From: an uncultured Gammaproteobacteria bacterium
GTDB lineage: Bacteria > Patescibacteriota > Microgenomatia > Daviesbacterales > UBA10151
DNA length: 53,865 nt
Direction of reading: 5' to 3'
Assembly: GCA_964504665.1 (NCBI GenBank)
Contig: CAZDEH010000006.1
Location: 1-53,865, forward strand
In this document: piece after piece, positions 1 to 53,865 of the stretch
Layout: each line of letters starts with the position of its first letter
How positions within the stretch are numbered: position 1 is the stretch's first letter
Made by a program: the position numbers and the translations under genes
The notes under the pieces: generated by a model
What the model was told of the DNA's origin: nothing
The model's input: only the letters and a program-made list of their open reading frames with translations
The model's database searches: none

Positions 1-744
1 GCTATTACTAAAAAAACAAAAGCTATTTTACCTGTTCACCTTTATGGTCAAGCAGTAGATCTAGATAAAATCATAACCATCTGCAGAAAACATAAATTAT
101 TTTTAATTGAAGATGCTTGCCAAGCTCATGGGTCAACATATCAAAATAAGAAACTTGGAACTTTTGGGACATTTGGTTGTTTTAGCTTTTATCCAACTAA
201 AAATTTAGGAGCATTTGGAGATGGAGGGGCGATAGTGACTGATAATATAAAGTTTGCAAAAGCTTGTCGAGAAATTAGAGATTATGGTCAGGTTAGCAAG
301 TATCAACACGGAAGGTATGGGTTAAATAGTAGACTAGATGAAGTTCAGGCAGCTGTACTTAGAATTAAGCTTAAATATCTTGATCAAAATAATAAATCAA
401 GAAGAATTAATGTGGGAACCTACATAGAAAATCTCACAAATATCCCAGAAATAGAGATGCTGAATACATGTTTATTAAACGATAACAACTATCATTTATT
501 TGTTATTAAGACTAAAAAAAGAGATAGACTGCAACAGTTTTTACAAAAATCAGAAATTGAAACATTAATACACTATCCCTTAATTATTCCTGAACAACCT
601 TTTTTAAAAAAGATGTATCATATGGAAAAATTTTATATTGCAAGAAAGTTTGTTGGTGAAATACTGTCTTTGCCTTGCTCGCCACAACTTAATAAAACTC
701 AAATAATTTATATATGCCAGCAAATTAAATATTTTTTAGGATGA
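1..744 (+). CDS. DegT/DnrJ/EryC1/StrS-family PLP-dependent sugar aminotransferase, C-terminal part (5' end lies off-window)
   Basis: Frame 1 is open from base 1 and continuous with the listed ORF 235..744. It translates AITKKTKAILPVHLYGQAVDLDKI..LIEDACQAHGS..FSFYPTKNLGAFGDGGAIVT. These are the typical DegT-family motifs, including the SF.P.K PLP-lysine segment. Confidence 0.85.
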   Translation, partial: AITKKTKAILPVHLYGQAVDLDKIITICRKHKLFLIEDACQAHGSTYQNKKLGTFGTFGCFSFYPTKNLGAFGDGGAIVTDNIKFAKACREIRDYGQVSKYQHGRYGLNSRLDEVQAAVLRIKLKYLDQNNKSRRINVGTYIENLTNIPEIEMLNTCLLNDNNYHLFVIKTKKRDRLQQFLQKSEIETLIHYPLIIPEQPFLKKMYHMEKFYIARKFVGEILSLPCSPQLNKTQIIYICQQIKYFLG

Positions 745-822
745 TTATAAAAAAAGTAAAAAACCCGTAGACTTTTAAGAGTCGGATGAGTATAATGCCT
801 CTTAAGGTATCTTAAAACACTA

Positions 823-2763
823 ATGCTAGAAACATTTGTCAAACGAGGAGCTCGTTACTTTGTAAATCAATTAGATCGGATATTACCAGCCAGTTACTAT
901 ACTCTTATTGAATTAAAAGAAAGAATAAAACATTTTCAAATAAAAAAAATTGCTATTTTAACAGACGGCAAGACAGATATAAGAATATTACATGAATTAA
1001 AAAACATAGCAATTATTGGAATCTATAGTTTTAATTTAGACATTATTGATACCGTTATTAATGGATTTAGAGTTAACCCGTTGCTGCCTGGTTCTCCGAT
1101 TAAAACAGATGGTTGGTTAGTAAGCTCTCTTAACGAGCTGACCTTGTTTTCTCTTAATCAATATTTGCTTGATAATAAAAAAGAAAACCAAATCGTTCTT
1201 CAGCATGTTAAATACTTAAATGGAACAAAATATTATTCATACGTTGATTTCTTTAATAAAGATCAAAAGACAATTGTCCAAATAAATAATTATCTTAGGC
1301 ATTGCTATGCCATGCCATTTCCTTTAGACCTACGTCTAACTTTTCGGGATTGTCAGGGGACTATTGTAAAAAGTACTCAAATTATTATGCCAGCGGATAC
1401 AATCAGAATAATTTCAAGTGAAGATGTACCAATTAAAGATTTTATAGGCTATATGGAACTGGAATTTGAGATACCTAAAAAAATAACCCCCTTTTTACAT
1501 TATATGGTTGATTATATATCGAGTGATTTTATTAGTAGTAACCATCAATCAGGATTAGGGTTACACCCGGCTTTTGCTTCTTTTACCAGAGGTTATATTC
1601 CAACTGAAGAAGATGATTCTTTGGAAGTTTGCCTTTTTCAGCGCAATTATTCAGAACCAGTACAGATAAAAGCTATTTTGAACTATTTTGAAAATGGTGA
1701 AAAAGTAAGTTCAGAAAAAACTTTAAAACCTCTTAAGAAAAATCAAATGGTCTATCAAGATATTAAACAACTTTTTAATCAAGTTGATTTTACAAAAGTA
1801 TCCTCACCTTATGTTGTAGTTTCTTCTGAGGTGCCTTTACATAGGCCTAACTATTATTATTCCAGGAAAGGTAAAGTCGGATATTATGATACTTCCCATG
1901 CCGGTCCTGATTTAAGTAATTATGTTAAAGATGTTTATGGTGGTATTCCAACAGTTACCAATCGGGAAAAATCAGAATTGCATAAATATCACTGTGTTGA
2001 GACAGATTTAAAGCATTATATACTCCCACCAGAATTTAATATAGAATCTATTATTGCTTTGGGGAATGATACAACATTTAATCTAAAAAACTTTACCCTT
2101 GATTTTTATAATACTGAGGGAAAGTTAATGTATTCTTTTGAAAAAGATTTTGACTATGATAAAGAAAGGTATTTTAATATTAGTAGTTTTCTTCAAGAAA
2201 AGAGGGTAAAGAACTTTGCAGGAACTTGTTCATTTAGACCTCCTAAAAAAAATTCTGATATCCCAATACTTACCAATGGTATAGCTGGGTATAAAAATAA
2301 AAATAATCCATATCTTTCCAGCACTGCAGCTACAGGGTCAGAGCCTTCTAATATCCCATTTTACTTTCGAGGAGGTCCTCCTAATTACATAGGAGGTAAG
2401 TGTGCTGCTGGAGTCATAGATATGTTTGCCAGAGGAATTTCATCTGACATATATGATACTTATTATATAATTTCTTATCTTTGTGCAGATAAAAGTCTAA
2501 AAAAGAAGATTAAATTGGAAATACAAATTATAAATGTAGATGGTGAGAAAAAGAATCTGTATAAAGAAATTTCTGCTCATGGCTCCTTGTTTTTAAAGCT
2601 TTCCGATCTAATAAAAGAGACCAATCATAATTCACCAGGCGGTTATTTCACAGTCTGGTTCTTCTCTGGAGACGCATATCTATATGGGCAGCATATTTTA
2701 TTGCGGAAAAAAGATAATGCTATAGCTCTCGAACACTGCTTCGTAGGAAAGTTTGGATTGTAG
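823..2763 (+). CDS. Uncharacterised 646-aa soluble protein; no family recognised. It has a possible N-terminal Rossmann-like segment followed by repeated beta-rich modules.
   Basis: Long intact ORF with an ATG start and no predicted TM helices. It is co-directional with the next gene and only 28 nt upstream of it. Similar segments recur at roughly aa 170-245 (LRLTFRDCQGTIVKS..GYMELEFEIP..FLHYMVDYISSDFISSNHQSG), roughly aa 430-475 (FTLDFYNTEGKLMYS..) and roughly aa 560-640 (LEIQIINVDGEKKNL..GYFTVWFFSG..YLYGQHILLRKKDNAIALEHCFVG). Confidence 0.5.
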   Translation: MLETFVKRGARYFVNQLDRILPASYYTLIELKERIKHFQIKKIAILTDGKTDIRILHELKNIAIIGIYSFNLDIIDTVINGFRVNPLLPGSPIKTDGWLVSSLNELTLFSLNQYLLDNKKENQIVLQHVKYLNGTKYYSYVDFFNKDQKTIVQINNYLRHCYAMPFPLDLRLTFRDCQGTIVKSTQIIMPADTIRIISSEDVPIKDFIGYMELEFEIPKKITPFLHYMVDYISSDFISSNHQSGLGLHPAFASFTRGYIPTEEDDSLEVCLFQRNYSEPVQIKAILNYFENGEKVSSEKTLKPLKKNQMVYQDIKQLFNQVDFTKVSSPYVVVSSEVPLHRPNYYYSRKGKVGYYDTSHAGPDLSNYVKDVYGGIPTVTNREKSELHKYHCVETDLKHYILPPEFNIESIIALGNDTTFNLKNFTLDFYNTEGKLMYSFEKDFDYDKERYFNISSFLQEKRVKNFAGTCSFRPPKKNSDIPILTNGIAGYKNKNNPYLSSTAATGSEPSNIPFYFRGGPPNYIGGKCAAGVIDMFARGISSDIYDTYYIISYLCADKSLKKKIKLEIQIINVDGEKKNLYKEISAHGSLFLKLSDLIKETNHNSPGGYFTVWFFSGDAYLYGQHILLRKKDNAIALEHCFVGKFGL

Positions 2764-2791
2764 TCTAAAAATTGTTCCTAAATTAGATTAA

Positions 2792-3973
2792 ATGATAAAA
2801 AGACATAATTTTAGTAAATTTATAGCTGCTTCTTCCTTTACGACTTCAGATGCGCATAATGAATTTTTTTTAACTATTAACGTTCCTTCTAACACTTCTT
2901 TTACTAAAGCACTAGATAATTTATATAGTAATTATACAAAAGCTTTAAAAAAATTAGAACTGAATGTTACTACACAAGTATTTTGTAGATTTTATTTAAG
3001 CGATATATCTAATCAAAAAAGTTCTTTACTCTCCTCAAAAATATATAAATTTTGTCAAAACGGGGCTTATTCTGTAATCCAGCAATGTCCCTTGGGTGTA
3101 GGTAGTGTTTCATTATTAGCCTATCATATTTCACCAAAGACAAAACGCAAGAGTAAAAAAGTATTGCGGTTTGATGATGAAGAATGGAGAAATGGGGTAA
3201 AAGTAGAAGGAATAAACTACGATATTTTTTGTACTGCTAATTTTTCAGGATTTGGATCCTTAGACTCCTTTGAGCAAACTAATGAGATTTTTGATTCTTA
3301 TAACTCTTTTCTCAACAGTAATGATATGACTTTGATAAAAAATGTTGTTAGAACTTGGCTCTATATTAGGGATATAGATAATCATTATTCTGGAATGGTA
3401 GATAGCAGGAGAGAGTATTTTACAGAGCAAGGATTAACTAAAGAGACCAGATTTATAGCAAGTACAGGGATTGAGGGAAAATCGAAAGAAGTAAATTCAC
3501 TTGTTTCAATGGACGCTTTAGCTTTGACCAGACTAAATCCAAGTCAAATTATTCGGATGGAGGCACTTGAAAATTTAAACCCCACTCATGAATACGGTGT
3601 AACTTTCGAAAGAGGTGCAAGAATTGAGTTTGGTGACCGTTCTCATCTTTTTATTTCCGGAACTGCCAGTATTGATAAACATGGTCAAGTTACAAACACT
3701 AGCGATATTAGAAAACAAGCAAAAAGAGTTTTGGAAAACATTGAAGCTCTTTTAAGACCCCATAAAGCTGGTTTAAAAGATATGGCTTATTTTATAGTTT
3801 ATTTCCGTAATATTACAGAAATAGAAAAAGTGAAAGAAGTTCTTGCCCAAGAAAAACTAAACGATATTCCTACTATTTTCGTTGAAGGTTCTGTGTGTAG
3901 ACCCACTTGGCTTGTAGAAATGGAAGGAATTGGCATAATACCTGAAAATAACTCTTGGCCAAAATTTGCTTAA
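2792..3973 (+). CDS. Chorismatase candidate (FkbO/Hyg5/XanB2 family, YjgF/RidA-like fold)
   Basis: 393 aa, too long for a plain RidA (about 125 aa). The C-terminal half carries chorismatase-like motifs: VVRTWLYIRDID..Y..M...RREYF, HLFISGTASIDKHGQV....DIRKQAKRVLENIEALL and VCRPTWLVEMEGIG. It lies 6 nt upstream of aroA in the same operon as aroC. Confidence 0.62.
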   Translation: MIKRHNFSKFIAASSFTTSDAHNEFFLTINVPSNTSFTKALDNLYSNYTKALKKLELNVTTQVFCRFYLSDISNQKSSLLSSKIYKFCQNGAYSVIQQCPLGVGSVSLLAYHISPKTKRKSKKVLRFDDEEWRNGVKVEGINYDIFCTANFSGFGSLDSFEQTNEIFDSYNSFLNSNDMTLIKNVVRTWLYIRDIDNHYSGMVDSRREYFTEQGLTKETRFIASTGIEGKSKEVNSLVSMDALALTRLNPSQIIRMEALENLNPTHEYGVTFERGARIEFGDRSHLFISGTASIDKHGQVTNTSDIRKQAKRVLENIEALLRPHKAGLKDMAYFIVYFRNITEIEKVKEVLAQEKLNDIPTIFVEGSVCRPTWLVEMEGIGIIPENNSWPKFA

Positions 3974-3979
3974 CAAATA

Positions 3980-5257
3980 ATGAATACGAAAAAGATTAAT
4001 CCTCTTGTTAAGCCTGTTCAAATAACTATTACAATTCCAGGATCGAAGAGCTATTCTAACAGAGCTTTACTAATGGCATCTTTAACCAAAAACCCTGTAA
4101 GAATAAATAACCTATTAGAGTGTGATGATACAAAAGCAATGATTAATTGCTTAAAGACTTTAGAAATAAATATTCAAAAAAAGGGGAATAAAATTAATGT
4201 TTTGGGAAGTATTGATGATGTTGTAGATCAAAAATATAATCTGAACGCAAATCTATCAGGTACAGCTATTCGATTTATTTTAGCTTTATGCTGTGTCATT
4301 CCAGGAATAAAGATATTACAGGGTCAGGAGGGATTAAATAACAGACCAATTGGAGATTTAGTAGATGCTTTATCCCAGCTTGGTGCTAAAATTGAATATT
4401 TAGATAAAGTTGGATTTCCTCCTATAAAAATTACAAGTTCAAAACTTAATCCAAGTAAAGTAAGTATAAAGGGGGGAGTCAGTAGCCAATTTCTCTCAGC
4501 TCTTTTAATGATATTACCTATTATTGGAAATACGACAGTTAATGTGATTGGTGAGCAAGTATCTAAATCTTATATTGATATGACAATTAGTTCTATGGAA
4601 AAATTCGGAGTTAAAATTACCAACAAAAAATATAAAGAATATCAAATGCCTGAAGGTCAGAAGTACAACATAAAAGAATATAGTGTTGAAGGGGACTATT
4701 CGGGAGCAGGGTATTTTGCTGCGATTGCTGTTTTAACTCAATCTAAAATTACACTTAAAAACTTGAACCCACAATCAATTCAAGGGGATAAAGAATTTTT
4801 AGAGTTTTTAAAACAGATGGGTAACAAAATAATTTTTGGGGATAACGAAGTAACTGTTATTGGAAAATGTGTTAAACCTATAAAGATAAATATGAAAAAT
4901 TGTCCTGATCAAGCTCAAACATTAGCAGTACTGGCTGCTTTTGCCAAAGGTATTACCCTTATTAAGGGTGTTAGGTCGTTAAGGGTTAAGGAGACGGAAA
5001 GGGTGAAAGCTCTGGAACAGGAATTAGCTAAAATGGGTATAAAAACTAAATCAAGTGTGGATACCTTAACGATCTATGGAGGAAATCCAAAAGCTGCAAG
5101 AATTGATACTTATGGTGATCATAGAATGGCGATGTCTTTTGCAGTTGCAGGAACAAAATTGAAAGGAATGGAAATTAATAATCCAGAGGTTGTTTCGAAA
5201 ACTTTTCCAGATTTCTGGGAAAAAATAGAACAAATTGGAGTCCAGCTTATAAAATGA
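3980..5257 (+). CDS. aroA: 3-phosphoshikimate 1-carboxyvinyltransferase (EPSP synthase)
   Basis: Motifs IPGSKSYSNRALLMASL, NLSGTAIRF, NNRPIGDLVDALSQLGAKI, SSQFLSALLMILP, CPDQAQTLAVLAAFA, LRVKETERV, GDHRMAMSFAVAG and VSKTFPDFW. Confidence 0.93.
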   Translation: MNTKKINPLVKPVQITITIPGSKSYSNRALLMASLTKNPVRINNLLECDDTKAMINCLKTLEINIQKKGNKINVLGSIDDVVDQKYNLNANLSGTAIRFILALCCVIPGIKILQGQEGLNNRPIGDLVDALSQLGAKIEYLDKVGFPPIKITSSKLNPSKVSIKGGVSSQFLSALLMILPIIGNTTVNVIGEQVSKSYIDMTISSMEKFGVKITNKKYKEYQMPEGQKYNIKEYSVEGDYSGAGYFAAIAVLTQSKITLKNLNPQSIQGDKEFLEFLKQMGNKIIFGDNEVTVIGKCVKPIKINMKNCPDQAQTLAVLAAFAKGITLIKGVRSLRVKETERVKALEQELAKMGIKTKSSVDTLTIYGGNPKAARIDTYGDHRMAMSFAVAGTKLKGMEINNPEVVSKTFPDFWEKIEQIGVQLIK

Positions 5258-6123
5258 TTGATCGAACTCAAGAGCGTACTAAACCAATAATAGTTACCGG
5301 AAGAGAATATGAGACAGTATGGAAGGAGTTATATCTTACTGAAGCGAGTTTTAGAAAAGGAACGAAAGTTCTTTCTATTGGTGAAGGTTTGTCAGATTTT
5401 GCTCACTGTCTTCATCAACGCTTAGGTACTATTGCTACCCCCGTAGACCCTATTTATGCATGTGGTCCACAGTTATTTAATCATGATCCTCGAGTTGTTC
5501 ATGACGTTCTTCGTAGATCTTTAGGTGAACGATATAGTTTTAGTACTCTTGGGCTTAGAGATCCCTCAAGAGTACCACTTCCGGATCCAAGTACAGTTGT
5601 TACTGCAGATGTTTATCATACAAAATTTCCTGATAAATCAGTTGATATGGTGGTTGCTCATCAGCTTGCTGAGTATATTGATATTGATCAAGCTGTGCAA
5701 GAAATGCGAAGAATTGTGCGTCTAGATAATGGAGAAATTCGGTTTGGTGGGGTTCCAGTTTTTTCAATTCCTGAACAAAAAAGACTCCTAAGTTTTATTT
5801 GGAAACGTAACGAAGAAGAAGAGGGAGAACTTGAGCAGGAAGAAGCGCTGGATGGTTTAGAAGTTATGATGGAAAATTTACGGTCTAGATCAGATGCTTC
5901 ACTTTATGTTTTAGCAGATCATAAGCGGAGAGGTGGGGGAGGGTTTTTATTAAGCAGCCTAACTTTGACTCCGCTAATAATAATTAGATTTGATGATAGA
6001 AAACCCCTTATTAATAATCCAGAAGACCCTAGCCAAACTTTATATAAAGTAAACCTGATTCCCAGACAAGACGAAAACACTGAACCCCACTATTATTATG
6101 ATTTAGAGGAAATAGCAGTATGA
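5254..6123 (+). CDS. Hypothetical 289-aa protein with a weak class I SAM-methyltransferase-like layout (degenerate motif I)
   Basis: The ATG overlaps the aroA stop (ATGA at 5254-5257). VLSIGEGLSDF, PVDP and VDMVVAHQLAEYIDIDQAVQEMRRIVRLDNGEIRF resemble Methyltransf_11 motifs I, post-I and II/III. The C-terminal part has an acidic run (NEEEEGELEQEEALDG) and RRGGGGF. The gene is visibly more G+C-rich and less K/N/I-rich than its neighbours. Confidence 0.4.
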   Translation: MIDRTQERTKPIIVTGREYETVWKELYLTEASFRKGTKVLSIGEGLSDFAHCLHQRLGTIATPVDPIYACGPQLFNHDPRVVHDVLRRSLGERYSFSTLGLRDPSRVPLPDPSTVVTADVYHTKFPDKSVDMVVAHQLAEYIDIDQAVQEMRRIVRLDNGEIRFGGVPVFSIPEQKRLLSFIWKRNEEEEGELEQEEALDGLEVMMENLRSRSDASLYVLADHKRRGGGGFLLSSLTLTPLIIIRFDDRKPLINNPEDPSQTLYKVNLIPRQDENTEPHYYYDLEEIAV

Positions 6124-6172
6124 AAGAAAAAAATTGTTAGTTTCATAAAAATTAGAAGAATATTTTTCAAAT

Positions 6173-7258
6173 ATGGCGGGTAATTCTTTTGGACAACTAT
6201 TTAGAATAACTACTTTTGGAGAATCTCATGGAGGAGCAGTAGGAGTGGTTATTGATGGTTGTCCTCCAGGACTTAAGATTGATGAAAAATATATTCAAAA
6301 AGAACTAGATCGCAGACGTCCAGGGCAAAGCAAAATTACTACTTCTCGAAACGAAGAAGATAAAATAACTATCTATTCTGGAGTGTTTGAAGGTAAGACT
6401 ACTGGAACACCAATATTATTATTAGCTTCTAATAAGAACGCCAAACCAGAAGATTATCTTCATCTAAAAGACGTTTATCGACCTTCACATGCAGACTATA
6501 CATATGATATGAAATATGGCTTTAGAGACTTTCAGGGAGGTGGTAGATCATCTGCTCGGGAAACACTGGCTAGGGTAGCAGCTGGTGCTATTTCTAAAAA
6601 ATATCTAAGCGAGAAACTAAAAATAGAAATCTTAAGTTGGGTAGAACAAGTAGGTGAAATTAAAGCAAGTGTTAATATGGATAAAGTTTCTATCCAAGAC
6701 GTAGAATCAAATATAGTTAGATGCCCGGATCAAAAAGCTGCTGGTAAGATGATAGATTTAATAGATTTTATCAAGCAAGAAGGAGATTCTATTGGAGGCA
6801 TAATTAAAGGTGTAATTAGAGGTGTACCGTCCGGATTAGGTGAACCTGTTTTTGATAAACTACATGCTGACTTGGGGAAAGCGATGCTCTCAATTAATGC
6901 AGCCAAAGGTTTTGAGATAGGCTTGGGTTTTGCCAGCGTGGGTATGAAAGGAAGTGAACATAATGATATTTTTTATACTGATAATAAAAAAAGAATCCGT
7001 ATAAAAACAAACAATGCAGGTGGAGTTTTAGGAGGAATTTCAACCGGTGAAACAATTTATTTCAGAGTAGTTTTTAAACCTGTTGCTACTATCAATCAAA
7101 TGCAAGTAACACTTAATAAACAAAAAAAAGAGGTTATTTTACAAGCTAAAGGAAGACATGATCCTTGCGTTTTGGCTAGAGCCGTACCTATCATTGATGC
7201 AATGGCTTCTTTGGTTGTAATGGATCATTATTTGAGACATAAGGCTCAAAATTTATAA
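6173..7258 (+). CDS. aroC: Chorismate synthase
   Basis: N-terminus [34 protein letters not shown], plus [39 protein letters not shown] and KGRHDPCV. Confidence 0.95.
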
Positions 7259-7310
7259 GAAAAAATGTAGCAGCATTGCTATAAGTATCACTTTTATATA
7301 TATTTATTTC

Positions 7311-8276
7311 ATGTTTAACTTAAGAAAACCTAAAAAAGGACTTAGTGTTGTAATTAATACTAAAAATGAGGAACTTCATATCGAGGAATGCTTAAATTCT
7401 GTTAAGAATTGGGCAGATGAAATAGTTATTGTTGATATGTGTAGTACTGATAAAACAACAATAGTAGCTAAAGCTTTTGGGGCCAAAATTTATTCAGTAA
7501 AAGATCTTGGATGGGTTGAACCAGTAAGAAACTGGTCTTTTAATAAAGCAAACTATGAATGGGTATTTAGTTTAGATGCTGATGAAAGAGTTCCTAAAAC
7601 ACTCCAAAACAAAATTGATGAAATTATTAAAGCTGATAACTGGGATGTTGTAAAAATACCTTGGAAGAATATTTTTTTCAATAAATGGATTCAACATGCT
7701 CTTTGGTGGCCAGATCACCATCCCAGGTTATTTAGAAAAGGTTATGTTAAATTAGAAAAAAGAATTCATCCTGAAGCAACCTGTAAAGGTAGGGTTTTAG
7801 AACTAGAAGCTAAAGAAAAATGGGCAGTAGTTCATTATAATGCTGAAAATATAAATGTATGGATGGAAAAAATAGATTTATATACCTCCCGTGAGAATTT
7901 TTATGATAAACAAAATAATATAACACCTCAACACATATTTCAGCGTTTTGACAGTGAGCTTGTAAGTAGATATTTTAATTCAAAAGGCTATTTAGATGGG
8001 GTTCATGGCTATGTATTAAGTAAGTTTATGGAATTTTATAGGTTTTTAGAATTTGCCAAATATTGGGAAAGAAAAGGGTACCCTGAATTATTTGGAAAAA
8101 ATAAACTAAAAAATGTTTATCAACGGCGATATAGCAGTTTGATCGAAACTCGTGTATTACAGGAGGAGCTGGAGGATTTAAGAGTAAACTTAGCTATTAT
8201 CACATCTTCTAAAATTTATAAAATATGGCAATATTATACTGGTTTAAAAAAAAGATTATTGAATATGTTTAATTAA
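7311..8276 (+). CDS. Family 2 glycosyltransferase (GT-A fold)
   Basis: LSVVINTKNEELHIEECLNSV..IVIVDMCSTDKTT...FSLDADERV, which is the typical GT2 nucleotide-sugar binding region and DxD motif. Confidence 0.8.
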   Translation: MFNLRKPKKGLSVVINTKNEELHIEECLNSVKNWADEIVIVDMCSTDKTTIVAKAFGAKIYSVKDLGWVEPVRNWSFNKANYEWVFSLDADERVPKTLQNKIDEIIKADNWDVVKIPWKNIFFNKWIQHALWWPDHHPRLFRKGYVKLEKRIHPEATCKGRVLELEAKEKWAVVHYNAENINVWMEKIDLYTSRENFYDKQNNITPQHIFQRFDSELVSRYFNSKGYLDGVHGYVLSKFMEFYRFLEFAKYWERKGYPELFGKNKLKNVYQRRYSSLIETRVLQEELEDLRVNLAIITSSKIYKIWQYYTGLKKRLLNMFN

Positions 8277-8281
8277 CTATT

Positions 8282-8821
8282 TCAGTCTTCAACACAAATA
8301 GTCTTTGGCTGCCCAATATAACCCCTTAAGACCACCATATTCATAAAATCATTATGATAAGATTTAGGTTTAAAACCATTAAAATCTTTGTTATTCCAAA
8401 CAGATCGATGTGCTTCAGTTGAGTGACCTCTCCAAGAATATTGAATGCATTGTGTGGGATAAACAACTATAATATATTTAGTTCTATAAATTAAATAATT
8501 AATAAGATTAATACCATCAGATTTATTAAGATGTTCAAGGCAATCACCTATAATTGCTAGTTCAGTTTGAAAATCAGGGTTGTGGTCTATAAAATGTTCG
8601 ATATACTCATGATAGACCTTCGAATAAAGGTCCTTTAATTTAAATTCTTTGATATATGATTTATCAGCCTCGATACCAATAATATTAGCATTAGGGTAAA
8701 TACTTCTGATAATTTTCCCATATTTACCTGCTCCTGATCCTATATCAAGATAATTTGCAAAACTATGTAGCTTAATAAATTTTTCAACAGCTTTATCAAA
8801 CCTGGAATCCGAATAAGGCAT
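8282..8821 (-). CDS. Small class I SAM-dependent methyltransferase
   Basis: 179 aa. Motif I is YLDIGSGAGKYGKII, followed by IIGIEAD and IIGDCLEHL. Confidence 0.7.
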   Translation of the reverse strand: MPYSDSRFDKAVEKFIKLHSFANYLDIGSGAGKYGKIIRSIYPNANIIGIEADKSYIKEFKLKDLYSKVYHEYIEHFIDHNPDFQTELAIIGDCLEHLNKSDGINLINYLIYRTKYIIVVYPTQCIQYSWRGHSTEAHRSVWNNKDFNGFKPKSYHNDFMNMVVLRGYIGQPKTICVED

Positions 8822-8825
8822 TTTT

Positions 8826-10235
8826 CTAATTAGACCAAATTATATGTTTAATAACAAGCATTCGCCTTAACTGACTCTTTAAACTCCATACTTTATGCAA
8901 TATTCTAAAAATTATAGTATCTTTTAGTTGAAAATTGTAAAAATCTTTTAAAAGTAACATTCTTTTTAACGGATCAGTATCAATACCTCCGCGGTAAATA
9001 TAGTAAGGTTGTTTTCCTAGCCAGAATTTGTCACTGATTAATTTGGCTATCTTTGCCTTTTGGAAAAGTGTGGTCCCAGGAAAAATCCATATTTCCCCGA
9101 TAGTGCCAATTTCATCTGCTTTAATTCGCTTAATTAACTTACTGGTTAATAATCTGTCTCTTTGACTTTCCCCGGGTAAACCAAACATTATTAAGGCACA
9201 TACTTGAATTCCTACTTTTTTAGTAAACCTGACTGCATTTAATATTTCTAGTAAATTAGTTTTTTTGTTAATACTTAAAAGCATTTTGGGAGAACCTGAT
9301 TCAATCCCGAATGACAGTTTATAAAAACCTACTTTCCTCATTAATCTCAACATCTCTTCATCAACAAAATCCACTCTGGTTGTGCCATGAATAACAACCT
9401 TTATGTTTCTCTTTAGGATCTCCCTGCAAAAATTTAAGACTTCTTTTCTGCTTCCTGTTAATGTATCATCCTGAAACACAAAATGCTTTACATGATACTT
9501 TTTAACTAACATCCCCATTTCGTTAGCGACATTTTTTCCACTGCGGAATCTATATCCTCTCCAAATTTTCCAGGTAGAGCAGAAGGTACAAGCTCCCATA
9601 CAACCTCTGGAAAATATAATTGGGACACGAACCTCTTTTTCCAGGTTAATGCCATCAACAACACCTTGTCCCCAAGGAGAATAGGCTAAAGGGTTGATCA
9701 TGTCCCAGGCCGGAAAAGGAATTTTATCTAAGTTTTTTATTAATGGTCGATCTACATTATTAATAATTTGATTTTTACTATTCCTCCAGACTATACCTTT
9801 AATCTTTTCTAATTTTTTCCCTAATACTAAATCACAAAGAGTTACCTCTCCTTCTCCTTTCACGATATAATCTATTACTGGATAATTCTCCATCATTTGA
9901 TTCCACATTAAGGTTGGATGGATACCACCGAGTACGATATTACAATGGGGGTTTAATTTTTTAGCCACCTTTGCTATTTTTATGGCCTGAAGTCTGCTTG
10001 GGGTTAAAACAGAAATACCTATTAGATCAGGTTTTATTTTTTTTAACTTATCAACCAAGCTTCTTTCTCCTTCAATAGCTCCGTCAATTACCTCCACTTT
10101 TACTCCTGGAGCATATTTCTTAAGATAAGAAGAGAGATAAAGAATACCTAGTGGGCTGGGTCGATAACCTGACTGTTCTACTCCGGGTAAGTTAATTAGA
10201 AGAACTTTATCAAACTTAGATTGAATATTTTTCAT
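8826..10235 (-). CDS. B12-binding (class B) radical SAM enzyme
   Basis: The N-terminal cobalamin-binding-type domain reads KVLLINLPG..PLGILYLSSYLKK..DLIGISVLTPS..IVLGGIHPT. It is followed by the CxxxCxxC cluster motif in FSRGCMGACTFCS. Confidence 0.85.
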   Translation of the reverse strand: MKNIQSKFDKVLLINLPGVEQSGYRPSPLGILYLSSYLKKYAPGVKVEVIDGAIEGERSLVDKLKKIKPDLIGISVLTPSRLQAIKIAKVAKKLNPHCNIVLGGIHPTLMWNQMMENYPVIDYIVKGEGEVTLCDLVLGKKLEKIKGIVWRNSKNQIINNVDRPLIKNLDKIPFPAWDMINPLAYSPWGQGVVDGINLEKEVRVPIIFSRGCMGACTFCSTWKIWRGYRFRSGKNVANEMGMLVKKYHVKHFVFQDDTLTGSRKEVLNFCREILKRNIKVVIHGTTRVDFVDEEMLRLMRKVGFYKLSFGIESGSPKMLLSINKKTNLLEILNAVRFTKKVGIQVCALIMFGLPGESQRDRLLTSKLIKRIKADEIGTIGEIWIFPGTTLFQKAKIAKLISDKFWLGKQPYYIYRGGIDTDPLKRMLLLKDFYNFQLKDTIIFRILHKVWSLKSQLRRMLVIKHIIWSN

Positions 10236-10274
10236 ATGTTTTGAATTATATCAAAGGAATTAAAAAAAATACTA

Positions 10275-11060
10275 TCAGTTAAACGGGTTAAATCTTTTAG
10301 TTGAAGATTGGCTTTGAGTATCTTTACTCGATAATATTTTATGGTAACTGTCAAAAACTAAATGTGGTTTATTGTCTATAACAATCTCTCCTTTATTAAG
10401 CAAGATAGCCCTATCACAGAATCCTTTGACTGCATCTTCGTTATGACTTACAAAAATAATTGTTTTATCTTTGGTTTTTTTTACCTCTTGTAAATAGTCC
10501 AGACATTTTTTTTGAAATGCAACATCTCCCACCGATAAAACTTCGTCTATTAATAGGATAGAAGCATAAGTATGGATAGCAACAGAAAAACCAAGTCGCA
10601 TATACATCCCCGAAGAATACCTTTTAACAGGAACATGAATAAATTCTCCTAGTTCGCTAAATTTGATGATATCTTCAACCTGAGACAATATTTCTTTTTT
10701 GTGCATACCCAAGATAGCTCCGTTAAGAAAGATATTTTCGTAGCCGGAAAGCTCAGAATGAAAACCTGCTCCAAGTTCTATGAGTGGTGCAACTTTCCCC
10801 AAAACCTGTACCTTACCGGTAGTTGGGTAAGTTACACCTGCAATAAGTTTCAAGACAGTAGATTTGCCAGCACCATTTTTGCCAGCAATTCCTACAGTTT
10901 CTCCTTTATGAATTTCAAAAGAAATATTAGAGAGGACAGTCAATTTTTTTGCCCACTCTTTACCGCTAATAATACTGGGGATTAACTCTTTAAAAGTTTT
11001 ATCATCTTGAAGATAGAACTTTTTTGTTACATTTTTAAATGAGATCGCTAAATTATCCAT
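10275..11060 (-). CDS. wzt: Polysaccharide/teichoic-acid-type ABC exporter, ATP-binding subunit (Wzt/TagH-like)
   Basis: Walker A GIAGKNGAGKST, signature-like YSSGMYMRLGFS and Walker B ILLIDEVLSVGD. The track ORF starts at a TTG (11078). An ATG at 11060 (MDNLAISF..) lies 1 nt after the wzm stop and is the more likely start. Confidence 0.9.
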   Translation of the reverse strand: MDNLAISFKNVTKKFYLQDDKTFKELIPSIISGKEWAKKLTVLSNISFEIHKGETVGIAGKNGAGKSTVLKLIAGVTYPTTGKVQVLGKVAPLIELGAGFHSELSGYENIFLNGAILGMHKKEILSQVEDIIKFSELGEFIHVPVKRYSSGMYMRLGFSVAIHTYASILLIDEVLSVGDVAFQKKCLDYLQEVKKTKDKTIIFVSHNEDAVKGFCDRAILLNKGEIVIDNKPHLVFDSYHKILSSKDTQSQSSTKRFNPFN

Positions 11061-11061
11061 G

Positions 11062-11844
11062 TTAAACAATATCTGCAAAAACTTTCTCGCTTCTTTTAAA
11101 AACCCAAAAACTAAACATAAAAATTGTAATTGAAATTATTGCCGATAGAAGTATATTTCCTTTATCAAATTCCAGACCAAAAAGAGCCGAACGATATCCT
11201 TCTATAATTCCTACCATGGGGTTTAATTTATATAGCCCGACATATTGATTAGGAACAAGAGATAGTGGATACACAATGGGGGTTAAATACATCCACAGCA
11301 TCAGTAATAAGTTAACAAGATACTGGATATCTCTGTAAAAAAGATTGGCAGTGGATACCAGTAAGGATAATCCTGCCATTAGTATAATTTGTATAAGGAA
11401 CAGAGGTACGATGAACAGCAAGGACAGTTGTAATTCCATCTGGTTAAAAAACATAAAGATTAGTAACAAAACTGAAGCAAAAAATAAATCTATAGCTTTA
11501 GAAACTATTATAGAATATGGTAAGGTTTCTCGGGGAAAATTTACTTTTTTGATAAGATTTGAATTATCTATAAGGGATAGAGCTGCCGATCCGATCGAAG
11601 TTTGGAAGTATATCCATGGTAAAAGGCCAGCAAAAAGAAAAACAGGATAAGGGATATTATTTAGTGGGAAACGGAATATTATTGAGAATACAAAAGAATA
11701 TACCAAAAGCTGCACAAGAGGATTTAGTATTACCCAAAAATATCCTATGATTGATTGTTTATATCTTCCTTTAATTTCTCGGAGAGTTAACTGATAGAGA
11801 AGGTATTTATAATGCAGAAATGGTTTTATAAATTGATAAAACAT
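11062..11844 (-). CDS. wzm: ABC-2 type polysaccharide exporter permease (Wzm/TagG-like)
   Basis: 260 aa with about 6 TM helices. The N-terminus LTLREIKGRYKQSIIGYFWVILNPL is typical of ABC-2 permeases. It lies directly upstream of the ATPase gene. Confidence 0.85.
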   Translation of the reverse strand: MFYQFIKPFLHYKYLLYQLTLREIKGRYKQSIIGYFWVILNPLVQLLVYSFVFSIIFRFPLNNIPYPVFLFAGLLPWIYFQTSIGSAALSLIDNSNLIKKVNFPRETLPYSIIVSKAIDLFFASVLLLIFMFFNQMELQLSLLFIVPLFLIQIILMAGLSLLVSTANLFYRDIQYLVNLLLMLWMYLTPIVYPLSLVPNQYVGLYKLNPMVGIIEGYRSALFGLEFDKGNILLSAIISITIFMFSFWVFKRSEKVFADIV

Positions 11845-11874
11845 TAGTTAAACCAGTATATCAAATTGGCAGAA

Positions 11875-12945
11875 CTAGTGCATAAGAAAGATTCTTATTC
11901 TTTTAAAAGCGAAAAAGAAGCTTTGTTTTATCAATGTGATTCTAGCCGGATTATTAACCATGCTTATTAATTTTAAATAGTGATAAAGTAGTTTTAGAAA
12001 ATCATATTTTGTATAAACGCCAACGAATAATTCTGCTCTTTTCTCTCTCAAATCTTCCTGTTTTTGAAAATATACTATTCTTTTTTTATCAAGTAATGAT
12101 TTTTTATTTGGTTTAGCGATAAAATATGAGAACATTTGTGGAACCTTTTTTAAGTCAGTATACTTTTTATCGGCGGCTAGGACCTCGTTCATGTATTTAT
12201 CTAAAATGTTGTGACGTAACTTATTTAATTTTGGATTATGAGTCAAAATCATATAAGCAATGCCACCACCGGTATCATGACGTTCAATAATGTCGAAATA
12301 TCGGGATAAAGATTCAAAAATAAGTTCAGAATGGATTGCTTCTGTTGGATCATGATGCAGCATTGTTGCTAGGTGTGGGTAATCAAGATGATCTTTTCTT
12401 ATATTAGTTGGTAAAGAGTTGTTAATTTGATGGATGTAGAACCATTGCCTTAAAGGATATTGATTACGGTGAGGACCAATATAGTCAAAGTTGACAAAAA
12501 TTCCACCTTCCTTGAGAGTTTTTGCTAAAACACAACTAAGTCGGTTAATATATTGAACATGATGTAATGCAGCAACATTAACAATTAGATCAAACTGATT
12601 TTCTTTAAAAACAACTTTGTTAACATCGGCTTTTAAATACTTGATTTGTCTATTTTTTCTTCCCTCCTCAGCTCCTTTTAAAAGCTCTTCTGAATAATCA
12701 AACGCAGTCGCTTTTAAAACAATTTTTCTGTCTATAAATTCTCTTTCAACCCATCCGTTTCCGCAATTAAGGAAAAGTCCGTTTTTAAGCGGTTTTTTTG
12801 CAAAACGTTCTTTAAAATCATCCATCCAATATTTGTTCTTATCTCCAGTGAAGTTTTGCGACATATATTCAAGTACTTTTGGAAAATCATTCCAATACTT
12901 TCCACTGTAATAAATCTTGCTATTTTTATTTACAACTGTACTCAT
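11875..12945 (-). CDS. Class I SAM-dependent methyltransferase with a C-terminal extension
   Basis: LFLNCGNGWVEREF (motif I-like), ATAFDYSEELL and FDLIVNVAALHHVQYINRLSCVLAKTLKEGGIFV. Its start overlaps the stop of the upstream gene by 4 nt. Confidence 0.7.
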   Translation of the reverse strand: MSTVVNKNSKIYYSGKYWNDFPKVLEYMSQNFTGDKNKYWMDDFKERFAKKPLKNGLFLNCGNGWVEREFIDRKIVLKATAFDYSEELLKGAEEGRKNRQIKYLKADVNKVVFKENQFDLIVNVAALHHVQYINRLSCVLAKTLKEGGIFVNFDYIGPHRNQYPLRQWFYIHQINNSLPTNIRKDHLDYPHLATMLHHDPTEAIHSELIFESLSRYFDIIERHDTGGGIAYMILTHNPKLNKLRHNILDKYMNEVLAADKKYTDLKKVPQMFSYFIAKPNKKSLLDKKRIVYFQKQEDLREKRAELFVGVYTKYDFLKLLYHYLKLISMVNNPARITLIKQSFFFAFKRIRIFLMH

Positions 12946-15065
12946 AATTTTTTAATGTTCTTAATTTGATTAAAACAAGCAAAGAGTTTTATTCCAAAAT
13001 AAATTGCCATAAATACATTGATTAAAAATAAAATAAGAAAAAACTCTTTTGGTACATCCCAATAATACAGAAACTTAATCCACCATAAATCAGGAGTTCT
13101 CTCAAATATTTGGGTATGAATCATCCATGATTGCCAGGGGTTATTTAATACTCCTCCATAGTTTTGATATTTAGATTGATTCATAGCAGGACCAAGATCT
13201 GAGATATAAGGAAAATCTAAGCTTTCCAGATTTGTTGGTTTTCCGTTGATATAAAGCCCCAACAGTGCAATTAATTGTTTATGTGCTTTGACAATACTCT
13301 GATCCTCGAAATTGGTATCGATTAAAAGTTGATTATCTTTTTCTTTAAGTAGGAAGTTTGGAATGAGGATGTCTATATCGGATCTTTTTCCTAATACCAG
13401 TGAGGCAAATTCACTATTGACTCTTTTTTGGTTTATAAAAATATTTATTTTTGCAGAAGAAGTTGATTCTGCAAGAGGATGGTTTATTAAAGTTAAGGAG
13501 ATTTTTTTAATTGGATCTTTTAAATTATTATCAAAAGAAATGTAGCCCTGATTGTCGATCGCACGCCATCTTTCTCCTCCAACACTGAAAGGAAAATCTA
13601 TGCCGTCGTAAAATCTAACATTATATGAACCATGTTCTAAAGTCTGAGGAAACGATCTAGTTAAATTTTTTAATTGTCTAGTAAAAGGAAATATCGGAGA
13701 AAGTTGGGGGATAATATTCATATAATCAAAAGAGGTGTAATGGTATCCTGAAATTACAACATCAGTCTGTAAATTATGAAGTTTTGTTTGATATGGTATG
13801 GTAATTCCTAAAATTTCCACAAACAAGCCCGCTGCTAAAAGTGGAGCAACCACAAAAATCTTTGCTTTGTTACCAAGTTGCTTATAAACATGGCCTACTA
13901 TTAACATTCCGAAAGGAATAAGCGGTAGTAAATATCTTGGTCCCCAGCTAAGTTCTCCATGCCAATAGCTAATAAGTTTATTATAGCCATTTTCAAACTG
14001 GAGTTGTTTAGCGTATAAAAGAATATAACTAAAACAAAGTATTAAGAATATTATTAGTTCAGGTCTGATTATTTTTTTAATTTTATACCAAAAAATTAAT
14101 ATGAGAAGTAATATTGGAGAATAAAGGAAAATACTTCTTCCCGGGCTTAATAATTGTTCGTATATTCCTTCAAATACTAACGGAATTTGTGATGGTGTAG
14201 CTACATACTGTGCATAATTTACAAAGTAAGTAGGGTTAGCATAACCTATTCCTGAAACAGCTCTCAGATTTTCAAACCAAAAATAAACAAGAAAAAAAGG
14301 AAGTAGTGTAATTAGAGCAATTAAACAATCTCTTAGAATTAATTTACCACAACGCATATTTAGTAAAGGTTTTGTTAAGAGAAGATAGTAGACAATAAGG
14401 GGGATTACTGATAATAGAAATGTTTGATTATAAAGAGTAGAAACTATTCCGAAAGCTATAACTGAAAATATTAAAAAAATCTTCTTTTTCTTTTCTGTGT
14501 ATTTTTTTAATAAATAAAAAGAAAGAAACAAAAAAGAAGTAAATATCATATGGGCATAAATATGTTTAGATAAGGCAAATAAGTTTGTGGTAAATATTGA
14601 AACAAAACTTAAAAAGATAGCCTGTTTGATAGATAATTGAATTTTGAGAAAATAAAGAAAAAGAATTACTCCCAATAAAGCTGTGTATACAATATTTGTA
14701 AAACTAGCAGCAAATAAAATAAACCAATCCGATTCTAAGGGGAAATGAACTGGAGGGGTAATATGATAAATTTTATAAACAATATCTGCTAAAAAAACTG
14801 CTGGGAGCATAGCTAGTGAATATCCCAAACCAGTTCCGCTATACGGCTTACCATTTTTACCAATTTGTGTATTAAAATGAATGTTTTTGCCAACCCAAAC
14901 GCCGCCGGTAAACTCATAAGGCGGACCGGTTGGTTCATGTTGATAATAAATATTTCTGGCAACAGCTAAATATTGGAAGCCATCTTGAGAATCAATAACT
15001 CCTGAAACAAATAAGGAACTAAAGAAAATAAGAAAGAAAAAATAGCAGATGATTAGCTTGTGCAT
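12942..15065 (-). CDS. Polytopic membrane protein, GT-C-fold glycosyltransferase candidate (ArnT/PMT-like) with a large C-terminal extracytoplasmic domain
   Basis: 707 aa with more than 10 TM helices. An acidic first-loop motif follows TM1 (VIDSQDGFQYLAVARNIYY). A soluble domain of about 250 aa precedes a final TM helix. Confidence 0.6.
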   Translation of the reverse strand: MHKLIICYFFFLIFFSSLFVSGVIDSQDGFQYLAVARNIYYQHEPTGPPYEFTGGVWVGKNIHFNTQIGKNGKPYSGTGLGYSLAMLPAVFLADIVYKIYHITPPVHFPLESDWFILFAASFTNIVYTALLGVILFLYFLKIQLSIKQAIFLSFVSIFTTNLFALSKHIYAHMIFTSFLFLSFYLLKKYTEKKKKIFLIFSVIAFGIVSTLYNQTFLLSVIPLIVYYLLLTKPLLNMRCGKLILRDCLIALITLLPFFLVYFWFENLRAVSGIGYANPTYFVNYAQYVATPSQIPLVFEGIYEQLLSPGRSIFLYSPILLLILIFWYKIKKIIRPELIIFLILCFSYILLYAKQLQFENGYNKLISYWHGELSWGPRYLLPLIPFGMLIVGHVYKQLGNKAKIFVVAPLLAAGLFVEILGITIPYQTKLHNLQTDVVISGYHYTSFDYMNIIPQLSPIFPFTRQLKNLTRSFPQTLEHGSYNVRFYDGIDFPFSVGGERWRAIDNQGYISFDNNLKDPIKKISLTLINHPLAESTSSAKINIFINQKRVNSEFASLVLGKRSDIDILIPNFLLKEKDNQLLIDTNFEDQSIVKAHKQLIALLGLYINGKPTNLESLDFPYISDLGPAMNQSKYQNYGGVLNNPWQSWMIHTQIFERTPDLWWIKFLYYWDVPKEFFLILFLINVFMAIYFGIKLFACFNQIKNIKKL

Positions 15066-15134
15066 GCGTATTACATTCTAACATGATTTACTTAAGATAT
15101 AGTAGAATACAGAAATAATAATTGATTTAAGAAT

Positions 15135-16871
15135 ATGATTAGTTTTTTCAAAAACCATTCTTTTAATATACTTTCCTTTATTTTTTTCCTATCCTTAAAT
15201 GCTTTTATATATCGGTCTTTAATATTAAATTTATCGACTAACCTTCTTGATTGGAATGACTACCCTCTCTTTGTCTGGATTATGCAACATAATATTGATA
15301 ATTTTCAGCAATTAGCATTCCAAAATTTTTTTAACACAAACATATTTTATCCATTTCAGGGCAATCTTTTATTTTCAGATTTATTTCTGCCAACAAGCGT
15401 AGTAGGATATTTAGTACAAATTTTTGTTAAAAGCCCCGTTGCTATATTTAATACAGTATTTTTTCTGGTATTGGCAATTAACCCAATAGCTTGTTTTTTC
15501 TTCTGGAAAAATTTCTTTTCTTCTAAGTGGACAGTATTTTTTGCGACATTAACCACTGCTTTTTCACCTTTTGTAGTTTTAAATTCCTATCATTTTCAAA
15601 TGCTTAATATTTGGTCGTTATTTTTTTGTCTTGGATTTTTACTAAGGAAGGAACTATCTTTCAGAAGTGCAATATTCGGGGGTGTATTTTTGGCAATACA
15701 ATTTTTGTCGGGTATTTATTATGCAATTTTTGCATTATTTATTATTACCGTTTGGTATGTAATAAAAAGCTGCGAGATAAAAAAATCCAAAATAAAATTA
15801 CTCAATTTGTTGCGAAGGCTTTTTGTATTCACGCTTACTTTTTTAATTCTAGCAGGATTTTTTATCATTAAATATTTACAGGTTAAAAATGCCTATAATA
15901 TTACCCGTGATTATTGGGAATATGTAATTTATGCTTCTCATCCCACGGATTATATTTTTTCCCAATTTCAAAGTTTACTTGCAGAAACCGGTTTTTGGAA
16001 AAGGTGGAATAGTTTTAGCAATCATGGATCATCTGCAAGCTTTCCTGGTTTTGTCTTGCTGATTTTTAGTTTGATAGGTATCTTTAACTATCAGGTAGTT
16101 AACAAAATAAAGAGTATTTCTTTAAAGCTAACAAATATATCTATATTTTTTCTAATTCTTCTAATATGTGGATTTGTTTTCTCTTTAGGTCCTCGTTTAA
16201 GCGTAAACGGCGTTTATCTCGCAATTCCCTTACCATATTCAATTGTTTTAAAACTGGCTCCACCGCTATTTGAACCAATAAGGGCGGATTCCCGCTGGGC
16301 TTTTCTTGTTTTTTTTAGTTTAACTTATTTTTCATGTATTGGAATTCAAAAAATTGCAAAGTCGATAAAAAAGGAAATAATTGTAGTGCTGGCTCTATCT
16401 TTATTTTATATGATTGAAATAATTCCTATAAGTAGGAATACAGAGTCAAAGCAATTTTATAATCCTGTTTATGACACGCTTCAAAATCAATGTTCTGCAA
16501 GTAAGCAAGTAGTGTTAGAATATCCATTAACTCAAGATAAGAAAGATGCGGATATTGTTACTAACTTATCGTATAAGACTCAGATGCTATTGGCGAGTCT
16601 TACACATAAATGTAATATTGTAAATGGTTATAGTGGATATACTCCGAAGGATTACGAAAGTTACGAAACTGAGCTGTATACTATTGTTCCTGTTGGGGGC
16701 AAGGATAGGTTTTACCAGCTTTTAAAAGAAAGAAATGTTAATCTCTTTAAGTTAAATAAAAAAGAAATTTATTCAAATAAGGCGGAATCAATAGAGGAGT
16801 GGCTTCAAGATAGCAAAAGGTATGTTATATTAATCGAAAATGAGACTTATGTAATTGCAAAGCTCTTATGA
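15135..16871 (+). CDS. Polytopic membrane protein, GT-C-like glycosyltransferase candidate
   Basis: 578 aa with many TM helices. The first loop after TM1 reads STNLLDWNDYPLFVW. A C-terminal soluble domain is present. Confidence 0.5.
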   Translation: MISFFKNHSFNILSFIFFLSLNAFIYRSLILNLSTNLLDWNDYPLFVWIMQHNIDNFQQLAFQNFFNTNIFYPFQGNLLFSDLFLPTSVVGYLVQIFVKSPVAIFNTVFFLVLAINPIACFFFWKNFFSSKWTVFFATLTTAFSPFVVLNSYHFQMLNIWSLFFCLGFLLRKELSFRSAIFGGVFLAIQFLSGIYYAIFALFIITVWYVIKSCEIKKSKIKLLNLLRRLFVFTLTFLILAGFFIIKYLQVKNAYNITRDYWEYVIYASHPTDYIFSQFQSLLAETGFWKRWNSFSNHGSSASFPGFVLLIFSLIGIFNYQVVNKIKSISLKLTNISIFFLILLICGFVFSLGPRLSVNGVYLAIPLPYSIVLKLAPPLFEPIRADSRWAFLVFFSLTYFSCIGIQKIAKSIKKEIIVVLALSLFYMIEIIPISRNTESKQFYNPVYDTLQNQCSASKQVVLEYPLTQDKKDADIVTNLSYKTQMLLASLTHKCNIVNGYSGYTPKDYESYETELYTIVPVGGKDRFYQLLKERNVNLFKLNKKEIYSNKAESIEEWLQDSKRYVILIENETYVIAKLL

Positions 16872-18286
16872 GATTCAAACAATCATTAGTATCAATAATC
16901 ATTATTAATTATAATGGTAAATGTTTTTTAGATGAGTGTTTGGGTTCTTTACAGAAAATTAATTTCCCTAAAAATAATTATGAAGTTATCGTGGTAGATA
17001 ATAATTCCGAGGATACCTCTGTAGAATATACCAGAACACATTATCCTGAAGTAAAAATTATTGAGAATAAACAAAATTTTGGATTTGCTAGTGGTTGTAA
17101 TATAGGAGTAAGTAACGCCAAAGGTGAGTATGTTACTTTTTTAAATACCGATACTAAAGTAGAGACAGATTGGCTCACGTATCTTGTTAAAAGAATTAAA
17201 TCAGACAAAACGATAGCTGCTGTAAACTCCAAAATTTTCCTATATTTTCCTTTTATTGAAATATCAATAAAATCAGATGTTTTTATGCGTTCGGAATTTA
17301 CTAATTCTATAAATTTTCAAGCAGCAGGAATTTTACTTGAAAATATCTTTCTCGAGAATAAATCGCTACAACACTTAGTAAGATATGCAAAGGGATTCTA
17401 TGAAAAAGAAAAAGGTTCAATTCCCTTACGTTGGACTAAAGGTGATGCTTCAATAATTTTACCATGTGACCCAAGGCGGAAGAATGTTGGTTTTATTTTA
17501 ACGATTAGATCTGAAAAATCCAGTTCCAATTTAAAAACAAAAATATTAATTAAATTAGGAGATAAAATCTTAGTTGAGGATAATCTAAGGTCTCATGAAA
17601 TAAAACAATATGAAGTAGATTTAAAAACGTCGGAAATAAAGAAATATTTTTTGTATGCTGTGCAAAATAGCGGAGTTGTTGTTTTTAAAGATGGGTATGG
17701 TAGGGATCGTGGTGCAGTAGTGAAGGCAGACAAAACATGTATATATGAGCTGGATAATTATTTTTATGAAAACTCATGCGGCATCATTTCTTTTTGTGGA
17801 GCTAGTGTTTTAATGAGAAGAGACTTATTTGAAAAAAGCGGAGGATTTGATCAGTCGTTCTTCATGTATTATGAAGATGTTGATATGAGCTTAAAATTTA
17901 AACGATCTAACTGGAAAATCGTCTATGAACCACGTTCAATAGTCTATCATATTCATGCAGGCTCGAGCGGGGAATGGTCACCTCTATTTGTGTTTCATAC
18001 TGAAAAAAACCGACTTGCACTACTTATCAAACATTTCCCCTTACATGTTTTTTTCGAAGAATTGATAAAGTATTTTTTCGTTTTAGGAGTATCCATATTA
18101 AAAATGATAAAGTGGAGGTTAAAAGAACATTGGGATCTTGTTGAAGAGTGGGAAGTGAAGGTAAAGTTAAGAATCAGAGTGATTAGATTTATCTTTATAA
18201 ATTTTATACCTCTTTTTAAAAAGAGATCAATTATTAACAGAAAGAGCAAAATTAGTATGAAAAAACTTTATCAAAGTCTTTATTAA
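16868..18286 (+). CDS. Family 2 glycosyltransferase with an inserted domain of about 140 aa
   Basis: VSIIIINYNGKCFLDECLGSL, VIVVDNNSEDTS, NFGFASGCNIG, FLNTDTKV and, further on, GASVLMRRDLFEKSGGFDQSFFMYYEDVDMSLKF. Confidence 0.85.
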   Translation: MRFKQSLVSIIIINYNGKCFLDECLGSLQKINFPKNNYEVIVVDNNSEDTSVEYTRTHYPEVKIIENKQNFGFASGCNIGVSNAKGEYVTFLNTDTKVETDWLTYLVKRIKSDKTIAAVNSKIFLYFPFIEISIKSDVFMRSEFTNSINFQAAGILLENIFLENKSLQHLVRYAKGFYEKEKGSIPLRWTKGDASIILPCDPRRKNVGFILTIRSEKSSSNLKTKILIKLGDKILVEDNLRSHEIKQYEVDLKTSEIKKYFLYAVQNSGVVVFKDGYGRDRGAVVKADKTCIYELDNYFYENSCGIISFCGASVLMRRDLFEKSGGFDQSFFMYYEDVDMSLKFKRSNWKIVYEPRSIVYHIHAGSSGEWSPLFVFHTEKNRLALLIKHFPLHVFFEELIKYFFVLGVSILKMIKWRLKEHWDLVEEWEVKVKLRIRVIRFIFINFIPLFKKRSIINRKSKISMKKLYQSLY

Positions 18287-18290
18287 TAAT

Positions 18291-19832
18291 ATGAGAAAAA
18301 TACTTAAGGCGGGAGTATATGATCGTTGGCTGTATTCTTTAGGTGGAGGAGAACAACTAGCCTTTGCTTATGCTTTGGCTTTACGGGATTTAGGATATCA
18401 AACAGAGCTTTTAACCCATAAAAAAGTTGATCTGGTAGTTGCAGAGAAGAAAATGAATGTTAATCTTCACGGCATAGAATTAAAATATTTGCCCAATATG
18501 CTTGATTATCAACTTAGTCAATATACTGAAAATTATGATGTTTTTATTTGTAACTCTTATTTAGATTATATTCCTAACAGAAGTAAATTTGGGATTTTAT
18601 CTATTTTTTTCCCTTCCAGAATTCATCTTTCTGTATATGAATATTTTAAGCGAGCTTTAGTTGTGCCTTCTCTACGAAAATTTTTTATTTATCCATCGAG
18701 ATTTGAAGGATTTCGTTATGATGAGAGTGTTGGTAAAAAAATATTCAAATGGCTGGGTAAAAAGTCAACAATTGTTTTTAATCAAGATATCAGGGATTTT
18801 CATATTGAACTACATTTTGGGTATTTTGCCTTCTCTCTGATAGATAGTATTTCATTTTCTTTAGATAAAGAGGTTGTAGTACCCTTATCAAGAAGTGCTG
18901 ACTTAAATAATAATTGTGTAAGCTACTCATTTAAATTTACCAAACCAACAAAGGGATTCGGTCTATCGATATATTTACCGGATTTAGAGTTCAGTGAAGA
19001 TGTTGCTTTGACTAAAATTTTAATTCTAAATTACCGTTATTTTTTCTATAACATATTTAAGAAATTCTTTCCGAAATGGGAAATGAGGCTTCATGGTGGA
19101 CCGTCAGTCACGAAATTCTCCGATATTAAATCTTATGATAGGATACTTACAATTTCTAAATTTTCGAGAAAATGGATAGAAAAATATTGGCATGTTTCAA
19201 GCGATATTTTATATCCTCCAGCTTCGATAAACAGTTTCTCTCCATCGAAAGATAAAAAAAATATTATTGTAAATATTGGACGTTTTTTCGTAACGGGCCA
19301 TTGCAAGAAACAACTAGACATGGTTAGGGTATTTAAGAAGCTGGTAGATAGTGGAAGAAAGGATTGGGAGCTCCATTTTATAGGTAGCGTCGCTGAGGGT
19401 GATTTGCACCGCAAATATTTCGAAACAACGGAGGAAGAATCCCTGGGATATCCTATTTTTTTCTATAATAATGCGACGTTTGCGGAACTCCGGGAAATAT
19501 TATCTAAGGCAAAAATATACTGGCATGCTACAGGTTTAGATGAAAATCCGGAAAATAATCCAATAAGATTGGAACACTTTGGCATTACTACAATTGAGGC
19601 AATGGCTTCTGGCTGTGTTCCTGTTGTTATTAATCTTGGTGGACAGTCGGAAATAGTTACTTCTGGAGCAGGTTTTCTTTGGAATAATAGAGATGAATTA
19701 TTACTTTACACCAAAAAACTTATAAATAACCCAAAACTCATAAAAGAAATGAGTCTGAAAGCGATAGAAAGAAGCAAATTCTTTGATATAGAAAATTTTA
19801 AAAGAGAGCTTAAAAAATATTTACCTCTTTAG
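18291..19832 (+). CDS. GT4 (GT-B fold) glycosyltransferase with a long N-terminal region
   Basis: The C-terminal EX7E-type motif is EHFGITTIEAMASGCVPVVINLGG. Confidence 0.8.
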   Translation: MRKILKAGVYDRWLYSLGGGEQLAFAYALALRDLGYQTELLTHKKVDLVVAEKKMNVNLHGIELKYLPNMLDYQLSQYTENYDVFICNSYLDYIPNRSKFGILSIFFPSRIHLSVYEYFKRALVVPSLRKFFIYPSRFEGFRYDESVGKKIFKWLGKKSTIVFNQDIRDFHIELHFGYFAFSLIDSISFSLDKEVVVPLSRSADLNNNCVSYSFKFTKPTKGFGLSIYLPDLEFSEDVALTKILILNYRYFFYNIFKKFFPKWEMRLHGGPSVTKFSDIKSYDRILTISKFSRKWIEKYWHVSSDILYPPASINSFSPSKDKKNIIVNIGRFFVTGHCKKQLDMVRVFKKLVDSGRKDWELHFIGSVAEGDLHRKYFETTEEESLGYPIFFYNNATFAELREILSKAKIYWHATGLDENPENNPIRLEHFGITTIEAMASGCVPVVINLGGQSEIVTSGAGFLWNNRDELLLYTKKLINNPKLIKEMSLKAIERSKFFDIENFKRELKKYLPL

Positions 19833-20563
19833 TTTGTAAATAAATTAAATTTTATAATTTCCCAAAAGGCTTTTACACCATCTTTCCAGTTGATCTTCTT
19901 ACCTTCCTCATAAGTTCTACCTGCATAAGATATTCCTACTTCGTAAATTTTTACCCCCTTAATTTTAGAAATTCGCGCTGTAATTTCCGGTTCAAAACCA
20001 AATCTGTTGCTTTGTAATTTTGTGGATATGTTTCTGATTAGATCTCCCTTAAAAACTTTATAACCTGTTTCCATATCGGTCAAATTTAGATTGGTTAACA
20101 TATTTGATAAAGTAGTCAAGAGTAGGTTCATTTGAGAATGCCAAAAATAAAGAACACGGTGTGGACGATTAGAAATGAACCTGGAACCATAGACTACGTC
20201 TGCATTATTTCTAATGAATGGTTCCAAGAGTGTGGGATAATCTTCCGGATTATATTCTAAATCTGCATCCTGAATTAAAACAATATCTCCCGTTGTAGAT
20301 TTGAATCCATCACGTAATGCTGCCCCTTTTCCTTCGTTGTTTTTTTTAAAAATTGTTTTAAAAGAATATTTTTTATTGTGATCTTTTTTAAATCTGTTAA
20401 TTTCCTTAGTGATTAATTTGACTGTGTTATCTTTCGAGCCATCATCTACGATCACGATTTCTTTTATAAGTCCTGGTGAGTCGGCATTAATAACAGTTTG
20501 AATTGTATGTTCGATATATTTTTCTTCATTAAACACAGGAATGACTATAGATAATTTATTCAT
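19829..20563 (-). CDS. GT2 polyprenol-phosphate sugar synthase candidate (Dpm1/GtrB/ArnC-like)
   Basis: LSIVIPVFNEEKYIEHTI, IVIVDDGSKDNTV, GKGAALRDGF and IQDADLEYNPEDY. This motif set is typical of polyprenyl-P-hexose synthases. Confidence 0.65.
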   Translation of the reverse strand: MNKLSIVIPVFNEEKYIEHTIQTVINADSPGLIKEIVIVDDGSKDNTVKLITKEINRFKKDHNKKYSFKTIFKKNNEGKGAALRDGFKSTTGDIVLIQDADLEYNPEDYPTLLEPFIRNNADVVYGSRFISNRPHRVLYFWHSQMNLLLTTLSNMLTNLNLTDMETGYKVFKGDLIRNISTKLQSNRFGFEPEITARISKIKGVKIYEVGISYAGRTYEEGKKINWKDGVKAFWEIIKFNLFTN

Positions 20564-20634
20564 ATTCTTCTGAAGATTATTACAAATTTATAGATTTCTT
20601 TCAATAAGTAATCACTTTAGTGTAAAATTTAGTA

Positions 20635-22254
20635 ATGATATTAAAGAAATTAAAAATCATCCAGATGCAAAAAATAATTTTTTTTGGATGCTTACTAGTT
20701 TTTTGTTTACTCTTATATAAAGATGTATTTTCAGAAAGAACCTTAATTCCTAATTTTGAACCTTTCCCCGATGCTTTTCATTATGTAATTCCTGCCAGAA
20801 ATTTAATTCAAGGGGGAGGATTTAACGTTTCCAGAGAGGGGAGAGTAATAAAGTCTCAAGTTGGCCCCTTATACTCAATTTCTTTACTCCCTATGTTTTT
20901 TATTAATAGTGATCCCAGAATGTTTTATTTTACCAATATCATAATTGCTTTATTAAGTTTTGGATTATTTTATAAAATATTATTTAAAATTACTCAAAAT
21001 TCGTTAATCTTATTTATTACTCTTTTTCTTTATTCTACTAATTATTATCTGTATTGGTATCCTACTTTGGCAATGGCAGAAAATCTGATGATTTTATTAT
21101 TTTTGGGGGCAACTTATTTAATTATTCTTCCTGTCAAAATCAATAAATTGTTAGTTGCTACGATAATCGCTTTAAGTTTTTATTTAACAAAATATGCCAG
21201 CGCTCCATTAACCGCTTTGTATATATGTATTTATGGTCTGAAAACATTTATTTTTAAAAAAGAGAAGAAGTATGCCTTAATTTATATTACTCTAGTGTCA
21301 CTGATGATGATATTGGCAGCTATTTATCTATATTTTTTGAGAAATATAAATATTTTTCGAATCTTCTATTTCTATATTGAAGGTACTTTATTTTTTAAAT
21401 CCACAGATGGACAAATATTTTTTACCGGGTATATATTATCTAACTTACCTAAATATATAGAAGCAATACTAGGGTTCCCTACAAAAGTACTTTGGGATAC
21501 CACTCCATTGGTTCCTAAGTTTGTCGGGATTTTTGGTTTAATTGGACTTATAGTAGGGATAGCTAAATCTAATTTTAGGTACTTAAGTTTAAGCTTAAGT
21601 ATTTTACTCTTTGGTTCGATATTATTTATGTCAACTTTCTATTCTTTTGATGGTCGCTATATTCTGCACGCTATTCCGACGCTACTGATTGGTTCTGCTA
21701 TTCTATTAGTTTCTTTGTTGAAGCTCGTTTCTAAAAAAGGTTTCAATAATTTATTTTACTTAATGCTATTTTTATTTATAGCTTGGTATTTTGCTACAAA
21801 TATTTTAAGAATTAAGAATCAAATTATGTTAAATATTAGATACGCAGAGACCCCCTGGTATTATGTTTCCATTCTAGAGATGAATAAATATTTTACTTTA
21901 GACAAAATACAAGGAAATAAAAAACCTGTGCTGATTTCTGCAATGGCTCCATATCTGATAGATTTTTTTTCAAATAAAAATTTTACCTTACTACCTTTAT
22001 CTTATGATCAGGAATTTAGAAGTGAGAAGGAATTCGTTTGGGGTCCTAACGATTATTCAGATTTGCCAAAACTTTATACAAAATATATTAAAGAAGGATA
22101 TTCTGTTTATGTTGATAGGTATGGATTGGGAAATGAAACTTATACAAATAAGGATTATAAAGTAATTGAAAATACCTTCATACTTACTAAGGTAGCAACA
22201 GGATGTTTTGAGCAGTGTAATATTTACAGAGTAAAATTAAAAAATGTTAATTAA
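20635..22254 (+). CDS. Polytopic membrane protein, GT-C-like glycosyltransferase candidate
   Basis: 539 aa with more than 10 TM helices. The first loop reads NFEPFPDAFHYVIPARNL. A C-terminal soluble domain is present. Confidence 0.5.
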   Translation: MILKKLKIIQMQKIIFFGCLLVFCLLLYKDVFSERTLIPNFEPFPDAFHYVIPARNLIQGGGFNVSREGRVIKSQVGPLYSISLLPMFFINSDPRMFYFTNIIIALLSFGLFYKILFKITQNSLILFITLFLYSTNYYLYWYPTLAMAENLMILLFLGATYLIILPVKINKLLVATIIALSFYLTKYASAPLTALYICIYGLKTFIFKKEKKYALIYITLVSLMMILAAIYLYFLRNINIFRIFYFYIEGTLFFKSTDGQIFFTGYILSNLPKYIEAILGFPTKVLWDTTPLVPKFVGIFGLIGLIVGIAKSNFRYLSLSLSILLFGSILFMSTFYSFDGRYILHAIPTLLIGSAILLVSLLKLVSKKGFNNLFYLMLFLFIAWYFATNILRIKNQIMLNIRYAETPWYYVSILEMNKYFTLDKIQGNKKPVLISAMAPYLIDFFSNKNFTLLPLSYDQEFRSEKEFVWGPNDYSDLPKLYTKYIKEGYSVYVDRYGLGNETYTNKDYKVIENTFILTKVATGCFEQCNIYRVKLKNVN

Positions 22255-23692
22255 GATTTATGGCTTTTTGAGTAAGAAACCTATATACTATTTATTTGCA
22301 TTAATTTTTATTTTTATTTTTTTGTTTATAAGGCTTTATAATATTTCTAATTCCTTAGAATTTTTTGGCGATATAGGACGCGACCATTTGACTCTTTATG
22401 AATGGTGGATAACAGGAAAAATCCCATTACTTGGACCGGGTGTAAGTTATTTTTCTTTACATCTTCCCCCTATATATTACTATATAAATTTTCCGATCTT
22501 TTTAATTTCCAGACTTTCTCCCTACACAACTTTAATAACTTTATTATTGATTTTTATCGGAGTCTATATAGTGGCAATTTTAACTTTTAAAAAACGGGAA
22601 TATTTAATTGCCGTGTTTGTAGCTGCTTTACTCATAATATTTCATCCGCAATATATTTTACAAACTCGTCTTCCGTGGAGTCCCACTTTTGCCGCTCCTT
22701 TTATAGGAGTAGCAGTCTTCGAGCTCCTTTTATTACGAGAAAAATATTCCGTAAATAAATTTATAATATTTTCTGTTAGTTTAGCAGGAGCAGCAGGATT
22801 ATCTGTAGAAACTATTCCTACTGTATTTGCGATGATAATTTCTGCCCTATGGATATTACTGCACCGTATAAAAAATATTTGTATTTTTTTTGCTTCAGTA
22901 TTATTAATTTTTTTGCCTTTAATTATATTTGAGCTTCGGCATCAATTCTTTTTTATATCCAGATTAATAGCAAATCCGATCACTCAACCTTTTGAAACGG
23001 ATCTGTTTGAAAAATTTCCTTATCTTTTATCTTTTCTTTTTGGAGTGAATGAGTGGAATGGTTTAAGCATGACAATTATTATAATTATTTTCCTTATAAT
23101 TTTTACTTATATTATTATCAACTGGAAACAGAAAAAGATTATAAAAAATAATAAAGTTTTGTTTCTTTTTGTATTATTTTCTTTGTCTTTACTGTTAACT
23201 TATATATTACCTTTTCCTGCTAGAGAGCATGACATATTTGGTATTTCAGTCTTATTTTTCATAACTATTGCATTTTTCCCATTAAGACTCTCGTTTGTTA
23301 TTAGTGGATTATTGTTAGTTTTGTGGCTTAATCCAACTATTTTTAATAGTTATTTTAAACAGGGACATCGGACAATTTCAGAAATGGAGAATTGTGCTAC
23401 TAATGTTTGTTCTTTTGAACATGATCCTATGTATATTTCTGTAACTGCTTGGTATATCTATCATAAAACTCCAGAATATCAATTTGTATTTATGAAAAAC
23501 GGTTGTCAGGTAAATGACATTACATATATGCCAAACTGGACAAATAAAATGTTGGTTATTGCTGATAGTGAAACTTATGAACATGGAAAAACTGCTTATA
23601 ATGAACTGACGTTATTTGGAAAATCAATTGTTGAAAAAAAATATGACTGTGAAGATAACTTAAAAGGTTATGTTTTAAAAAAGGTAAACTAA
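22244..23692 (+). CDS. Polytopic membrane protein, GT-C-like glycosyltransferase candidate
   Basis: 482 aa and multi-TM. The first loop reads LEFFGDIGRDHLTLYEW. Confidence 0.5.
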   Translation: MLIKIYGFLSKKPIYYLFALIFIFIFLFIRLYNISNSLEFFGDIGRDHLTLYEWWITGKIPLLGPGVSYFSLHLPPIYYYINFPIFLISRLSPYTTLITLLLIFIGVYIVAILTFKKREYLIAVFVAALLIIFHPQYILQTRLPWSPTFAAPFIGVAVFELLLLREKYSVNKFIIFSVSLAGAAGLSVETIPTVFAMIISALWILLHRIKNICIFFASVLLIFLPLIIFELRHQFFFISRLIANPITQPFETDLFEKFPYLLSFLFGVNEWNGLSMTIIIIIFLIIFTYIIINWKQKKIIKNNKVLFLFVLFSLSLLLTYILPFPAREHDIFGISVLFFITIAFFPLRLSFVISGLLLVLWLNPTIFNSYFKQGHRTISEMENCATNVCSFEHDPMYISVTAWYIYHKTPEYQFVFMKNGCQVNDITYMPNWTNKMLVIADSETYEHGKTAYNELTLFGKSIVEKKYDCEDNLKGYVLKKVN

Positions 23693-23695
23693 ATA

Positions 23696-25111
23696 ATGAT
23701 GATAAAAAGATTTGGATTATTTTGTGCAATCATCTTTTCGGTATTAATATTTTCTCCTGCTTTAAATAATTTTTTTTGGGGTGATGATTGGTATCATTTG
23801 AGCGTCAGCCAAATATCAAATTTTAATGAATTTCTTAATTTTTTCTCTTTTCAATTTACACCCCAATCCACGCCTTTTTATCGACCAATCTCAACACAGT
23901 TATTTTTCTTTAGTTTTAGTAATGTTTTTGGGTTAAATCCATTTCCTTTTTATTCGTTTTTATTGTTAATTTTTTCCTACAGTCTGTGGCTACTGCATAA
24001 TTTTGTATATATGGTTTCCGGCGATAAAAAAAATTCTTTGTTAGCAGTATTAATATATGGATTTTCAGCGACTAATTTTCCCCGTTTATATTATTTATCT
24101 AATCTACAGGAGGTACTTATGGTTGTATTTATACTCTTATCACTGATTAATTATTTACAAAATTCAAAATCAAAAACTATTTTGTCATTAATATTTTTTC
24201 TGTTCGCTTTAGGATGTAAAGAAACAGCAATTGTCTTACCGTTTATTTTAGCAAGTTTTAATTATTTATATAAAAAATCTTCTTTTGTGAGATTATGGCC
24301 ATATTTTTTGATTGCAAGTATATATATATTTATCAAATTAATATATTGGAATAATTACGGAAAAGATGACTATTTTTTTGACTTTTCACCAATTAAAGCA
24401 GTTAATACATTGGGATGGTATACTTTTTGGTCTTTTGGAGTACCGGAATTTTTAGTTGATTACATTGGGAGTGGCTTCAAGATTATTTCGCGGTTTTATC
24501 AGGATTTTCAGTTTACAGCCTATATTCTGTTAACATTAATCTTTTTAGTGTTTGGTAGTTTTGTTTCAGTAGTAATATCTAATATTAGAACTATTAATAG
24601 AAAACAAGTATTTTTTATCAGCTTTTTTCTGATAGGATTATTACCTGTACTTTTTTTGCCATGGCATAAATTTGCATATGAGTTAACCTTACCTATGATA
24701 GGGTGGAGTACTTTACTTGCAAGTTTGTTGTTTAAAAACAATGTCCGCAATGTTTTATCCGTGACTTTTTTGATTATATTTTTTATATTAAATTTATTTA
24801 CAATTACACTGGATTATCAAAGGCATCAATCTGTCACAAGGAGTAAAATTTCCTATAAGGTTTATAAATATTTTTCTGAAATTTATTCAGTTCCACCTAA
24901 TAATAGTTATTTTGAGTTTTTTAATGATACAAATATTCCCAATAAAAATTGGGGTTCCTCAAAACAAATAGATCAAGCTGTTTCTGGGTCAAATTTATTT
25001 AAAGTCTTATATAAAAATCCAAATTATATTGTTTATTATGAAGATATTATAGTTAATAAACCAATTTTGGAAAAACGTATCCCAATTAGTACCGCCATGT
25101 TCTTGAAATAA
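23696..25111 (+). CDS. Polytopic membrane protein, GT-C-like glycosyltransferase candidate
   Basis: 471 aa and multi-TM. The first loop reads NNFFWGDDWYHLSV. Confidence 0.5.
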   Translation: MMIKRFGLFCAIIFSVLIFSPALNNFFWGDDWYHLSVSQISNFNEFLNFFSFQFTPQSTPFYRPISTQLFFFSFSNVFGLNPFPFYSFLLLIFSYSLWLLHNFVYMVSGDKKNSLLAVLIYGFSATNFPRLYYLSNLQEVLMVVFILLSLINYLQNSKSKTILSLIFFLFALGCKETAIVLPFILASFNYLYKKSSFVRLWPYFLIASIYIFIKLIYWNNYGKDDYFFDFSPIKAVNTLGWYTFWSFGVPEFLVDYIGSGFKIISRFYQDFQFTAYILLTLIFLVFGSFVSVVISNIRTINRKQVFFISFFLIGLLPVLFLPWHKFAYELTLPMIGWSTLLASLLFKNNVRNVLSVTFLIIFFILNLFTITLDYQRHQSVTRSKISYKVYKYFSEIYSVPPNNSYFEFFNDTNIPNKNWGSSKQIDQAVSGSNLFKVLYKNPNYIVYYEDIIVNKPILEKRIPISTAMFLK

Positions 25112-26545
25112 ATGAAAAAAAATAAATTGCTCGTCTCTATTTTACTCTTAGGCTTAATTGTTAGATTGATAAACTTAAATCAAAGTCTTTGGTTGGATGA
25201 GGCTATAAATGTGGTTTATGCCAGAGCTAATGATTTTTGGTGGTTTGTAACGAAATATCCGATCGGTGACTTTCATCCGGCTGGTTGGTTCACTATCCTT
25301 TGGATTGCGGGACACTTATTTGGTTGGTCAGAAGTATCTGTACGTTTACCTTCTGTGATTTTTGGTGTTACTACAGTATATATTACTTATTTAATCTGCA
25401 AAGAAATATTTTCTAAAAAAATTGGATTGATTGCTGCGTTAATGCTTTCCATTGCCCCGCTTCATATTTATTATTCGCAAGAGGCTAGGATGTATGCTTT
25501 ATCCACTTTTACAGTCACGTTGTCAGTTTACTCATTTATTCTTTTTATGGTCAATAGAAAATATAGCATGTTGATGTTTGTTGTAACATCCATTTTAGTT
25601 TTGTATTCCGATTACGTCGCGTATTTTATTTTTCCTTGCCAATTTATCTATATTTTATTTTGGCGAAAGGATATGATAAAAAAGTATATTTATTCTTTAT
25701 GTATAACTACTCTGTTTTTTATTCCCTGGCTTTTTATATTGCCTGAACAGCTAATAAGTGGTCAAAAGACTGCAATGATCATTCCGGGCTGGAAAGAAGT
25801 TGTCGGCAGTTCTTCTATAAAAGAATTATTTCTCCTTGTAATTAAAACAATAATTGGTCGGATTAGTTTTAATAATAGTATGTATTATTATATTTTTATT
25901 TCGGTTATTGCAGCACCCTTGTTGATTGCGTTATTAAAAATTAATAAAAGTTTAAATAAAAATAGTTATTTAATTTTATGTTGGTTAATTATCTCGCCAC
26001 TTTTATCGTGGCTATTTTCTTTACTTATTCCGGTATTCTCATATTTTCGCTTACTTTATGTTGTTCCTGCATTTTATATATTGGTTGCACTAAGTTTAAG
26101 TAAATTTACGACTATTTATTTTAAAATTATCCTGGGATTAATTATATTGACCGAAATAGTTGCGAGCGGATTATATTTATTTAATGACCAATATCATCGT
26201 GAAAATTGGCAGGATGCTTCTTCTTTGGGTAGACTAAATAACACAGTTGTTATTTTTGAAGATGATACAGTTCCTGCTCCCTATGTTTATTATAACTCAA
26301 CAATTTCTGATTCTTTTCCCGGACTGAAAAAAAAACCGGCCAAATCGATTGATGATGTAAGCGAACTACAAGTTGAATTACTAAACAAAAGAAACGTGTT
26401 GTTATTTAATTATCTTGTTGAAATAACTGATCCACAAAAATATGTGGAGCAGAAATTGATAAAGTTAGGTTATAAAAAAATATCAACATTTAACTACCAA
26501 GGTGTTGGCTTTGTTTTTTTGTTTTCCAGGAACTTAAATCAATAA
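25112..26545 (+). CDS. GT-C glycosyltransferase candidate, ArnT/PMT (GT39/GT83)-like
   Basis: 477 aa and multi-TM. The first-loop motif LNQSLWLDEAINVVYA contains the DE pair typical of ArnT/PMT-type enzymes. Confidence 0.62.
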   Translation: MKKNKLLVSILLLGLIVRLINLNQSLWLDEAINVVYARANDFWWFVTKYPIGDFHPAGWFTILWIAGHLFGWSEVSVRLPSVIFGVTTVYITYLICKEIFSKKIGLIAALMLSIAPLHIYYSQEARMYALSTFTVTLSVYSFILFMVNRKYSMLMFVVTSILVLYSDYVAYFIFPCQFIYILFWRKDMIKKYIYSLCITTLFFIPWLFILPEQLISGQKTAMIIPGWKEVVGSSSIKELFLLVIKTIIGRISFNNSMYYYIFISVIAAPLLIALLKINKSLNKNSYLILCWLIISPLLSWLFSLLIPVFSYFRLLYVVPAFYILVALSLSKFTTIYFKIILGLIILTEIVASGLYLFNDQYHRENWQDASSLGRLNNTVVIFEDDTVPAPYVYYNSTISDSFPGLKKKPAKSIDDVSELQVELLNKRNVLLFNYLVEITDPQKYVEQKLIKLGYKKISTFNYQGVGFVFLFSRNLNQ

Positions 26546-26588
26546 GCGATGCCAAAGTAAGCTATATTTGTTACAATAAAGATACTTT

Positions 26589-27608
26589 ATGAAGGTTGGT
26601 TTTGATATATCACAAATAGCCCACATAGGGGGAGTTACAACTTACACGGAAAATATAACTAGTCAGTTGTCTAAAACAACAATAGATATGGTTTATTTTT
26701 ATTTCTCTTTGAGAAAGCCATATAATGGAAAATTATCAAATGTTAAGAAGTTTTTTTTACCACCGACTTTGTCGGAATTTATTTTTAATAGAGTGAGGAA
26801 AATACCGATTGAGTTATTTATAGGAGATATTGATATTTTTCACAGTTCGGATTGGATTCAGCCTCCCACAAAGGCAAAAAAAATTACAACCTATCATGAT
26901 GTTGTTCCAATAAAATACCCTCAGTGGTCACACCCTAAAATAATTGAAGTTCATAAACGCAGACTCGAGATTGTAGAAAAAGAGATAGATATAGTAATTG
27001 CTGTCTCAGAGTCTACTAAAAGAGATTTATTAGAGCTTACTAAAATTCCTGAAAATAAGATAAAAGTAATTTATGAAGCAGCTGAGGAACAGTTTAAACC
27101 CTCAAATAAAGAATTAGTTGAAGATTTTAGAAAAAAAATGAAATTACCAGATAAATTTATTTTGGCAATTGGTGGAGTGGGTGAAAGAAGAAATTTAGCT
27201 CGAATAAAAAAAGTGACTCAAAGATTTAATTTAGTAATAACAGGAGAAACTATTCCTTGGGTTAAAGCTCAAGAACTGCCATTACTGTATTCTGCAGCAG
27301 AAGTTCTGCTTTATCCCTCCTTATATGAAGGATTTGGTTTACCAATATTAGAAGCCATGAGCTGTGGAACACCAGTCATTACTTCTAATATTTCGTCAAT
27401 GCCAGAGGTGGGGGGAGATGCAGCGTTATATGTTAACCCGGAAGATGAAGGTGATATAAGTAAAAAACTACAATTACTAATGAAAGATGAACAACTAAGA
27501 AAAACAATAGCAGATAAAGGATTTAAACAAGCTCAGAGATTTTCTTGGACAAAATGTGCAGAAGAGACCTTTGGGATATATAAAAGACTTATAAACCCAC
27601 ATGCCTAG
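26589..27608 (+). CDS. GT4 glycosyltransferase
   Basis: YPSLYEGFGLPILEAMSCGTPVITSNISSMPEVGGDAALYVNP. Confidence 0.87.
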   Translation: MKVGFDISQIAHIGGVTTYTENITSQLSKTTIDMVYFYFSLRKPYNGKLSNVKKFFLPPTLSEFIFNRVRKIPIELFIGDIDIFHSSDWIQPPTKAKKITTYHDVVPIKYPQWSHPKIIEVHKRRLEIVEKEIDIVIAVSESTKRDLLELTKIPENKIKVIYEAAEEQFKPSNKELVEDFRKKMKLPDKFILAIGGVGERRNLARIKKVTQRFNLVITGETIPWVKAQELPLLYSAAEVLLYPSLYEGFGLPILEAMSCGTPVITSNISSMPEVGGDAALYVNPEDEGDISKKLQLLMKDEQLRKTIADKGFKQAQRFSWTKCAEETFGIYKRLINPHA

Positions 27609-28869
27609 ACTCTTTTCGCATACTTTCTTACTAATCTTATCTGTACTATTTATCGCTACTCTTGTGAGATTTATTAATTTTGAAAATCGTATGAATTTCG
27701 GACCCGAACAAGCGATCTCTCTAAGTGTTGCAGCCGACTATATAAATGAAAAATTTAGCCTACTTGGAGAACCAAATGTTCAAAGAGTAACGTCTTACGG
27801 TCATCGGATTTTTCACCCGCCTGTTTTTAACTATAGTTTAATTCCTCTACTGGTTGTTTTTAATTATGATCCCATACCCGTTACTGTTTTTTTTGGTTTA
27901 TTGAATCTAGGGACTGGTGTGGTTTTGTTTTGGGTAATAAAAAATAATATAAATATGAAAGTAGCCCTTTTTTCTTTAATTTTATTTCTGTTCAACTCCG
28001 TCATGATTCAACACTCTCTATTTATCTGGAATCAAAACTATATTCCCCTTTTATCAATTTTTATTGGATTTTGGATTTATAAAATAAAAATAGCAAATGG
28101 AAAAGATGATTTCAAACATGCTTTATTAATAGGTATTTTTTCGGGAATCATACTGGGAATTGAATTCCTTTTTCTCGTAACTATGGTATTTATATCTGGG
28201 TTCATATTTTATTTTTCTAAACGAAAGATACAAGTAATAAGTGGTATGTTAATCGGACTTGTGATTTCTCTATCCCCAATGATTTTATTTGACGTTAGGC
28301 ATCAATTTTATTTTATGAATACTCTAATACAATATTTTATTGACACTCTGAAAGCACCGGGACAGAACAATTTAAGCTATTATCACTTTTTTCAATTTTG
28401 GCCACCCTTAGTTTTGCTTGGTGGATTCATTCTTTCGAAAATTTACGCAAGAACTTCTTTGTTGGCAAGTTGTATGCTTATAGCATATATGCTATTTAAC
28501 TTATTTTCTCCACAGGTAAATTTTACAAAGGCAGTTGGAATGAATATAAATTTAAATTATCCTAAACTTGCAGAGGCAGCTAAAGCTATAGCGGAAGATA
28601 AACCGGTAAGTTTTAATGTGGTTACAACATGGGATTTTGATAGTCAGGCTCATCCTTTGCGATACCTTATGAAGTACCGCTATAACTTAAATCCTGCTAA
28701 CACTGAAGATTACCATAATATAAAAAATCTTTACGTTATGTCTAGTTCTGATTATAATTTTCAAAAAACGTCTTTATACGAGATTGCAAGTTTTCGTCCA
28801 TTTAATGTTGCACTTTTGAAGAATATAGATAATGATTATAGTGTTTTTAAATTAAGCCAAGAAAAATAA
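27601..28869 (+). CDS. Polytopic membrane protein, GT-C-like glycosyltransferase candidate
   Basis: 422 aa and multi-TM. The first loop reads FENRMNFGPEQAISLSVA. Confidence 0.45.
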   Translation: MPRLFSHTFLLILSVLFIATLVRFINFENRMNFGPEQAISLSVAADYINEKFSLLGEPNVQRVTSYGHRIFHPPVFNYSLIPLLVVFNYDPIPVTVFFGLLNLGTGVVLFWVIKNNINMKVALFSLILFLFNSVMIQHSLFIWNQNYIPLLSIFIGFWIYKIKIANGKDDFKHALLIGIFSGIILGIEFLFLVTMVFISGFIFYFSKRKIQVISGMLIGLVISLSPMILFDVRHQFYFMNTLIQYFIDTLKAPGQNNLSYYHFFQFWPPLVLLGGFILSKIYARTSLLASCMLIAYMLFNLFSPQVNFTKAVGMNINLNYPKLAEAAKAIAEDKPVSFNVVTTWDFDSQAHPLRYLMKYRYNLNPANTEDYHNIKNLYVMSSSDYNFQKTSLYEIASFRPFNVALLKNIDNDYSVFKLSQEK

Positions 28870-28870
28870 A

Positions 28871-30022
28871 ATGAAAATTTGGATTGATGGTTATGAAGCA
28901 AATGTTCCTCAAAGATTAGGTTCTTCACAAGTAGCCTTTAAACTTTTATGCCATCTGGAAAAAATAGATTATAAAAACGAATATACTGTTCTTTTACCAT
29001 TTTCTCCACTACAAGATTTACCAAAGGAGAGAAGTGGGTGGAATTATAAAATATTAAGGCCAAATAAACTCTGGACCAGAATTGCGCTCCCTTTTGCTTT
29101 ATATACTGCCAAGGTTAAACCGGATCTGATTTATTCACCTACCCACTACATTCCGCGTTTTTCGCCAGTAAAACGAATAGTAACAATTTTTGATCTTTCT
29201 TATTTACATTTTCCAGACATGATACCAAAAGGAGATTTATGGAAAATGGTGCATTGGGGCAAATTTTCTATCGAAAACTCTGATCATATTATAACAATTT
29301 CTAATTTTTCTCAGAAAGATATTATTAAAAATTATCATATTGATAAAGAAAGAATAACTGTTGCCTATCCTGGGTTTGATAGAGATGTTTTTAAACCAGT
29401 AAAAAATAATGATCAAATTGAACAGATAAAACAAAAATATAATATATCTGGAAAATACGTTATGTATATAGGAACCCTTCAGCCGAGGAAGAATCTGATC
29501 AGATTGATAGAGGCAATAAAACCAATCGAAGGACTTAAACTTGTCATTGTCGGAAAGACTAATGGACTTGGTAGACAAGGTTGGATGTTTGAAGAAATCT
29601 TAACTAAACCTAAAGCTTTAGGAATTGAAGAAAAAATTATTTTTACAGGTTTTATACCAACTCAAGAGCTACCGTATCTTTTATCTGGGGCTGAAACATT
29701 TATATTACCATCACTCTGGGAGGGTTTTGGCATACCTGTTGTTGAAGCTATGGCTTGTGGAACACCTGTAATAGTTTCAGATGTTTCATCTCTTCCGGAA
29801 GTGGTTGGAGAAGTAGGTATATTGGTTGATCCTAAATCTGTAACTCAAATTGAACAAGCCATTAGAGTAATTACAGTGGACAAAAAACTTAGAGAAAAAA
29901 AAGCTAAACAAGGACTCATTCAGGCGAGTAAGTTTTCCTGGGATAAAATGGCAAAAACAGTATTAAAGGTTTTTGAGCTCACTCACACTAAGTCTACATT
30001 AAGTAATACCGAAAAATTATGA
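28871..30022 (+). CDS. GT4 glycosyltransferase
   Basis: [43 protein letters not shown]. Confidence 0.88.
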
Positions 30023-30921
30023 CGAAAATATCAATAGTTATTCCCTATTGGAATGGAGCAGAAAAAATACAAAGATATTTACCTGATGTTTTAAAATTTG
30101 CACGTACCAATAATGTTGAAGAGGTTATTGCTTCAGATGATAGTTCCACTGATGATACTGTGCAACTTCTGAAAAATGAATTCCCGGATGTTGTGGTTAT
30201 TGAGAGGGAGCATAACGAAGGTTTTTCATCAAACGTTAATACCGGATTTTCTAAGGCGAAAGGGGATTTTGTTTTTCTCATAAATAGTGATGCGATGCCA
30301 GGGGAAGCAGTTTTTAAATATGCCATGCCACATTTTGACGACAAGAGAGTTTTTAGTGTGGGTTGTAATACAGGGGGGCTTTGGGCTATTGGTGGATTTA
30401 AAAATGGATTCTTTTGGCACGATCAGGCACGCAAGGCTGGTCCTTGCGAGGCTACAGTACACCAAACGCTTTGGGTATCAGGGGGTTCAGGTGTTTTCCG
30501 TAAATCAATGTGGGATAAAATGGGTGGTTTGGATGAATTATATAATCCGTTTTATGTAGAAGATCTCGATCTTGGGTATCGGGCAACAAAACGAGGATAT
30601 ATAAATATTTGGGAACCTAAAAGTAAAGTAGATCATTACACCGAAAAAGGAGTGATAGAAAGCAATTTTTCTCGCGATAAAATTAATTATACAGCAGAAA
30701 GAAATATGCTGATTTTTATTTGGAAAAATATAACCAACGAGAAATTGATTAGTGATCATAAATTAGCTTTAACAAAACGGCTATTTTCTCATCCTAAATA
30801 TTGGTTGGTATTTTTAGCAGCCCTGCGTCAATATCCAGCAATTATGAGAAAAAGGGAAATAGAGAAACAAGAAGCTAAACTATCTGATGAAGAAATTTTT
30901 GGTATTTTTGAAGGCGTTTAG
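30019..30921 (+). CDS. Family 2 glycosyltransferase
   Basis: ISIVIPYWNGAEKIQ, IASDDSSTDDTV, HNEGFSSNVNTG, LINSDAMP and FYVEDLDLGYRATKRG. There is an ATGA overlap with the upstream gene. Confidence 0.85.
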   Translation: MTKISIVIPYWNGAEKIQRYLPDVLKFARTNNVEEVIASDDSSTDDTVQLLKNEFPDVVVIEREHNEGFSSNVNTGFSKAKGDFVFLINSDAMPGEAVFKYAMPHFDDKRVFSVGCNTGGLWAIGGFKNGFFWHDQARKAGPCEATVHQTLWVSGGSGVFRKSMWDKMGGLDELYNPFYVEDLDLGYRATKRGYINIWEPKSKVDHYTEKGVIESNFSRDKINYTAERNMLIFIWKNITNEKLISDHKLALTKRLFSHPKYWLVFLAALRQYPAIMRKREIEKQEAKLSDEEIFGIFEGV

Positions 30922-30936
30922 TATATAATTTATAAG

Positions 30937-31539
30937 ATGAGTATTTTTAAAGATAAAATGGGAAAAGATTTAAATTCTGCCCAAGCTTTTAAAAAAATTA
31001 TTAATCGGTTATATAATTATATTATTGATATAGAATTATTATTCGTCCGTCTGGCAGGCTTTATACCCATACACACTTTTCGTTGGTTAATATATAGAGC
31101 AGCAGGAGTAAAAATTCCATTTGGTTCTCATATTCACATGGGGGCTCAGTTTTTTTATCCTGCAGGAGTTGAGATAGGGAATGATTCAATTATAGGACAA
31201 GGAGTATTTTTGGATGGAAGAGCTAACCTGAAAATTGGGAGTCATGTAGATATTGCCTCAGATGTGATGATTTATAATTCCGAACATGATATTAATGCTG
31301 AAGATTTTCATGCTGTAAATGGAGAAGTGGAAATAGGAGATTATGTTTTTATCGGACCAAGGGTCATTATTTTGCCTGGGGTGAAAGTTGGTAAAGGAGC
31401 TGTGATAGCAGCAGGTGCGGTAGTTACTAAAAATGTTTCGGAGTATGCCATCGTTGGAGGAGTACCCGCTAAAGTTATTGGGGAAAGAAACGCTAAGGAT
31501 TTACATTATAAGTTAGGAAGAGCAAGACTGTTCCAATAA
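30937..31539 (+). CDS. Hexapeptide-repeat (LbH) O-acetyltransferase with an N-terminal hydrophobic segment
   Basis: Hexapeptide repeats run through VEIGNDSIIGQGVFLDGRANLKIGSHVDIASDVMIY..VEIGDYVFIGPRVIILPGVKVGKGAVIAAGAVVTKNV..IVGGVPAKVIG. Confidence 0.8.
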   Translation: MSIFKDKMGKDLNSAQAFKKIINRLYNYIIDIELLFVRLAGFIPIHTFRWLIYRAAGVKIPFGSHIHMGAQFFYPAGVEIGNDSIIGQGVFLDGRANLKIGSHVDIASDVMIYNSEHDINAEDFHAVNGEVEIGDYVFIGPRVIILPGVKVGKGAVIAAGAVVTKNVSEYAIVGGVPAKVIGERNAKDLHYKLGRARLFQ

Positions 31540-31543
31540 AACA

Positions 31544-32095
31544 ATGCGCAGAACTATTTTTTTGTTTTTTTCATTTATTTTATTGCTCTATTTATTAATA
31601 CCAGGTCCATCCTCCATTAAAGATTTTCCTACATTACCCAGTTCAGTTAAATCAAATCTTGAGGGGGATACCATCCAAGTCCCTAATATTTCTGCCTATT
31701 TCTCTGATAATTACCGATCATTTGCCACTAATTTCTATAAAAATAGCTACGAAAACAGTGTATTAATGCCTTTGCTACCAATTCGACTAAATTATCCCCC
31801 GGAATTTGCATATATGGCTATTATGGATCAAACAAGGAGCACATATCTTGAAGAATACATCTACCCGCTTCGAGATTCTCTTTATGTTAATGGTTATGAG
31901 CCATTTTATGAAAATGGTAAACCTAAGTTCTGGGGTTCAGTGAAGGCTGATGAGGAAAATGGAACTTATTTTAATAAGACGACTTTAAGATATTATCCGT
32001 CATCCTATCTTGTAAGAGTAATAGTTTGGTTAGGAATAATACTATCAATTTCTTTTATCTGGAAAGTAGGAAGGAGAATTTTTCTTAATGGTTGA
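31544..32095 (+). CDS. Hypothetical bitopic membrane protein (TM helices at both ends, extracytoplasmic middle)
   Basis: 183 aa. The N-terminal helix is IFLFFSFILLLYLLI and the C-terminal helix is VIVWLGIILSISFIW. The gene is tightly packed between its neighbours. Confidence 0.5.
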   Translation: MRRTIFLFFSFILLLYLLIPGPSSIKDFPTLPSSVKSNLEGDTIQVPNISAYFSDNYRSFATNFYKNSYENSVLMPLLPIRLNYPPEFAYMAIMDQTRSTYLEEYIYPLRDSLYVNGYEPFYENGKPKFWGSVKADEENGTYFNKTTLRYYPSSYLVRVIVWLGIILSISFIWKVGRRIFLNG

Positions 32096-32981
32096 TCTTG
32101 CAATTATTGTCGTGAATTATAGAACTAAAGAACTTACTCAAAAATGTTTGAGATCTATATATAATAGTAAACCAAAAAATAAATTCGAAGTATGGGTGGT
32201 TGATAACAATTCTTCTGATAATTCTTTAGTAGTACTTAAAAAAGAATTTCCTCAAGTTAACATGATTGAAAGCGATAAAAATTTAGGATTTTCCGGAGGA
32301 AATAATCTGGTATTAAAAAAGGCTAAGGCAAAATATTATTTACTTCTTAACTCTGATACCGAAATTAGAGGGCATGCTTTAGAGAATCTCTGTGAGTTTG
32401 CAGAAACTTCTGATTTTGGGATAATGTCCTGTAAATTGTTAAACTACGATGGTAGTTTCCAACCTAATGGAGGTGAGCTACCAACTATTTTCCCGTTATT
32501 CTTTTGGTTATCCGGTCTCGATGACATTTTTAGAAAGTTTCTTAATATTCCATCTTACCAATCCAGAGGCAAGGAATATTATATAGATAATAAACAAATT
32601 GGTTGGGTATCAGGGTCAGTCATGTTAATAAAAAATGAGGTAATGGAGAAAATAGGTTTATTGGACGACCAAATCTTTATGTATGGAGAAGATGTGGAAT
32701 ACTGCTTTAGAGCAAACCGGGTTGGATTTAAAGTCGGGTGGACTGATCAAGCTGAAGTAATGCATTTAGGAGGAGTTAGTTCTAAAACTCCTCAATATAA
32801 TCAATGGATAGGGGAATTCAAGGGTTTAATTTATATTTATCATAAGTTTTTTGGCTCTTTTATGGCTTTTCTCCTTAAAACGCTGATGTATGTTTTTATT
32901 GTAGCAAGAATAATTGGTTTCTTAATTGTTGGTAAAATATTGTACTCACGTACTTATGCAAAAATTTTTGTCAATCTCTGA
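32088..32981 (+). CDS. Family 2 glycosyltransferase
   Basis: LAIIVVNYRTKELTQKCL, WVVDNNSSDNS, NLGFSGGNN, LLNSDTEI and MYGEDVEYCFR. Confidence 0.88.
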   Translation: MVDLAIIVVNYRTKELTQKCLRSIYNSKPKNKFEVWVVDNNSSDNSLVVLKKEFPQVNMIESDKNLGFSGGNNLVLKKAKAKYYLLLNSDTEIRGHALENLCEFAETSDFGIMSCKLLNYDGSFQPNGGELPTIFPLFFWLSGLDDIFRKFLNIPSYQSRGKEYYIDNKQIGWVSGSVMLIKNEVMEKIGLLDDQIFMYGEDVEYCFRANRVGFKVGWTDQAEVMHLGGVSSKTPQYNQWIGEFKGLIYIYHKFFGSFMAFLLKTLMYVFIVARIIGFLIVGKILYSRTYAKIFVNL

Positions 32982-34368
32982 AAAAAGTTTTTTTTGGGTA
33001 GTACTATTTTTAGTGGTATTTATTCCGTTATACCCTAAATTTCCTTTAATGAATGTTAACGGAACTTTTGTTGCTATTAGGGTAGAGGATATTATGATTG
33101 CAATAGCACTTGGTTGGTGGGCTATCTATATATATTTTTCTAAACAAGTTACAAAAATTCTTTCAAATAGATTAAATCAGGCTTTAATTTTATTTTTTTT
33201 CATCGGAGGAATCTCGCTTTTTTCAGGTATATTTTTAACAAAAACTATCAGTTTAAATTTAGCTATATTTCATTTTTTGAGAAGAATTGAGCTAATGATG
33301 TTATTGCCAGTTGCTTATCAAGCCATTATCTCCAGGAAACAGATAAAATTGTTACTAATAACATTGTCGATGGTACTCTTTATTGCTAATCTTTATGCCT
33401 TAGGTCAGAAATACCTAGGCTGGCCTGTTATTTCAACAAATAACTCAGAATTTTCGAAAGGATTAATTTTATATCTTAGTCCAGATGCTAGGGTAAGCTC
33501 TACTTTTGCAGGTCATTATGATTTTGCTATATATCTAGCTGTAAGCATTGTAATAATCTCTGCCCTGATATTTACTAATAAAAAACTACTTGTTCTTATC
33601 TGGCAAGGCGTTTTGTTGTGTTTATCATTTTTCACTTTAGTTTTAACGGCAGCCAGATTATCTTTTGCCGCTGTTTTAATGGGAATAGTTGTATCCTTGT
33701 TGCTTAGCGGTAAAAGGTTGTTTATTTTTCTAGTAATTGGAGCTGGTATTATTGTATTAATTTACCCTTCTCAGTTGCGGGATCGTCTTATCTCAACAGT
33801 TACAATAAATATATTACAAGAAGGGGATCGTTATACAGCAGAAACGGATATACAAGAAGAGAGAAGCCAACTTAATATCCCCACTCTGCCCCATGAAGAT
33901 TCAACCGATTCTGCGGAAATGGTTAAAACAACTGGTATCCCGTCAGATATTACACCTGGGGAACCGACTGACTATTCACAAATGGCTGTATACCGATCAT
34001 CAAGAATAAGATTTTATTACGAGTGGCCACGTGCAATCCGAGCATTTATTAAAAATCCGTTTTTAGGTACAGGATACTCTTCCTTGGGTTTAGCAACGGA
34101 TAACGATTTTTTAAGATCATTGGGAGAAGTTGGGTTACTGGGAACAATTGCTTTCTTTTTAATATTGGTTGAGATAACTAAAATTATTTGGAGTAATTTT
34201 AGATTTTTTTCGGATAAATTATTAAGATATTTCTCTATAGGGTTACTTAGTATGATCGTAGTGTTATTCATTAACAGCATGTTTATTGATGTCTTTGAGG
34301 CATCTAAAATTGCAACATTGTTTTGGATAATTGCAGGAGTGGGTGTATCTATGGAAAAACTTAAATGA
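32956..34368 (+). CDS. O-antigen ligase / Wzy-like polymerase family membrane protein
   Basis: Multi-TM with a large late loop, followed by FIKNPFLGTGYSSLGLATDNDFLRSLGEVGLLG (Wzy_C-like). The track ORF begins at a TTG (32926). The ATG at 32956 is the more likely start. Confidence 0.68.
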   Translation: MQKFLSISEKSFFWVVLFLVVFIPLYPKFPLMNVNGTFVAIRVEDIMIAIALGWWAIYIYFSKQVTKILSNRLNQALILFFFIGGISLFSGIFLTKTISLNLAIFHFLRRIELMMLLPVAYQAIISRKQIKLLLITLSMVLFIANLYALGQKYLGWPVISTNNSEFSKGLILYLSPDARVSSTFAGHYDFAIYLAVSIVIISALIFTNKKLLVLIWQGVLLCLSFFTLVLTAARLSFAAVLMGIVVSLLLSGKRLFIFLVIGAGIIVLIYPSQLRDRLISTVTINILQEGDRYTAETDIQEERSQLNIPTLPHEDSTDSAEMVKTTGIPSDITPGEPTDYSQMAVYRSSRIRFYYEWPRAIRAFIKNPFLGTGYSSLGLATDNDFLRSLGEVGLLGTIAFFLILVEITKIIWSNFRFFSDKLLRYFSIGLLSMIVVLFINSMFIDVFEASKIATLFWIIAGVGVSMEKLK

Positions 34369-35834
34369 AAATAATTAAAAATCCTCTCTTCTGGTTAGGG
34401 ATTATATTAATAATAGGTTTTGTTGTTCGTTTATATAAAATAGATACACCTCTCGCTGATTGGCATTCTTGGAGACAAGCTGATACTGCTGCTGTTGCAA
34501 GGAATTTTTTCAAAGAAGGCTACACTCCATTTATTCCTAAATACGATGATATGTCCGGTGTGGCAGAAAATCCCGTTCCCAACCCTAACAGGTATCGTTT
34601 TGTGGAGTTTCCGATCTACAATAGCTTAATTTATTTTTCGTACATAATTAATGGTGGAGTAGATATTAAGTTAGCAAGGTTTATTTCTATATTAATGTCA
34701 CTAGGATCAATTACATTTCTATATTTAATTGTAAGGAGGCAATGGGATACACTCACCGGTTTAATTTCAGCTTTAGTTTTTGCTATTTTGCCATATAATA
34801 TTTTTTATTCCAGGGTAATTTTACCGGAACCCACTCTCATTTTTTTCTCATTGGGGATGTTATACTTTACAGATTTATGGATTTGGAAAAATAGCCGAGG
34901 GTTTTATTTTCTATCTATTTTTTTTACAGCTTGTGCTTTCTTGATAAAGCCGGTTGCCATATTCTACTTATTACCTTTAATTTATTCATATTGCAAAAAA
35001 GAAGGAAAATTATGGCCAATTCCCAGACGATACTATTTATGGATAGTATTATCGTTTATGCCTTTTGTGGCTTGGAGGATGTGGATGTTAAATTTTCCGG
35101 AAGGTATTCCCGCTTCAAACTGGTTATTTAATGGAAATCATATTAGATTCAGACCTGCTTTTTGGAGGTGGATATTTGGTGATCGCTTAGGAAGGGAAAT
35201 CTTAACAATGGCAGGTACTTTCCTCTTCTTCTTTGGATTAATCAAACAGCCAGATAAAGGAGGGTATCTGTTGCATCTGCTTGCGCTATCATCTTTTTTG
35301 TATCTCTTTATTTTTGCAACAGGTAATGTTACTCATGATTATTATCAGACTCTAATTGTTCCTGCTTTGTCAATTTTTGTGGCTTACGGACTTATTAATC
35401 TTTTCCGGGGTTTTAACGGAATTATTCCACGTTTATATACGATTCCTCTAGGATTATTAATGCTTTCTCTAACTTTATATTTAGGGTGGTATGAAATTAA
35501 AGGATTATATCAAATAAATAACGGAGTAATTGTTGAAGCAGGTGAGTTTGCAGATAAAATTTTGCCGAAAAGTGCAATAGTAGTAGCTCCATATGGAGGG
35601 GATACTGCTTTTTTATATCAAACCAACCGTCACGGATTTGCATATTCAGTTCTTCCTGTTGTTGATTTAGTCAAAACTTACGGAGTCCATTATTATATTT
35701 CAGTTGATTATAATGATAAAACAAATTGGGTGATACGAAATTTTAAGGTTATAGAAAAAAATCCAAAATTTGTCATTGCAGATTTAACAGAACCAATTGT
35801 CACACCTGGGGCTACTTTGGAAAAAGAACCGTAA
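34365..35834 (+). CDS. GT-C glycosyltransferase candidate (ArnT/GT39-like)
   Basis: 489 aa and multi-TM. The first-loop motif is LADWHSWRQADTAAVARNF. There is an ATGA overlap with the upstream gene. Confidence 0.62.
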   Translation: MKIIKNPLFWLGIILIIGFVVRLYKIDTPLADWHSWRQADTAAVARNFFKEGYTPFIPKYDDMSGVAENPVPNPNRYRFVEFPIYNSLIYFSYIINGGVDIKLARFISILMSLGSITFLYLIVRRQWDTLTGLISALVFAILPYNIFYSRVILPEPTLIFFSLGMLYFTDLWIWKNSRGFYFLSIFFTACAFLIKPVAIFYLLPLIYSYCKKEGKLWPIPRRYYLWIVLSFMPFVAWRMWMLNFPEGIPASNWLFNGNHIRFRPAFWRWIFGDRLGREILTMAGTFLFFFGLIKQPDKGGYLLHLLALSSFLYLFIFATGNVTHDYYQTLIVPALSIFVAYGLINLFRGFNGIIPRLYTIPLGLLMLSLTLYLGWYEIKGLYQINNGVIVEAGEFADKILPKSAIVVAPYGGDTAFLYQTNRHGFAYSVLPVVDLVKTYGVHYYISVDYNDKTNWVIRNFKVIEKNPKFVIADLTEPIVTPGATLEKEP

Positions 35835-35841
35835 TAATACA

Positions 35842-37038
35842 ATGAAGATATTAATGTTAACACCGTATTTACCATACCCCCCATCTTCGGGTGGTCAAAT
35901 CCGTTCTTATAATTTAATCAAGCAGTTATCTAAAAAACATGAAATTACTCTTTATTCTTTAATAAAAGCTGATGGTGAGAGACAGTATGTTTCAGAACTT
36001 CAGAAATATTGTAAAAAAGTAAAAATTTTCAAGAGACCCCAAAAACCATGGACTCCAACAAATATAATCAGGACCGCAATTAGTCTTTACCCTTTTTTAG
36101 TGATAAGAAACTATTCGCCGGAAGAGAAAGCTGATATCACTAAAACTTTAGCCAATGAAAATTTTGACCTTATTCATGCAGAAACATTCTATGTCAGTCC
36201 TCATATTCCTAAGACTAATATTCCAATGGTTCTGGTTGATCAAACAATTGAATATCAGGTGTATCAACATTATGTGGAGACATTTAGATGGTTTTTTTTA
36301 AAGCCAATTCTTTGGATTGATGTCTTAAAAATAAAATATTGGGAAAAATATTTTTGGAAAAAAGCCAAAAAAGTAATAGCTGTTTCCGAATCAGACGCAA
36401 AAAAGATGAGACAGCTAGTACCCGGTTTAAGTGTATCTGTGATCCCCAATGGAGTAGGGGAGGATTTAATGGAGGATCTACCTCTTCACTATTCAAGGAC
36501 GATTCTTTTTATAGGTAACTATGCTTGGTTACAAAATATTGAAGCTGCACGTATTTTAGCAAAACAGGTGTTCCCGATCATAAAAAATAAGGTTAGTGAT
36601 GCTAAACTAATTATTGTTGGTCAATATACGGATAAAATTGCAGATCTTAAATCTCCTGATATTAAGCTAATTAATTTAGGACTTAATGATATTGATGGCG
36701 TAAAGAAAGCTTACCAGACAAGCGGAATATTAGTCGCTCCCTTATACGGTCCGGGAGGAACCAGGTTGAAAATCCTAGGTGCTATGGCAGCAAAATTACC
36801 AGTGGTGACCACTAATGTAGGTATAGAGGGGACTGAGGCCTTAAACGGAAAGCATGTTCTATACGGAGAAAATCCGGAGATTTTGGCAAACTTAGCAGTG
36901 GAACTTCTTTTAGACAAAGAGAAGTATTATAAAATCGCAATTAACGCCAGAAAATTAGTTGAAGAGAAGTATTCTTATTCATCTATTGCAGACAAGATGG
37001 ATAATATTTACAGAGAAGTGCGAAAAGATGAAAAGTAA
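35842..37038 (+). CDS. GT4 glycosyltransferase
   Basis: The typical GT4 N-terminus MKILMLTPYLPYPPSSGGQIR starts at the ATG at 35842. The track ORF start at 35797 overlaps the previous gene and is likely a spurious extension. Confidence 0.85.
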   Translation: MKILMLTPYLPYPPSSGGQIRSYNLIKQLSKKHEITLYSLIKADGERQYVSELQKYCKKVKIFKRPQKPWTPTNIIRTAISLYPFLVIRNYSPEEKADITKTLANENFDLIHAETFYVSPHIPKTNIPMVLVDQTIEYQVYQHYVETFRWFFLKPILWIDVLKIKYWEKYFWKKAKKVIAVSESDAKKMRQLVPGLSVSVIPNGVGEDLMEDLPLHYSRTILFIGNYAWLQNIEAARILAKQVFPIIKNKVSDAKLIIVGQYTDKIADLKSPDIKLINLGLNDIDGVKKAYQTSGILVAPLYGPGGTRLKILGAMAAKLPVVTTNVGIEGTEALNGKHVLYGENPEILANLAVELLLDKEKYYKIAINARKLVEEKYSYSSIADKMDNIYREVRKDEK

Positions 37039-37903
37039 AGTATCTGTCGTTTTAGTAAATTATAACTCGGGAGATTACTTAATAGGTTGTCTTAGATCTT
37101 TGATGAGGGAGGAGAAAGACTTAGATTTGGATATTTGGGTAGTGGATAATGCCTCAAATGATAATAGTATAAAAAATTCTAAAAAAATATTTCCAAATAT
37201 TAATTGCTTGATTAACAAAGAAAATGTAGGATTTACTAAAGCTAACAATCAGGCATTAGCAAAAATTCAAAACGAATATATTTTAATTCTTAACCCTGAT
37301 ACCAAAGTGTTGCCGGGAACTTTAAGTTATATGTTGAAGTTTATGGAAGATAATCCAACGGTTGGTGCGGCAACCTGCAGGGTAGAGCTTGCTAACGGTT
37401 TACTTGACTGGAGTTCTCACAGGGGATTCCCGACCCCTATAGCTGCTTTCTTCTATTATTTTTTGGGAAATGATAAATACTATCATTTAAGCGATCGGGA
37501 TATGGAAAATATTCACGAGGTTGATGGCATCACAGGAGCCTTTTTTTTAACACGAAAATCAGTTTTAGATAAGGTTGGATTATTTGATAAAGACTATTTT
37601 ATGTATGCGGAAGATCTTGACCTTTGTTTCAGAATCAAGAAAGCTGGGTATAAAATTATATTTATACCGAGTGTAAAAATTATTCATTATAAAGGCATTT
37701 CTTCAGGAATAAAAGAACATAGTCAGAATTTATCGCAGGCAACGGAAACTGTAAAAATTAAGGCTTTTAATGCTTTTTATGAAACTATGAAGATTTTTTA
37801 CCGAAAGAATTTAGCTTATCGATATCCATTTTTTGTTAATTGGTTAGTTTATTTAGGGATAAATTTAAAATGGGCAATAGCTAAAAGGAAACTTCAGGTA
37901 TGA
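37028..37903 (+). CDS. Family 2 glycosyltransferase
   Basis: From the ATG at 37028 the protein reads MKSKVSVVLVNYNSGDYL. It also has WVVDNASNDNS, NVGFTKANN, ILNPDTKV and MYAEDLDLCFR. Confidence 0.88.
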   Translation: MKSKVSVVLVNYNSGDYLIGCLRSLMREEKDLDLDIWVVDNASNDNSIKNSKKIFPNINCLINKENVGFTKANNQALAKIQNEYILILNPDTKVLPGTLSYMLKFMEDNPTVGAATCRVELANGLLDWSSHRGFPTPIAAFFYYFLGNDKYYHLSDRDMENIHEVDGITGAFFLTRKSVLDKVGLFDKDYFMYAEDLDLCFRIKKAGYKIIFIPSVKIIHYKGISSGIKEHSQNLSQATETVKIKAFNAFYETMKIFYRKNLAYRYPFFVNWLVYLGINLKWAIAKRKLQV

Positions 37904-39018
37904 GAATTGTTGTCGACGGAAGATTATGGAATGAGAGTGGTTTAGGAAGATACATTAGAAATTTAATCTTACAACTTCAGGAGTTGGATAATGTGGATGA
38001 GTACTTTGTTCTTCACTTACAAAAAGACTTTGATAGAATAAATTATACGAATCCGAAATTCCATAAAATATTAGTAGATGTTAAATGGTATGGAGTGTCG
38101 GAGCAGATTAAATTGCCGAAAATTATAAAATCTCTTAATCCTGATTTAGTGCATTTTCCTCATTTTAACGTACCTATTTTCTATAAAGGGAAATTTGTAG
38201 TTACTATCCATGATTTAATCCATCAACATTTCCAAACCAGGAGCACCACAACTTTAAATCCATTATTACATACAGTTAAAAAAGCAGTATATAAGAAAAT
38301 CTTTTCTCATGCAGTGAAAAAATCTTTTCAAATAATTGTGCCATCAGAATTTATAAAAAATCAATTAATAAGTGAATGGGATGTAGCGGAAAATAAAATT
38401 TCAGTGACATATGAAGGTGTGGAGGAGACAATTGTTAATTTGGTAAAAAATGTGAAGGATGAAGACTTTAAAGAATTAGCGGTGAAATTTGAAATTAGAA
38501 AACCCTATCTCTTTTATGTCGGGAATGCTCAGCCCCATAAAAACCTTTCCAACCTTATAAATGTGTTTGTAAGATTAAAAGATAAATATCCGGATTTAGC
38601 TCTTGTTTTATCTGGTCCTGACCATTATTTTTGGCAAAAGCTCAAAACGACAACCCTTGCAAAACATGTGATATTTACAAGGTTTATTTCTGATCAGGAT
38701 TTAGTAACTCTCTATAAGAACGCAGAAATGTTTGTGATGCCATCCCTGGAAGAAGGTTTTGGTATCCCAATCTTGGAAGCAATGGCTTGTGATTGCCCTG
38801 TTGTTTCTTCAAATACTGCCTCTCTACCGGAAGTTGGAGGGAGTGCAGCGATTTATTTTGATCCTCAAAATGAGAATGATATGGCGGGAAAAATTACTAA
38901 GGTAATAGATAATGAAAAATTAAGAAAAGAATTAATTAGCAGAGGGAGAAAACGATATAAAGTATTTTCCTGGCAAAAAATGGCAGAACAAACATTAGAA
39001 ATTTATCAAAAATCTTAA
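37900..39018 (+). CDS. GT4 glycosyltransferase
   Basis: MPSLEEGFGIPILEAMACDCPVVSSNTASLPEVGGSAAIYFDP. There is an ATGA overlap with the upstream gene. Confidence 0.88.
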   Translation: MRIVVDGRLWNESGLGRYIRNLILQLQELDNVDEYFVLHLQKDFDRINYTNPKFHKILVDVKWYGVSEQIKLPKIIKSLNPDLVHFPHFNVPIFYKGKFVVTIHDLIHQHFQTRSTTTLNPLLHTVKKAVYKKIFSHAVKKSFQIIVPSEFIKNQLISEWDVAENKISVTYEGVEETIVNLVKNVKDEDFKELAVKFEIRKPYLFYVGNAQPHKNLSNLINVFVRLKDKYPDLALVLSGPDHYFWQKLKTTTLAKHVIFTRFISDQDLVTLYKNAEMFVMPSLEEGFGIPILEAMACDCPVVSSNTASLPEVGGSAAIYFDPQNENDMAGKITKVIDNEKLRKELISRGRKRYKVFSWQKMAEQTLEIYQKS

Positions 39019-39926
39019 TTTTTTTCTGCTATACGAAGTTTTCCTGAGCGCGAGCGGGGATTAATTTTAATTTCTTCTTCTGTAGGTTCAACAGGCTTTT
39101 GAGTAAGAATTGTGATCGAACACTTTTTCTCTTCATCTTTCAGAAAATTTTTAACTATTCTATCTTCTAAAGAATGAAAACTAATTACTACTAATCTACC
39201 ACCCGGTGATAAGATGTCTAATGCTTGAGGTAAAGCTTCTTCTAAGCTATGGAGTTCATCGTTAACCGCAATACGTAGAGCCTGAAAAACTTTTGTTGCA
39301 GGGTGAATTTTTTTTGTTTTGTCCAGCTTTTTTACTGATAAAATAATTTGGACTAATTTATCTGTAGTATCTATTTTATCATGATTTCTGTATTCAACGA
39401 TTTTTCTGGCAATTGGTTTTGCAAAACTTTCTTCTCCGTATTTCCAAAATAATTCTGCGAGTTCATCAACGTATAACCCATTAACTAAATCTTCTGCCCT
39501 GAGTTTTTGGGAGCGGTTCATTCTCATATCAAGGGGGGAGTTTTGATTGAAGCTAAATCCTCTTGTAGCATTTCCCAATTGATGTGAAGAAATTCCTAAA
39601 TCAAACAATATTCCTTGAGGATCTTGTGGAAGAAAATTAGATGAAATCTCTTTTACTACAGAAAAATTTGCCTGGCAGATAATTAGAGAGTCAGAAATTG
39701 CCTGAAAACGGTTGTTAATAAGAGTAACTGTTAAGTTATGATTCTCTGCAACTTCTTTGATAGCATCATAGTCCAGATCAATGCCTAAAACTTTTCCTCC
39801 CGCTTTCAATATTGCTTCAGTGTGGCCACCGCCACCTAAATTGCAATCAACATACCAAGCTCCTTTCTGGATATTCAAATAGCTGATAGCTTCCTTCAAC
39901 ATGACTGGAATATGATAATTACTCAT
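39015..39926 (-). CDS. rsmH: 16S rRNA (cytosine1402-N4)-methyltransferase
   Basis: HIPVMLKEAISYL, YVDCNLGGGGHTEAIL, GIDLDYDAI, FDLGISSHQL, RGFSF, LDMRM, HPATKVFQALRIAVNDEL and ISFHSLEDRIVK. Confidence 0.93.
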   Translation of the reverse strand: MSNYHIPVMLKEAISYLNIQKGAWYVDCNLGGGGHTEAILKAGGKVLGIDLDYDAIKEVAENHNLTVTLINNRFQAISDSLIICQANFSVVKEISSNFLPQDPQGILFDLGISSHQLGNATRGFSFNQNSPLDMRMNRSQKLRAEDLVNGLYVDELAELFWKYGEESFAKPIARKIVEYRNHDKIDTTDKLVQIILSVKKLDKTKKIHPATKVFQALRIAVNDELHSLEEALPQALDILSPGGRLVVISFHSLEDRIVKNFLKDEEKKCSITILTQKPVEPTEEEIKINPRSRSGKLRIAEKN

Positions 39927-39959
39927 ATTGATATTTTATCATTTTGGTACAATAAAGGA

Positions 39960-41045
39960 ATGAAAGTGGCGCTTGTTCATGATGATTTAGTTCAGTGGGG
40001 TGGAGCAGAAAGAATGTTGGTGGCTATAAGTGATATTTTTCCGGGAGCTCCTATATATACATCTGTTTTTGATAATAATAACGAAATATTAAAGCAACAA
40101 TTTATGGGTAAAAAAATAATTACCTCTTTTATTCAAAAAATACCCAAATGGAAAAGTATGTACAGAATGTTACTTCCGTTTTATGCCGCAGCCTTTGAGG
40201 GTTTCGATTTTTCAGGTTATGATGTAGTGATCTCTCAAACCACCAGATTTGCCAAAGCGGTTATTACTAAACCTAATACTTTACATATTTGTTATGTTCA
40301 TACACCACCCCGTTTTTTGTGGGATTTTTCCGGAGGAAAAATTAAAGGAGTTCCACAAATATTTTTTAATTATCAGAGAATATTAGATGCAATAGTTAGT
40401 TCCAGGGTAGACATATGGGTTGCAGGATCTAAAAATGCCCAAAAGAGACTCCAAAAAATTTACCATATTAATTCACAGGTTATTTATCCTTTTGTGGATA
40501 CTGAAAGATTTTCATCTATTGATCCCTTTAATGGTGGGTATTTACTGGTGGTATCAAGACTAAATAATTACAAACGGGTAGATTTGATTATCCAAGCTGC
40601 AAATGAGTTAAAGATACCTCTTAAAATTGTGGGTATTGGTCCGCAAGAAAAAAAATTAAAAAAACTGGCTAAGTCAAACGTGTATTTTCTCGGCTCTGTT
40701 AATGAGGAGCTATTAACTTTATTAATTTCCGGTTGTAAAGCGCTTATTATTGCTGCTGAAGAGGATTTTGGTTTAATGCCACTTGAGGCGCAAATTCTGT
40801 CTAAACCTGTGGTTGCTTTTAAAAAAGGAGGTGTAACGGAAACAGTAATTGAAGGTGAAACTGGAGTCTTTTTTGAGTGTCAAAACGTTGAAAGCTTAAC
40901 TCGGGCATTGGTTAAATTGGATAAAGAGGGTTATAATGGAAAAAGATGTCGGGATCAAGCCCGACTTTTTTCAAAAGGTAGGTTTGTTAAAGACTTTAGT
41001 ACCTTAGTATATTCAGCTATGAAGAATATGGAAAATGTAAATTAA
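39960..41045 (+). CDS. GT4 glycosyltransferase
   Basis: From the ATG at 39960 the protein reads MKVALVHDDLVQWGGAERM, a typical GT4 N-terminus. The C-terminal motif is EDFGLMPLEAQILSKPVVAFKKGG. Confidence 0.85.
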   Translation: MKVALVHDDLVQWGGAERMLVAISDIFPGAPIYTSVFDNNNEILKQQFMGKKIITSFIQKIPKWKSMYRMLLPFYAAAFEGFDFSGYDVVISQTTRFAKAVITKPNTLHICYVHTPPRFLWDFSGGKIKGVPQIFFNYQRILDAIVSSRVDIWVAGSKNAQKRLQKIYHINSQVIYPFVDTERFSSIDPFNGGYLLVVSRLNNYKRVDLIIQAANELKIPLKIVGIGPQEKKLKKLAKSNVYFLGSVNEELLTLLISGCKALIIAAEEDFGLMPLEAQILSKPVVAFKKGGVTETVIEGETGVFFECQNVESLTRALVKLDKEGYNGKRCRDQARLFSKGRFVKDFSTLVYSAMKNMENVN

Positions 41046-41047
41046 AT

Positions 41048-41728
41048 ATGCAGATATCTGAAAATAGTGAAGAATATCCAAGTTTTGTATACGAAGATGT
41101 GCTCTTTAACTTCCTAAAAAGGCTAATTGATGTCCTTGGTTCAATTGTAGGTATTATATTATTTTCTCCAGTTATGCTGCTTACTGCTATTTGTATTAAA
41201 CTTGATTCGGAAGGTCCGATATTTGCCGATACCCCGATGAGGGTGGGTAAAGATGGGAAACATTTTAATATGTATAAATTTCGCTCAATGATTGTAGGAG
41301 CACATAGACTTCTGCACAGAAATCCAAAATTGCTTAAAGAGTATAAGAAGAATAGTTATAAAATTATTGATGATCCCCGGGTTACACCAGTTGGTCGGTT
41401 TATAAGAAAAATATCTATTGATGAGATGCCTCAATTCTTTAATGTTTTAAGAGGCGATATGAGTTTGGTTGGAATTAGACCTTATTATCCGTTTGAGTTA
41501 GAGGAGCAGCAGCAGAAGTATCCGCAAAGTAAAAAATTTGTTAAAATTGTTTTACAATCTAAGCCCGGAATAACCGGAGTATGGCAGGTTTCGGGAAGGT
41601 CTTCTATCAATTTCGATAAAAGGGTTAAGATGGATGCTTCATATGTTCAGAAAAAATCTATTTTATATGACATCTGGATTATCATCCAAACAATTCCTGC
41701 AGTTTTGTTTGGTAAAGGTGCAATTTGA
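41048..41728 (+). CDS. Small monotopic polyprenyl-phosphate phosphoglycosyltransferase (bacterial sugar transferase, PglC/WbaP C-terminal-domain type)
   Basis: A re-entrant helix (VLGSIVGIILFSPVMLLTAICI) is followed by EGPIF, YKFRSM, DEMPQFFNVLRGDMSLVGIRP and KPGITGVWQVSGRS. Confidence 0.9.
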   Translation: MQISENSEEYPSFVYEDVLFNFLKRLIDVLGSIVGIILFSPVMLLTAICIKLDSEGPIFADTPMRVGKDGKHFNMYKFRSMIVGAHRLLHRNPKLLKEYKKNSYKIIDDPRVTPVGRFIRKISIDEMPQFFNVLRGDMSLVGIRPYYPFELEEQQQKYPQSKKFVKIVLQSKPGITGVWQVSGRSSINFDKRVKMDASYVQKKSILYDIWIIIQTIPAVLFGKGAI

Positions 41729-41746
41729 AAAGCAACAAAGACGACC

Positions 41747-43651
41747 ATGATGAATTTAAATAAACAGTTGAATACTTTGGGTAGAAAAGATTCTATGAGT
41801 AGTAAAAAAAGAAATTTTAAACCGGTATTAATTAAAATAGGTATAATGCTTGCAATTATTATTGTATTAATTTACCTGCCAGCAAGGATTATTTATTCCG
41901 GATTTAAAGAAGCGATAGTTGGTGTGACCAGGATAAACACGGGTATGAAAGCTGAAGATTTCGATGAGATTAAGGCTGGTGTTGGGGTTACGAAATCGTC
42001 AATTAGCCGTATTGATACGGCATTAAATTTTTTTATCTATCTCCGGATAATTCCTTTTGTGGGCGGATTTTATGCAGACAGTAAACATTTTTTATCGGCT
42101 GCCAGTTATGAAATAGAAGCCGCTCAAATAATTTTGGAAAGCTTAGAACCGTATAAAACTGAACTTGGATTTACCGGTCAGGTAACAGCAGGTCAAGACC
42201 GTATTGCTCAAGCAGTAAAAATATTAGATAAAACTCTACCAAATATTGATAAATTTGAGCCTCTTATGAGAAAAGCTAGAAATGAAGTTAAAGATATAAA
42301 TATAGATAAATATCCCGAGCAGTTGGGGAAGAGAAAATTAAAAAGCAGGATTGATGAAGCTAAAAATTTTATTATTGGAGCACATGTGGCAGTAACAGAT
42401 GCTAGACCAGCCCTAGAAATGGTCCCATCAGCTTTAGGAGAACCAAGTAGCAAAACGTATTTAATGTTGTTTCAAAATGACAAAGAGCTTAGAGCTACAG
42501 GGGGATTTCTTACTGCTTATGCCTTTTTAAAGTTGGATAAAGGACATCTTTCTACCACTCAGTCGGATGATATTTATAGACTGGATGAAAAGTTGCTCAG
42601 TGTCTGTTTATCGAAAGTATGTCCCTTAGCTCCTCCATCTCCGATTGTCAAATATTTACCGGAAACCACAGGAAAACCACGTTCGGCTTGGTCAATGAGG
42701 GACTCCAATCTTTCTCCTGACTTGCCTACATCTGCTAAAGAATTTGAAAGAATGTATCAGATGTTAGACACAGCAGTTCCTTTTGATGGAATTATGACAA
42801 TTGATACCAGTGTAGTTGAGGATTTGATTAAAATTACCGGTCCTATAGAAGTCAATGGAACAACGTATAGTGCAGAGACAGATAAAAGATGTAATTGTGC
42901 AAATGTTATTTATGAGCTTGAACATTATGCTGAAGTTGCATCAAAAGGGGAATCTGATAGAAAAGAAGTGGTAGGGACGTTGATGCAAACTATTTTGGCG
43001 AAATTACTGGGTTCTGGTATGGATAAATTACCATCTTTTATTAATGTTGGAGTGAAGCTGGCTTCCGATAAGCACATTATGATGTATATGCACGATGCTA
43101 AAACCCAATCTGCTTTGTCCCAGCTTAACTGGACAGGAGAGATTAAGAAAGATGCTTCCGGGGATTACTTACACATAAATGATTCGAATTTTGCCGGAGG
43201 TAAATCAAATCTATATGTTGAAGAGAAAATTACTTATGAAATTAAAGTTGAAGGAGGTGGTACAGCTAGAAACAAATTAACAATTGAATATAAAAATCCA
43301 CAGCCATACAACACTTGGTTAAACGCCATTTTGCGTTCCTACGTCAGAGTTTATGCACCATATGGGTCTACGCTTACTTTTTCCAAAGGTTCTGATGACC
43401 CTGTGACTACCCAAACAGATGACTTTTTAAATAAAACTTATTTTGAGAGTTTTGTGCAAGTTAGACCTCAAAATTCTCGGATTTTAGTGCTTGAATATAC
43501 TTTGCCAAATAAGATTCAGGGTAAAAATTATCCATTGCTCATTCAAAAACAACCAGGGGCCAAAGACCATCACTACACTATTAAGATTAACGGTGCTACT
43601 AAAGCAGAGTTTAACTTAACCTCAGATAAACAACTCAATCTTTCTTTTTAA
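41747..43651 (+). CDS. Membrane-anchored large extracytoplasmic protein, DUF4012-like
   Basis: 634 aa with a single N-terminal TM helix (VLIKIGIMLAIIIVLIYL). The segment YLMLFQNDKELRATGGFLTAYAFLKLDKG matches my recollection of the DUF4012 core. This is not verified by search. Confidence 0.5.
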   Translation: MMNLNKQLNTLGRKDSMSSKKRNFKPVLIKIGIMLAIIIVLIYLPARIIYSGFKEAIVGVTRINTGMKAEDFDEIKAGVGVTKSSISRIDTALNFFIYLRIIPFVGGFYADSKHFLSAASYEIEAAQIILESLEPYKTELGFTGQVTAGQDRIAQAVKILDKTLPNIDKFEPLMRKARNEVKDINIDKYPEQLGKRKLKSRIDEAKNFIIGAHVAVTDARPALEMVPSALGEPSSKTYLMLFQNDKELRATGGFLTAYAFLKLDKGHLSTTQSDDIYRLDEKLLSVCLSKVCPLAPPSPIVKYLPETTGKPRSAWSMRDSNLSPDLPTSAKEFERMYQMLDTAVPFDGIMTIDTSVVEDLIKITGPIEVNGTTYSAETDKRCNCANVIYELEHYAEVASKGESDRKEVVGTLMQTILAKLLGSGMDKLPSFINVGVKLASDKHIMMYMHDAKTQSALSQLNWTGEIKKDASGDYLHINDSNFAGGKSNLYVEEKITYEIKVEGGGTARNKLTIEYKNPQPYNTWLNAILRSYVRVYAPYGSTLTFSKGSDDPVTTQTDDFLNKTYFESFVQVRPQNSRILVLEYTLPNKIQGKNYPLLIQKQPGAKDHHYTIKINGATKAEFNLTSDKQLNLSF

Positions 43652-43672
43652 AACTTATTGTATAATGCCCTC

Positions 43673-44317
43673 ATGCCTGTTTCTACTTTTGAGGGAATAA
43701 TTATTCGAAGATCTAATTTTGGGGAAGCGGATCGGATTCTGACAGTAATCACTCCATATAAGGGTAAAATAAAGTTAATTGCAAAAGGGGTAAGAAGAAT
43801 TACCTCCAGACGTAGCGGAAATGTAGAGCTTTTGAATAGAGCTAAGTTGCATGTTTTCCAAGGTAAAGGTATGTCTATTTTAACGGAGGCAGAGGCGCTG
43901 GATACTTTTCCAAAAATAAAAAATGATTTACTGCTTTCTTCATACGGATCTCACATAATTGAGCTTATTGATAAGTTCTTACCTGAAGAACAGGCAAATC
44001 CTTTGGTTTATCAACTTCTTGTATCTATCCTAAAACTTTTAGAAACTAATCCCAGGCAGATATTTATCAGAGCTTTTGAAATTAAATTGCTTTCCCTATT
44101 AGGGTTTTGGTCTTTGGATCAACTGGGTGATATTGGCAAAAATAAAGAAATTTTAACGTTGCTGCAAAAAAATAGTTGGGAGGATTTAGGAAAATTAAAG
44201 CTGTCTTCGAATCAGGCTCTGGAACTTGAGAAAATAGTACGCTATTATATAGAAAAGATTTTAGAGTCATCTTTGAAATCAGCCAGAATAATTCGGAATT
44301 TAAGACAAAATGGATAA
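43673..44317 (+). CDS. recO: DNA repair protein RecO
   Basis: The OB-fold N-terminus reads MPVSTFEGIIIRRSNFGEADRILTVITPYKGKIKLIAKGVRR. The ATG at 43673 is preferred over the TTG at 43658. Confidence 0.85.
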   Translation: MPVSTFEGIIIRRSNFGEADRILTVITPYKGKIKLIAKGVRRITSRRSGNVELLNRAKLHVFQGKGMSILTEAEALDTFPKIKNDLLLSSYGSHIIELIDKFLPEEQANPLVYQLLVSILKLLETNPRQIFIRAFEIKLLSLLGFWSLDQLGDIGKNKEILTLLQKNSWEDLGKLKLSSNQALELEKIVRYYIEKILESSLKSARIIRNLRQNG

Positions 44318-45707
44318 AGAACTGCTTGAAAAAATTGTTGCTCTTTGTAAACGCCGGGGTTTTATCTATCCCGGTTCTGAAATTTATGGAGGATTAGCAA
44401 ATACCTATGATTTTGGACCTTTAGGGGTAGAGTTAAAACGTAATTTAGTAAATTATTGGTGGAAAAACTTTGTTTCCAGCCGTGAAGATATATTTGGCTT
44501 AGATACCTCTATTTTAATGAGTCCAAAAGTTTGGGAAGCTTCAGGGCACACCAAAAGCTTTACCAATGTCTTAATAGATTGTAAAACCTGTCAATATAGA
44601 ACTCGTGCAGATCACCTCATCGAAGATGCTTTACCGGATAAAGGAATTGTGGAAGGCTTATCTTTAGATGAACTGGATAAAATTGTTGATGAAAACAAAA
44701 TCAAATGTCCAAAATGCGGAAAAAATACATGGACAAAAACCCGTAATTTTAATCAACTATTTGAAACAGAAATCGGAATAATTACCTCTGGTAAAAATAC
44801 AGCATATTTACGAGGAGAATTAGCTCAAGGGATGTTTGTCGATTTTAAACAAGTGTTAGACAGTGTGCATCCTAAACTTCCGTTTGGGTTAGCCCAATCC
44901 GGCAAGGCTTTTCGAAATGAAATCACCATGGGGAAATTTACTTTTCGAACACTGGAATTCGATTTAGCAGAGTTTGAATATTTTATGCGTCCTGATGAGT
45001 GGGAAAAATGGTTTGAATATTGGAAAGAAGTAATGATGAAATTTGCTTTATCACTTGGACTGGATAAAGATAAACTGCGCTGGAGAGCTCATTCTAAAGA
45101 AGAGCTTTCCCATTATTCTAAAAGGACAGAGGATTTGGAATATAAATTTCCATGGGGGTACAAAGAAATGTGGGGGTTGGCATACCGGACTGATTTTGAT
45201 TTAAAAAATCATATGGAGAAATCTGGAGTAGATATGAATTTTACAGATCCTTATACTGGTGAAAAATTTATTCCCCATGTGGTGGAACCGACATTCGGGT
45301 TATCCCGTTTAGTCACGATAATTTTAATGGATGCATATGTTGAAGATAAAGAAACTAAAAGAATGTGGCTTAAATTACCAATCAAACTTGTGCCATTTAA
45401 AGCAGCCGTCTTTCCGCTTCTTGCTAATAAACCAGAACTTGTGGAAAAAGCCAGAAAGATCTATCTTGACCTGAAAAATGATTTCATGGTAGCGTGGGAT
45501 GAGAGGGGAAATATTGGTAAAAGATATGCTGCCCAAGATGAAATTGGCACTCCATTTTGTACAACAATTGATTTCCAAACCCTAGAAGATGAGACTGTAA
45601 CTATTCGTGATCGGGATACAGCAAAACAAATAAGAGTTAAACCCGGAGAGTTATCTGATTATATAAATAATAAAATTTATGGAGAGAAAAGTTCGTTTTC
45701 GATGTGA
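44310..45707 (+). CDS. glyQS: Glycine--tRNA ligase (single-chain alpha2 type)
   Basis: LCKRRGFIYPGSEIYGGLANTYDFGPLGVELKRNL, SGH, FRNEITMGKFTFRTLEF and EPTFGLSRL. An anticodon-binding C-terminal domain is present. Confidence 0.93.
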   Translation: MDKELLEKIVALCKRRGFIYPGSEIYGGLANTYDFGPLGVELKRNLVNYWWKNFVSSREDIFGLDTSILMSPKVWEASGHTKSFTNVLIDCKTCQYRTRADHLIEDALPDKGIVEGLSLDELDKIVDENKIKCPKCGKNTWTKTRNFNQLFETEIGIITSGKNTAYLRGELAQGMFVDFKQVLDSVHPKLPFGLAQSGKAFRNEITMGKFTFRTLEFDLAEFEYFMRPDEWEKWFEYWKEVMMKFALSLGLDKDKLRWRAHSKEELSHYSKRTEDLEYKFPWGYKEMWGLAYRTDFDLKNHMEKSGVDMNFTDPYTGEKFIPHVVEPTFGLSRLVTIILMDAYVEDKETKRMWLKLPIKLVPFKAAVFPLLANKPELVEKARKIYLDLKNDFMVAWDERGNIGKRYAAQDEIGTPFCTTIDFQTLEDETVTIRDRDTAKQIRVKPGELSDYINNKIYGEKSSFSM

Positions 45708-45909
45708 ATCTAGCGGGATGTTTATAGTTACAGACGGAGAAACCTTTCAATCAGGATCTACAAGTTTAATAGAAGCATTAAGAATGTTTCAAGATGCTTT
45801 AAATAATATCCAACAACAGTTTAGATTGGAAGCTTATAAAGAGGTTAAATTAACACAACCTCCTGTCAGAATAGTTGGTACTAGAAAGGATTTGGTAAGA
45901 ATTGTTTAA
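45679..45909 (+). CDS. Small hypothetical protein (76 aa, or about 63 aa from the internal ATG)
   Basis: The ORF bridges the glyQS end (29-nt overlap) and the next gene's TTG start (8-nt overlap). No family is recognised. Its coding status is uncertain. Confidence 0.35.
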   Translation: MERKVRFRCESSGMFIVTDGETFQSGSTSLIEALRMFQDALNNIQQQFRLEAYKEVKLTQPPVRIVGTRKDLVRIV

Positions 45910-46738
45910 CTTAAAAACAGTTTTAGTCAGGAATAGAATAATAATTGTCTTAATCATATTAATGATTGTTTTTTTGGTGGGAGCTTATTTAGGTTACAAT
46001 AAGATTGTTAATTCAGAACAACCACAAAATTTAAGTGAAGTGGATTTACTTTTTGATCCGGAAGGGCCTTATGCTCTACTTTACCCTAGACGTGATGGTA
46101 ATGCTCTAGTCCTAAATATTAAACGGACAGCATCTTATGATGCTATCTCTTATGAATTAGCCTATACCTCCGAAGGAATAGACCGAGGAGTGATTGGCGA
46201 AATTAATACTGGAGAAAAAAAGGGAGAATATGAACAAGAAATTTTATTTGGGACTTGCAGTAAAAATGTTTGTAAGTACGATACCGGAGTAGAAAACGGA
46301 ACGTTAACTTTACATATTAAAAAAGGGAAACAATCTTTTAGAATGATAACATTATGGCATCTGCAAAAACCCGACATAGCTCTCGGAAAATTAATTTCCG
46401 GAGACAATCACTTACTCTATCAAATAGATCATAGCTCTCCTAATTTATCACTTATAAATTATTCTATCATTAATGATTTGTCTGCAGCTCCTAAATTACC
46501 CAGTGACAAAACAGTTATCGGAAAAGTTTATGGAGTTAATGCTCCTGTGGCAAAATCTATGCCTGGGGGACAAGTAACTATAGAACTTTCAGATAACCCC
46601 TTAACTGATGCAAAAATCTCCCATTTTGACGAAAGTGAAAATAAATGGATTGAGTATGATACAAAGATAGAAGGAAATAAGCTTAGTGCTAAGCTTAATA
46701 ATGCAGGTATAATTACAGTCCTTTCTTCAAAGAAGTAG
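45902..46738 (+). CDS. Hypothetical N-terminally membrane-anchored protein
   Basis: 278 aa with a TTG start. It has a single TM helix (IIIVLIILMIVFLVGAYLG) followed by a beta-rich extracytoplasmic region. Confidence 0.55.
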   Translation: MFNLKTVLVRNRIIIVLIILMIVFLVGAYLGYNKIVNSEQPQNLSEVDLLFDPEGPYALLYPRRDGNALVLNIKRTASYDAISYELAYTSEGIDRGVIGEINTGEKKGEYEQEILFGTCSKNVCKYDTGVENGTLTLHIKKGKQSFRMITLWHLQKPDIALGKLISGDNHLLYQIDHSSPNLSLINYSIINDLSAAPKLPSDKTVIGKVYGVNAPVAKSMPGGQVTIELSDNPLTDAKISHFDESENKWIEYDTKIEGNKLSAKLNNAGIITVLSSKK

Positions 46739-46779
46739 TTGAGTTTTCACAGACAATTAATTTTTCCGTGAAAAGGGTA

Positions 46780-46807
46780 TTGACTAATTTCAAAAATGGT
46801 TTATTAT
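46780..46807 (+). promoter_or_regulatory. Candidate sigma70-type promoter of the dcw operon
   Basis: TTGACT (46780-46785), a 16-nt spacer, then TATTAT (46802-46807). The -10 element ends 46 nt upstream of the mraZ ATG. Confidence 0.45.
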
Positions 46808-46833
46808 GGATACAGATGGTGAAATAAGGTGAA
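46808..46833 (+). promoter_or_regulatory. Candidate MraZ operator: three direct hexamer repeats with 10-bp phasing
   Basis: GGATAC (46808-13), GGTGAA (46818-23) and GGTGAA (46828-33). Each is spaced exactly 10 bp start to start. They lie just downstream of the putative -10 element. Confidence 0.45.
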
Positions 46834-46853
46834 TTCTGCCCAGAAAGACCAGT

Positions 46854-47264
46854 ATGTTTTTGGGCGAATACAACACTAAATTTTCCGGACATGGAAGAAT
46901 TATCTTACCGAAGAAATTCCGGGGAGAGTTATCAGGATCTAAAAAAATAATACTTAGCCGGGGGTTTGAAGGTTGTATATGGGGCTATTCAATAAAAAAA
47001 TTTACTGGTGAGGCAGAAAAACAACTATTAATTTCTGCAACAGAAGAAGGAGCTAGGTATATAAGAAGGTACTTATTCTCTGGGGCTGAAGAAACCTTAT
47101 TGGATAGTCAGGGTAGGTTTGTAATATCAAAAAGGTTATTGGAACATGCAGAAATTAAAGAGGAAGTAATTTTAATAGGAGCAGGGGATCATTTTGAAGT
47201 CTGGAAACCTCAAAAATGGAATGAGCTGATAAAGCAAATAATTAAGAAAGGTAAAAAAGAATGA
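46854..47264 (+). CDS. mraZ: Transcriptional regulator MraZ
   Basis: MFLGEYNTKFSGHGRIILPKKFR and a second half-domain, LDSQGRFVISKRLLEHA..GAGDHFEVW. This is the duplicated SpoVT/AbrB-like MraZ architecture. Confidence 0.92.
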   Translation: MFLGEYNTKFSGHGRIILPKKFRGELSGSKKIILSRGFEGCIWGYSIKKFTGEAEKQLLISATEEGARYIRRYLFSGAEETLLDSQGRFVISKRLLEHAEIKEEVILIGAGDHFEVWKPQKWNELIKQIIKKGKKE

Positions 47265-47345
47265 GAATAATTAGAAAAATTTGGATTTTGAATACACTAA
47301 TCAAGCTATGGCTATCGCCTGTTAAATAATTAAATTAATAAAAAT

Positions 47346-47663
47346 ATGCAAAGAATGCACTTTGAGGAAGATAATAGACATTCAAGGGTCCTTCGCTTTG
47401 TGGTTGTAGGTTTAGTGCTTTTTTTGACTGTATTGTCTGCTGAAATCTGGGTGATAAATCGTTTATCAACCTACGGAGATAAAATTTATCAACTGCAACA
47501 GGCAGAAGCTAGTGTAGAACTAGAAAATCAAGTATTAGCTAATTCTATTGCAGAAGCCTCGTCGATGGCAGCCTTGGAACAAAAGGCTGTATTGCTTGGG
47601 TTTAACACGATTAACCAAATTGAGTATATTAAAGTTTCTGACAAACTCGCATCTGCCAAATAG
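47346..47663 (+). CDS. ftsL: FtsL-like bitopic cell-division protein
   Basis: 105 aa with one TM helix (VVVGLVLFLTVLSAEIWVI) followed by a coiled-coil-like segment. It occupies the canonical position upstream of ftsI. Confidence 0.6.
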   Translation: MQRMHFEEDNRHSRVLRFVVVGLVLFLTVLSAEIWVINRLSTYGDKIYQLQQAEASVELENQVLANSIAEASSMAALEQKAVLLGFNTINQIEYIKVSDKLASAK

Positions 47664-47666
47664 CTT

Positions 47667-49421
47667 GTGATGAGGCTCAAAATTGTTAAGATAATTTATT
47701 TTTCACTTTTGTTTTTTATCGTAGTGAGATTATTTTATTGGCAGATGATTCGTTTTGATGACATGTCTGCTTTAGCCGAAGCACAACATTTAAAAGTATC
47801 GTCACTCAGTGCTCCCAGGGGCTTAATCTTATCTAAAGATGGGGGAATTTATACTACAAATAAGCCAGTATATTCTTTATTTGCTACTCCAGGATTTATT
47901 AAGGATAAAAAAGCTGTGGCTTCGGAACTTGCTGATGTTTTTGCCTCAGAGGACTTTAAAAAAACACTGACAGATAACCACCTGACTGTTGATACAGAAA
48001 ATCCTGTTTACCAGAAATTACTTACGTCCTATAAGGATGATATTTTATCTAAACTTAATCAAAAATTAGATTGGATAGCTTTAAAATATAACATTGAGCT
48101 CAGAGTAAAGCTGAATATAGATAAATTAAAGATAGATGGATTAGGATTTGAAGAAACTAGTGCTAGGTTGTATCCTGAAGCTTCTTCAGCTGCACATATC
48201 CTGGGTTTTGTAGGCTCTGACGAATTAGGCAACCAAAAAGGTTATTTCGGTATTGAAGGGTATTACGATCGTCAACTCCGTGGTGTTAAAGGAGAAGTGA
48301 CTGAAGAAAAAGACGCAGATGGTTTACCGATATTGCTTGGAAGATTTCTACAACAAGACGCTAAGAAAGGTTATGAACTAACTTTGAATATTGATCGTAG
48401 CGTTCAGTATATTGTTGAGAAAAAACTTAAAGCTGGCATAATAAAATTTGGGGCTAAATCTGGTTCTGTAGTTATTATGGATCCAAAAACCGGTGCAATA
48501 TTAGCTATGGCAACACTGCCAAACTACGATCCAAATGATTATACAAATTATCTAAAATCATCATTTAAAAATCCTATTGTAGCTGATACTTACGAACCAG
48601 GTTCGACATTTAAAACTTTAATTATGGCAGCGGGTATTAATGAAAAAGTAGTGACGCCCGAAACTATTTGTGATGAGTGTCAAGGTCCTGTTGAGATTGG
48701 TGAGTATAAGATACGTACTTGGGATAATGAATATAGAAAAAATGAAACGATGCAGGAAGTGATCACACAATCAGATAATACGGGAATGGTTTTTGTAGGA
48801 AAAAAACTAGGTGAGAATAAACTGTATGAATACATACAGAAGTTTGGTATTGGAGAGCCAACCAAAATTGATTTGGAAGATGAAATTAGTTCAGATCTGA
48901 GACTAAAAAAGGATTGGAAAGAAATTGATTATGCAACCGCAACTTTTGGGCAGGGAATCGCTGTAACCCCAATTCAAATGGTCAGAGCTATAGCAGCGAT
49001 AGCAAATAAGGGATATTTATTAGAACCCCACGTTGTGAAGTCGATTAATATGAATAATAAAGTTACAGAAATTAAACCTAAAATAGTTGGGCAACCAATC
49101 TCAGAAGAAACAGCTCAAACTGTGAAAAATATGATGGTTGAAGCTGTGGATAAAGGAGAAGCTGGAAGTTATGCTCCTAAAAACTACAAAATTGCAGGTA
49201 AAACTGGTACAGCCCAGATTCCAATTGCAGGACATTATGATCCCACAAAAACAGTGGCTTCTTTTGTGGGTTTTGCTCCCGCTGATAACCCAAAGTTTAT
49301 CATGTTAGTGCGTTATGATGAGCCTAGTTCTTCTATTTACGGAACCTCAACTGCAGCCCCCACTTTTTTTGAAATTGCCAACGAACTTTTTTCTTACTAT
49401 CAAATTATACCAGATCGTTAA
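47667..49421 (+). CDS. ftsI: Class B penicillin-binding protein / peptidoglycan D,D-transpeptidase
   Basis: N-terminal TM helix, then the active-site motifs STFK (EPGSTFKTLI), SDN (QSDNTG) and KTGT (AGKTGTAQ). Confidence 0.9.
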   Translation: MMRLKIVKIIYFSLLFFIVVRLFYWQMIRFDDMSALAEAQHLKVSSLSAPRGLILSKDGGIYTTNKPVYSLFATPGFIKDKKAVASELADVFASEDFKKTLTDNHLTVDTENPVYQKLLTSYKDDILSKLNQKLDWIALKYNIELRVKLNIDKLKIDGLGFEETSARLYPEASSAAHILGFVGSDELGNQKGYFGIEGYYDRQLRGVKGEVTEEKDADGLPILLGRFLQQDAKKGYELTLNIDRSVQYIVEKKLKAGIIKFGAKSGSVVIMDPKTGAILAMATLPNYDPNDYTNYLKSSFKNPIVADTYEPGSTFKTLIMAAGINEKVVTPETICDECQGPVEIGEYKIRTWDNEYRKNETMQEVITQSDNTGMVFVGKKLGENKLYEYIQKFGIGEPTKIDLEDEISSDLRLKKDWKEIDYATATFGQGIAVTPIQMVRAIAAIANKGYLLEPHVVKSINMNNKVTEIKPKIVGQPISEETAQTVKNMMVEAVDKGEAGSYAPKNYKIAGKTGTAQIPIAGHYDPTKTVASFVGFAPADNPKFIMLVRYDEPSSSIYGTSTAAPTFFEIANELFSYYQIIPDR

Positions 49422-49460
49422 GCGCAGACAAGTTTTTATAGAAGAGATATAATACCTTCA

Positions 49461-50675
49461 ATGATTAGAAAAGTTAGAAAGATTATTCCTCATTTAGTTA
49501 TAAACTATGGTAAACATTTGCCAAAGGCGATCATAGCGAATGTAAAACATGGTTTTCCTAGTACAAAACTTCATATTATTGGTGTGACAGGTACTGATGG
49601 CAAAACAACCACAGTCAATATGATTTATCAGGTCTTAAAAGATGCTGGAAAAAAAGTGTCAATGATTTCCACCATTAATGCTGAAATTGGTGGAAAAAGC
49701 TATGATACAGGGCTGCATGTTACCAGCCCCGAACCTTCAGATTTACAGAAATTGATGAAAAAAGCTTATGAAAATGGTGCTGAAATAATGGTACTTGAAG
49801 TATCATCTCATGCTCTGGAACAATTTAGAGTTTGGGGCATCAATTTTGAAGTTGGGGTTATCACAAATATTACACCTGATCATCTTGATTATCATAAAAC
49901 CTTCGCTAATTACCTTAAAGCTAAAGCTAAGTTAATTAAAAATGTTAAGTGGGCTATATTAAATAGAGATAATCCGTCATTTGATCAACTAAAAATGATG
50001 ACTCATGGAAAAATTTTGACCTTCGGAGAAAAAAGAAATGCTAATATAAATCCGTATACTTTTCCTCTAAAATTAAAGATCCCTGGAGAGTTTAATGTTT
50101 TAAATGCTGAAGCAGCTTTTTTAGTTGGAAGATTGTTTGGTATTGAAGACAAACAGCTAAAAAATAGTTTAGAAAATTTTAAAGGTTTGACCGGCAGAAT
50201 GGAGGAAATACCAAACAATCTTGGTATTAAAATATTTATTGATTTTGCTACAAACCAAAACTCACTGGAAAATACTTTAAAGACTTTGAGAAAACAGACT
50301 AAGGGTAATCTTATTGCAGTTTTCGGCGTACCATCAGAAAGAGATAGCCGCAAAAGACCTTTGATGGGTGAAGTGGCCGCAAGACTTGCCGATGTTACGG
50401 TTTTAACTGAAGACGATCCTCGATTTGAAGATAGAAATAAAATAATAGAAGAAATTGCCGAAGGGTATTATAAAGTGAAAGGGAGAATTGATAAAAATCT
50501 TTACAAAGAAGTAGACCGGGCAAAAGCTATCCATTTGGCAATTAATTTAGCTAACAAAGGAGATACAGTAGGACTTTTTGGCAAAGGGCATGAAAAGTCT
50601 ATCAGTTTTATGGGGAAAGAGATTCCCTGGTCTGATCATGATGCTGTAAATAAAGTGTTATGGAAGAAAAAATAA
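49461..50675 (+). CDS. murE: Mur ligase, MurE-type (UDP-MurNAc-L-Ala-D-Glu: diamino-acid ligase) with a very short N-terminal domain
   Basis: P-loop IIGVTGTDGKTTT already at about aa 40. Also EVSSHAL, ITNITPDHLDYH...YLKAKAKL, EDDPR and GKGHE. Confidence 0.82.
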   Translation: MIRKVRKIIPHLVINYGKHLPKAIIANVKHGFPSTKLHIIGVTGTDGKTTTVNMIYQVLKDAGKKVSMISTINAEIGGKSYDTGLHVTSPEPSDLQKLMKKAYENGAEIMVLEVSSHALEQFRVWGINFEVGVITNITPDHLDYHKTFANYLKAKAKLIKNVKWAILNRDNPSFDQLKMMTHGKILTFGEKRNANINPYTFPLKLKIPGEFNVLNAEAAFLVGRLFGIEDKQLKNSLENFKGLTGRMEEIPNNLGIKIFIDFATNQNSLENTLKTLRKQTKGNLIAVFGVPSERDSRKRPLMGEVAARLADVTVLTEDDPRFEDRNKIIEEIAEGYYKVKGRIDKNLYKEVDRAKAIHLAINLANKGDTVGLFGKGHEKSISFMGKEIPWSDHDAVNKVLWKKK

Positions 50676-51247
50676 AAATTATTATTGGTCAACTTGGTAG
50701 TTTAAGAATTAAAGAGAACGTGGACTTAGATGAATATATTTTATCTAAACCCGGAACAAAGGCTGCGGCGTTATTTATTGCTACATCTACTACTGAACTC
50801 GTTAAGGCGGTTTCATTATGCAGAGAACTAAAAATACCCTTTCTGTTGATTGGTTCAGGTAGTAAACTTTCTATTAAAGTTATATTTTTTCAGGGTCTAG
50901 TGATAAAAAACCGCTGCCATAATCTAAAGATTTTTGGGGTGAAAGGAAAGGTTTCAAGATCTGGTATCGGTGTAAAGGAAGCATTTATCGAAGCAGACTC
51001 TGGAACTACTCTCTCCGACTTAGCTGCATTTTCTTTAAAACAGGATTTGAGTGGTTTTGAAGATCTATTTAAGCAAATTGGGACTGTTGGTGGGTCGATA
51101 TTGAATAACATATTGCTTAGAGATAGGACCGTTCATATAAATATTTTGGATAATTCTGGAGACAATAAAATGAGAGACTTAGATAAACTACATGGAAATG
51201 ATGTTGTTTTGAAAGCTATCTTTCATCTTAAAGCAAAGGAAGTTTAA
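50660..51247 (+). CDS. Truncated MurB-like protein (FAD-binding-domain homologue only; probably not a functional UDP-N-acetylenolpyruvoylglucosamine reductase)
   Basis: 195 aa. KAAALFIATSTTELVKAVSLCRELKIPFLLIGSGSKLSI, GLVIKN and LSGFEDLFKQIGTVGGSILNN parallel the MurB segments (..GG.A....P.s.eel......a.....p...lG.GSNll, the ..G.vi segment, and ..lsGlE...gIPG.vGGAv.MNAG). The protein ends where the MurB C-terminal substrate domain would begin. Confidence 0.55.
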   Translation: MEEKIKIIIGQLGSLRIKENVDLDEYILSKPGTKAAALFIATSTTELVKAVSLCRELKIPFLLIGSGSKLSIKVIFFQGLVIKNRCHNLKIFGVKGKVSRSGIGVKEAFIEADSGTTLSDLAAFSLKQDLSGFEDLFKQIGTVGGSILNNILLRDRTVHINILDNSGDNKMRDLDKLHGNDVVLKAIFHLKAKEV

Positions 51248-51282
51248 TATTGACTGTATATAAAGTATAATTTTAGGCGCGT

Positions 51283-52476
51283 ATGGAAATCTCTAAACAT
51301 CCAATTTGGAATAATATCAAAGGTTATAAAAAACCGGTTCATTTAGTAAGGTTTTTTTTGGCTAAACATTTTGCCAGTCTTTTTCCCAAAGCTGTTTTTA
51401 TTGGAATTACTGGTTCTGTGAGTAAAACAAGTACAACGATAAGTTGTTTTCATGTTCTTTCGGAAAAATATTTAACAATTGCAACTGATATTAATTTAGA
51501 TTCTATTTTAAATATTCCTATTACTTTACTTCAAACCAGGTTAAAAACTAAAAAAGTGATACTTGAAATGGGGGTTGAATATCCGGGAGAAATGGATTTT
51601 TATCTTTCTTTAATCCGTCCAGCAACAGCCATAGTTACTAGGATTTCTTATGCACACAGTGAATTTTTGGGAAATATTGACAGTATTTTAAAAGAAAAAG
51701 CCCCTCTTGTTAAACAACTTCCCAAAACCGGTTTTGCAATTTTGAACTTTGATGATCCTTACTGCAGAAGATTGGCGAAAGAAACAGAGGCACGAGTAAT
51801 ATTTTTTGGGACAGATTCTAGAAATTGTGATGTTTGGGTCTCAAATGTTAGATTGGAAGACGGACTTACAAAGTTTGAATTAAACTATGGTGTAGAAAGA
51901 GTAGAAGTTATTTTCAAATTTCTCGGACGTCACATGGTTTATCCAGCATTAGCTGCAGCTGCTTTGGGAATCAGTTGTGATATGAATCTGATACAAATCA
52001 AAAAGGGTTTAGAAAAAGTTATGCCTCTTCCTCATAGATTACAACTGTTGGAAGGAATAAATGGTTTTAACGTGATTGATGATACACATAATTCATCTCC
52101 TGCAGCAGTTGAGGAATCGTTGAATGTTTTAAATGAATTACCGGCACGAAAAAGAGTTGCTATTTTAGGCGAAATGAAAGAATTAGGAAAATATTCGGAA
52201 AACTTTCACCGTTTACTTGCTCAAAAAATATTTAAAGATAAAATCGACCTTGTATTACTCGGATCAGGAGATGCTTTATTTATTGCGGATGAATTAATAA
52301 AATTAGGGTTTCCTGAGGAAAGAGTTGAAGCAAATTTATCTAATACTCAGATAGTTTCCAAAATAATTAGATATGCCAGTAAGGGAGATTTAGTCTTGAT
52401 CAAAGGCTCACATGCTGTCAAACTAAATGAAGTAGTACAAAGAGTTACCAAGCAAAGTAAACACAAAAATGGTTGA
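51283..52476 (+). CDS. murF: Mur ligase, MurF-type (UDP-MurNAc-tripeptide--D-Ala-D-Ala ligase) with a very short N-terminal domain
   Basis: P-loop FIGITGSVSKTSTT at about aa 40. Also EMGVEYPGEM, DDTHNSSPAAV and ILGEMKELG. It sits in the canonical position before mraY. Confidence 0.82.
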   Translation: MEISKHPIWNNIKGYKKPVHLVRFFLAKHFASLFPKAVFIGITGSVSKTSTTISCFHVLSEKYLTIATDINLDSILNIPITLLQTRLKTKKVILEMGVEYPGEMDFYLSLIRPATAIVTRISYAHSEFLGNIDSILKEKAPLVKQLPKTGFAILNFDDPYCRRLAKETEARVIFFGTDSRNCDVWVSNVRLEDGLTKFELNYGVERVEVIFKFLGRHMVYPALAAAALGISCDMNLIQIKKGLEKVMPLPHRLQLLEGINGFNVIDDTHNSSPAAVEESLNVLNELPARKRVAILGEMKELGKYSENFHRLLAQKIFKDKIDLVLLGSGDALFIADELIKLGFPEERVEANLSNTQIVSKIIRYASKGDLVLIKGSHAVKLNEVVQRVTKQSKHKNG

Positions 52477-53482
52477 GCTTTTAGGGCTAATTATTATTTC
52501 TTTTTTTGTCACAAGCTTCTTTCTTTTGCCCTATATTGACTTGCTTTTCTTTTTAAGAGCTAAAAAAATTTCTTCTTCGGAAGTAGTATCAAATAAGAGA
52601 TCAGATACCCCTATTCATGATGCTCTGATGAAGAAAGATTTTACTACTCCTGTTGGTGGAGGACTGTTATTGATACCGATTGTGCTACTTTTGACAGTCC
52701 TATTCTTTTCTATTTCCCATAAAAAAATCAGTTGGGAGATTTTTATTATTTTCTTTACAATGATAACTTTTGGGTGTCTTGGGTTGATAGATGATCTTAA
52801 ACATATTTATTCTAATACCTTAGGAAAATTTAAGGGCTTATCACCTAAAACTATTCTCTTATTTCAAATAGTCTTTTCCTTATCCGTTGCCTTAATGTTA
52901 TTTTTTAAAATTGGCTTAGACAATATCTATATTCCAGTTATCGGTAACGTAATTCTTGGTTGGTGGTACATACCTCTAACGGTTTTTGTCATTGTAGCTT
53001 TTACAAATGCCTATAATATATCAGATGGTCTTGACGGGCTATCTTCAGGATTATTAATAATTTGTTTGTTTGCCTTTTTAGCTTTAGCAAACTCGGTTTT
53101 AGATTTAGATTTAGCAATTTTTGTTGGAATATGGATTGGTGCCTTAATTGCCTACCTTTATTTCAATATTTTTCCGGCAAGAATTCATTTAGGGGATGCT
53201 GGTGCTTTTAGTTTTGGAGCTACTCTCGCTGTTGTAGGTTTGCTGACCGGTAAAATATTGGCTTTGGCTGTAATAGGAGGTATTTATATAGTAATTATCT
53301 TATCCTCACTCTTACAGATAGTATCTAAGAAAATACTTAAGAGAAAGTTACTCCCTATTGCCCCAATTCATATGTATTTTAAATATATTGGTTGGGAGGA
53401 ACCTAAGATTGTAATGAGATTTTGGCTAGCCGGTTCCATGTTGGCCATACTTGGTTTATGGTTAGCACTTCTCTCAAAATAA
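52469..53482 (+). CDS. mraY: Phospho-N-acetylmuramoyl-pentapeptide transferase
   Basis: LGLIDDL, NAYNISDGLDGLSSG, HLGDAGAFSFGATLA and APIHMYF. About 10 TM helices. Confidence 0.93.
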   Translation: MVELLGLIIISFFVTSFFLLPYIDLLFFLRAKKISSSEVVSNKRSDTPIHDALMKKDFTTPVGGGLLLIPIVLLLTVLFFSISHKKISWEIFIIFFTMITFGCLGLIDDLKHIYSNTLGKFKGLSPKTILLFQIVFSLSVALMLFFKIGLDNIYIPVIGNVILGWWYIPLTVFVIVAFTNAYNISDGLDGLSSGLLIICLFAFLALANSVLDLDLAIFVGIWIGALIAYLYFNIFPARIHLGDAGAFSFGATLAVVGLLTGKILALAVIGGIYIVIILSSLLQIVSKKILKRKLLPIAPIHMYFKYIGWEEPKIVMRFWLAGSMLAILGLWLALLSK

Positions 53483-53491
53483 TAAAATATC

Positions 53492-53865
53492 ATGCGAAGG
53501 TTAACTTTACAAAGCAATAATTTTGCTAATTCACCTCATATTGATCTATGGTTGCTTTCTACAGTCGTTATCTTATGTCTATTCGGTCTCTTAATGGTGT
53601 TTGATGCGTCTTCATTTGAGGCCTTTAACGAGTTTGGAGATAAGCTATATCTTATTCGCCAACAACTAATTTCGGCTGGAATAGGTTTTGCTTTTCTATT
53701 TTTTTTTGTTTTTTTTGATTATCATAAATTAGAAAAATATGCCTTTCCGATGCTATTAATTTCAGTGCTTCTCCTTTTGCTAGTATTTGTTCCGGGTTTT
53801 GGTGTGTTGGCAGGTGGAGCTCATCGTTGGCTTAAATTTGGAAGTTTTACTATGCAGCCGGCTGA
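53492..53865 (+). CDS. ftsW: SEDS-family peptidoglycan glycosyltransferase FtsW/RodA (N-terminal part; 3' end lies off-window)
   Basis: From the ATG at 53492 the protein reads MRRLTLQS..DLWLLSTVVILCLFGLLMVFDASS...IRQQLISAGIGFAFLFFF...GAHRWLKFGSFTMQPA. The frame is open to the window end. Confidence 0.85.
   Translation, partial: MRRLTLQSNNFANSPHIDLWLLSTVVILCLFGLLMVFDASSFEAFNEFGDKLYLIRQQLISAGIGFAFLFFFVFFDYHKLEKYAFPMLLISVLLLLLVFVPGFGVLAGGAHRWLKFGSFTMQPA

Follow-up and report, generated by a model that had tools for sequence, protein, structure and literature searches.

Gene organization at the head of a glycan locus

The window that we analyzed is a whole contig of 53,865 nt, and our statements on gene content cover this contig. 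Near its start, four ORFs on the + strand encode a 393-aa protein, AroA, a 289-aa protein and AroC (Table 1). The first is separated from aroA by 6 nt, aroA overlaps the 289-aa ORF by 4 nt, and 49 nt lie between the latter and aroC. Upstream are a gene for a 646-aa protein and part of a DegT-family aminotransferase gene, whose frame is already open at base 1 and whose product keeps the FYPTK lysine motif. In a syntenic contig, L084, an FdtA-type gene lies upstream of the DegT gene. The GT2 gene after aroC has a 65% identical counterpart at the same position in L084, and the convergent block that follows is syntenic there, with 75-81% identity; this block belongs to the same glycan locus as the 393-aa gene. 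Farther downstream is an island of GT2, GT4, Wzy_C, PMT_2, ABC-2 and Bac_transf genes. The glycan-assembly island reported in the initial annotation is real, and the coordinates, spacings, sequence motifs and neighbors given there were all confirmed.

Table 1. Features at the start of the window
Feature	Position	Strand	Evidence or remark
DegT/DnrJ/EryC1-family sugar aminotransferase, 3′ part	1..744	+	PF01041, E 4e-29; truncated at contig end
Promoter-like site (TAGACT, 17 nt, TATAAT)	768..796	+	consensus match only; 78-nt gap before 646-aa gene
646-aa protein, partner of chorismatase-like gene	823..2763	+	no family match
393-aa chorismatase-fold protein	2792..3973	+	PF01042 C-terminal domain and AlphaFold model; elsewhere annotated 'Rid family hydrolase'
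aroA, EPSP synthase (425 aa)	3980..5257	+	TIGR01356, 423 bits (cut-off 287)
289-aa weak class-I methyltransferase-like ORF	5254..6123	+	Methyltransf_11, 30.7 bits
aroC, chorismate synthase (361 aa)	6173..7258	+	TIGR00033, 473 bits (cut-off 212)
GT2 glycosyltransferase immediately 3′ of aroC	7311..8276	+	PF00535
Convergent block: 179-aa methyltransferase-like gene, B12-binding radical SAM enzyme, ABC-2 exporter pair, 356-aa methyltransferase	8282..12945	-	

Promoter-like sites were no more numerous in this region than in shuffled sequence, and scans of the region for promoters and terminators gave scores no better than shuffles. Thus, support for reading the genes as a single operon comes from their spacing alone.

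Both aroA and aroC are genuine, orthodox genes that score above NCBI equivalog cut-offs, as first described. The nearest relatives of AroC are CPR proteins (70-84% identity). Three other CPR contigs have aroC within complete superclusters, which combine all seven shikimate genes with Phe/Tyr/Trp branch genes. Two of these contigs show a fusion of aroA with shikimate kinase that the aroA of the window lacks. The latter is 56-59% identical to aroA of these superclusters and 75% identical to aroA of a second related contig, L085. The 53.9-kb window contains no further shikimate or aromatic amino-acid genes, upholding the earlier statement that only the last two shikimate steps and no aromatic branch gene are present; the cassette lacks shikimate kinase and all earlier steps. 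Since the relatives of aroC reside in complete superclusters, the two-gene excerpt is unusual and not an ordinary aro operon.

The 289-aa ORF had been called unrecognized. It has a weak class-I methyltransferase match, confined to residues 113-156, and matches to UbiE-type NCBIfam models are far under cut-off. Its GC3 of 0.20 is the same as that of its neighbors. The ORF was not found in the syntenic L084 and L085 contigs and is specific to the window.

Fold and active site of the 393-aa protein

The initial annotation proposed that the 393-aa protein, whose translation contains RTWLYIRDID, FISGTASIDKHGQV and CRPTWLVEMEG, is a chorismatase. An AlphaFold model (pLDDT 88) matched Hyg5 (PDB 5AG3) and FkbO (PDB 4BPS) over its full length (E 1e-17, TM 0.61/0.71). 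Full-length structural matches were to chorismatases only, while single-domain RidA structures covered one third of the model. Four motif blocks (R-x-W...D, A-x-TGI, SGTAS and VCR...VE-x-EG) align with Hyg5, such that G226, G290, C369 and E376 correspond to Hyg5 G173, G240, C327 and E334. The catalytic glutamate is therefore retained as E376, and all four positions are invariant in 105 relatives drawn from all gene contexts. A duplicated RidA, the reading that would have undone the proposal, is ruled out by the full-length match and the presence of chorismatase active-site residues.

The closest characterized enzymes are Hyg5-type (CH-II) chorismatases, which are 3-hydroxybenzoate synthases; FkbO (CH-I), XanB2 (CH-III) and CH-IV enzymes are related. 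The modeled 393-aa protein and Hyg5 have in common a single-chain, three-lobed YjgF-like fold, the catalytic glutamate and the Gly/Gly/Cys residues that form the CH-II signature (PMC7170507). However, the 393-aa protein is about 50 residues longer, is 16-18% identical to Hyg5 and FkbO, and falls far short of the curated chorismatase cut-offs (TIGR04444, 50.5 bits versus 325; PF21168, 17 bits versus 27). Its family comprises 567 clusters at 50% identity, spread across many mostly uncultured phyla and including members in CPR bacteria and Nanoarchaeota, and is publicly annotated as 'Rid family hydrolase' or 'enamine deaminase RidA'. By its predicted structure, then, the protein represents a separate, large, unannotated family with a chorismatase fold. 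Thus, the chorismatase proposal stands for fold and catalytic residues, as judged from model and alignment, but not for membership of the curated FkbO/Hyg5 families. Assignment of a subtype fared similarly: the Hyg5-type residues are present, but predicting a product from three residues is weak at this divergence.

Gene context across genomes

The order 646-aa gene, chorismatase-like gene, aroA, aroC also occurs in L084 and L085, whose chorismatase-like proteins are 83% and 67% identical to that of the window and whose surrounding genes differ. The linkage to aroA and aroC thus holds across three diverged contigs, even with an IS-like insertion and changed surroundings. These three are the only such cases among about 115 loci. 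A survey of 83 other loci with relatives of the 393-aa protein, two of them from Parcubacteria/Paceibacterota, found neither aroA nor aroC within 10 kb. The link to chorismate consequently derives from the three contigs and from a ubiTUV neighborhood: in Acidiphilium iwatense, a homolog lies directly 3′ of ubiT-ubiU-ubiV. Ubiquinone synthesis requires a chorismate-derived ring. In about 70 of the 83 loci there is neither a 646-aa partner nor any ulosonic-acid gene, yet the active site is identical. An active site that stays the same next to ubiquinone, ulosonic-acid and aro genes speaks for a single, shared central metabolite as the substrate.

Searches with the 646-aa protein gave no sequence match in Pfam, NCBIfam or the PDB. 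Its AlphaFold2 model (pLDDT 91) retrieved no match in a structural search (best TM 0.13), and no ligase, acyltransferase or glycosyltransferase features are recognizable. Its family is small, with only 55 clusters, and almost every locus with sufficient flanking sequence has a relative of the 393-aa protein next to the 646-aa gene or no more than ~5 kb away. The 646-aa protein occurs almost only beside the chorismatase-like gene; most of these loci are nonulosonic-acid or Kdo clusters, an indication of what the acceptor probably is. Across 32 loci with the pair, a PseF/KdsB-type cytidylyltransferase gene was found in 22, typically ~33 nt downstream, NeuB in 14, DegT in 10 and WaaA in seven; deltaproteobacterial loci have kdsB and then waaA after the chorismatase-like gene. 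Neither NeuB nor a cytidylyltransferase is within reach in the window, L084 or L085.

We conclude that the conserved functional core is the pair of 646-aa and chorismatase-like genes, with aroA and aroC a rare add-on. This revises the initial annotation, which took the four-gene operon as the core.

A possible route from chorismate to surface sugars

The grouping of aroA and aroC with a chorismatase-fold gene and the gene for its 646-aa partner, at the start of a sugar-chain locus, suggests transfer of a chorismate-derived aromatic acid to surface sugars. We assign a probability of about 0.55 to the full proposal of a private chorismate supply, chorismatase-like cleavage and coupling of the aromatic unit to a glycan sugar. 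The unit would comprise the co-directional 646-aa, 393-aa, aroA, 289-aa and aroC genes and probably the GT2 gene, heading the glycan locus of a low-GC host that is probably a member of the Patescibacteria/CPR group. AroA and AroC, by the reactions established for their families, would convert shikimate-3-phosphate and PEP to chorismate. Their genes are copies of CPR lineage, split off from the full shikimate supercluster, and were perhaps recruited because this reduced genome has no other dependable supply of chorismate. The three-lobed 393-aa enzyme would then cleave chorismate to pyruvate and a hydroxybenzoate, with E376 protonating the enolpyruvyl methylene; here the gene context speaks well for chorismate as the substrate, and the modeled fold and aligned residues for the chemistry. 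The Hyg5-type signature weakly predicts 3-hydroxybenzoate (3-HBA) as the product. Alternatives are 4-hydroxybenzoate (4-HBA), which the ubiquinone context would favor over 3-HBA, and dihydroxycyclohexadiene carboxylate. We further infer that the 646-aa partner consumes the aromatic product by linking it to an activated sugar, which could be an amino sugar from the FdtA/DegT-type pathway encoded upstream in the window and CMP-activated nonulosonic acid or Kdo in most other genomes. A surface glycan would thereby acquire an aromatic substituent or aglycone.

The strong association of the pair with CMP-ulosonic-acid genes could instead mean that an ulosonic-acid derivative is the true substrate and that the adjacency of aroA and aroC is unrelated or serves another purpose. 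The substrate might be the α-carboxy enol ether of a 2,3-dehydro-ulosonic acid or another PEP-derived 2-oxo-acid enol or enamine, on which the chorismatase fold would carry out the same protonation and hydration. The frequent cytidylyltransferase, NeuB and WaaA neighbors, the deltaproteobacterial gene order and the absence of aroA and aroC from every ulosonic-acid-type pair locus all fit this explanation. However, the three contigs that have aroA and aroC lack NeuB and a cytidylyltransferase in reach, the active site is identical in the many loci devoid of ulosonic-acid genes, the ubiTUV neighborhood is unconnected to ulosonic acids, and Kdo is not expected in the CPR bacteria and Nanoarchaeota that carry the 393-aa family. 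We consider the ulosonic-acid reading unlikely, at perhaps one chance in five.

Somewhat less probable still is a housekeeping role, in which aroA and aroC would serve aromatic amino-acid or folate synthesis in the ordinary way and lie beside the glycan locus by chance, with the 646-aa/393-aa pair working independently of them. Both are orthodox genes whose products resemble those of housekeeping CPR copies (72-74% identity for AroC, with the AroA values given above), their linkage is limited to three related contigs, and scrambled gene order is frequent in reduced CPR genomes. Against coincidence are the 6-nt spacing and 4-nt overlap and the survival of the linkage through divergence to 67% identity, the IS-like insertion and changed flanking genes. 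Moreover, related CPR genomes group the seven shikimate genes with the Phe/Tyr/Trp genes, whereas only the two chorismate-forming steps are found here, next to the one neighbor whose fold uses chorismate. Finally, a Rid-family imine/enamine deaminase that clears reactive intermediates of the neighboring PLP-dependent DegT enzyme would accord with the public annotations, the match of the C-terminal lobe to PF01042 and single-domain RidA structures, and the DegT genes in 10 pair loci, but is very improbable given the TIGR00004 score (42 bits, cut-off 106), the single three-lobed chain with chorismatases as its only full-length matches, the catalytic lysine of a normal aminotransferase in the window's DegT protein and the lack of a DegT neighbor for most family members.

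A route from chorismate to a sugar-bound hydroxybenzoate is not unprecedented, although the initial annotation knew of no described link between chorismatases and polysaccharide loci. In the brasilicardin pathway, chorismatase-made 3-HBA is added late, and it is the sugar moiety that carries the group. With the group in that position, the logic is the same as that proposed here; however, brasilicardin is an actinomycete secondary metabolite and not the product of a cell-surface glycan locus, and its pathway has no dedicated aroA/aroC or 646-aa relative. In mycobacteria, p-HBAD and phenolic glycolipids are built on 4-HBA, such that a chorismate-derived hydroxybenzoate is the aglycone of methylated surface glycoconjugates, and the gene for the chorismate pyruvate-lyase Rv2949c sits among glycosyltransferase and methyltransferase genes. 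Unlike the 393-aa protein, Rv2949c is a UbiC-type lyase with a different fold that makes 4-HBA, and the mycobacterial system has no ulosonic-acid connection. As in natural-product chorismatase clusters, the 393-aa gene sits with putative consumers, but its neighbors are glycan, ulosonic-acid, ubiTUV or aroA/aroC genes, not PKS/NRPS genes. Biosynthetic gene clusters can also contain primary-metabolism genes, such as shikimate paralogs, as a precursor supply. What is duplicated in this way is usually an early step with control over flux, for example DAHP synthase, whereas the window has the last two shikimate steps only, in a type of genome that may lack the rest.

The chorismate cassette and its setting

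The initial annotation described four co-directional genes in a closely spaced run, and their order and spacing match the ORF listing (Table). The neighbours claimed for them were likewise found: a DegT aminotransferase gene truncated by the contig end and then the 646-aa ORF lie upstream of the 393-aa gene, and a GT2 gene comes next after aroC. The window is the entire contig and has ~32% GC; its remainder is a glycan locus encoding GT2, GT4, Wzy_C, PMT_2, Bac_transf and B12-radical SAM proteins, an ABC-2 exporter and methyltransferases, beyond which lie recO, a class II tRNA synthetase gene and a cell-division/cell-wall (dcw) cluster. No tRNA genes or Rfam features were found in the window, and promoter and terminator scans for the operon limits gave no excess over shuffled sequence.

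Table. Coordinates of features in the window and in comparison loci
Feature	Location	Strand	Description
646-aa partner gene	window:823-2763	+	
393-aa chorismatase-like gene	window:2792-3973	+	
aroA (425 aa)	window:3980-5257	+	6 nt after the 393-aa gene
289-aa ORF	window:5254-6123	+	4-nt overlap with aroA
aroC (361 aa)	window:6173-7258	+	49 nt after the 289-aa ORF
707-aa and 578-aa ORFs	window:12942-16871	- and +	Divergent; no family match
539-, 482-, 471- and 477-aa ORFs	window:20635-26545	+	Successive; Pfam match only in the fourth (PMT_2)
dcw-type cluster	window:39015-53482		mraW (opposite strand), DUF4012 protein, recO, class II tRNA synthetase, mraZ, PBP, two Mur ligases, 195-aa FAD_binding_4 ORF, mraY
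IS1595-type Zn-ribbon gene	L084:10977-11627	-	Between the chorismatase-like gene and aroA/aroC
195-aa cysteine-motif ORF	L084:11752-12339		Between the chorismatase-like gene and aroA
154-aa cysteine-motif ORF	L085:4415-4879		Between the chorismatase-like gene and aroA
Kdo gene block	L104:9905-16453		Deltaproteobacterial MAG
Kdo gene block	L028:9977-16798		Deltaproteobacterial MAG
ubiT, ubiU, ubiV, 393-aa homolog	L082:7374-12861		Acidiphilium iwatense KCTC 23505, NZ_JAKGBZ010000025
393-aa homolog and two oxygenase-like genes	L060:245-2780		Example from ~20 proteobacterial loci
Fused aroA (600-613 aa)	L118:5725-7527		CPR contig
Fused aroA (600-613 aa)	L119:4780-6621		CPR contig
Fused aroA (600-613 aa)	L120:7146-8987		CPR contig

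Both aro genes, which had been called a textbook EPSP synthase and a textbook chorismate synthase, pass NCBI equivalog cut-offs. AroA scores 423 bits against TIGR01356 (cut-off 287 bits, residues 16-420) and contains PGSKSxSNR, RVKETER and DHRMAM stretches, which we take to be typical EPSP-synthase substrate-binding motifs, while AroC scores 473 bits against TIGR00033 (cut-off 212 bits). The closest AroC proteins (70-74% identity) come from the candidate phyla radiation (CPR), namely Daviesbacteria, Levybacteria, Paceibacterota and Patescibacteria. Three CPR contigs (L117, L118 and L119) hold a complete block of DAHP synthase, DHQ synthase, aroA, shikimate kinase, shikimate dehydrogenase, dehydroquinase and aroC, which continues with chorismate mutase and prephenate dehydrogenase/dehydratase and, in one of the three, with trpE/G/D. 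Because all seven shikimate steps and the Phe/Tyr and Trp branch genes stand in one block, the complete route to aromatic amino acids is retained in some Patescibacteria. Two of the three compared CPR contigs encode an AroA-shikimate kinase fusion; the window AroA has no kinase domain and is 56-59% identical to AroA of the CPR blocks.

The earlier statement that only the last two shikimate steps are present, with no branch gene, holds for the window: no other shikimate or aromatic branch gene was detected among the ORFs of 120 aa or more across the 53.9 kb. An ordinary aro operon context was likewise not found in the window, the full set being held by the CPR comparators. Since CPR relatives keep complete blocks and the remaining genes are absent from these 53.9 kb, the window aroA and aroC are an excerpt of the CPR pathway, set beside the chorismatase-like gene.

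The 289-aa ORF had been listed as unrecognised. Its residues 113-156 alone, however, give a short class-I methyltransferase match (Methyltransf_11, 30.7 bits, cut-off 21.2), and VLSIGEGLS, the stretch that may represent motif I, is degenerate. This ORF was seen only in the window, has native GC3 and is unrelated to the 356-aa methyltransferase of the locus.

Predicted fold and catalytic residues of the 393-aa protein

At the sequence level the 393-aa protein, whose translation contains all the motifs initially quoted for it, is about equally near to single-domain RidA and to Hyg5, in the C-terminal lobe only (HMMER alignments). We compared an AlphaFold2 model made from 26 homologs (pLDDT 88, pTM 0.91) with the PDB by Foldseek. 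The sole full-length matches were the chorismatases Hyg5 (5AG3, 5A3K) and FkbO (4BPS), with E ~1e-17, 353-397 aligned columns, TM 0.61/0.71 and 16-18% identity. In the model a single chain forms three YjgF-like lobes, a pseudo-trimer, of which RidA monomer structures cover one (~130 residues). A duplicated RidA, the alternative named in the initial annotation, is ruled out because the full-length structural matches are chorismatases only and RidA aligns to one lobe; the protein also scores 42 bits against the 106 bits required by TIGR00004, and RidA is a ~125-aa single-domain homotrimer subunit rather than a three-lobed chain of 393 aa.

HMMER alignments place R187, W189, D194, G226, G290, C369, R370 and E376 at Hyg5 R128, W130, D135, G173, G240, C327, R328 and E334, respectively. 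Every relative compared (105 of 105, spanning 37-83% identity and every genomic context) retains these residues and a set of arginines (R66, R187, R206, R274, R283 and R370). In Hyg5, Glu-334 is the essential acid that protonates the enolpyruvyl methylene, and the CH-II class of chorismatases carries a Gly, Gly, Cys signature (G164, G231 and C318 of Nat-hyg5, corresponding to Hyg5 G173, G240 and C327) (PMC7170507). The invariant G226, G290 and C369 occupy the signature positions. As a weak predictor at 17% identity, the signature would suggest 3-hydroxybenzoate (3-HBA) as the product of the 393-aa protein.

The protein thus resembles chorismatases in fold and catalytic signature and differs from them in failing the curated cut-offs (TIGR04444, 50.5 versus 325 bits; PF21168, 17 versus 27 bits). 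The initial proposal of a chorismatase stands as to the fold, the catalytic glutamate and the CH-II residues, but not as to membership of these curated families. Because the cut-offs were failed, we file the protein apart from the curated FkbO/Hyg5 family, as what is probably a new chorismatase-like subfamily or variant. Its own family comprises 4,237 matches at 90% clustering and 567 clusters at 50% identity (E <=1e-30), reaches 595 or more GTDB species genomes, and is labelled in the sources only as "Rid family hydrolase" or "enamine deaminase RidA". If these proteins are chorismatases, a family of several hundred clusters under the former label gains a function, and the range of such enzymes widens from actinomycete and Xanthomonas secondary metabolism to the surface-glycan loci of largely uncultured phyla.

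A conserved pair and its neighbours

The aroA/aroC cassette recurs beside the two closest relatives of the 393-aa protein, in contigs L084 (83% identity) and L085 (67% identity), but neither gene was found by tblastn within 10 kb in 83 surveyed loci with 393-aa relatives (from GTDB and two look-ups) or in 27 further loci found via the 646-aa protein. These absences rule out aroA/aroC as a family-wide partner. In L084 the order is FdtA, DegT, the 646-aa and 393-aa genes, an opposite-strand IS1595-type Zn-ribbon gene, a 195-aa cysteine-motif ORF, aroA, aroC, GT2 and the convergent block also seen in the window. In L085 it is a methyltransferase gene, the 646-aa and 393-aa genes, a 154-aa cysteine-motif ORF, aroA and aroC, followed by differing neighbours. 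Because both contigs repeat the arrangement, the aroA/aroC linkage survives divergence and rearrangement.

The Zn-ribbon gene of L084 is inserted into a cassette that is otherwise intact. The 195-aa and 154-aa ORFs share an ERCGLCC...C...C motif of CGLCC type, with a sub-threshold CxxCxxCC match; we rejected them as shikimate kinases. Neither ORF occurs in the window, where aroA and aroC are instead separated by the 289-aa methyltransferase-like ORF.

At 11 of the 83 loci the gene immediately before the 393-aa homolog encodes the 646-aa protein. Its family forms 55 clusters, all "hypothetical", on contigs common to 393-aa homologs, and a metagenome scan with the 646-aa alignment gave 27 loci, nearly all of which, where the flank was sufficient, have a 393-aa relative adjacent or within ~5 kb. 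The conserved core is the pair of 646-aa and 393-aa genes, and aroA/aroC would be a lineage-specific supply module. The initial reading as a four-gene operon is therefore kept for the genes and their order, while the core shifts to the pair; with its scope so revised, that interpretation is supported in part.

In a confident model of the 646-aa protein (pLDDT 91), the N terminus forms a small alpha/beta domain and the large remainder is all-beta. The protein has no Pfam or NCBIfam match, a permissive Pfam scan gave PNGaseA at 15 bits and nothing else, its profile found no PDB sequences, and Foldseek returned only generic Ig/macroglobulin beta-sandwich arrays (TM 0.13). A PglD/NeuD-like nucleotide-sugar domain at the N terminus was unsupported by hhalign (probability 0.1). 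No report of the protein appeared in the literature searched.

We counted neighbours at the 32 loci holding both genes. The most frequent was a CTP_transf_3 cytidylyltransferase (22 loci, median 33 nt from the pair), followed by NeuB and a weakly GT-B-like 393-aa protein (14 each), a 496-aa protein without assigned function (12), an ABC-2 exporter (11), DegT (10), B12-radical SAM (8), the Kdo transferase WaaA (7) and a HAD phosphatase (6). The gene sets of loci examined in detail resemble those for pseudaminic acid, legionaminic acid or Kdo8N. NCBIfam models classify the cytidylyltransferases as PseF-like, or as true KdsB in a deltaproteobacterial group whose order is chorismatase-like gene, kdsB, waaA. 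Exactly three loci (the window, L084 and L085) have no cytidylyltransferase or NeuB in reach, and these are the three with aroA and aroC.

Two deltaproteobacterial MAGs (L104 and L028) have a 385-aa gene without assigned function after waaA, and their block is convergent with genes encoding a sensor kinase, a sigma-54 response regulator and a 670-aa partner homolog. In these MAGs the pair is found among core LPS Kdo genes, not in an O-antigen-type locus.

Candidate substrate and role

The 393-aa family also occurs in other contexts. In Acidiphilium iwatense a 39%-identical homolog directly follows ubiT (SCP2), ubiU and ubiV (U32), the genes for O2-independent ubiquinone hydroxylation, and precedes pdxS and pdxT. 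Three more proteobacterial loci (L055, L058 and L069) have ubiTUV within 10 kb of the homolog; in L058 and L069 the intervening genes include no ubi families, and the direct link is confined to Acidiphilium. In ~20 proteobacterial loci (L055-L083) the homolog is followed by two P4H-type 2OG-Fe(II)-oxygenase-like genes (~229 and ~226 aa). In Fibrobacterota and Chitinispirillaceae (L030, L037-L052), homologs adjoin genes for ResB/CcsA-type cytochrome c maturation, for a beta-propeller/MauG-like protein and for a 914-aa protein whose middle domain is of the hydrazine-synthase-alpha type, a context with no relation to glycans or quinones.

An identical active site across contexts without a shared pathway suggests that one central metabolite serves as the substrate throughout. 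Three observations are consistent with chorismate: the fold and catalytic residues, the proximity to ubiquinone genes and the carriage of aroA/aroC only by reduced CPR genomes. For these three reasons we favour an enzyme that would cleave chorismate to pyruvate and a hydroxybenzoate, a conversion to which the aroA/aroC and ubiTUV gene contexts point. The chief competing explanation, in which an enol ether derived from an ulosonic acid is the substrate, accounts for the cytidylyltransferase linkage but leaves the aroA/aroC and ubiTUV contexts unexplained; moreover, most family members lack ulosonic genes, and the family is present in lineages where Kdo synthesis is not expected.

Under chorismate cleavage, AroA and AroC, as judged from their identities and context, would supply chorismate, and the 393-aa enzyme, from its fold, residues and context, would release pyruvate and a hydroxybenzoate of presumed type. 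The 646-aa protein may then be the consumer that couples this product to an activated sugar, which would be a CMP-ulosonic acid in most genomes and the product of FdtA/DegT-type genes in the window, where the interval between DegT and the 646-aa gene contains no N-acetyltransferase gene. UbiC and XanB2 are both missing from many alphaproteobacteria, among them Hyphomicrobium denitrificans, and the source of their ring precursor is unidentified (PMC12423496, PMC5714133); the 393-aa family could be the enzyme that makes this hydroxybenzoate, and the ubiTUV neighbourhood makes it a testable candidate.

We assign a probability of only about 0.3 to the reading as a whole, in which a new chorismatase subfamily and a novel-fold 646-aa partner install a chorismate-derived aromatic on nonulosonic-acid, Kdo or amino sugars of surface glycans in many phyla, with a private aroA/aroC pair feeding this enzyme in reduced CPR genomes and possibly a further role as hydroxybenzoate source for ubiquinone in alphaproteobacteria without UbiC and XanB2. 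Several independent contextual lines point to the same unannotated enzyme family, which is testable, and to a novel-fold partner. If glycan decoration is correct, the always-paired 646-aa protein, with no fold match, would be a candidate for new coupling chemistry, and retention of only the last two shikimate steps would illustrate how a pathway may be pared down in minimal cells for a single envelope modification.

Hydroxybenzoates in glycoside-bearing molecules have precedents. Mycobacterial p-HBAD and phenolic glycolipids are built on 4-hydroxybenzoate, and in brasilicardin 3-HBA is a late-added donor group (PMC7170507). The initial annotation knew of no link between chorismatases and polysaccharide loci, and the literature searched agrees: it contained no description of chorismatase-type genes at polysaccharide or nonulosonic-acid loci, no link between chorismate and nonulosonic acids, and no case of pseudaminic or legionaminic acid, Kdo or O-antigen bearing a hydroxybenzoyl group.

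Three further regions of the window deserve mention. The two Mur ligases of the dcw-type cluster have middle and C-terminal domain matches only, and its FAD_binding_4 ORF is short and MurB-like. The divergent 707-aa and 578-aa ORFs are syntenic in L084 and L085 (63-75% identity), adjoining the chorismate cassette. The four successive ORFs ending in a PMT_2 match have lower GC (about 0.28) and a strongly negative AT skew (about -0.15), and are possible genes for polytopic membrane glycosyltransferases or polymerases.

Follow-up and report, generated by a model that had tools for sequence, protein, structure and literature searches.

We found that one cell-envelope glycan cluster of a Patescibacteria (Microgenomates-type) bacterium encodes eight integral-membrane proteins, M1 to M8, and we consider it probable, at roughly two chances in three, that all eight are GT-C-fold glycosyltransferases, for which extracytoplasmic transfer is our working model. 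The glycan cluster spans ~36 kb, from about 7.3 to 43.7 kb of the window (the whole 53,865-nucleotide stretch of DNA that was analysed), and is adjoined by a division/cell-wall operon. Besides the eight GT-C genes, Pfam and NCBIfam searches assigned to it 12 soluble glycosyltransferases (six GT2 and six GT4/GT1), a phosphoglycosyl transferase, a TagGH/Wzm-Wzt-like exporter, a Wzy_C protein, a polyprenyl-phosphate-sugar-synthase-like GT2, an acetyltransferase, methyltransferases and a radical SAM (rSAM) enzyme. Smaller versions of the cluster are present in relatives across the lineage, and the whole points to a surface glycan for which most of the assembly would take place beyond the cell membrane.

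Eight genes for GT-C-like proteins had originally been predicted from the DNA letters, and all eight open reading frames were recovered at the same coordinates and on the same strands: M1 (12942..15065, minus strand, 707 aa) and, on the plus strand, M2 (15135..16871, 578 aa), M3 (20635..22254, 539 aa), M4 (22244..23692, 482 aa), M5 (23696..25111, 471 aa), M6 (25112..26545, 477 aa), M7 (27601..28869, 422 aa) and M8 (34365..35834, 489 aa). Each protein has an N-terminal hydrophobic helix and 7–11 TM segments by hydropathy, and the acidic motif claimed for it lies at most 20 residues past TM1 in all eight (DSQDGFQY, LDWNDYP, PDAFHY, GDIGRDH, GDDWYH, LDEAIN, GPEQAI and RQADTA for M1 to M8, respectively). 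A C-terminal soluble domain, which had been expected in most of them, is present in every one as a non-TM region of 100–254 aa; in M1, this is a 254-aa extracytoplasmic-type domain, accompanied by an extra C-terminal TM helix. The positive-inside (K+R) count, based on a crude hydropathy topology, favored an N-in orientation for five of the eight (M2, M3, M4, M7 and M8) and was ambiguous for M1, M5 and M6. The family alignments show invariant Cys residues in the C-terminal domains of M2, M3 (C524 and C528) and M4 (C384 and C469), which suggest disulfides and would be consistent with an outside location.

The upstream edge of the cluster (7311..10235) consists of a GT2 gene (plus strand) and genes for a methyltransferase and a B12-binding radical SAM enzyme (both minus strand; Pfam, with rSAM methylase-type NCBIfam matches), which are probably tailoring genes. 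Next to them on the minus strand is an ABC-2 polymer exporter (10275..11844), composed of a Wzt/TagH-like ATPase and a Wzm/TagG-like permease (Pfam ABC_tran and ABC2_membrane), with best NCBIfam matches, all below the cutoffs, to TagH (5e-63) and to galactan-export Wzt (3e-53) and Wzm (6e-20). A 356-aa SAM-dependent methyltransferase (11875..12945, minus strand; Pfam Methyltransf_11, 7e-14) has the same orientation as M1 and overlaps its 3' end. M2 is followed by a soluble GT2 (472 aa) and a GT1/GT4-type enzyme (513 aa; together 16868..19832, plus strand; Pfam), and a 244-aa soluble GT2 (19829..20563, minus strand) is divergently oriented to M3. From M3 onward, 16 co-directional genes follow one another with gaps of −80 to +43 nt, soluble glycosyltransferases being interleaved among the GT-C genes, and M3 to M8 form an operon-like gene string. 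The run of four consecutive genes claimed at 20635–26545 was confirmed as M3-M4-M5-M6, with spacings of −11, +3 and 0 nt. Between M6 and M7 is a GT4 (26589..27608, plus strand; Pfam Glycos_transf_1 and Glyco_transf_4), and M7 is followed on the plus strand by genes for a GT4, a GT2, a WcaF-like hexapeptide O-acetyltransferase, a 183-aa bitopic protein and a further GT2 (28871..32981; Pfam, NCBIfam). The gene for the Wzy_C (O-antigen ligase/polymerase-type) membrane protein (32926..34368, plus strand; Pfam Wzy_C, 5.7e-12) overlaps the start of M8, and three soluble enzymes, a GT4, a GT2 and a GT4 (35797..39018, plus strand; Pfam), close the co-directional string as judged by gene spacing. Finally, a plus-strand group at 39912..43651 encodes a GT4, a small polyprenyl-phosphate phosphoglycosyl transferase of the initiating-enzyme type (41048–41728; Pfam Bac_transf, 6e-61; NCBIfam EPS_sugtrans, 1e-75) and a DUF4012 bitopic protein (Pfam, 5e-24). 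From 7 to 44 kb, the spaces between genes contain no further free ORF of 60 aa or more.

The strong mutual divergence noted in the original prediction was borne out at the protein level: all-against-all BLASTP detected only M4 with M7 (21% identity, E 5e-7) and M6 with M8 (47 aa, E 6e-4). The eight proteins represent at least five deeply diverged families, namely M1; M2 (DUF6311); M3; M4 together with M7; and M5, M6 and M8 within the PMT_2 radiation.

Profile-HMM assignment, one of the checks that had been proposed, placed two of the proteins directly in Pfam PMT_2 (PF13231; gathering threshold 26.1 bits): M6 (49.1 bits, E 1e-12) and M8 (41.6 bits, E 1.9e-10), the latter being linked to the M6 family by hhalign as well (93.4%). 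Both also gave marginal partial NCBIfam matches to archaeal STT3 (E 3e-5 and 4e-4), which are far below the cutoff. The other six had no Pfam match of their own, and no match to PMT_2 at E ≤ 0.1; being below the PMT_2 threshold, M1, M2, M3, M4, M5 and M7 are only superfamily relatives and not PMT_2 members. Two of them are reached through their families. In the M1 family, PMT_2 is matched by 8 of 21 members (best 6e-8) and PMT by 3 of 21; the family aligned with that of M6 in hhalign (94.5%, E 8e-8), and M1 has a weak NCBIfam match to the LA_3751/3752 putative glycosyltransferase (E 1.5e-8). M1 is, through its family members, predicted to be a GT-C of the PMT/PMT_2 superfamily. Likewise, PF13231 is carried by 13 of 119 M5 homologues among the matches listed, and hhalign placed D30/D31 of M5 over D29/E30 of M6 (95.7%, E 1e-8), by which M5, a putative divergent PMT_2 relative, joins PMT_2 via its family.

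Structural models were made with AF2 for M3 and M4 and compared with known structures by Foldseek; for the other six, the assignment relies on sequence and profile comparison. The M3 family matched nothing in Pfam or, by sequence, in the PDB, but the M3 model (pLDDT 89, pTM 0.88) had GT-C enzymes as its best 21 matches (ArnT, PglB, STT3, ALG9/12, DPY19 and AftA/B), with ArnT at 8e-7 (TM 0.57–0.59), PglB at 2.6e-6 and STT3 at 3.6e-6. The M4 family, with 811 representatives at E ≤ 1e-3 and no Pfam model, behaved similarly: Foldseek ranks 1–27 of the M4 model (pLDDT 93, pTM 0.92) were essentially all GT-C, with ALG12 at 1.6e-4, ArnT at 3.8e-4 (TM up to 0.59) and PglB/STT3 also matched, and hhalign linked the family to that of M6 (91.1%). 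Both proteins are modeled as GT-C-fold enzymes, and the structure prediction that had been suggested as a check came out in favor of the original claim. M7 was matched by the M4-family HMM (E 8e-17) and aligned with that family in hhalign (97.9%); it appears to be a divergent paralogue of M4. The assignment of M2 as a GT-C is probable and is the weakest of the eight, as it comes from profile-profile links: among the matches listed, 44 of 119 homologues carry a precomputed PF19830 (DUF6311), hhalign linked M2 to the families of M6 (87.7%), M3 (71%) and M4 (56%) vs at most 1.2% for controls, and the M6 HMM matched one M2-family member at 9e-5. Other HMM cross-matches between families joined M1 with M4 (2e-7) and M4 with M6 (5e-6).

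GT-C fold or superfamily membership was observed, then, by three routes, PMT_2 matches for M6 and M8, models for M3 and M4, and family matches or profile-profile links for M1, M2, M5 and M7. Could most of the eight instead have some other polytopic fold, such as that of Wzy-type polymerases or flippases, and have no more in common with GT-C enzymes than their composition and an acidic stretch near the N terminus? The lack of own Pfam matches in six of the eight would fit, as would sequence and profile searches of the PDB, which found no GT-C structure for these proteins or families, and the fact that chance alone would place acidic residues after TM1. On the other hand, the significant matches in the structural searches with M3 and M4 were GT-C enzymes only, PMT_2 is matched in the M1 and M5 families, and the profile-profile links were specific: 18 hhalign control comparisons against Wzy_C, ABC-2 and MraY profiles all gave 4.1% or less. 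A Wzy identity was rejected for all eight, which had no Wzy_C Pfam match, every GT-C family reaching at most 4.1% against the Wzy_C family of the locus. The original prediction had itself named Wzy polymerases and flippases as the contrary outcome, and none of the eight is related to the Wzy_C protein that the locus does encode. This alternative is largely refuted, and we regard it as highly improbable.

The acidic residues themselves need careful reading. With D+E making up 10.7% of the soluble regions, the probability that such residues follow TM1 by chance is ~0.9 per protein and ~0.42 for all eight, and their presence alone is no more than chance expects; it is their conservation that gives the motifs meaning. 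In family alignments (25–50% identity), the residues with complete or at least 90% conservation are D25/D28 of M1 (D28 invariant, D25 at least 90%), D39/D42 of M2, E42/D46 of M3, D43/R46/D47 of M4, D30/D31 of M5 and D29/E30 of M6. Those of M3, M4, M5 and M6 are invariant within their families, as are D42 of M2 and Y62-R63-P64 of M5, in which D30 and D31 form a DD motif. The first-loop motif of M8, DWHSWRQADTA, is identical in an orthologue with 39% overall identity. Furthermore, alignment across families equates D29 of M6 with D30 of M5, D43 of M4, D42 of M2 and E36 of M7.

M7 thus has Glu36 where the M4 family has an invariant Asp, and it lacks R46/D47, for which reason it may be inactive or altered. 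More generally, some of these proteins, notably M7 and perhaps M2, might have the GT-C fold and yet act as partners, scaffolds or polymerase- or ligase-like proteins rather than transferases, which would leave fewer than eight steps. Consistent with this are the very few close orthologues of M7 and the placement of M2 in a DUF family that has no characterised member. However, D39/D42 and many other first-loop residues of M2 are invariant or nearly so among orthologues of 33–75% identity, and in GT-C enzymes a Glu can also serve in catalysis or metal binding. We consider a non-transferase role for these proteins rather unlikely.

The locus is not peculiar to one genome but lineage-wide in Patescibacteria. 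Members of the M3 family came exclusively from Patescibacteria MAGs, and the copy-number comparison proposed originally covered 53 related loci, which have 1–6 GT-C genes each (median four, maximum six per ~21.6 kb, vs 7–8 here). M1, M2, M3, M4-like and M6 genes recur in these loci (M6 orthologues in 34), and tandem duplications of M1 or M2 occur in some. A core of M1, M2, GT2, GT1, GT2, M3 and M6 is kept from Microgenomates to Paceibacteria; within it, the GT2 and GT1/GT4 pair (16868..19832) is conserved with M1, M2 and M3 and is present in L001 and L056. M5, M7 and M8 are variable genes, seldom present in the 10 kb flanking M3 orthologues on each side, so that a single pathway requiring all eight need not exist. 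In 10 related loci, one fused gene joins Wzy_C to a reduced M3-like module.

Could the eight enzymes be independent extracytoplasmic modules of a glycan island, each with its own acceptor, rather than one assembly line? The modules would be PMT-like protein O-glycosyltransferases (acting on pilins, S-layer or surface proteins), ArnT-like lipid modifiers and YfhO/GtrII-like side-chain glycosylases. The divergence between the families resembles that between distinct CAZy GT-C families, the C-terminal domain differs in each of the eight, the gene content varies between loci as described, and PMT_2/PMT relatives include protein O-mannosyltransferases according to the Pfam family descriptions. The Wzy_C protein could be a PglL/PilO-type O-oligosaccharyltransferase. 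Against this stand the tight, co-directional packing of M3 to M8, the persistence of the core from Microgenomates to Paceibacteria, and the visibility of a single Dpm1-like donor synthase. Independent modules are possible, but we think them unlikely.

That synthase is the 244-aa GT2 (19829..20563), with best NCBIfam matches to AglJ (2e-26), PgfS (2e-19), ArnC (3e-17), PpgS (2e-12) and Dol-P-hexose transferase (4e-11), all below the family cutoffs. A counterpart lies beside the M3 orthologue in L001, L056 and L057, and the protein is a candidate maker of the lipid-linked donor. It is the one clear candidate among one or two donor synthases for the eight GT-C enzymes, and no GtrA, MATE, Wzx or SMR flippase for polyprenyl-phosphate sugars was found by Pfam in window ORFs of at least 100 aa.

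Returning to glycosyl transfer outside the membrane by all eight enzymes, we propose the following assembly from family membership and analogy. The phosphoglycosyl transferase (41048–41728) would start a polyprenyl-diphosphate-linked glycan, which the 12 soluble GT-A/GT-B enzymes would extend in the cytoplasm. The TagGH/Wzm-Wzt-like ABC-2 transporter would export the glycan, and the Wzy_C protein would ligate or polymerise it. The Dpm1/GtrB/ArnC-like GT2 beside M3 would put sugars on polyprenyl monophosphate. At the outer face, the GT-C enzymes, via their invariant first-loop Asp/Glu, would transfer these sugars to the exported glycan, surface proteins or lipids, with the differing C-terminal domains selecting the acceptor or linkage, by analogy with ArnT, PglB, Emb/Aft and three-component systems. 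The originally proposed programme of up to eight steps on one substrate is presumptive: M3 to M8 do form an operon-like string, but wide conservation in related loci applies only to M1, M2, M3, M6 and M4-like genes, while M5, M7 and M8 vary.

CPR/Patescibacteria make up a large share of bacterial diversity, have ~1 Mb genomes and live mostly attached to other cells. Spending ~36 kb on one glycan cluster amounts to roughly 3% of the typical 1-Mb genome of the relatives found. The eight GT-C proteins come from families mostly missed by current profile libraries, with a core conserved across Microgenomates and Paceibacteria; they add at least three uncharacterised families (M2/DUF6311, M3 and M4/M7) to the GT-C fold and offer concrete gene targets for CPR envelope studies in the invariant Asp residues, the Dpm1-like GT2 and the exporter. 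More speculatively, and with distinctly low confidence, the M1-M2-M3-M4-M6 core, the ABC exporter and the Wzy_C protein might build a major envelope polymer specific to Patescibacteria. As a secondary cell-wall glycopolymer or lipoglycan put together for the most part beyond the membrane, this polymer would be a functional counterpart of mycobacterial arabinogalactan that evolved from unrelated GT-C families, and M5, M7 and M8 would diversify it. If so, it would be a prime candidate for the structure by which ultrasmall episymbionts contact their hosts.

How does the locus compare with known systems? It resembles ArnT/PMT_2 enzymes (CAZy GT83/GT39-like) in that M6 and M8 exceed the PMT_2 cutoff and the M1 and M5 families do so partly, ArnT ranks first or second among the structural matches of M3 and M4, and all eight have conserved acidic residues in the first loop as well as a periplasmic-type domain at the C terminus. 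It differs in that no sequence similarity to any solved GT-C is detectable and M2, M3, M4 and M7 fail the Pfam model; to our knowledge, Patescibacteria have no lipid A target. PglB/AglB/STT3 give strong structural matches to both M3 and M4, but there is no STT3 Pfam match and the locus proteins are much smaller (420–540 aa).

The closest precedents are three-component glycosylation systems and mycobacterial arabinogalactan assembly. The former comprise GtrA/GtrB/GtrC, CsbB-GtcA-YfhO, PgfS-PgfM and PPPRS-MATE-GT136 (PMC11127046, PMC5836110). As in these, a Dpm1/GtrB/ArnC-like GT2 stands beside a GT-C (M3) in a conserved pairing, and a polymer would be modified after export; in contrast to them, no flippase gene was identified in the window, eight GT-C enzymes face one or two candidate synthases, and the locus GT-C proteins belong to none of the GtrC, YfhO and GT136 families, for which Pfam/NCBIfam gave no match.

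In Corynebacteriales, Wzm-Wzt exports galactan, after which AftA-D, EmbA/B/C, MptA-C and PimE act with decaprenyl-phosphate-arabinose or polyprenyl-phosphate-mannose. Arabinogalactan and LAM synthesis there employs several GT-C enzymes after ABC export of a lipid-linked polymer, as alluded to in PMC11127046. The original view that the locus falls outside known paradigms overlooked this case, as well as the lineage-wide distribution in Patescibacteria. The two systems differ in that the sequence families are unrelated, with no match of any of the eight to Arabinose_trans or Emb in Pfam, Pfam found no UbiA-type decaprenyl-phosphoribose synthase or epimerase genes in the window, and the window has Wzy_C and a WbaP/PglC-type phosphoglycosyl transferase instead of WecA/GlfT chemistry, in another phylum. 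They agree in a lipid-linked polymer made by soluble glycosyltransferases and exported by an ABC-2 system, the window exporter being nearest to TagH and galactan Wzm/Wzt; in many GT-C enzymes encoded close together beside cell-wall genes; and in the Foldseek matches of M3/M4, which include AftA, AftB, AftD and EmbB. The locus is an analogue, and not a member, of the mycobacterial arabinogalactan-type pathway.

The eight polytopic membrane proteins, numbered M1–M8 along the window (a complete contig of 53,865 bp with 32% GC), are encoded at 12942–15065 on the minus strand (M1), 15135–16871 (M2), 20635–22254 (M3), 22244–23692 (M4), 23696–25111 (M5), 25112–26545 (M6), 27601–28869 (M7), and 34365–35834 (M8); all eight reading frames of the original prediction were recovered exactly. 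Translation and hydropathy analysis showed an N-terminal hydrophobic helix in every protein, with the acidic motif quoted in that prediction at most 20 residues past it, and 7–11 TM-like segments per protein. A C-terminal soluble domain had been expected in most of them, and a non-membrane C-terminal region of 100–254 aa was seen in all eight. In an all-against-all BLASTP comparison, M4 matched M7 (21% identity, E 5e-7) and M6 matched M8 (47 residues, E 6e-4), and no further pairs were detected; the proteins are therefore either ancient paralogues or not related in sequence. Recent duplication, already discounted in the original prediction, is rejected as their origin because the pairwise identities lie at or below detection.

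Could proteins this divergent share the GT-C fold of membrane glycosyltransferases, as had been proposed? In direct profile scans, M6 and M8 scored 49.1 and 41.6 bits against Pfam PMT_2 (cutoff 26.1), a threshold missed by the other six. Pfam and NCBIfam together assigned only these two, plus a weak, sub-threshold match of M1 to the NCBIfam LA_3751/LA_3752 putative glycosyltransferase family. We built family alignments for M3, M5, and M2 (A1, A2, and A3) from a word-indexed protein search, for M4 (A4) from an exhaustive representative search (811 relatives at E ≤ 1e-3), and for M1 and M6 (A5 and A6) from ORFs found at related genomic loci. When members of the M3, M2, and M4 families were scanned one by one against Pfam, no consistent family emerged, and the M3 family had neither a Pfam match nor a sequence match in the PDB. 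In phmmer and hmmsearch searches of the PDB, neither M6 and M8 nor any of the six family alignments matched a GT-C chain, so comparison with solved structures by sequence alone is uninformative here. The AlphaFold2 model of M3 (pLDDT 89, pTM 0.88) was compared with the PDB using Foldseek, and its best 21 matches were GT-C enzymes without exception (21 of 21); it matched ArnT with E 8e-7 and TM 0.57–0.59, its other GT-C matches being PglB, STT3, ALG9, ALG12, DPY19, AftA, and AftB. The M4 model (pLDDT 93, pTM 0.92) matched ALG12, ArnT, AglB, STT3, ALG9, ALG3, PglB, AftD, EmbB, AftB, and Pmt1/2/4.

The remaining proteins were placed through their families. Eight of the 21 M1-family members reached PMT_2 (best 6e-8) and three reached PMT; among the matches listed for M5, 13 of 119 homologues carried a precomputed PMT_2 annotation; and M7 was matched by the M4-family HMM at 8e-17. 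For M2, 44 of 119 homologues among the matches listed (P0251–P0369) carried a precomputed PF19830 (DUF6311) annotation. None of the 33 M2-family members scanned matched DUF6311 in the current Pfam-A copy, from which this entry has apparently been removed or in which it has been altered, and our literature search found no paper mentioning that family. Most orthologues looked up in public records are called "hypothetical protein", and one UniRef entry bears the automatic name "RgtA/B/C/D-like domain".

Profile–profile comparison with hhalign gave almost nothing with single sequences or shallow alignments and became useful only once both sides of a comparison were family profiles. The M6 family, which is bona fide PMT_2, was linked to the M5 family (95.7%, E 1e-8), the M1 family (94.5%), M8 (93.4%), the M4 family (91.1%), and the M2 family (87.7%); the M4 family was linked to M7 (97.9%), and the M2 family to the M3 family (71%). 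The alignments among the GT-C families are collinear, starting at the N-terminus. Three unrelated polytopic proteins encoded in the same set of loci (Wzy_C, an ABC-2 permease, and MraY) supplied family profiles for negative controls, and none of these exceeded 4.1% against the six GT-C profiles, on which ground we rejected the reading of M1–M8 as Wzy polymerases or flippases. HMM-to-sequence cross-matches (M1–M4, 2e-7; M1–M6, 7e-6; M4–M6, 5e-6; M2–M6, 9e-5) agree with the profile comparison. These results indicate that M3, M4, M6, and M8 are almost certainly GT-C-fold proteins, that M1, M5, and M7 are very likely so, and that M2 is probably one as well; that most of the eight lie outside the GT-C fold is essentially excluded.

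Acidic residues after the first TM helix would occur in all eight proteins by chance with P ~0.42, and the weight of this feature therefore comes from its conservation. Within families of 25–50% mean identity, the residues of loop 1 that show no variation or ≥90% conservation are D25, S26, and D28 in M1; D39, W40, and D42 in M2; E42, P43, P45, D46, and Y50 in M3; D43, R46, and D47 in M4; D30, D31, and W32 in M5; and D29 and E30 in M6. The M8 loop, DWHSWRQADTAAV, is identical in an orthologue of 39% overall identity. These conserved residues are of catalytic type, and M6 D29, M5 D30, M4 D43, and M2 D42 fall into one column of the profile alignments. M7 has Glu36 in this key Asp column and lacks the R46 and D47 of the M4 family; a minor alternative is that M7, and perhaps M2 despite its D42, is non-catalytic.

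A crude, home-made positive-inside count based on hydropathy favored a cytoplasmic N-terminus for M2, M3, M4, M7, and M8, which would place their first loop outside, and was ambiguous for M1, M5, and M6. Furthermore, the C-terminal domains contain invariant cysteines in M2 (C453 and C493), M3 (C524 and C528), and M4 (C384 and C469, with C389 and C421 at ≥90%), which is consistent with an extracytoplasmic, disulfide-bonded domain.

The GT-C genes belong to a large glycan cluster. It encodes twelve soluble glycosyltransferases, six of type GT2 and six of type GT4/GT1, and a small phosphoglycosyl transferase of the Bac_transf family (41048–41728), together with a WcaF-like acetyltransferase, a DUF4012 protein, a B12-radical-SAM enzyme, three methyltransferases, and a Wzy_C membrane protein (32926–34368) whose gene overlaps the beginning of M8. 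The cluster's ABC-2 exporter (10275–11844, minus strand) has TagH and the mycobacterial galactan exporter Wzm/Wzt as its best matches, all below cutoffs. A 244-aa GT2 (19829–20563, minus strand), divergent from M3, is most similar to polyprenyl-phosphate-sugar synthases in NCBIfam (AglJ, PgfS, ArnC, PpgS, and a Dol-P-hexose transferase), again below the family cutoffs. Sixteen co-directional genes, from M3 to a GT4 ending at 39018, are spaced by −80 to +43 nt and form an operon-like string; scans of 19.8–39.7 kb for consensus promoters and terminators gave the counts expected from shuffled sequence and were uninformative on the operon limits. The lowest GC of the window (28.3–28.4%, AT skew −0.145 to −0.16) lies at 20000–26000, which we attribute to four consecutive membrane genes rich in Phe, Leu, and Ile (T-rich codons); horizontal transfer from a foreign source need not be invoked.

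Several neighboring features may be recorded. The B12-binding radical SAM gene (8826–10235, minus strand) adjoins the exporter, its best NCBIfam matches being C-/P-methyltransferase-type radical SAM enzymes and BchE, and in a close relative such a gene (L057:3775–5205) separates the orthologues of M3 and M4; these positions suggest a conserved tailoring step, possibly sugar C-methylation. Directly upstream of the cluster (2792–7258) lie genes for EPSP synthase, chorismate synthase, an intervening methyltransferase, and a protein of 393 aa that combines an FkbO/Hyg5-chorismatase-like region with a RidA domain; they could provide a route to a chorismate-derived (hydroxybenzoate-type) substituent. 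This lineage usually lacks aromatic biosynthesis. A 646-aa soluble ORF (823–2763) matched no Pfam or NCBIfam family. The 183-aa ORF (31544–32095) that separates the acetyltransferase from a GT2 carries hydrophobic segments at either end and likewise gave no family match. Downstream of the cluster is a dcw operon with mraZ, a PBP gene, murE, murF, and mraY (46854–53482, plus strand); rsmH/mraW (39015–39926, minus strand) sits on the opposite strand inside the glycan string, ~7 kb from mraZ and the rest, with recO and a class II tRNA synthetase gene in between. A 195-aa ORF between two Mur ligase genes (50660–51247), with FAD_binding_4 as its only domain, may be a MurB-like gene that is short or truncated.

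With the M3 alignment as query, a search of one genome for each GTDB species found 53 loci. Informative titles name Daviesbacteria, Roizmanbacteria, Woesebacteria, Paceibacterota, Falkowbacteria, or "Patescibacteria group". Another 28 (L003, L006, L009, L011–L018, L021, L025, L027–L031, L036, L037, L041, L044, L046–L048, L051, L054, L055; contigs up to ~1.1 Mb) are titled uncultured Gammaproteobacteria/Pseudomonadales, probably a placeholder or erroneous taxonomy in TPA assemblies, since they have the Patescibacteria-type gene order and a similar GC (30–45%). In the 10 kb flanking the M3 orthologue on each side, relatives of M2 were found at 41 loci, of M6 at 34, of M1 at 27, of M4/M7 at 22, of Wzy_C at 18, and of M5 and M8 at one each. 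Close relatives keep the run GT2 (minus strand), M3, (radical SAM), M4-like, M5, M6, and a further GT-C-like gene. As lower bounds, given that GT-C families exist beyond the six family HMMs, the 34 loci of at least 20 kb have 1–6 GT-C-type ORFs per ~21.6 kb (median 4), compared with 7 per such span in the window and 8 in 22.9 kb. One such further family is represented by a protein of 377 aa that is weakly matched by Mannosyl_trans2 (PIG-V/GT76-like) and encoded directly upstream of an M6 orthologue (L001:16667–17800). Copy number varies, a point the original prediction had proposed to check: M1 is duplicated in tandem or nearby at L026:2416–6712, and M2 at L037:5724–9172, L044:2018–3799 and 7444–9219, and L051:5629–9144. 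Among the loci seen here, the window therefore has the richest version of a locus that occurs across the lineage, and it is no singular oddity.

At ten Paceibacteria-type loci, a single fusion protein joins a complete Wzy_C module, which is O-antigen-ligase-like, with a reduced M3-like one that covers M3 HMM positions ~8–165 and ~320–546 and lacks the central TM core. The fusions, of 1,037–1,247 aa, lie at L026:11444–14872, L029:17648–21028, L030:12688–16248, L031:12879–16277, L033:7679–11026, L035:15693–19058, L036:11570–15313, L040:12010–15444, L043:8299–11412, and L049:11639–15127. Such gene fusion suggests that Wzy_C and M3-like proteins act together, functionally linking the two types; a Wzy_C fusion with a GT-C-derived module appears to be previously undescribed.

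The best overall explanation, which we hold at a probability of about 0.68 with its single steps less certain, is that the phosphoglycosyl transferase would initiate a lipid-linked glycan that the soluble glycosyltransferases extend, the TagGH/Wzm–Wzt-like transporter would export it, and the Wzy_C protein would ligate or polymerize it. The Dpm1/GtrB-like GT2 would make polyprenyl-monophosphate sugars, with which the GT-C enzymes, on the outer face, would extend or decorate the exported glycan or other surface acceptors, their distinct C-terminal domains giving acceptor or linkage specificity. The data directly support membership of the GT-C fold or superfamily, the conserved residues of catalytic type, and the organization and conservation of the genes; which sugars are donated and to what, the sequence of steps, and the position of the enzymes' loops and domains outside the membrane are inferred here. 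The main alternative is that the GT-C enzymes serve several independent acceptors and form no single assembly line; the variation of M5, M7, and M8 between genomes speaks for it and the tight operon and the conserved core against it, and we consider it rather unlikely.

A search of the literature on Patescibacteria/CPR with GT-C clusters, PMT_2, or mannosyltransferase found no relevant paper. The locus adds several uncharacterized families to the GT-C fold and, conserved and previously undescribed as it is, provides a concrete starting point for work on cell-surface chemistry in a major uncultivated lineage. In Corynebacteriales, arabinogalactan and LAM arise when many GT-C enzymes, several of which are encoded together in a single region, elaborate a Wzm–Wzt-exported polymer; unlike that system, the locus has no Emb/Aft-family sequences and no decaprenyl-P-arabinose genes. 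Three-component glycosylation systems combine a synthase, a flippase, and a GT-C enzyme (PMC11127046; see also PMC5836110), whereas no flippase of the GtrA, MATE, Wzx, or SMR type was found in the window and none is recognizable in the locus. Both systems are mechanistic precedents: the locus would work as they do while being a member of neither, and it is not a new principle.
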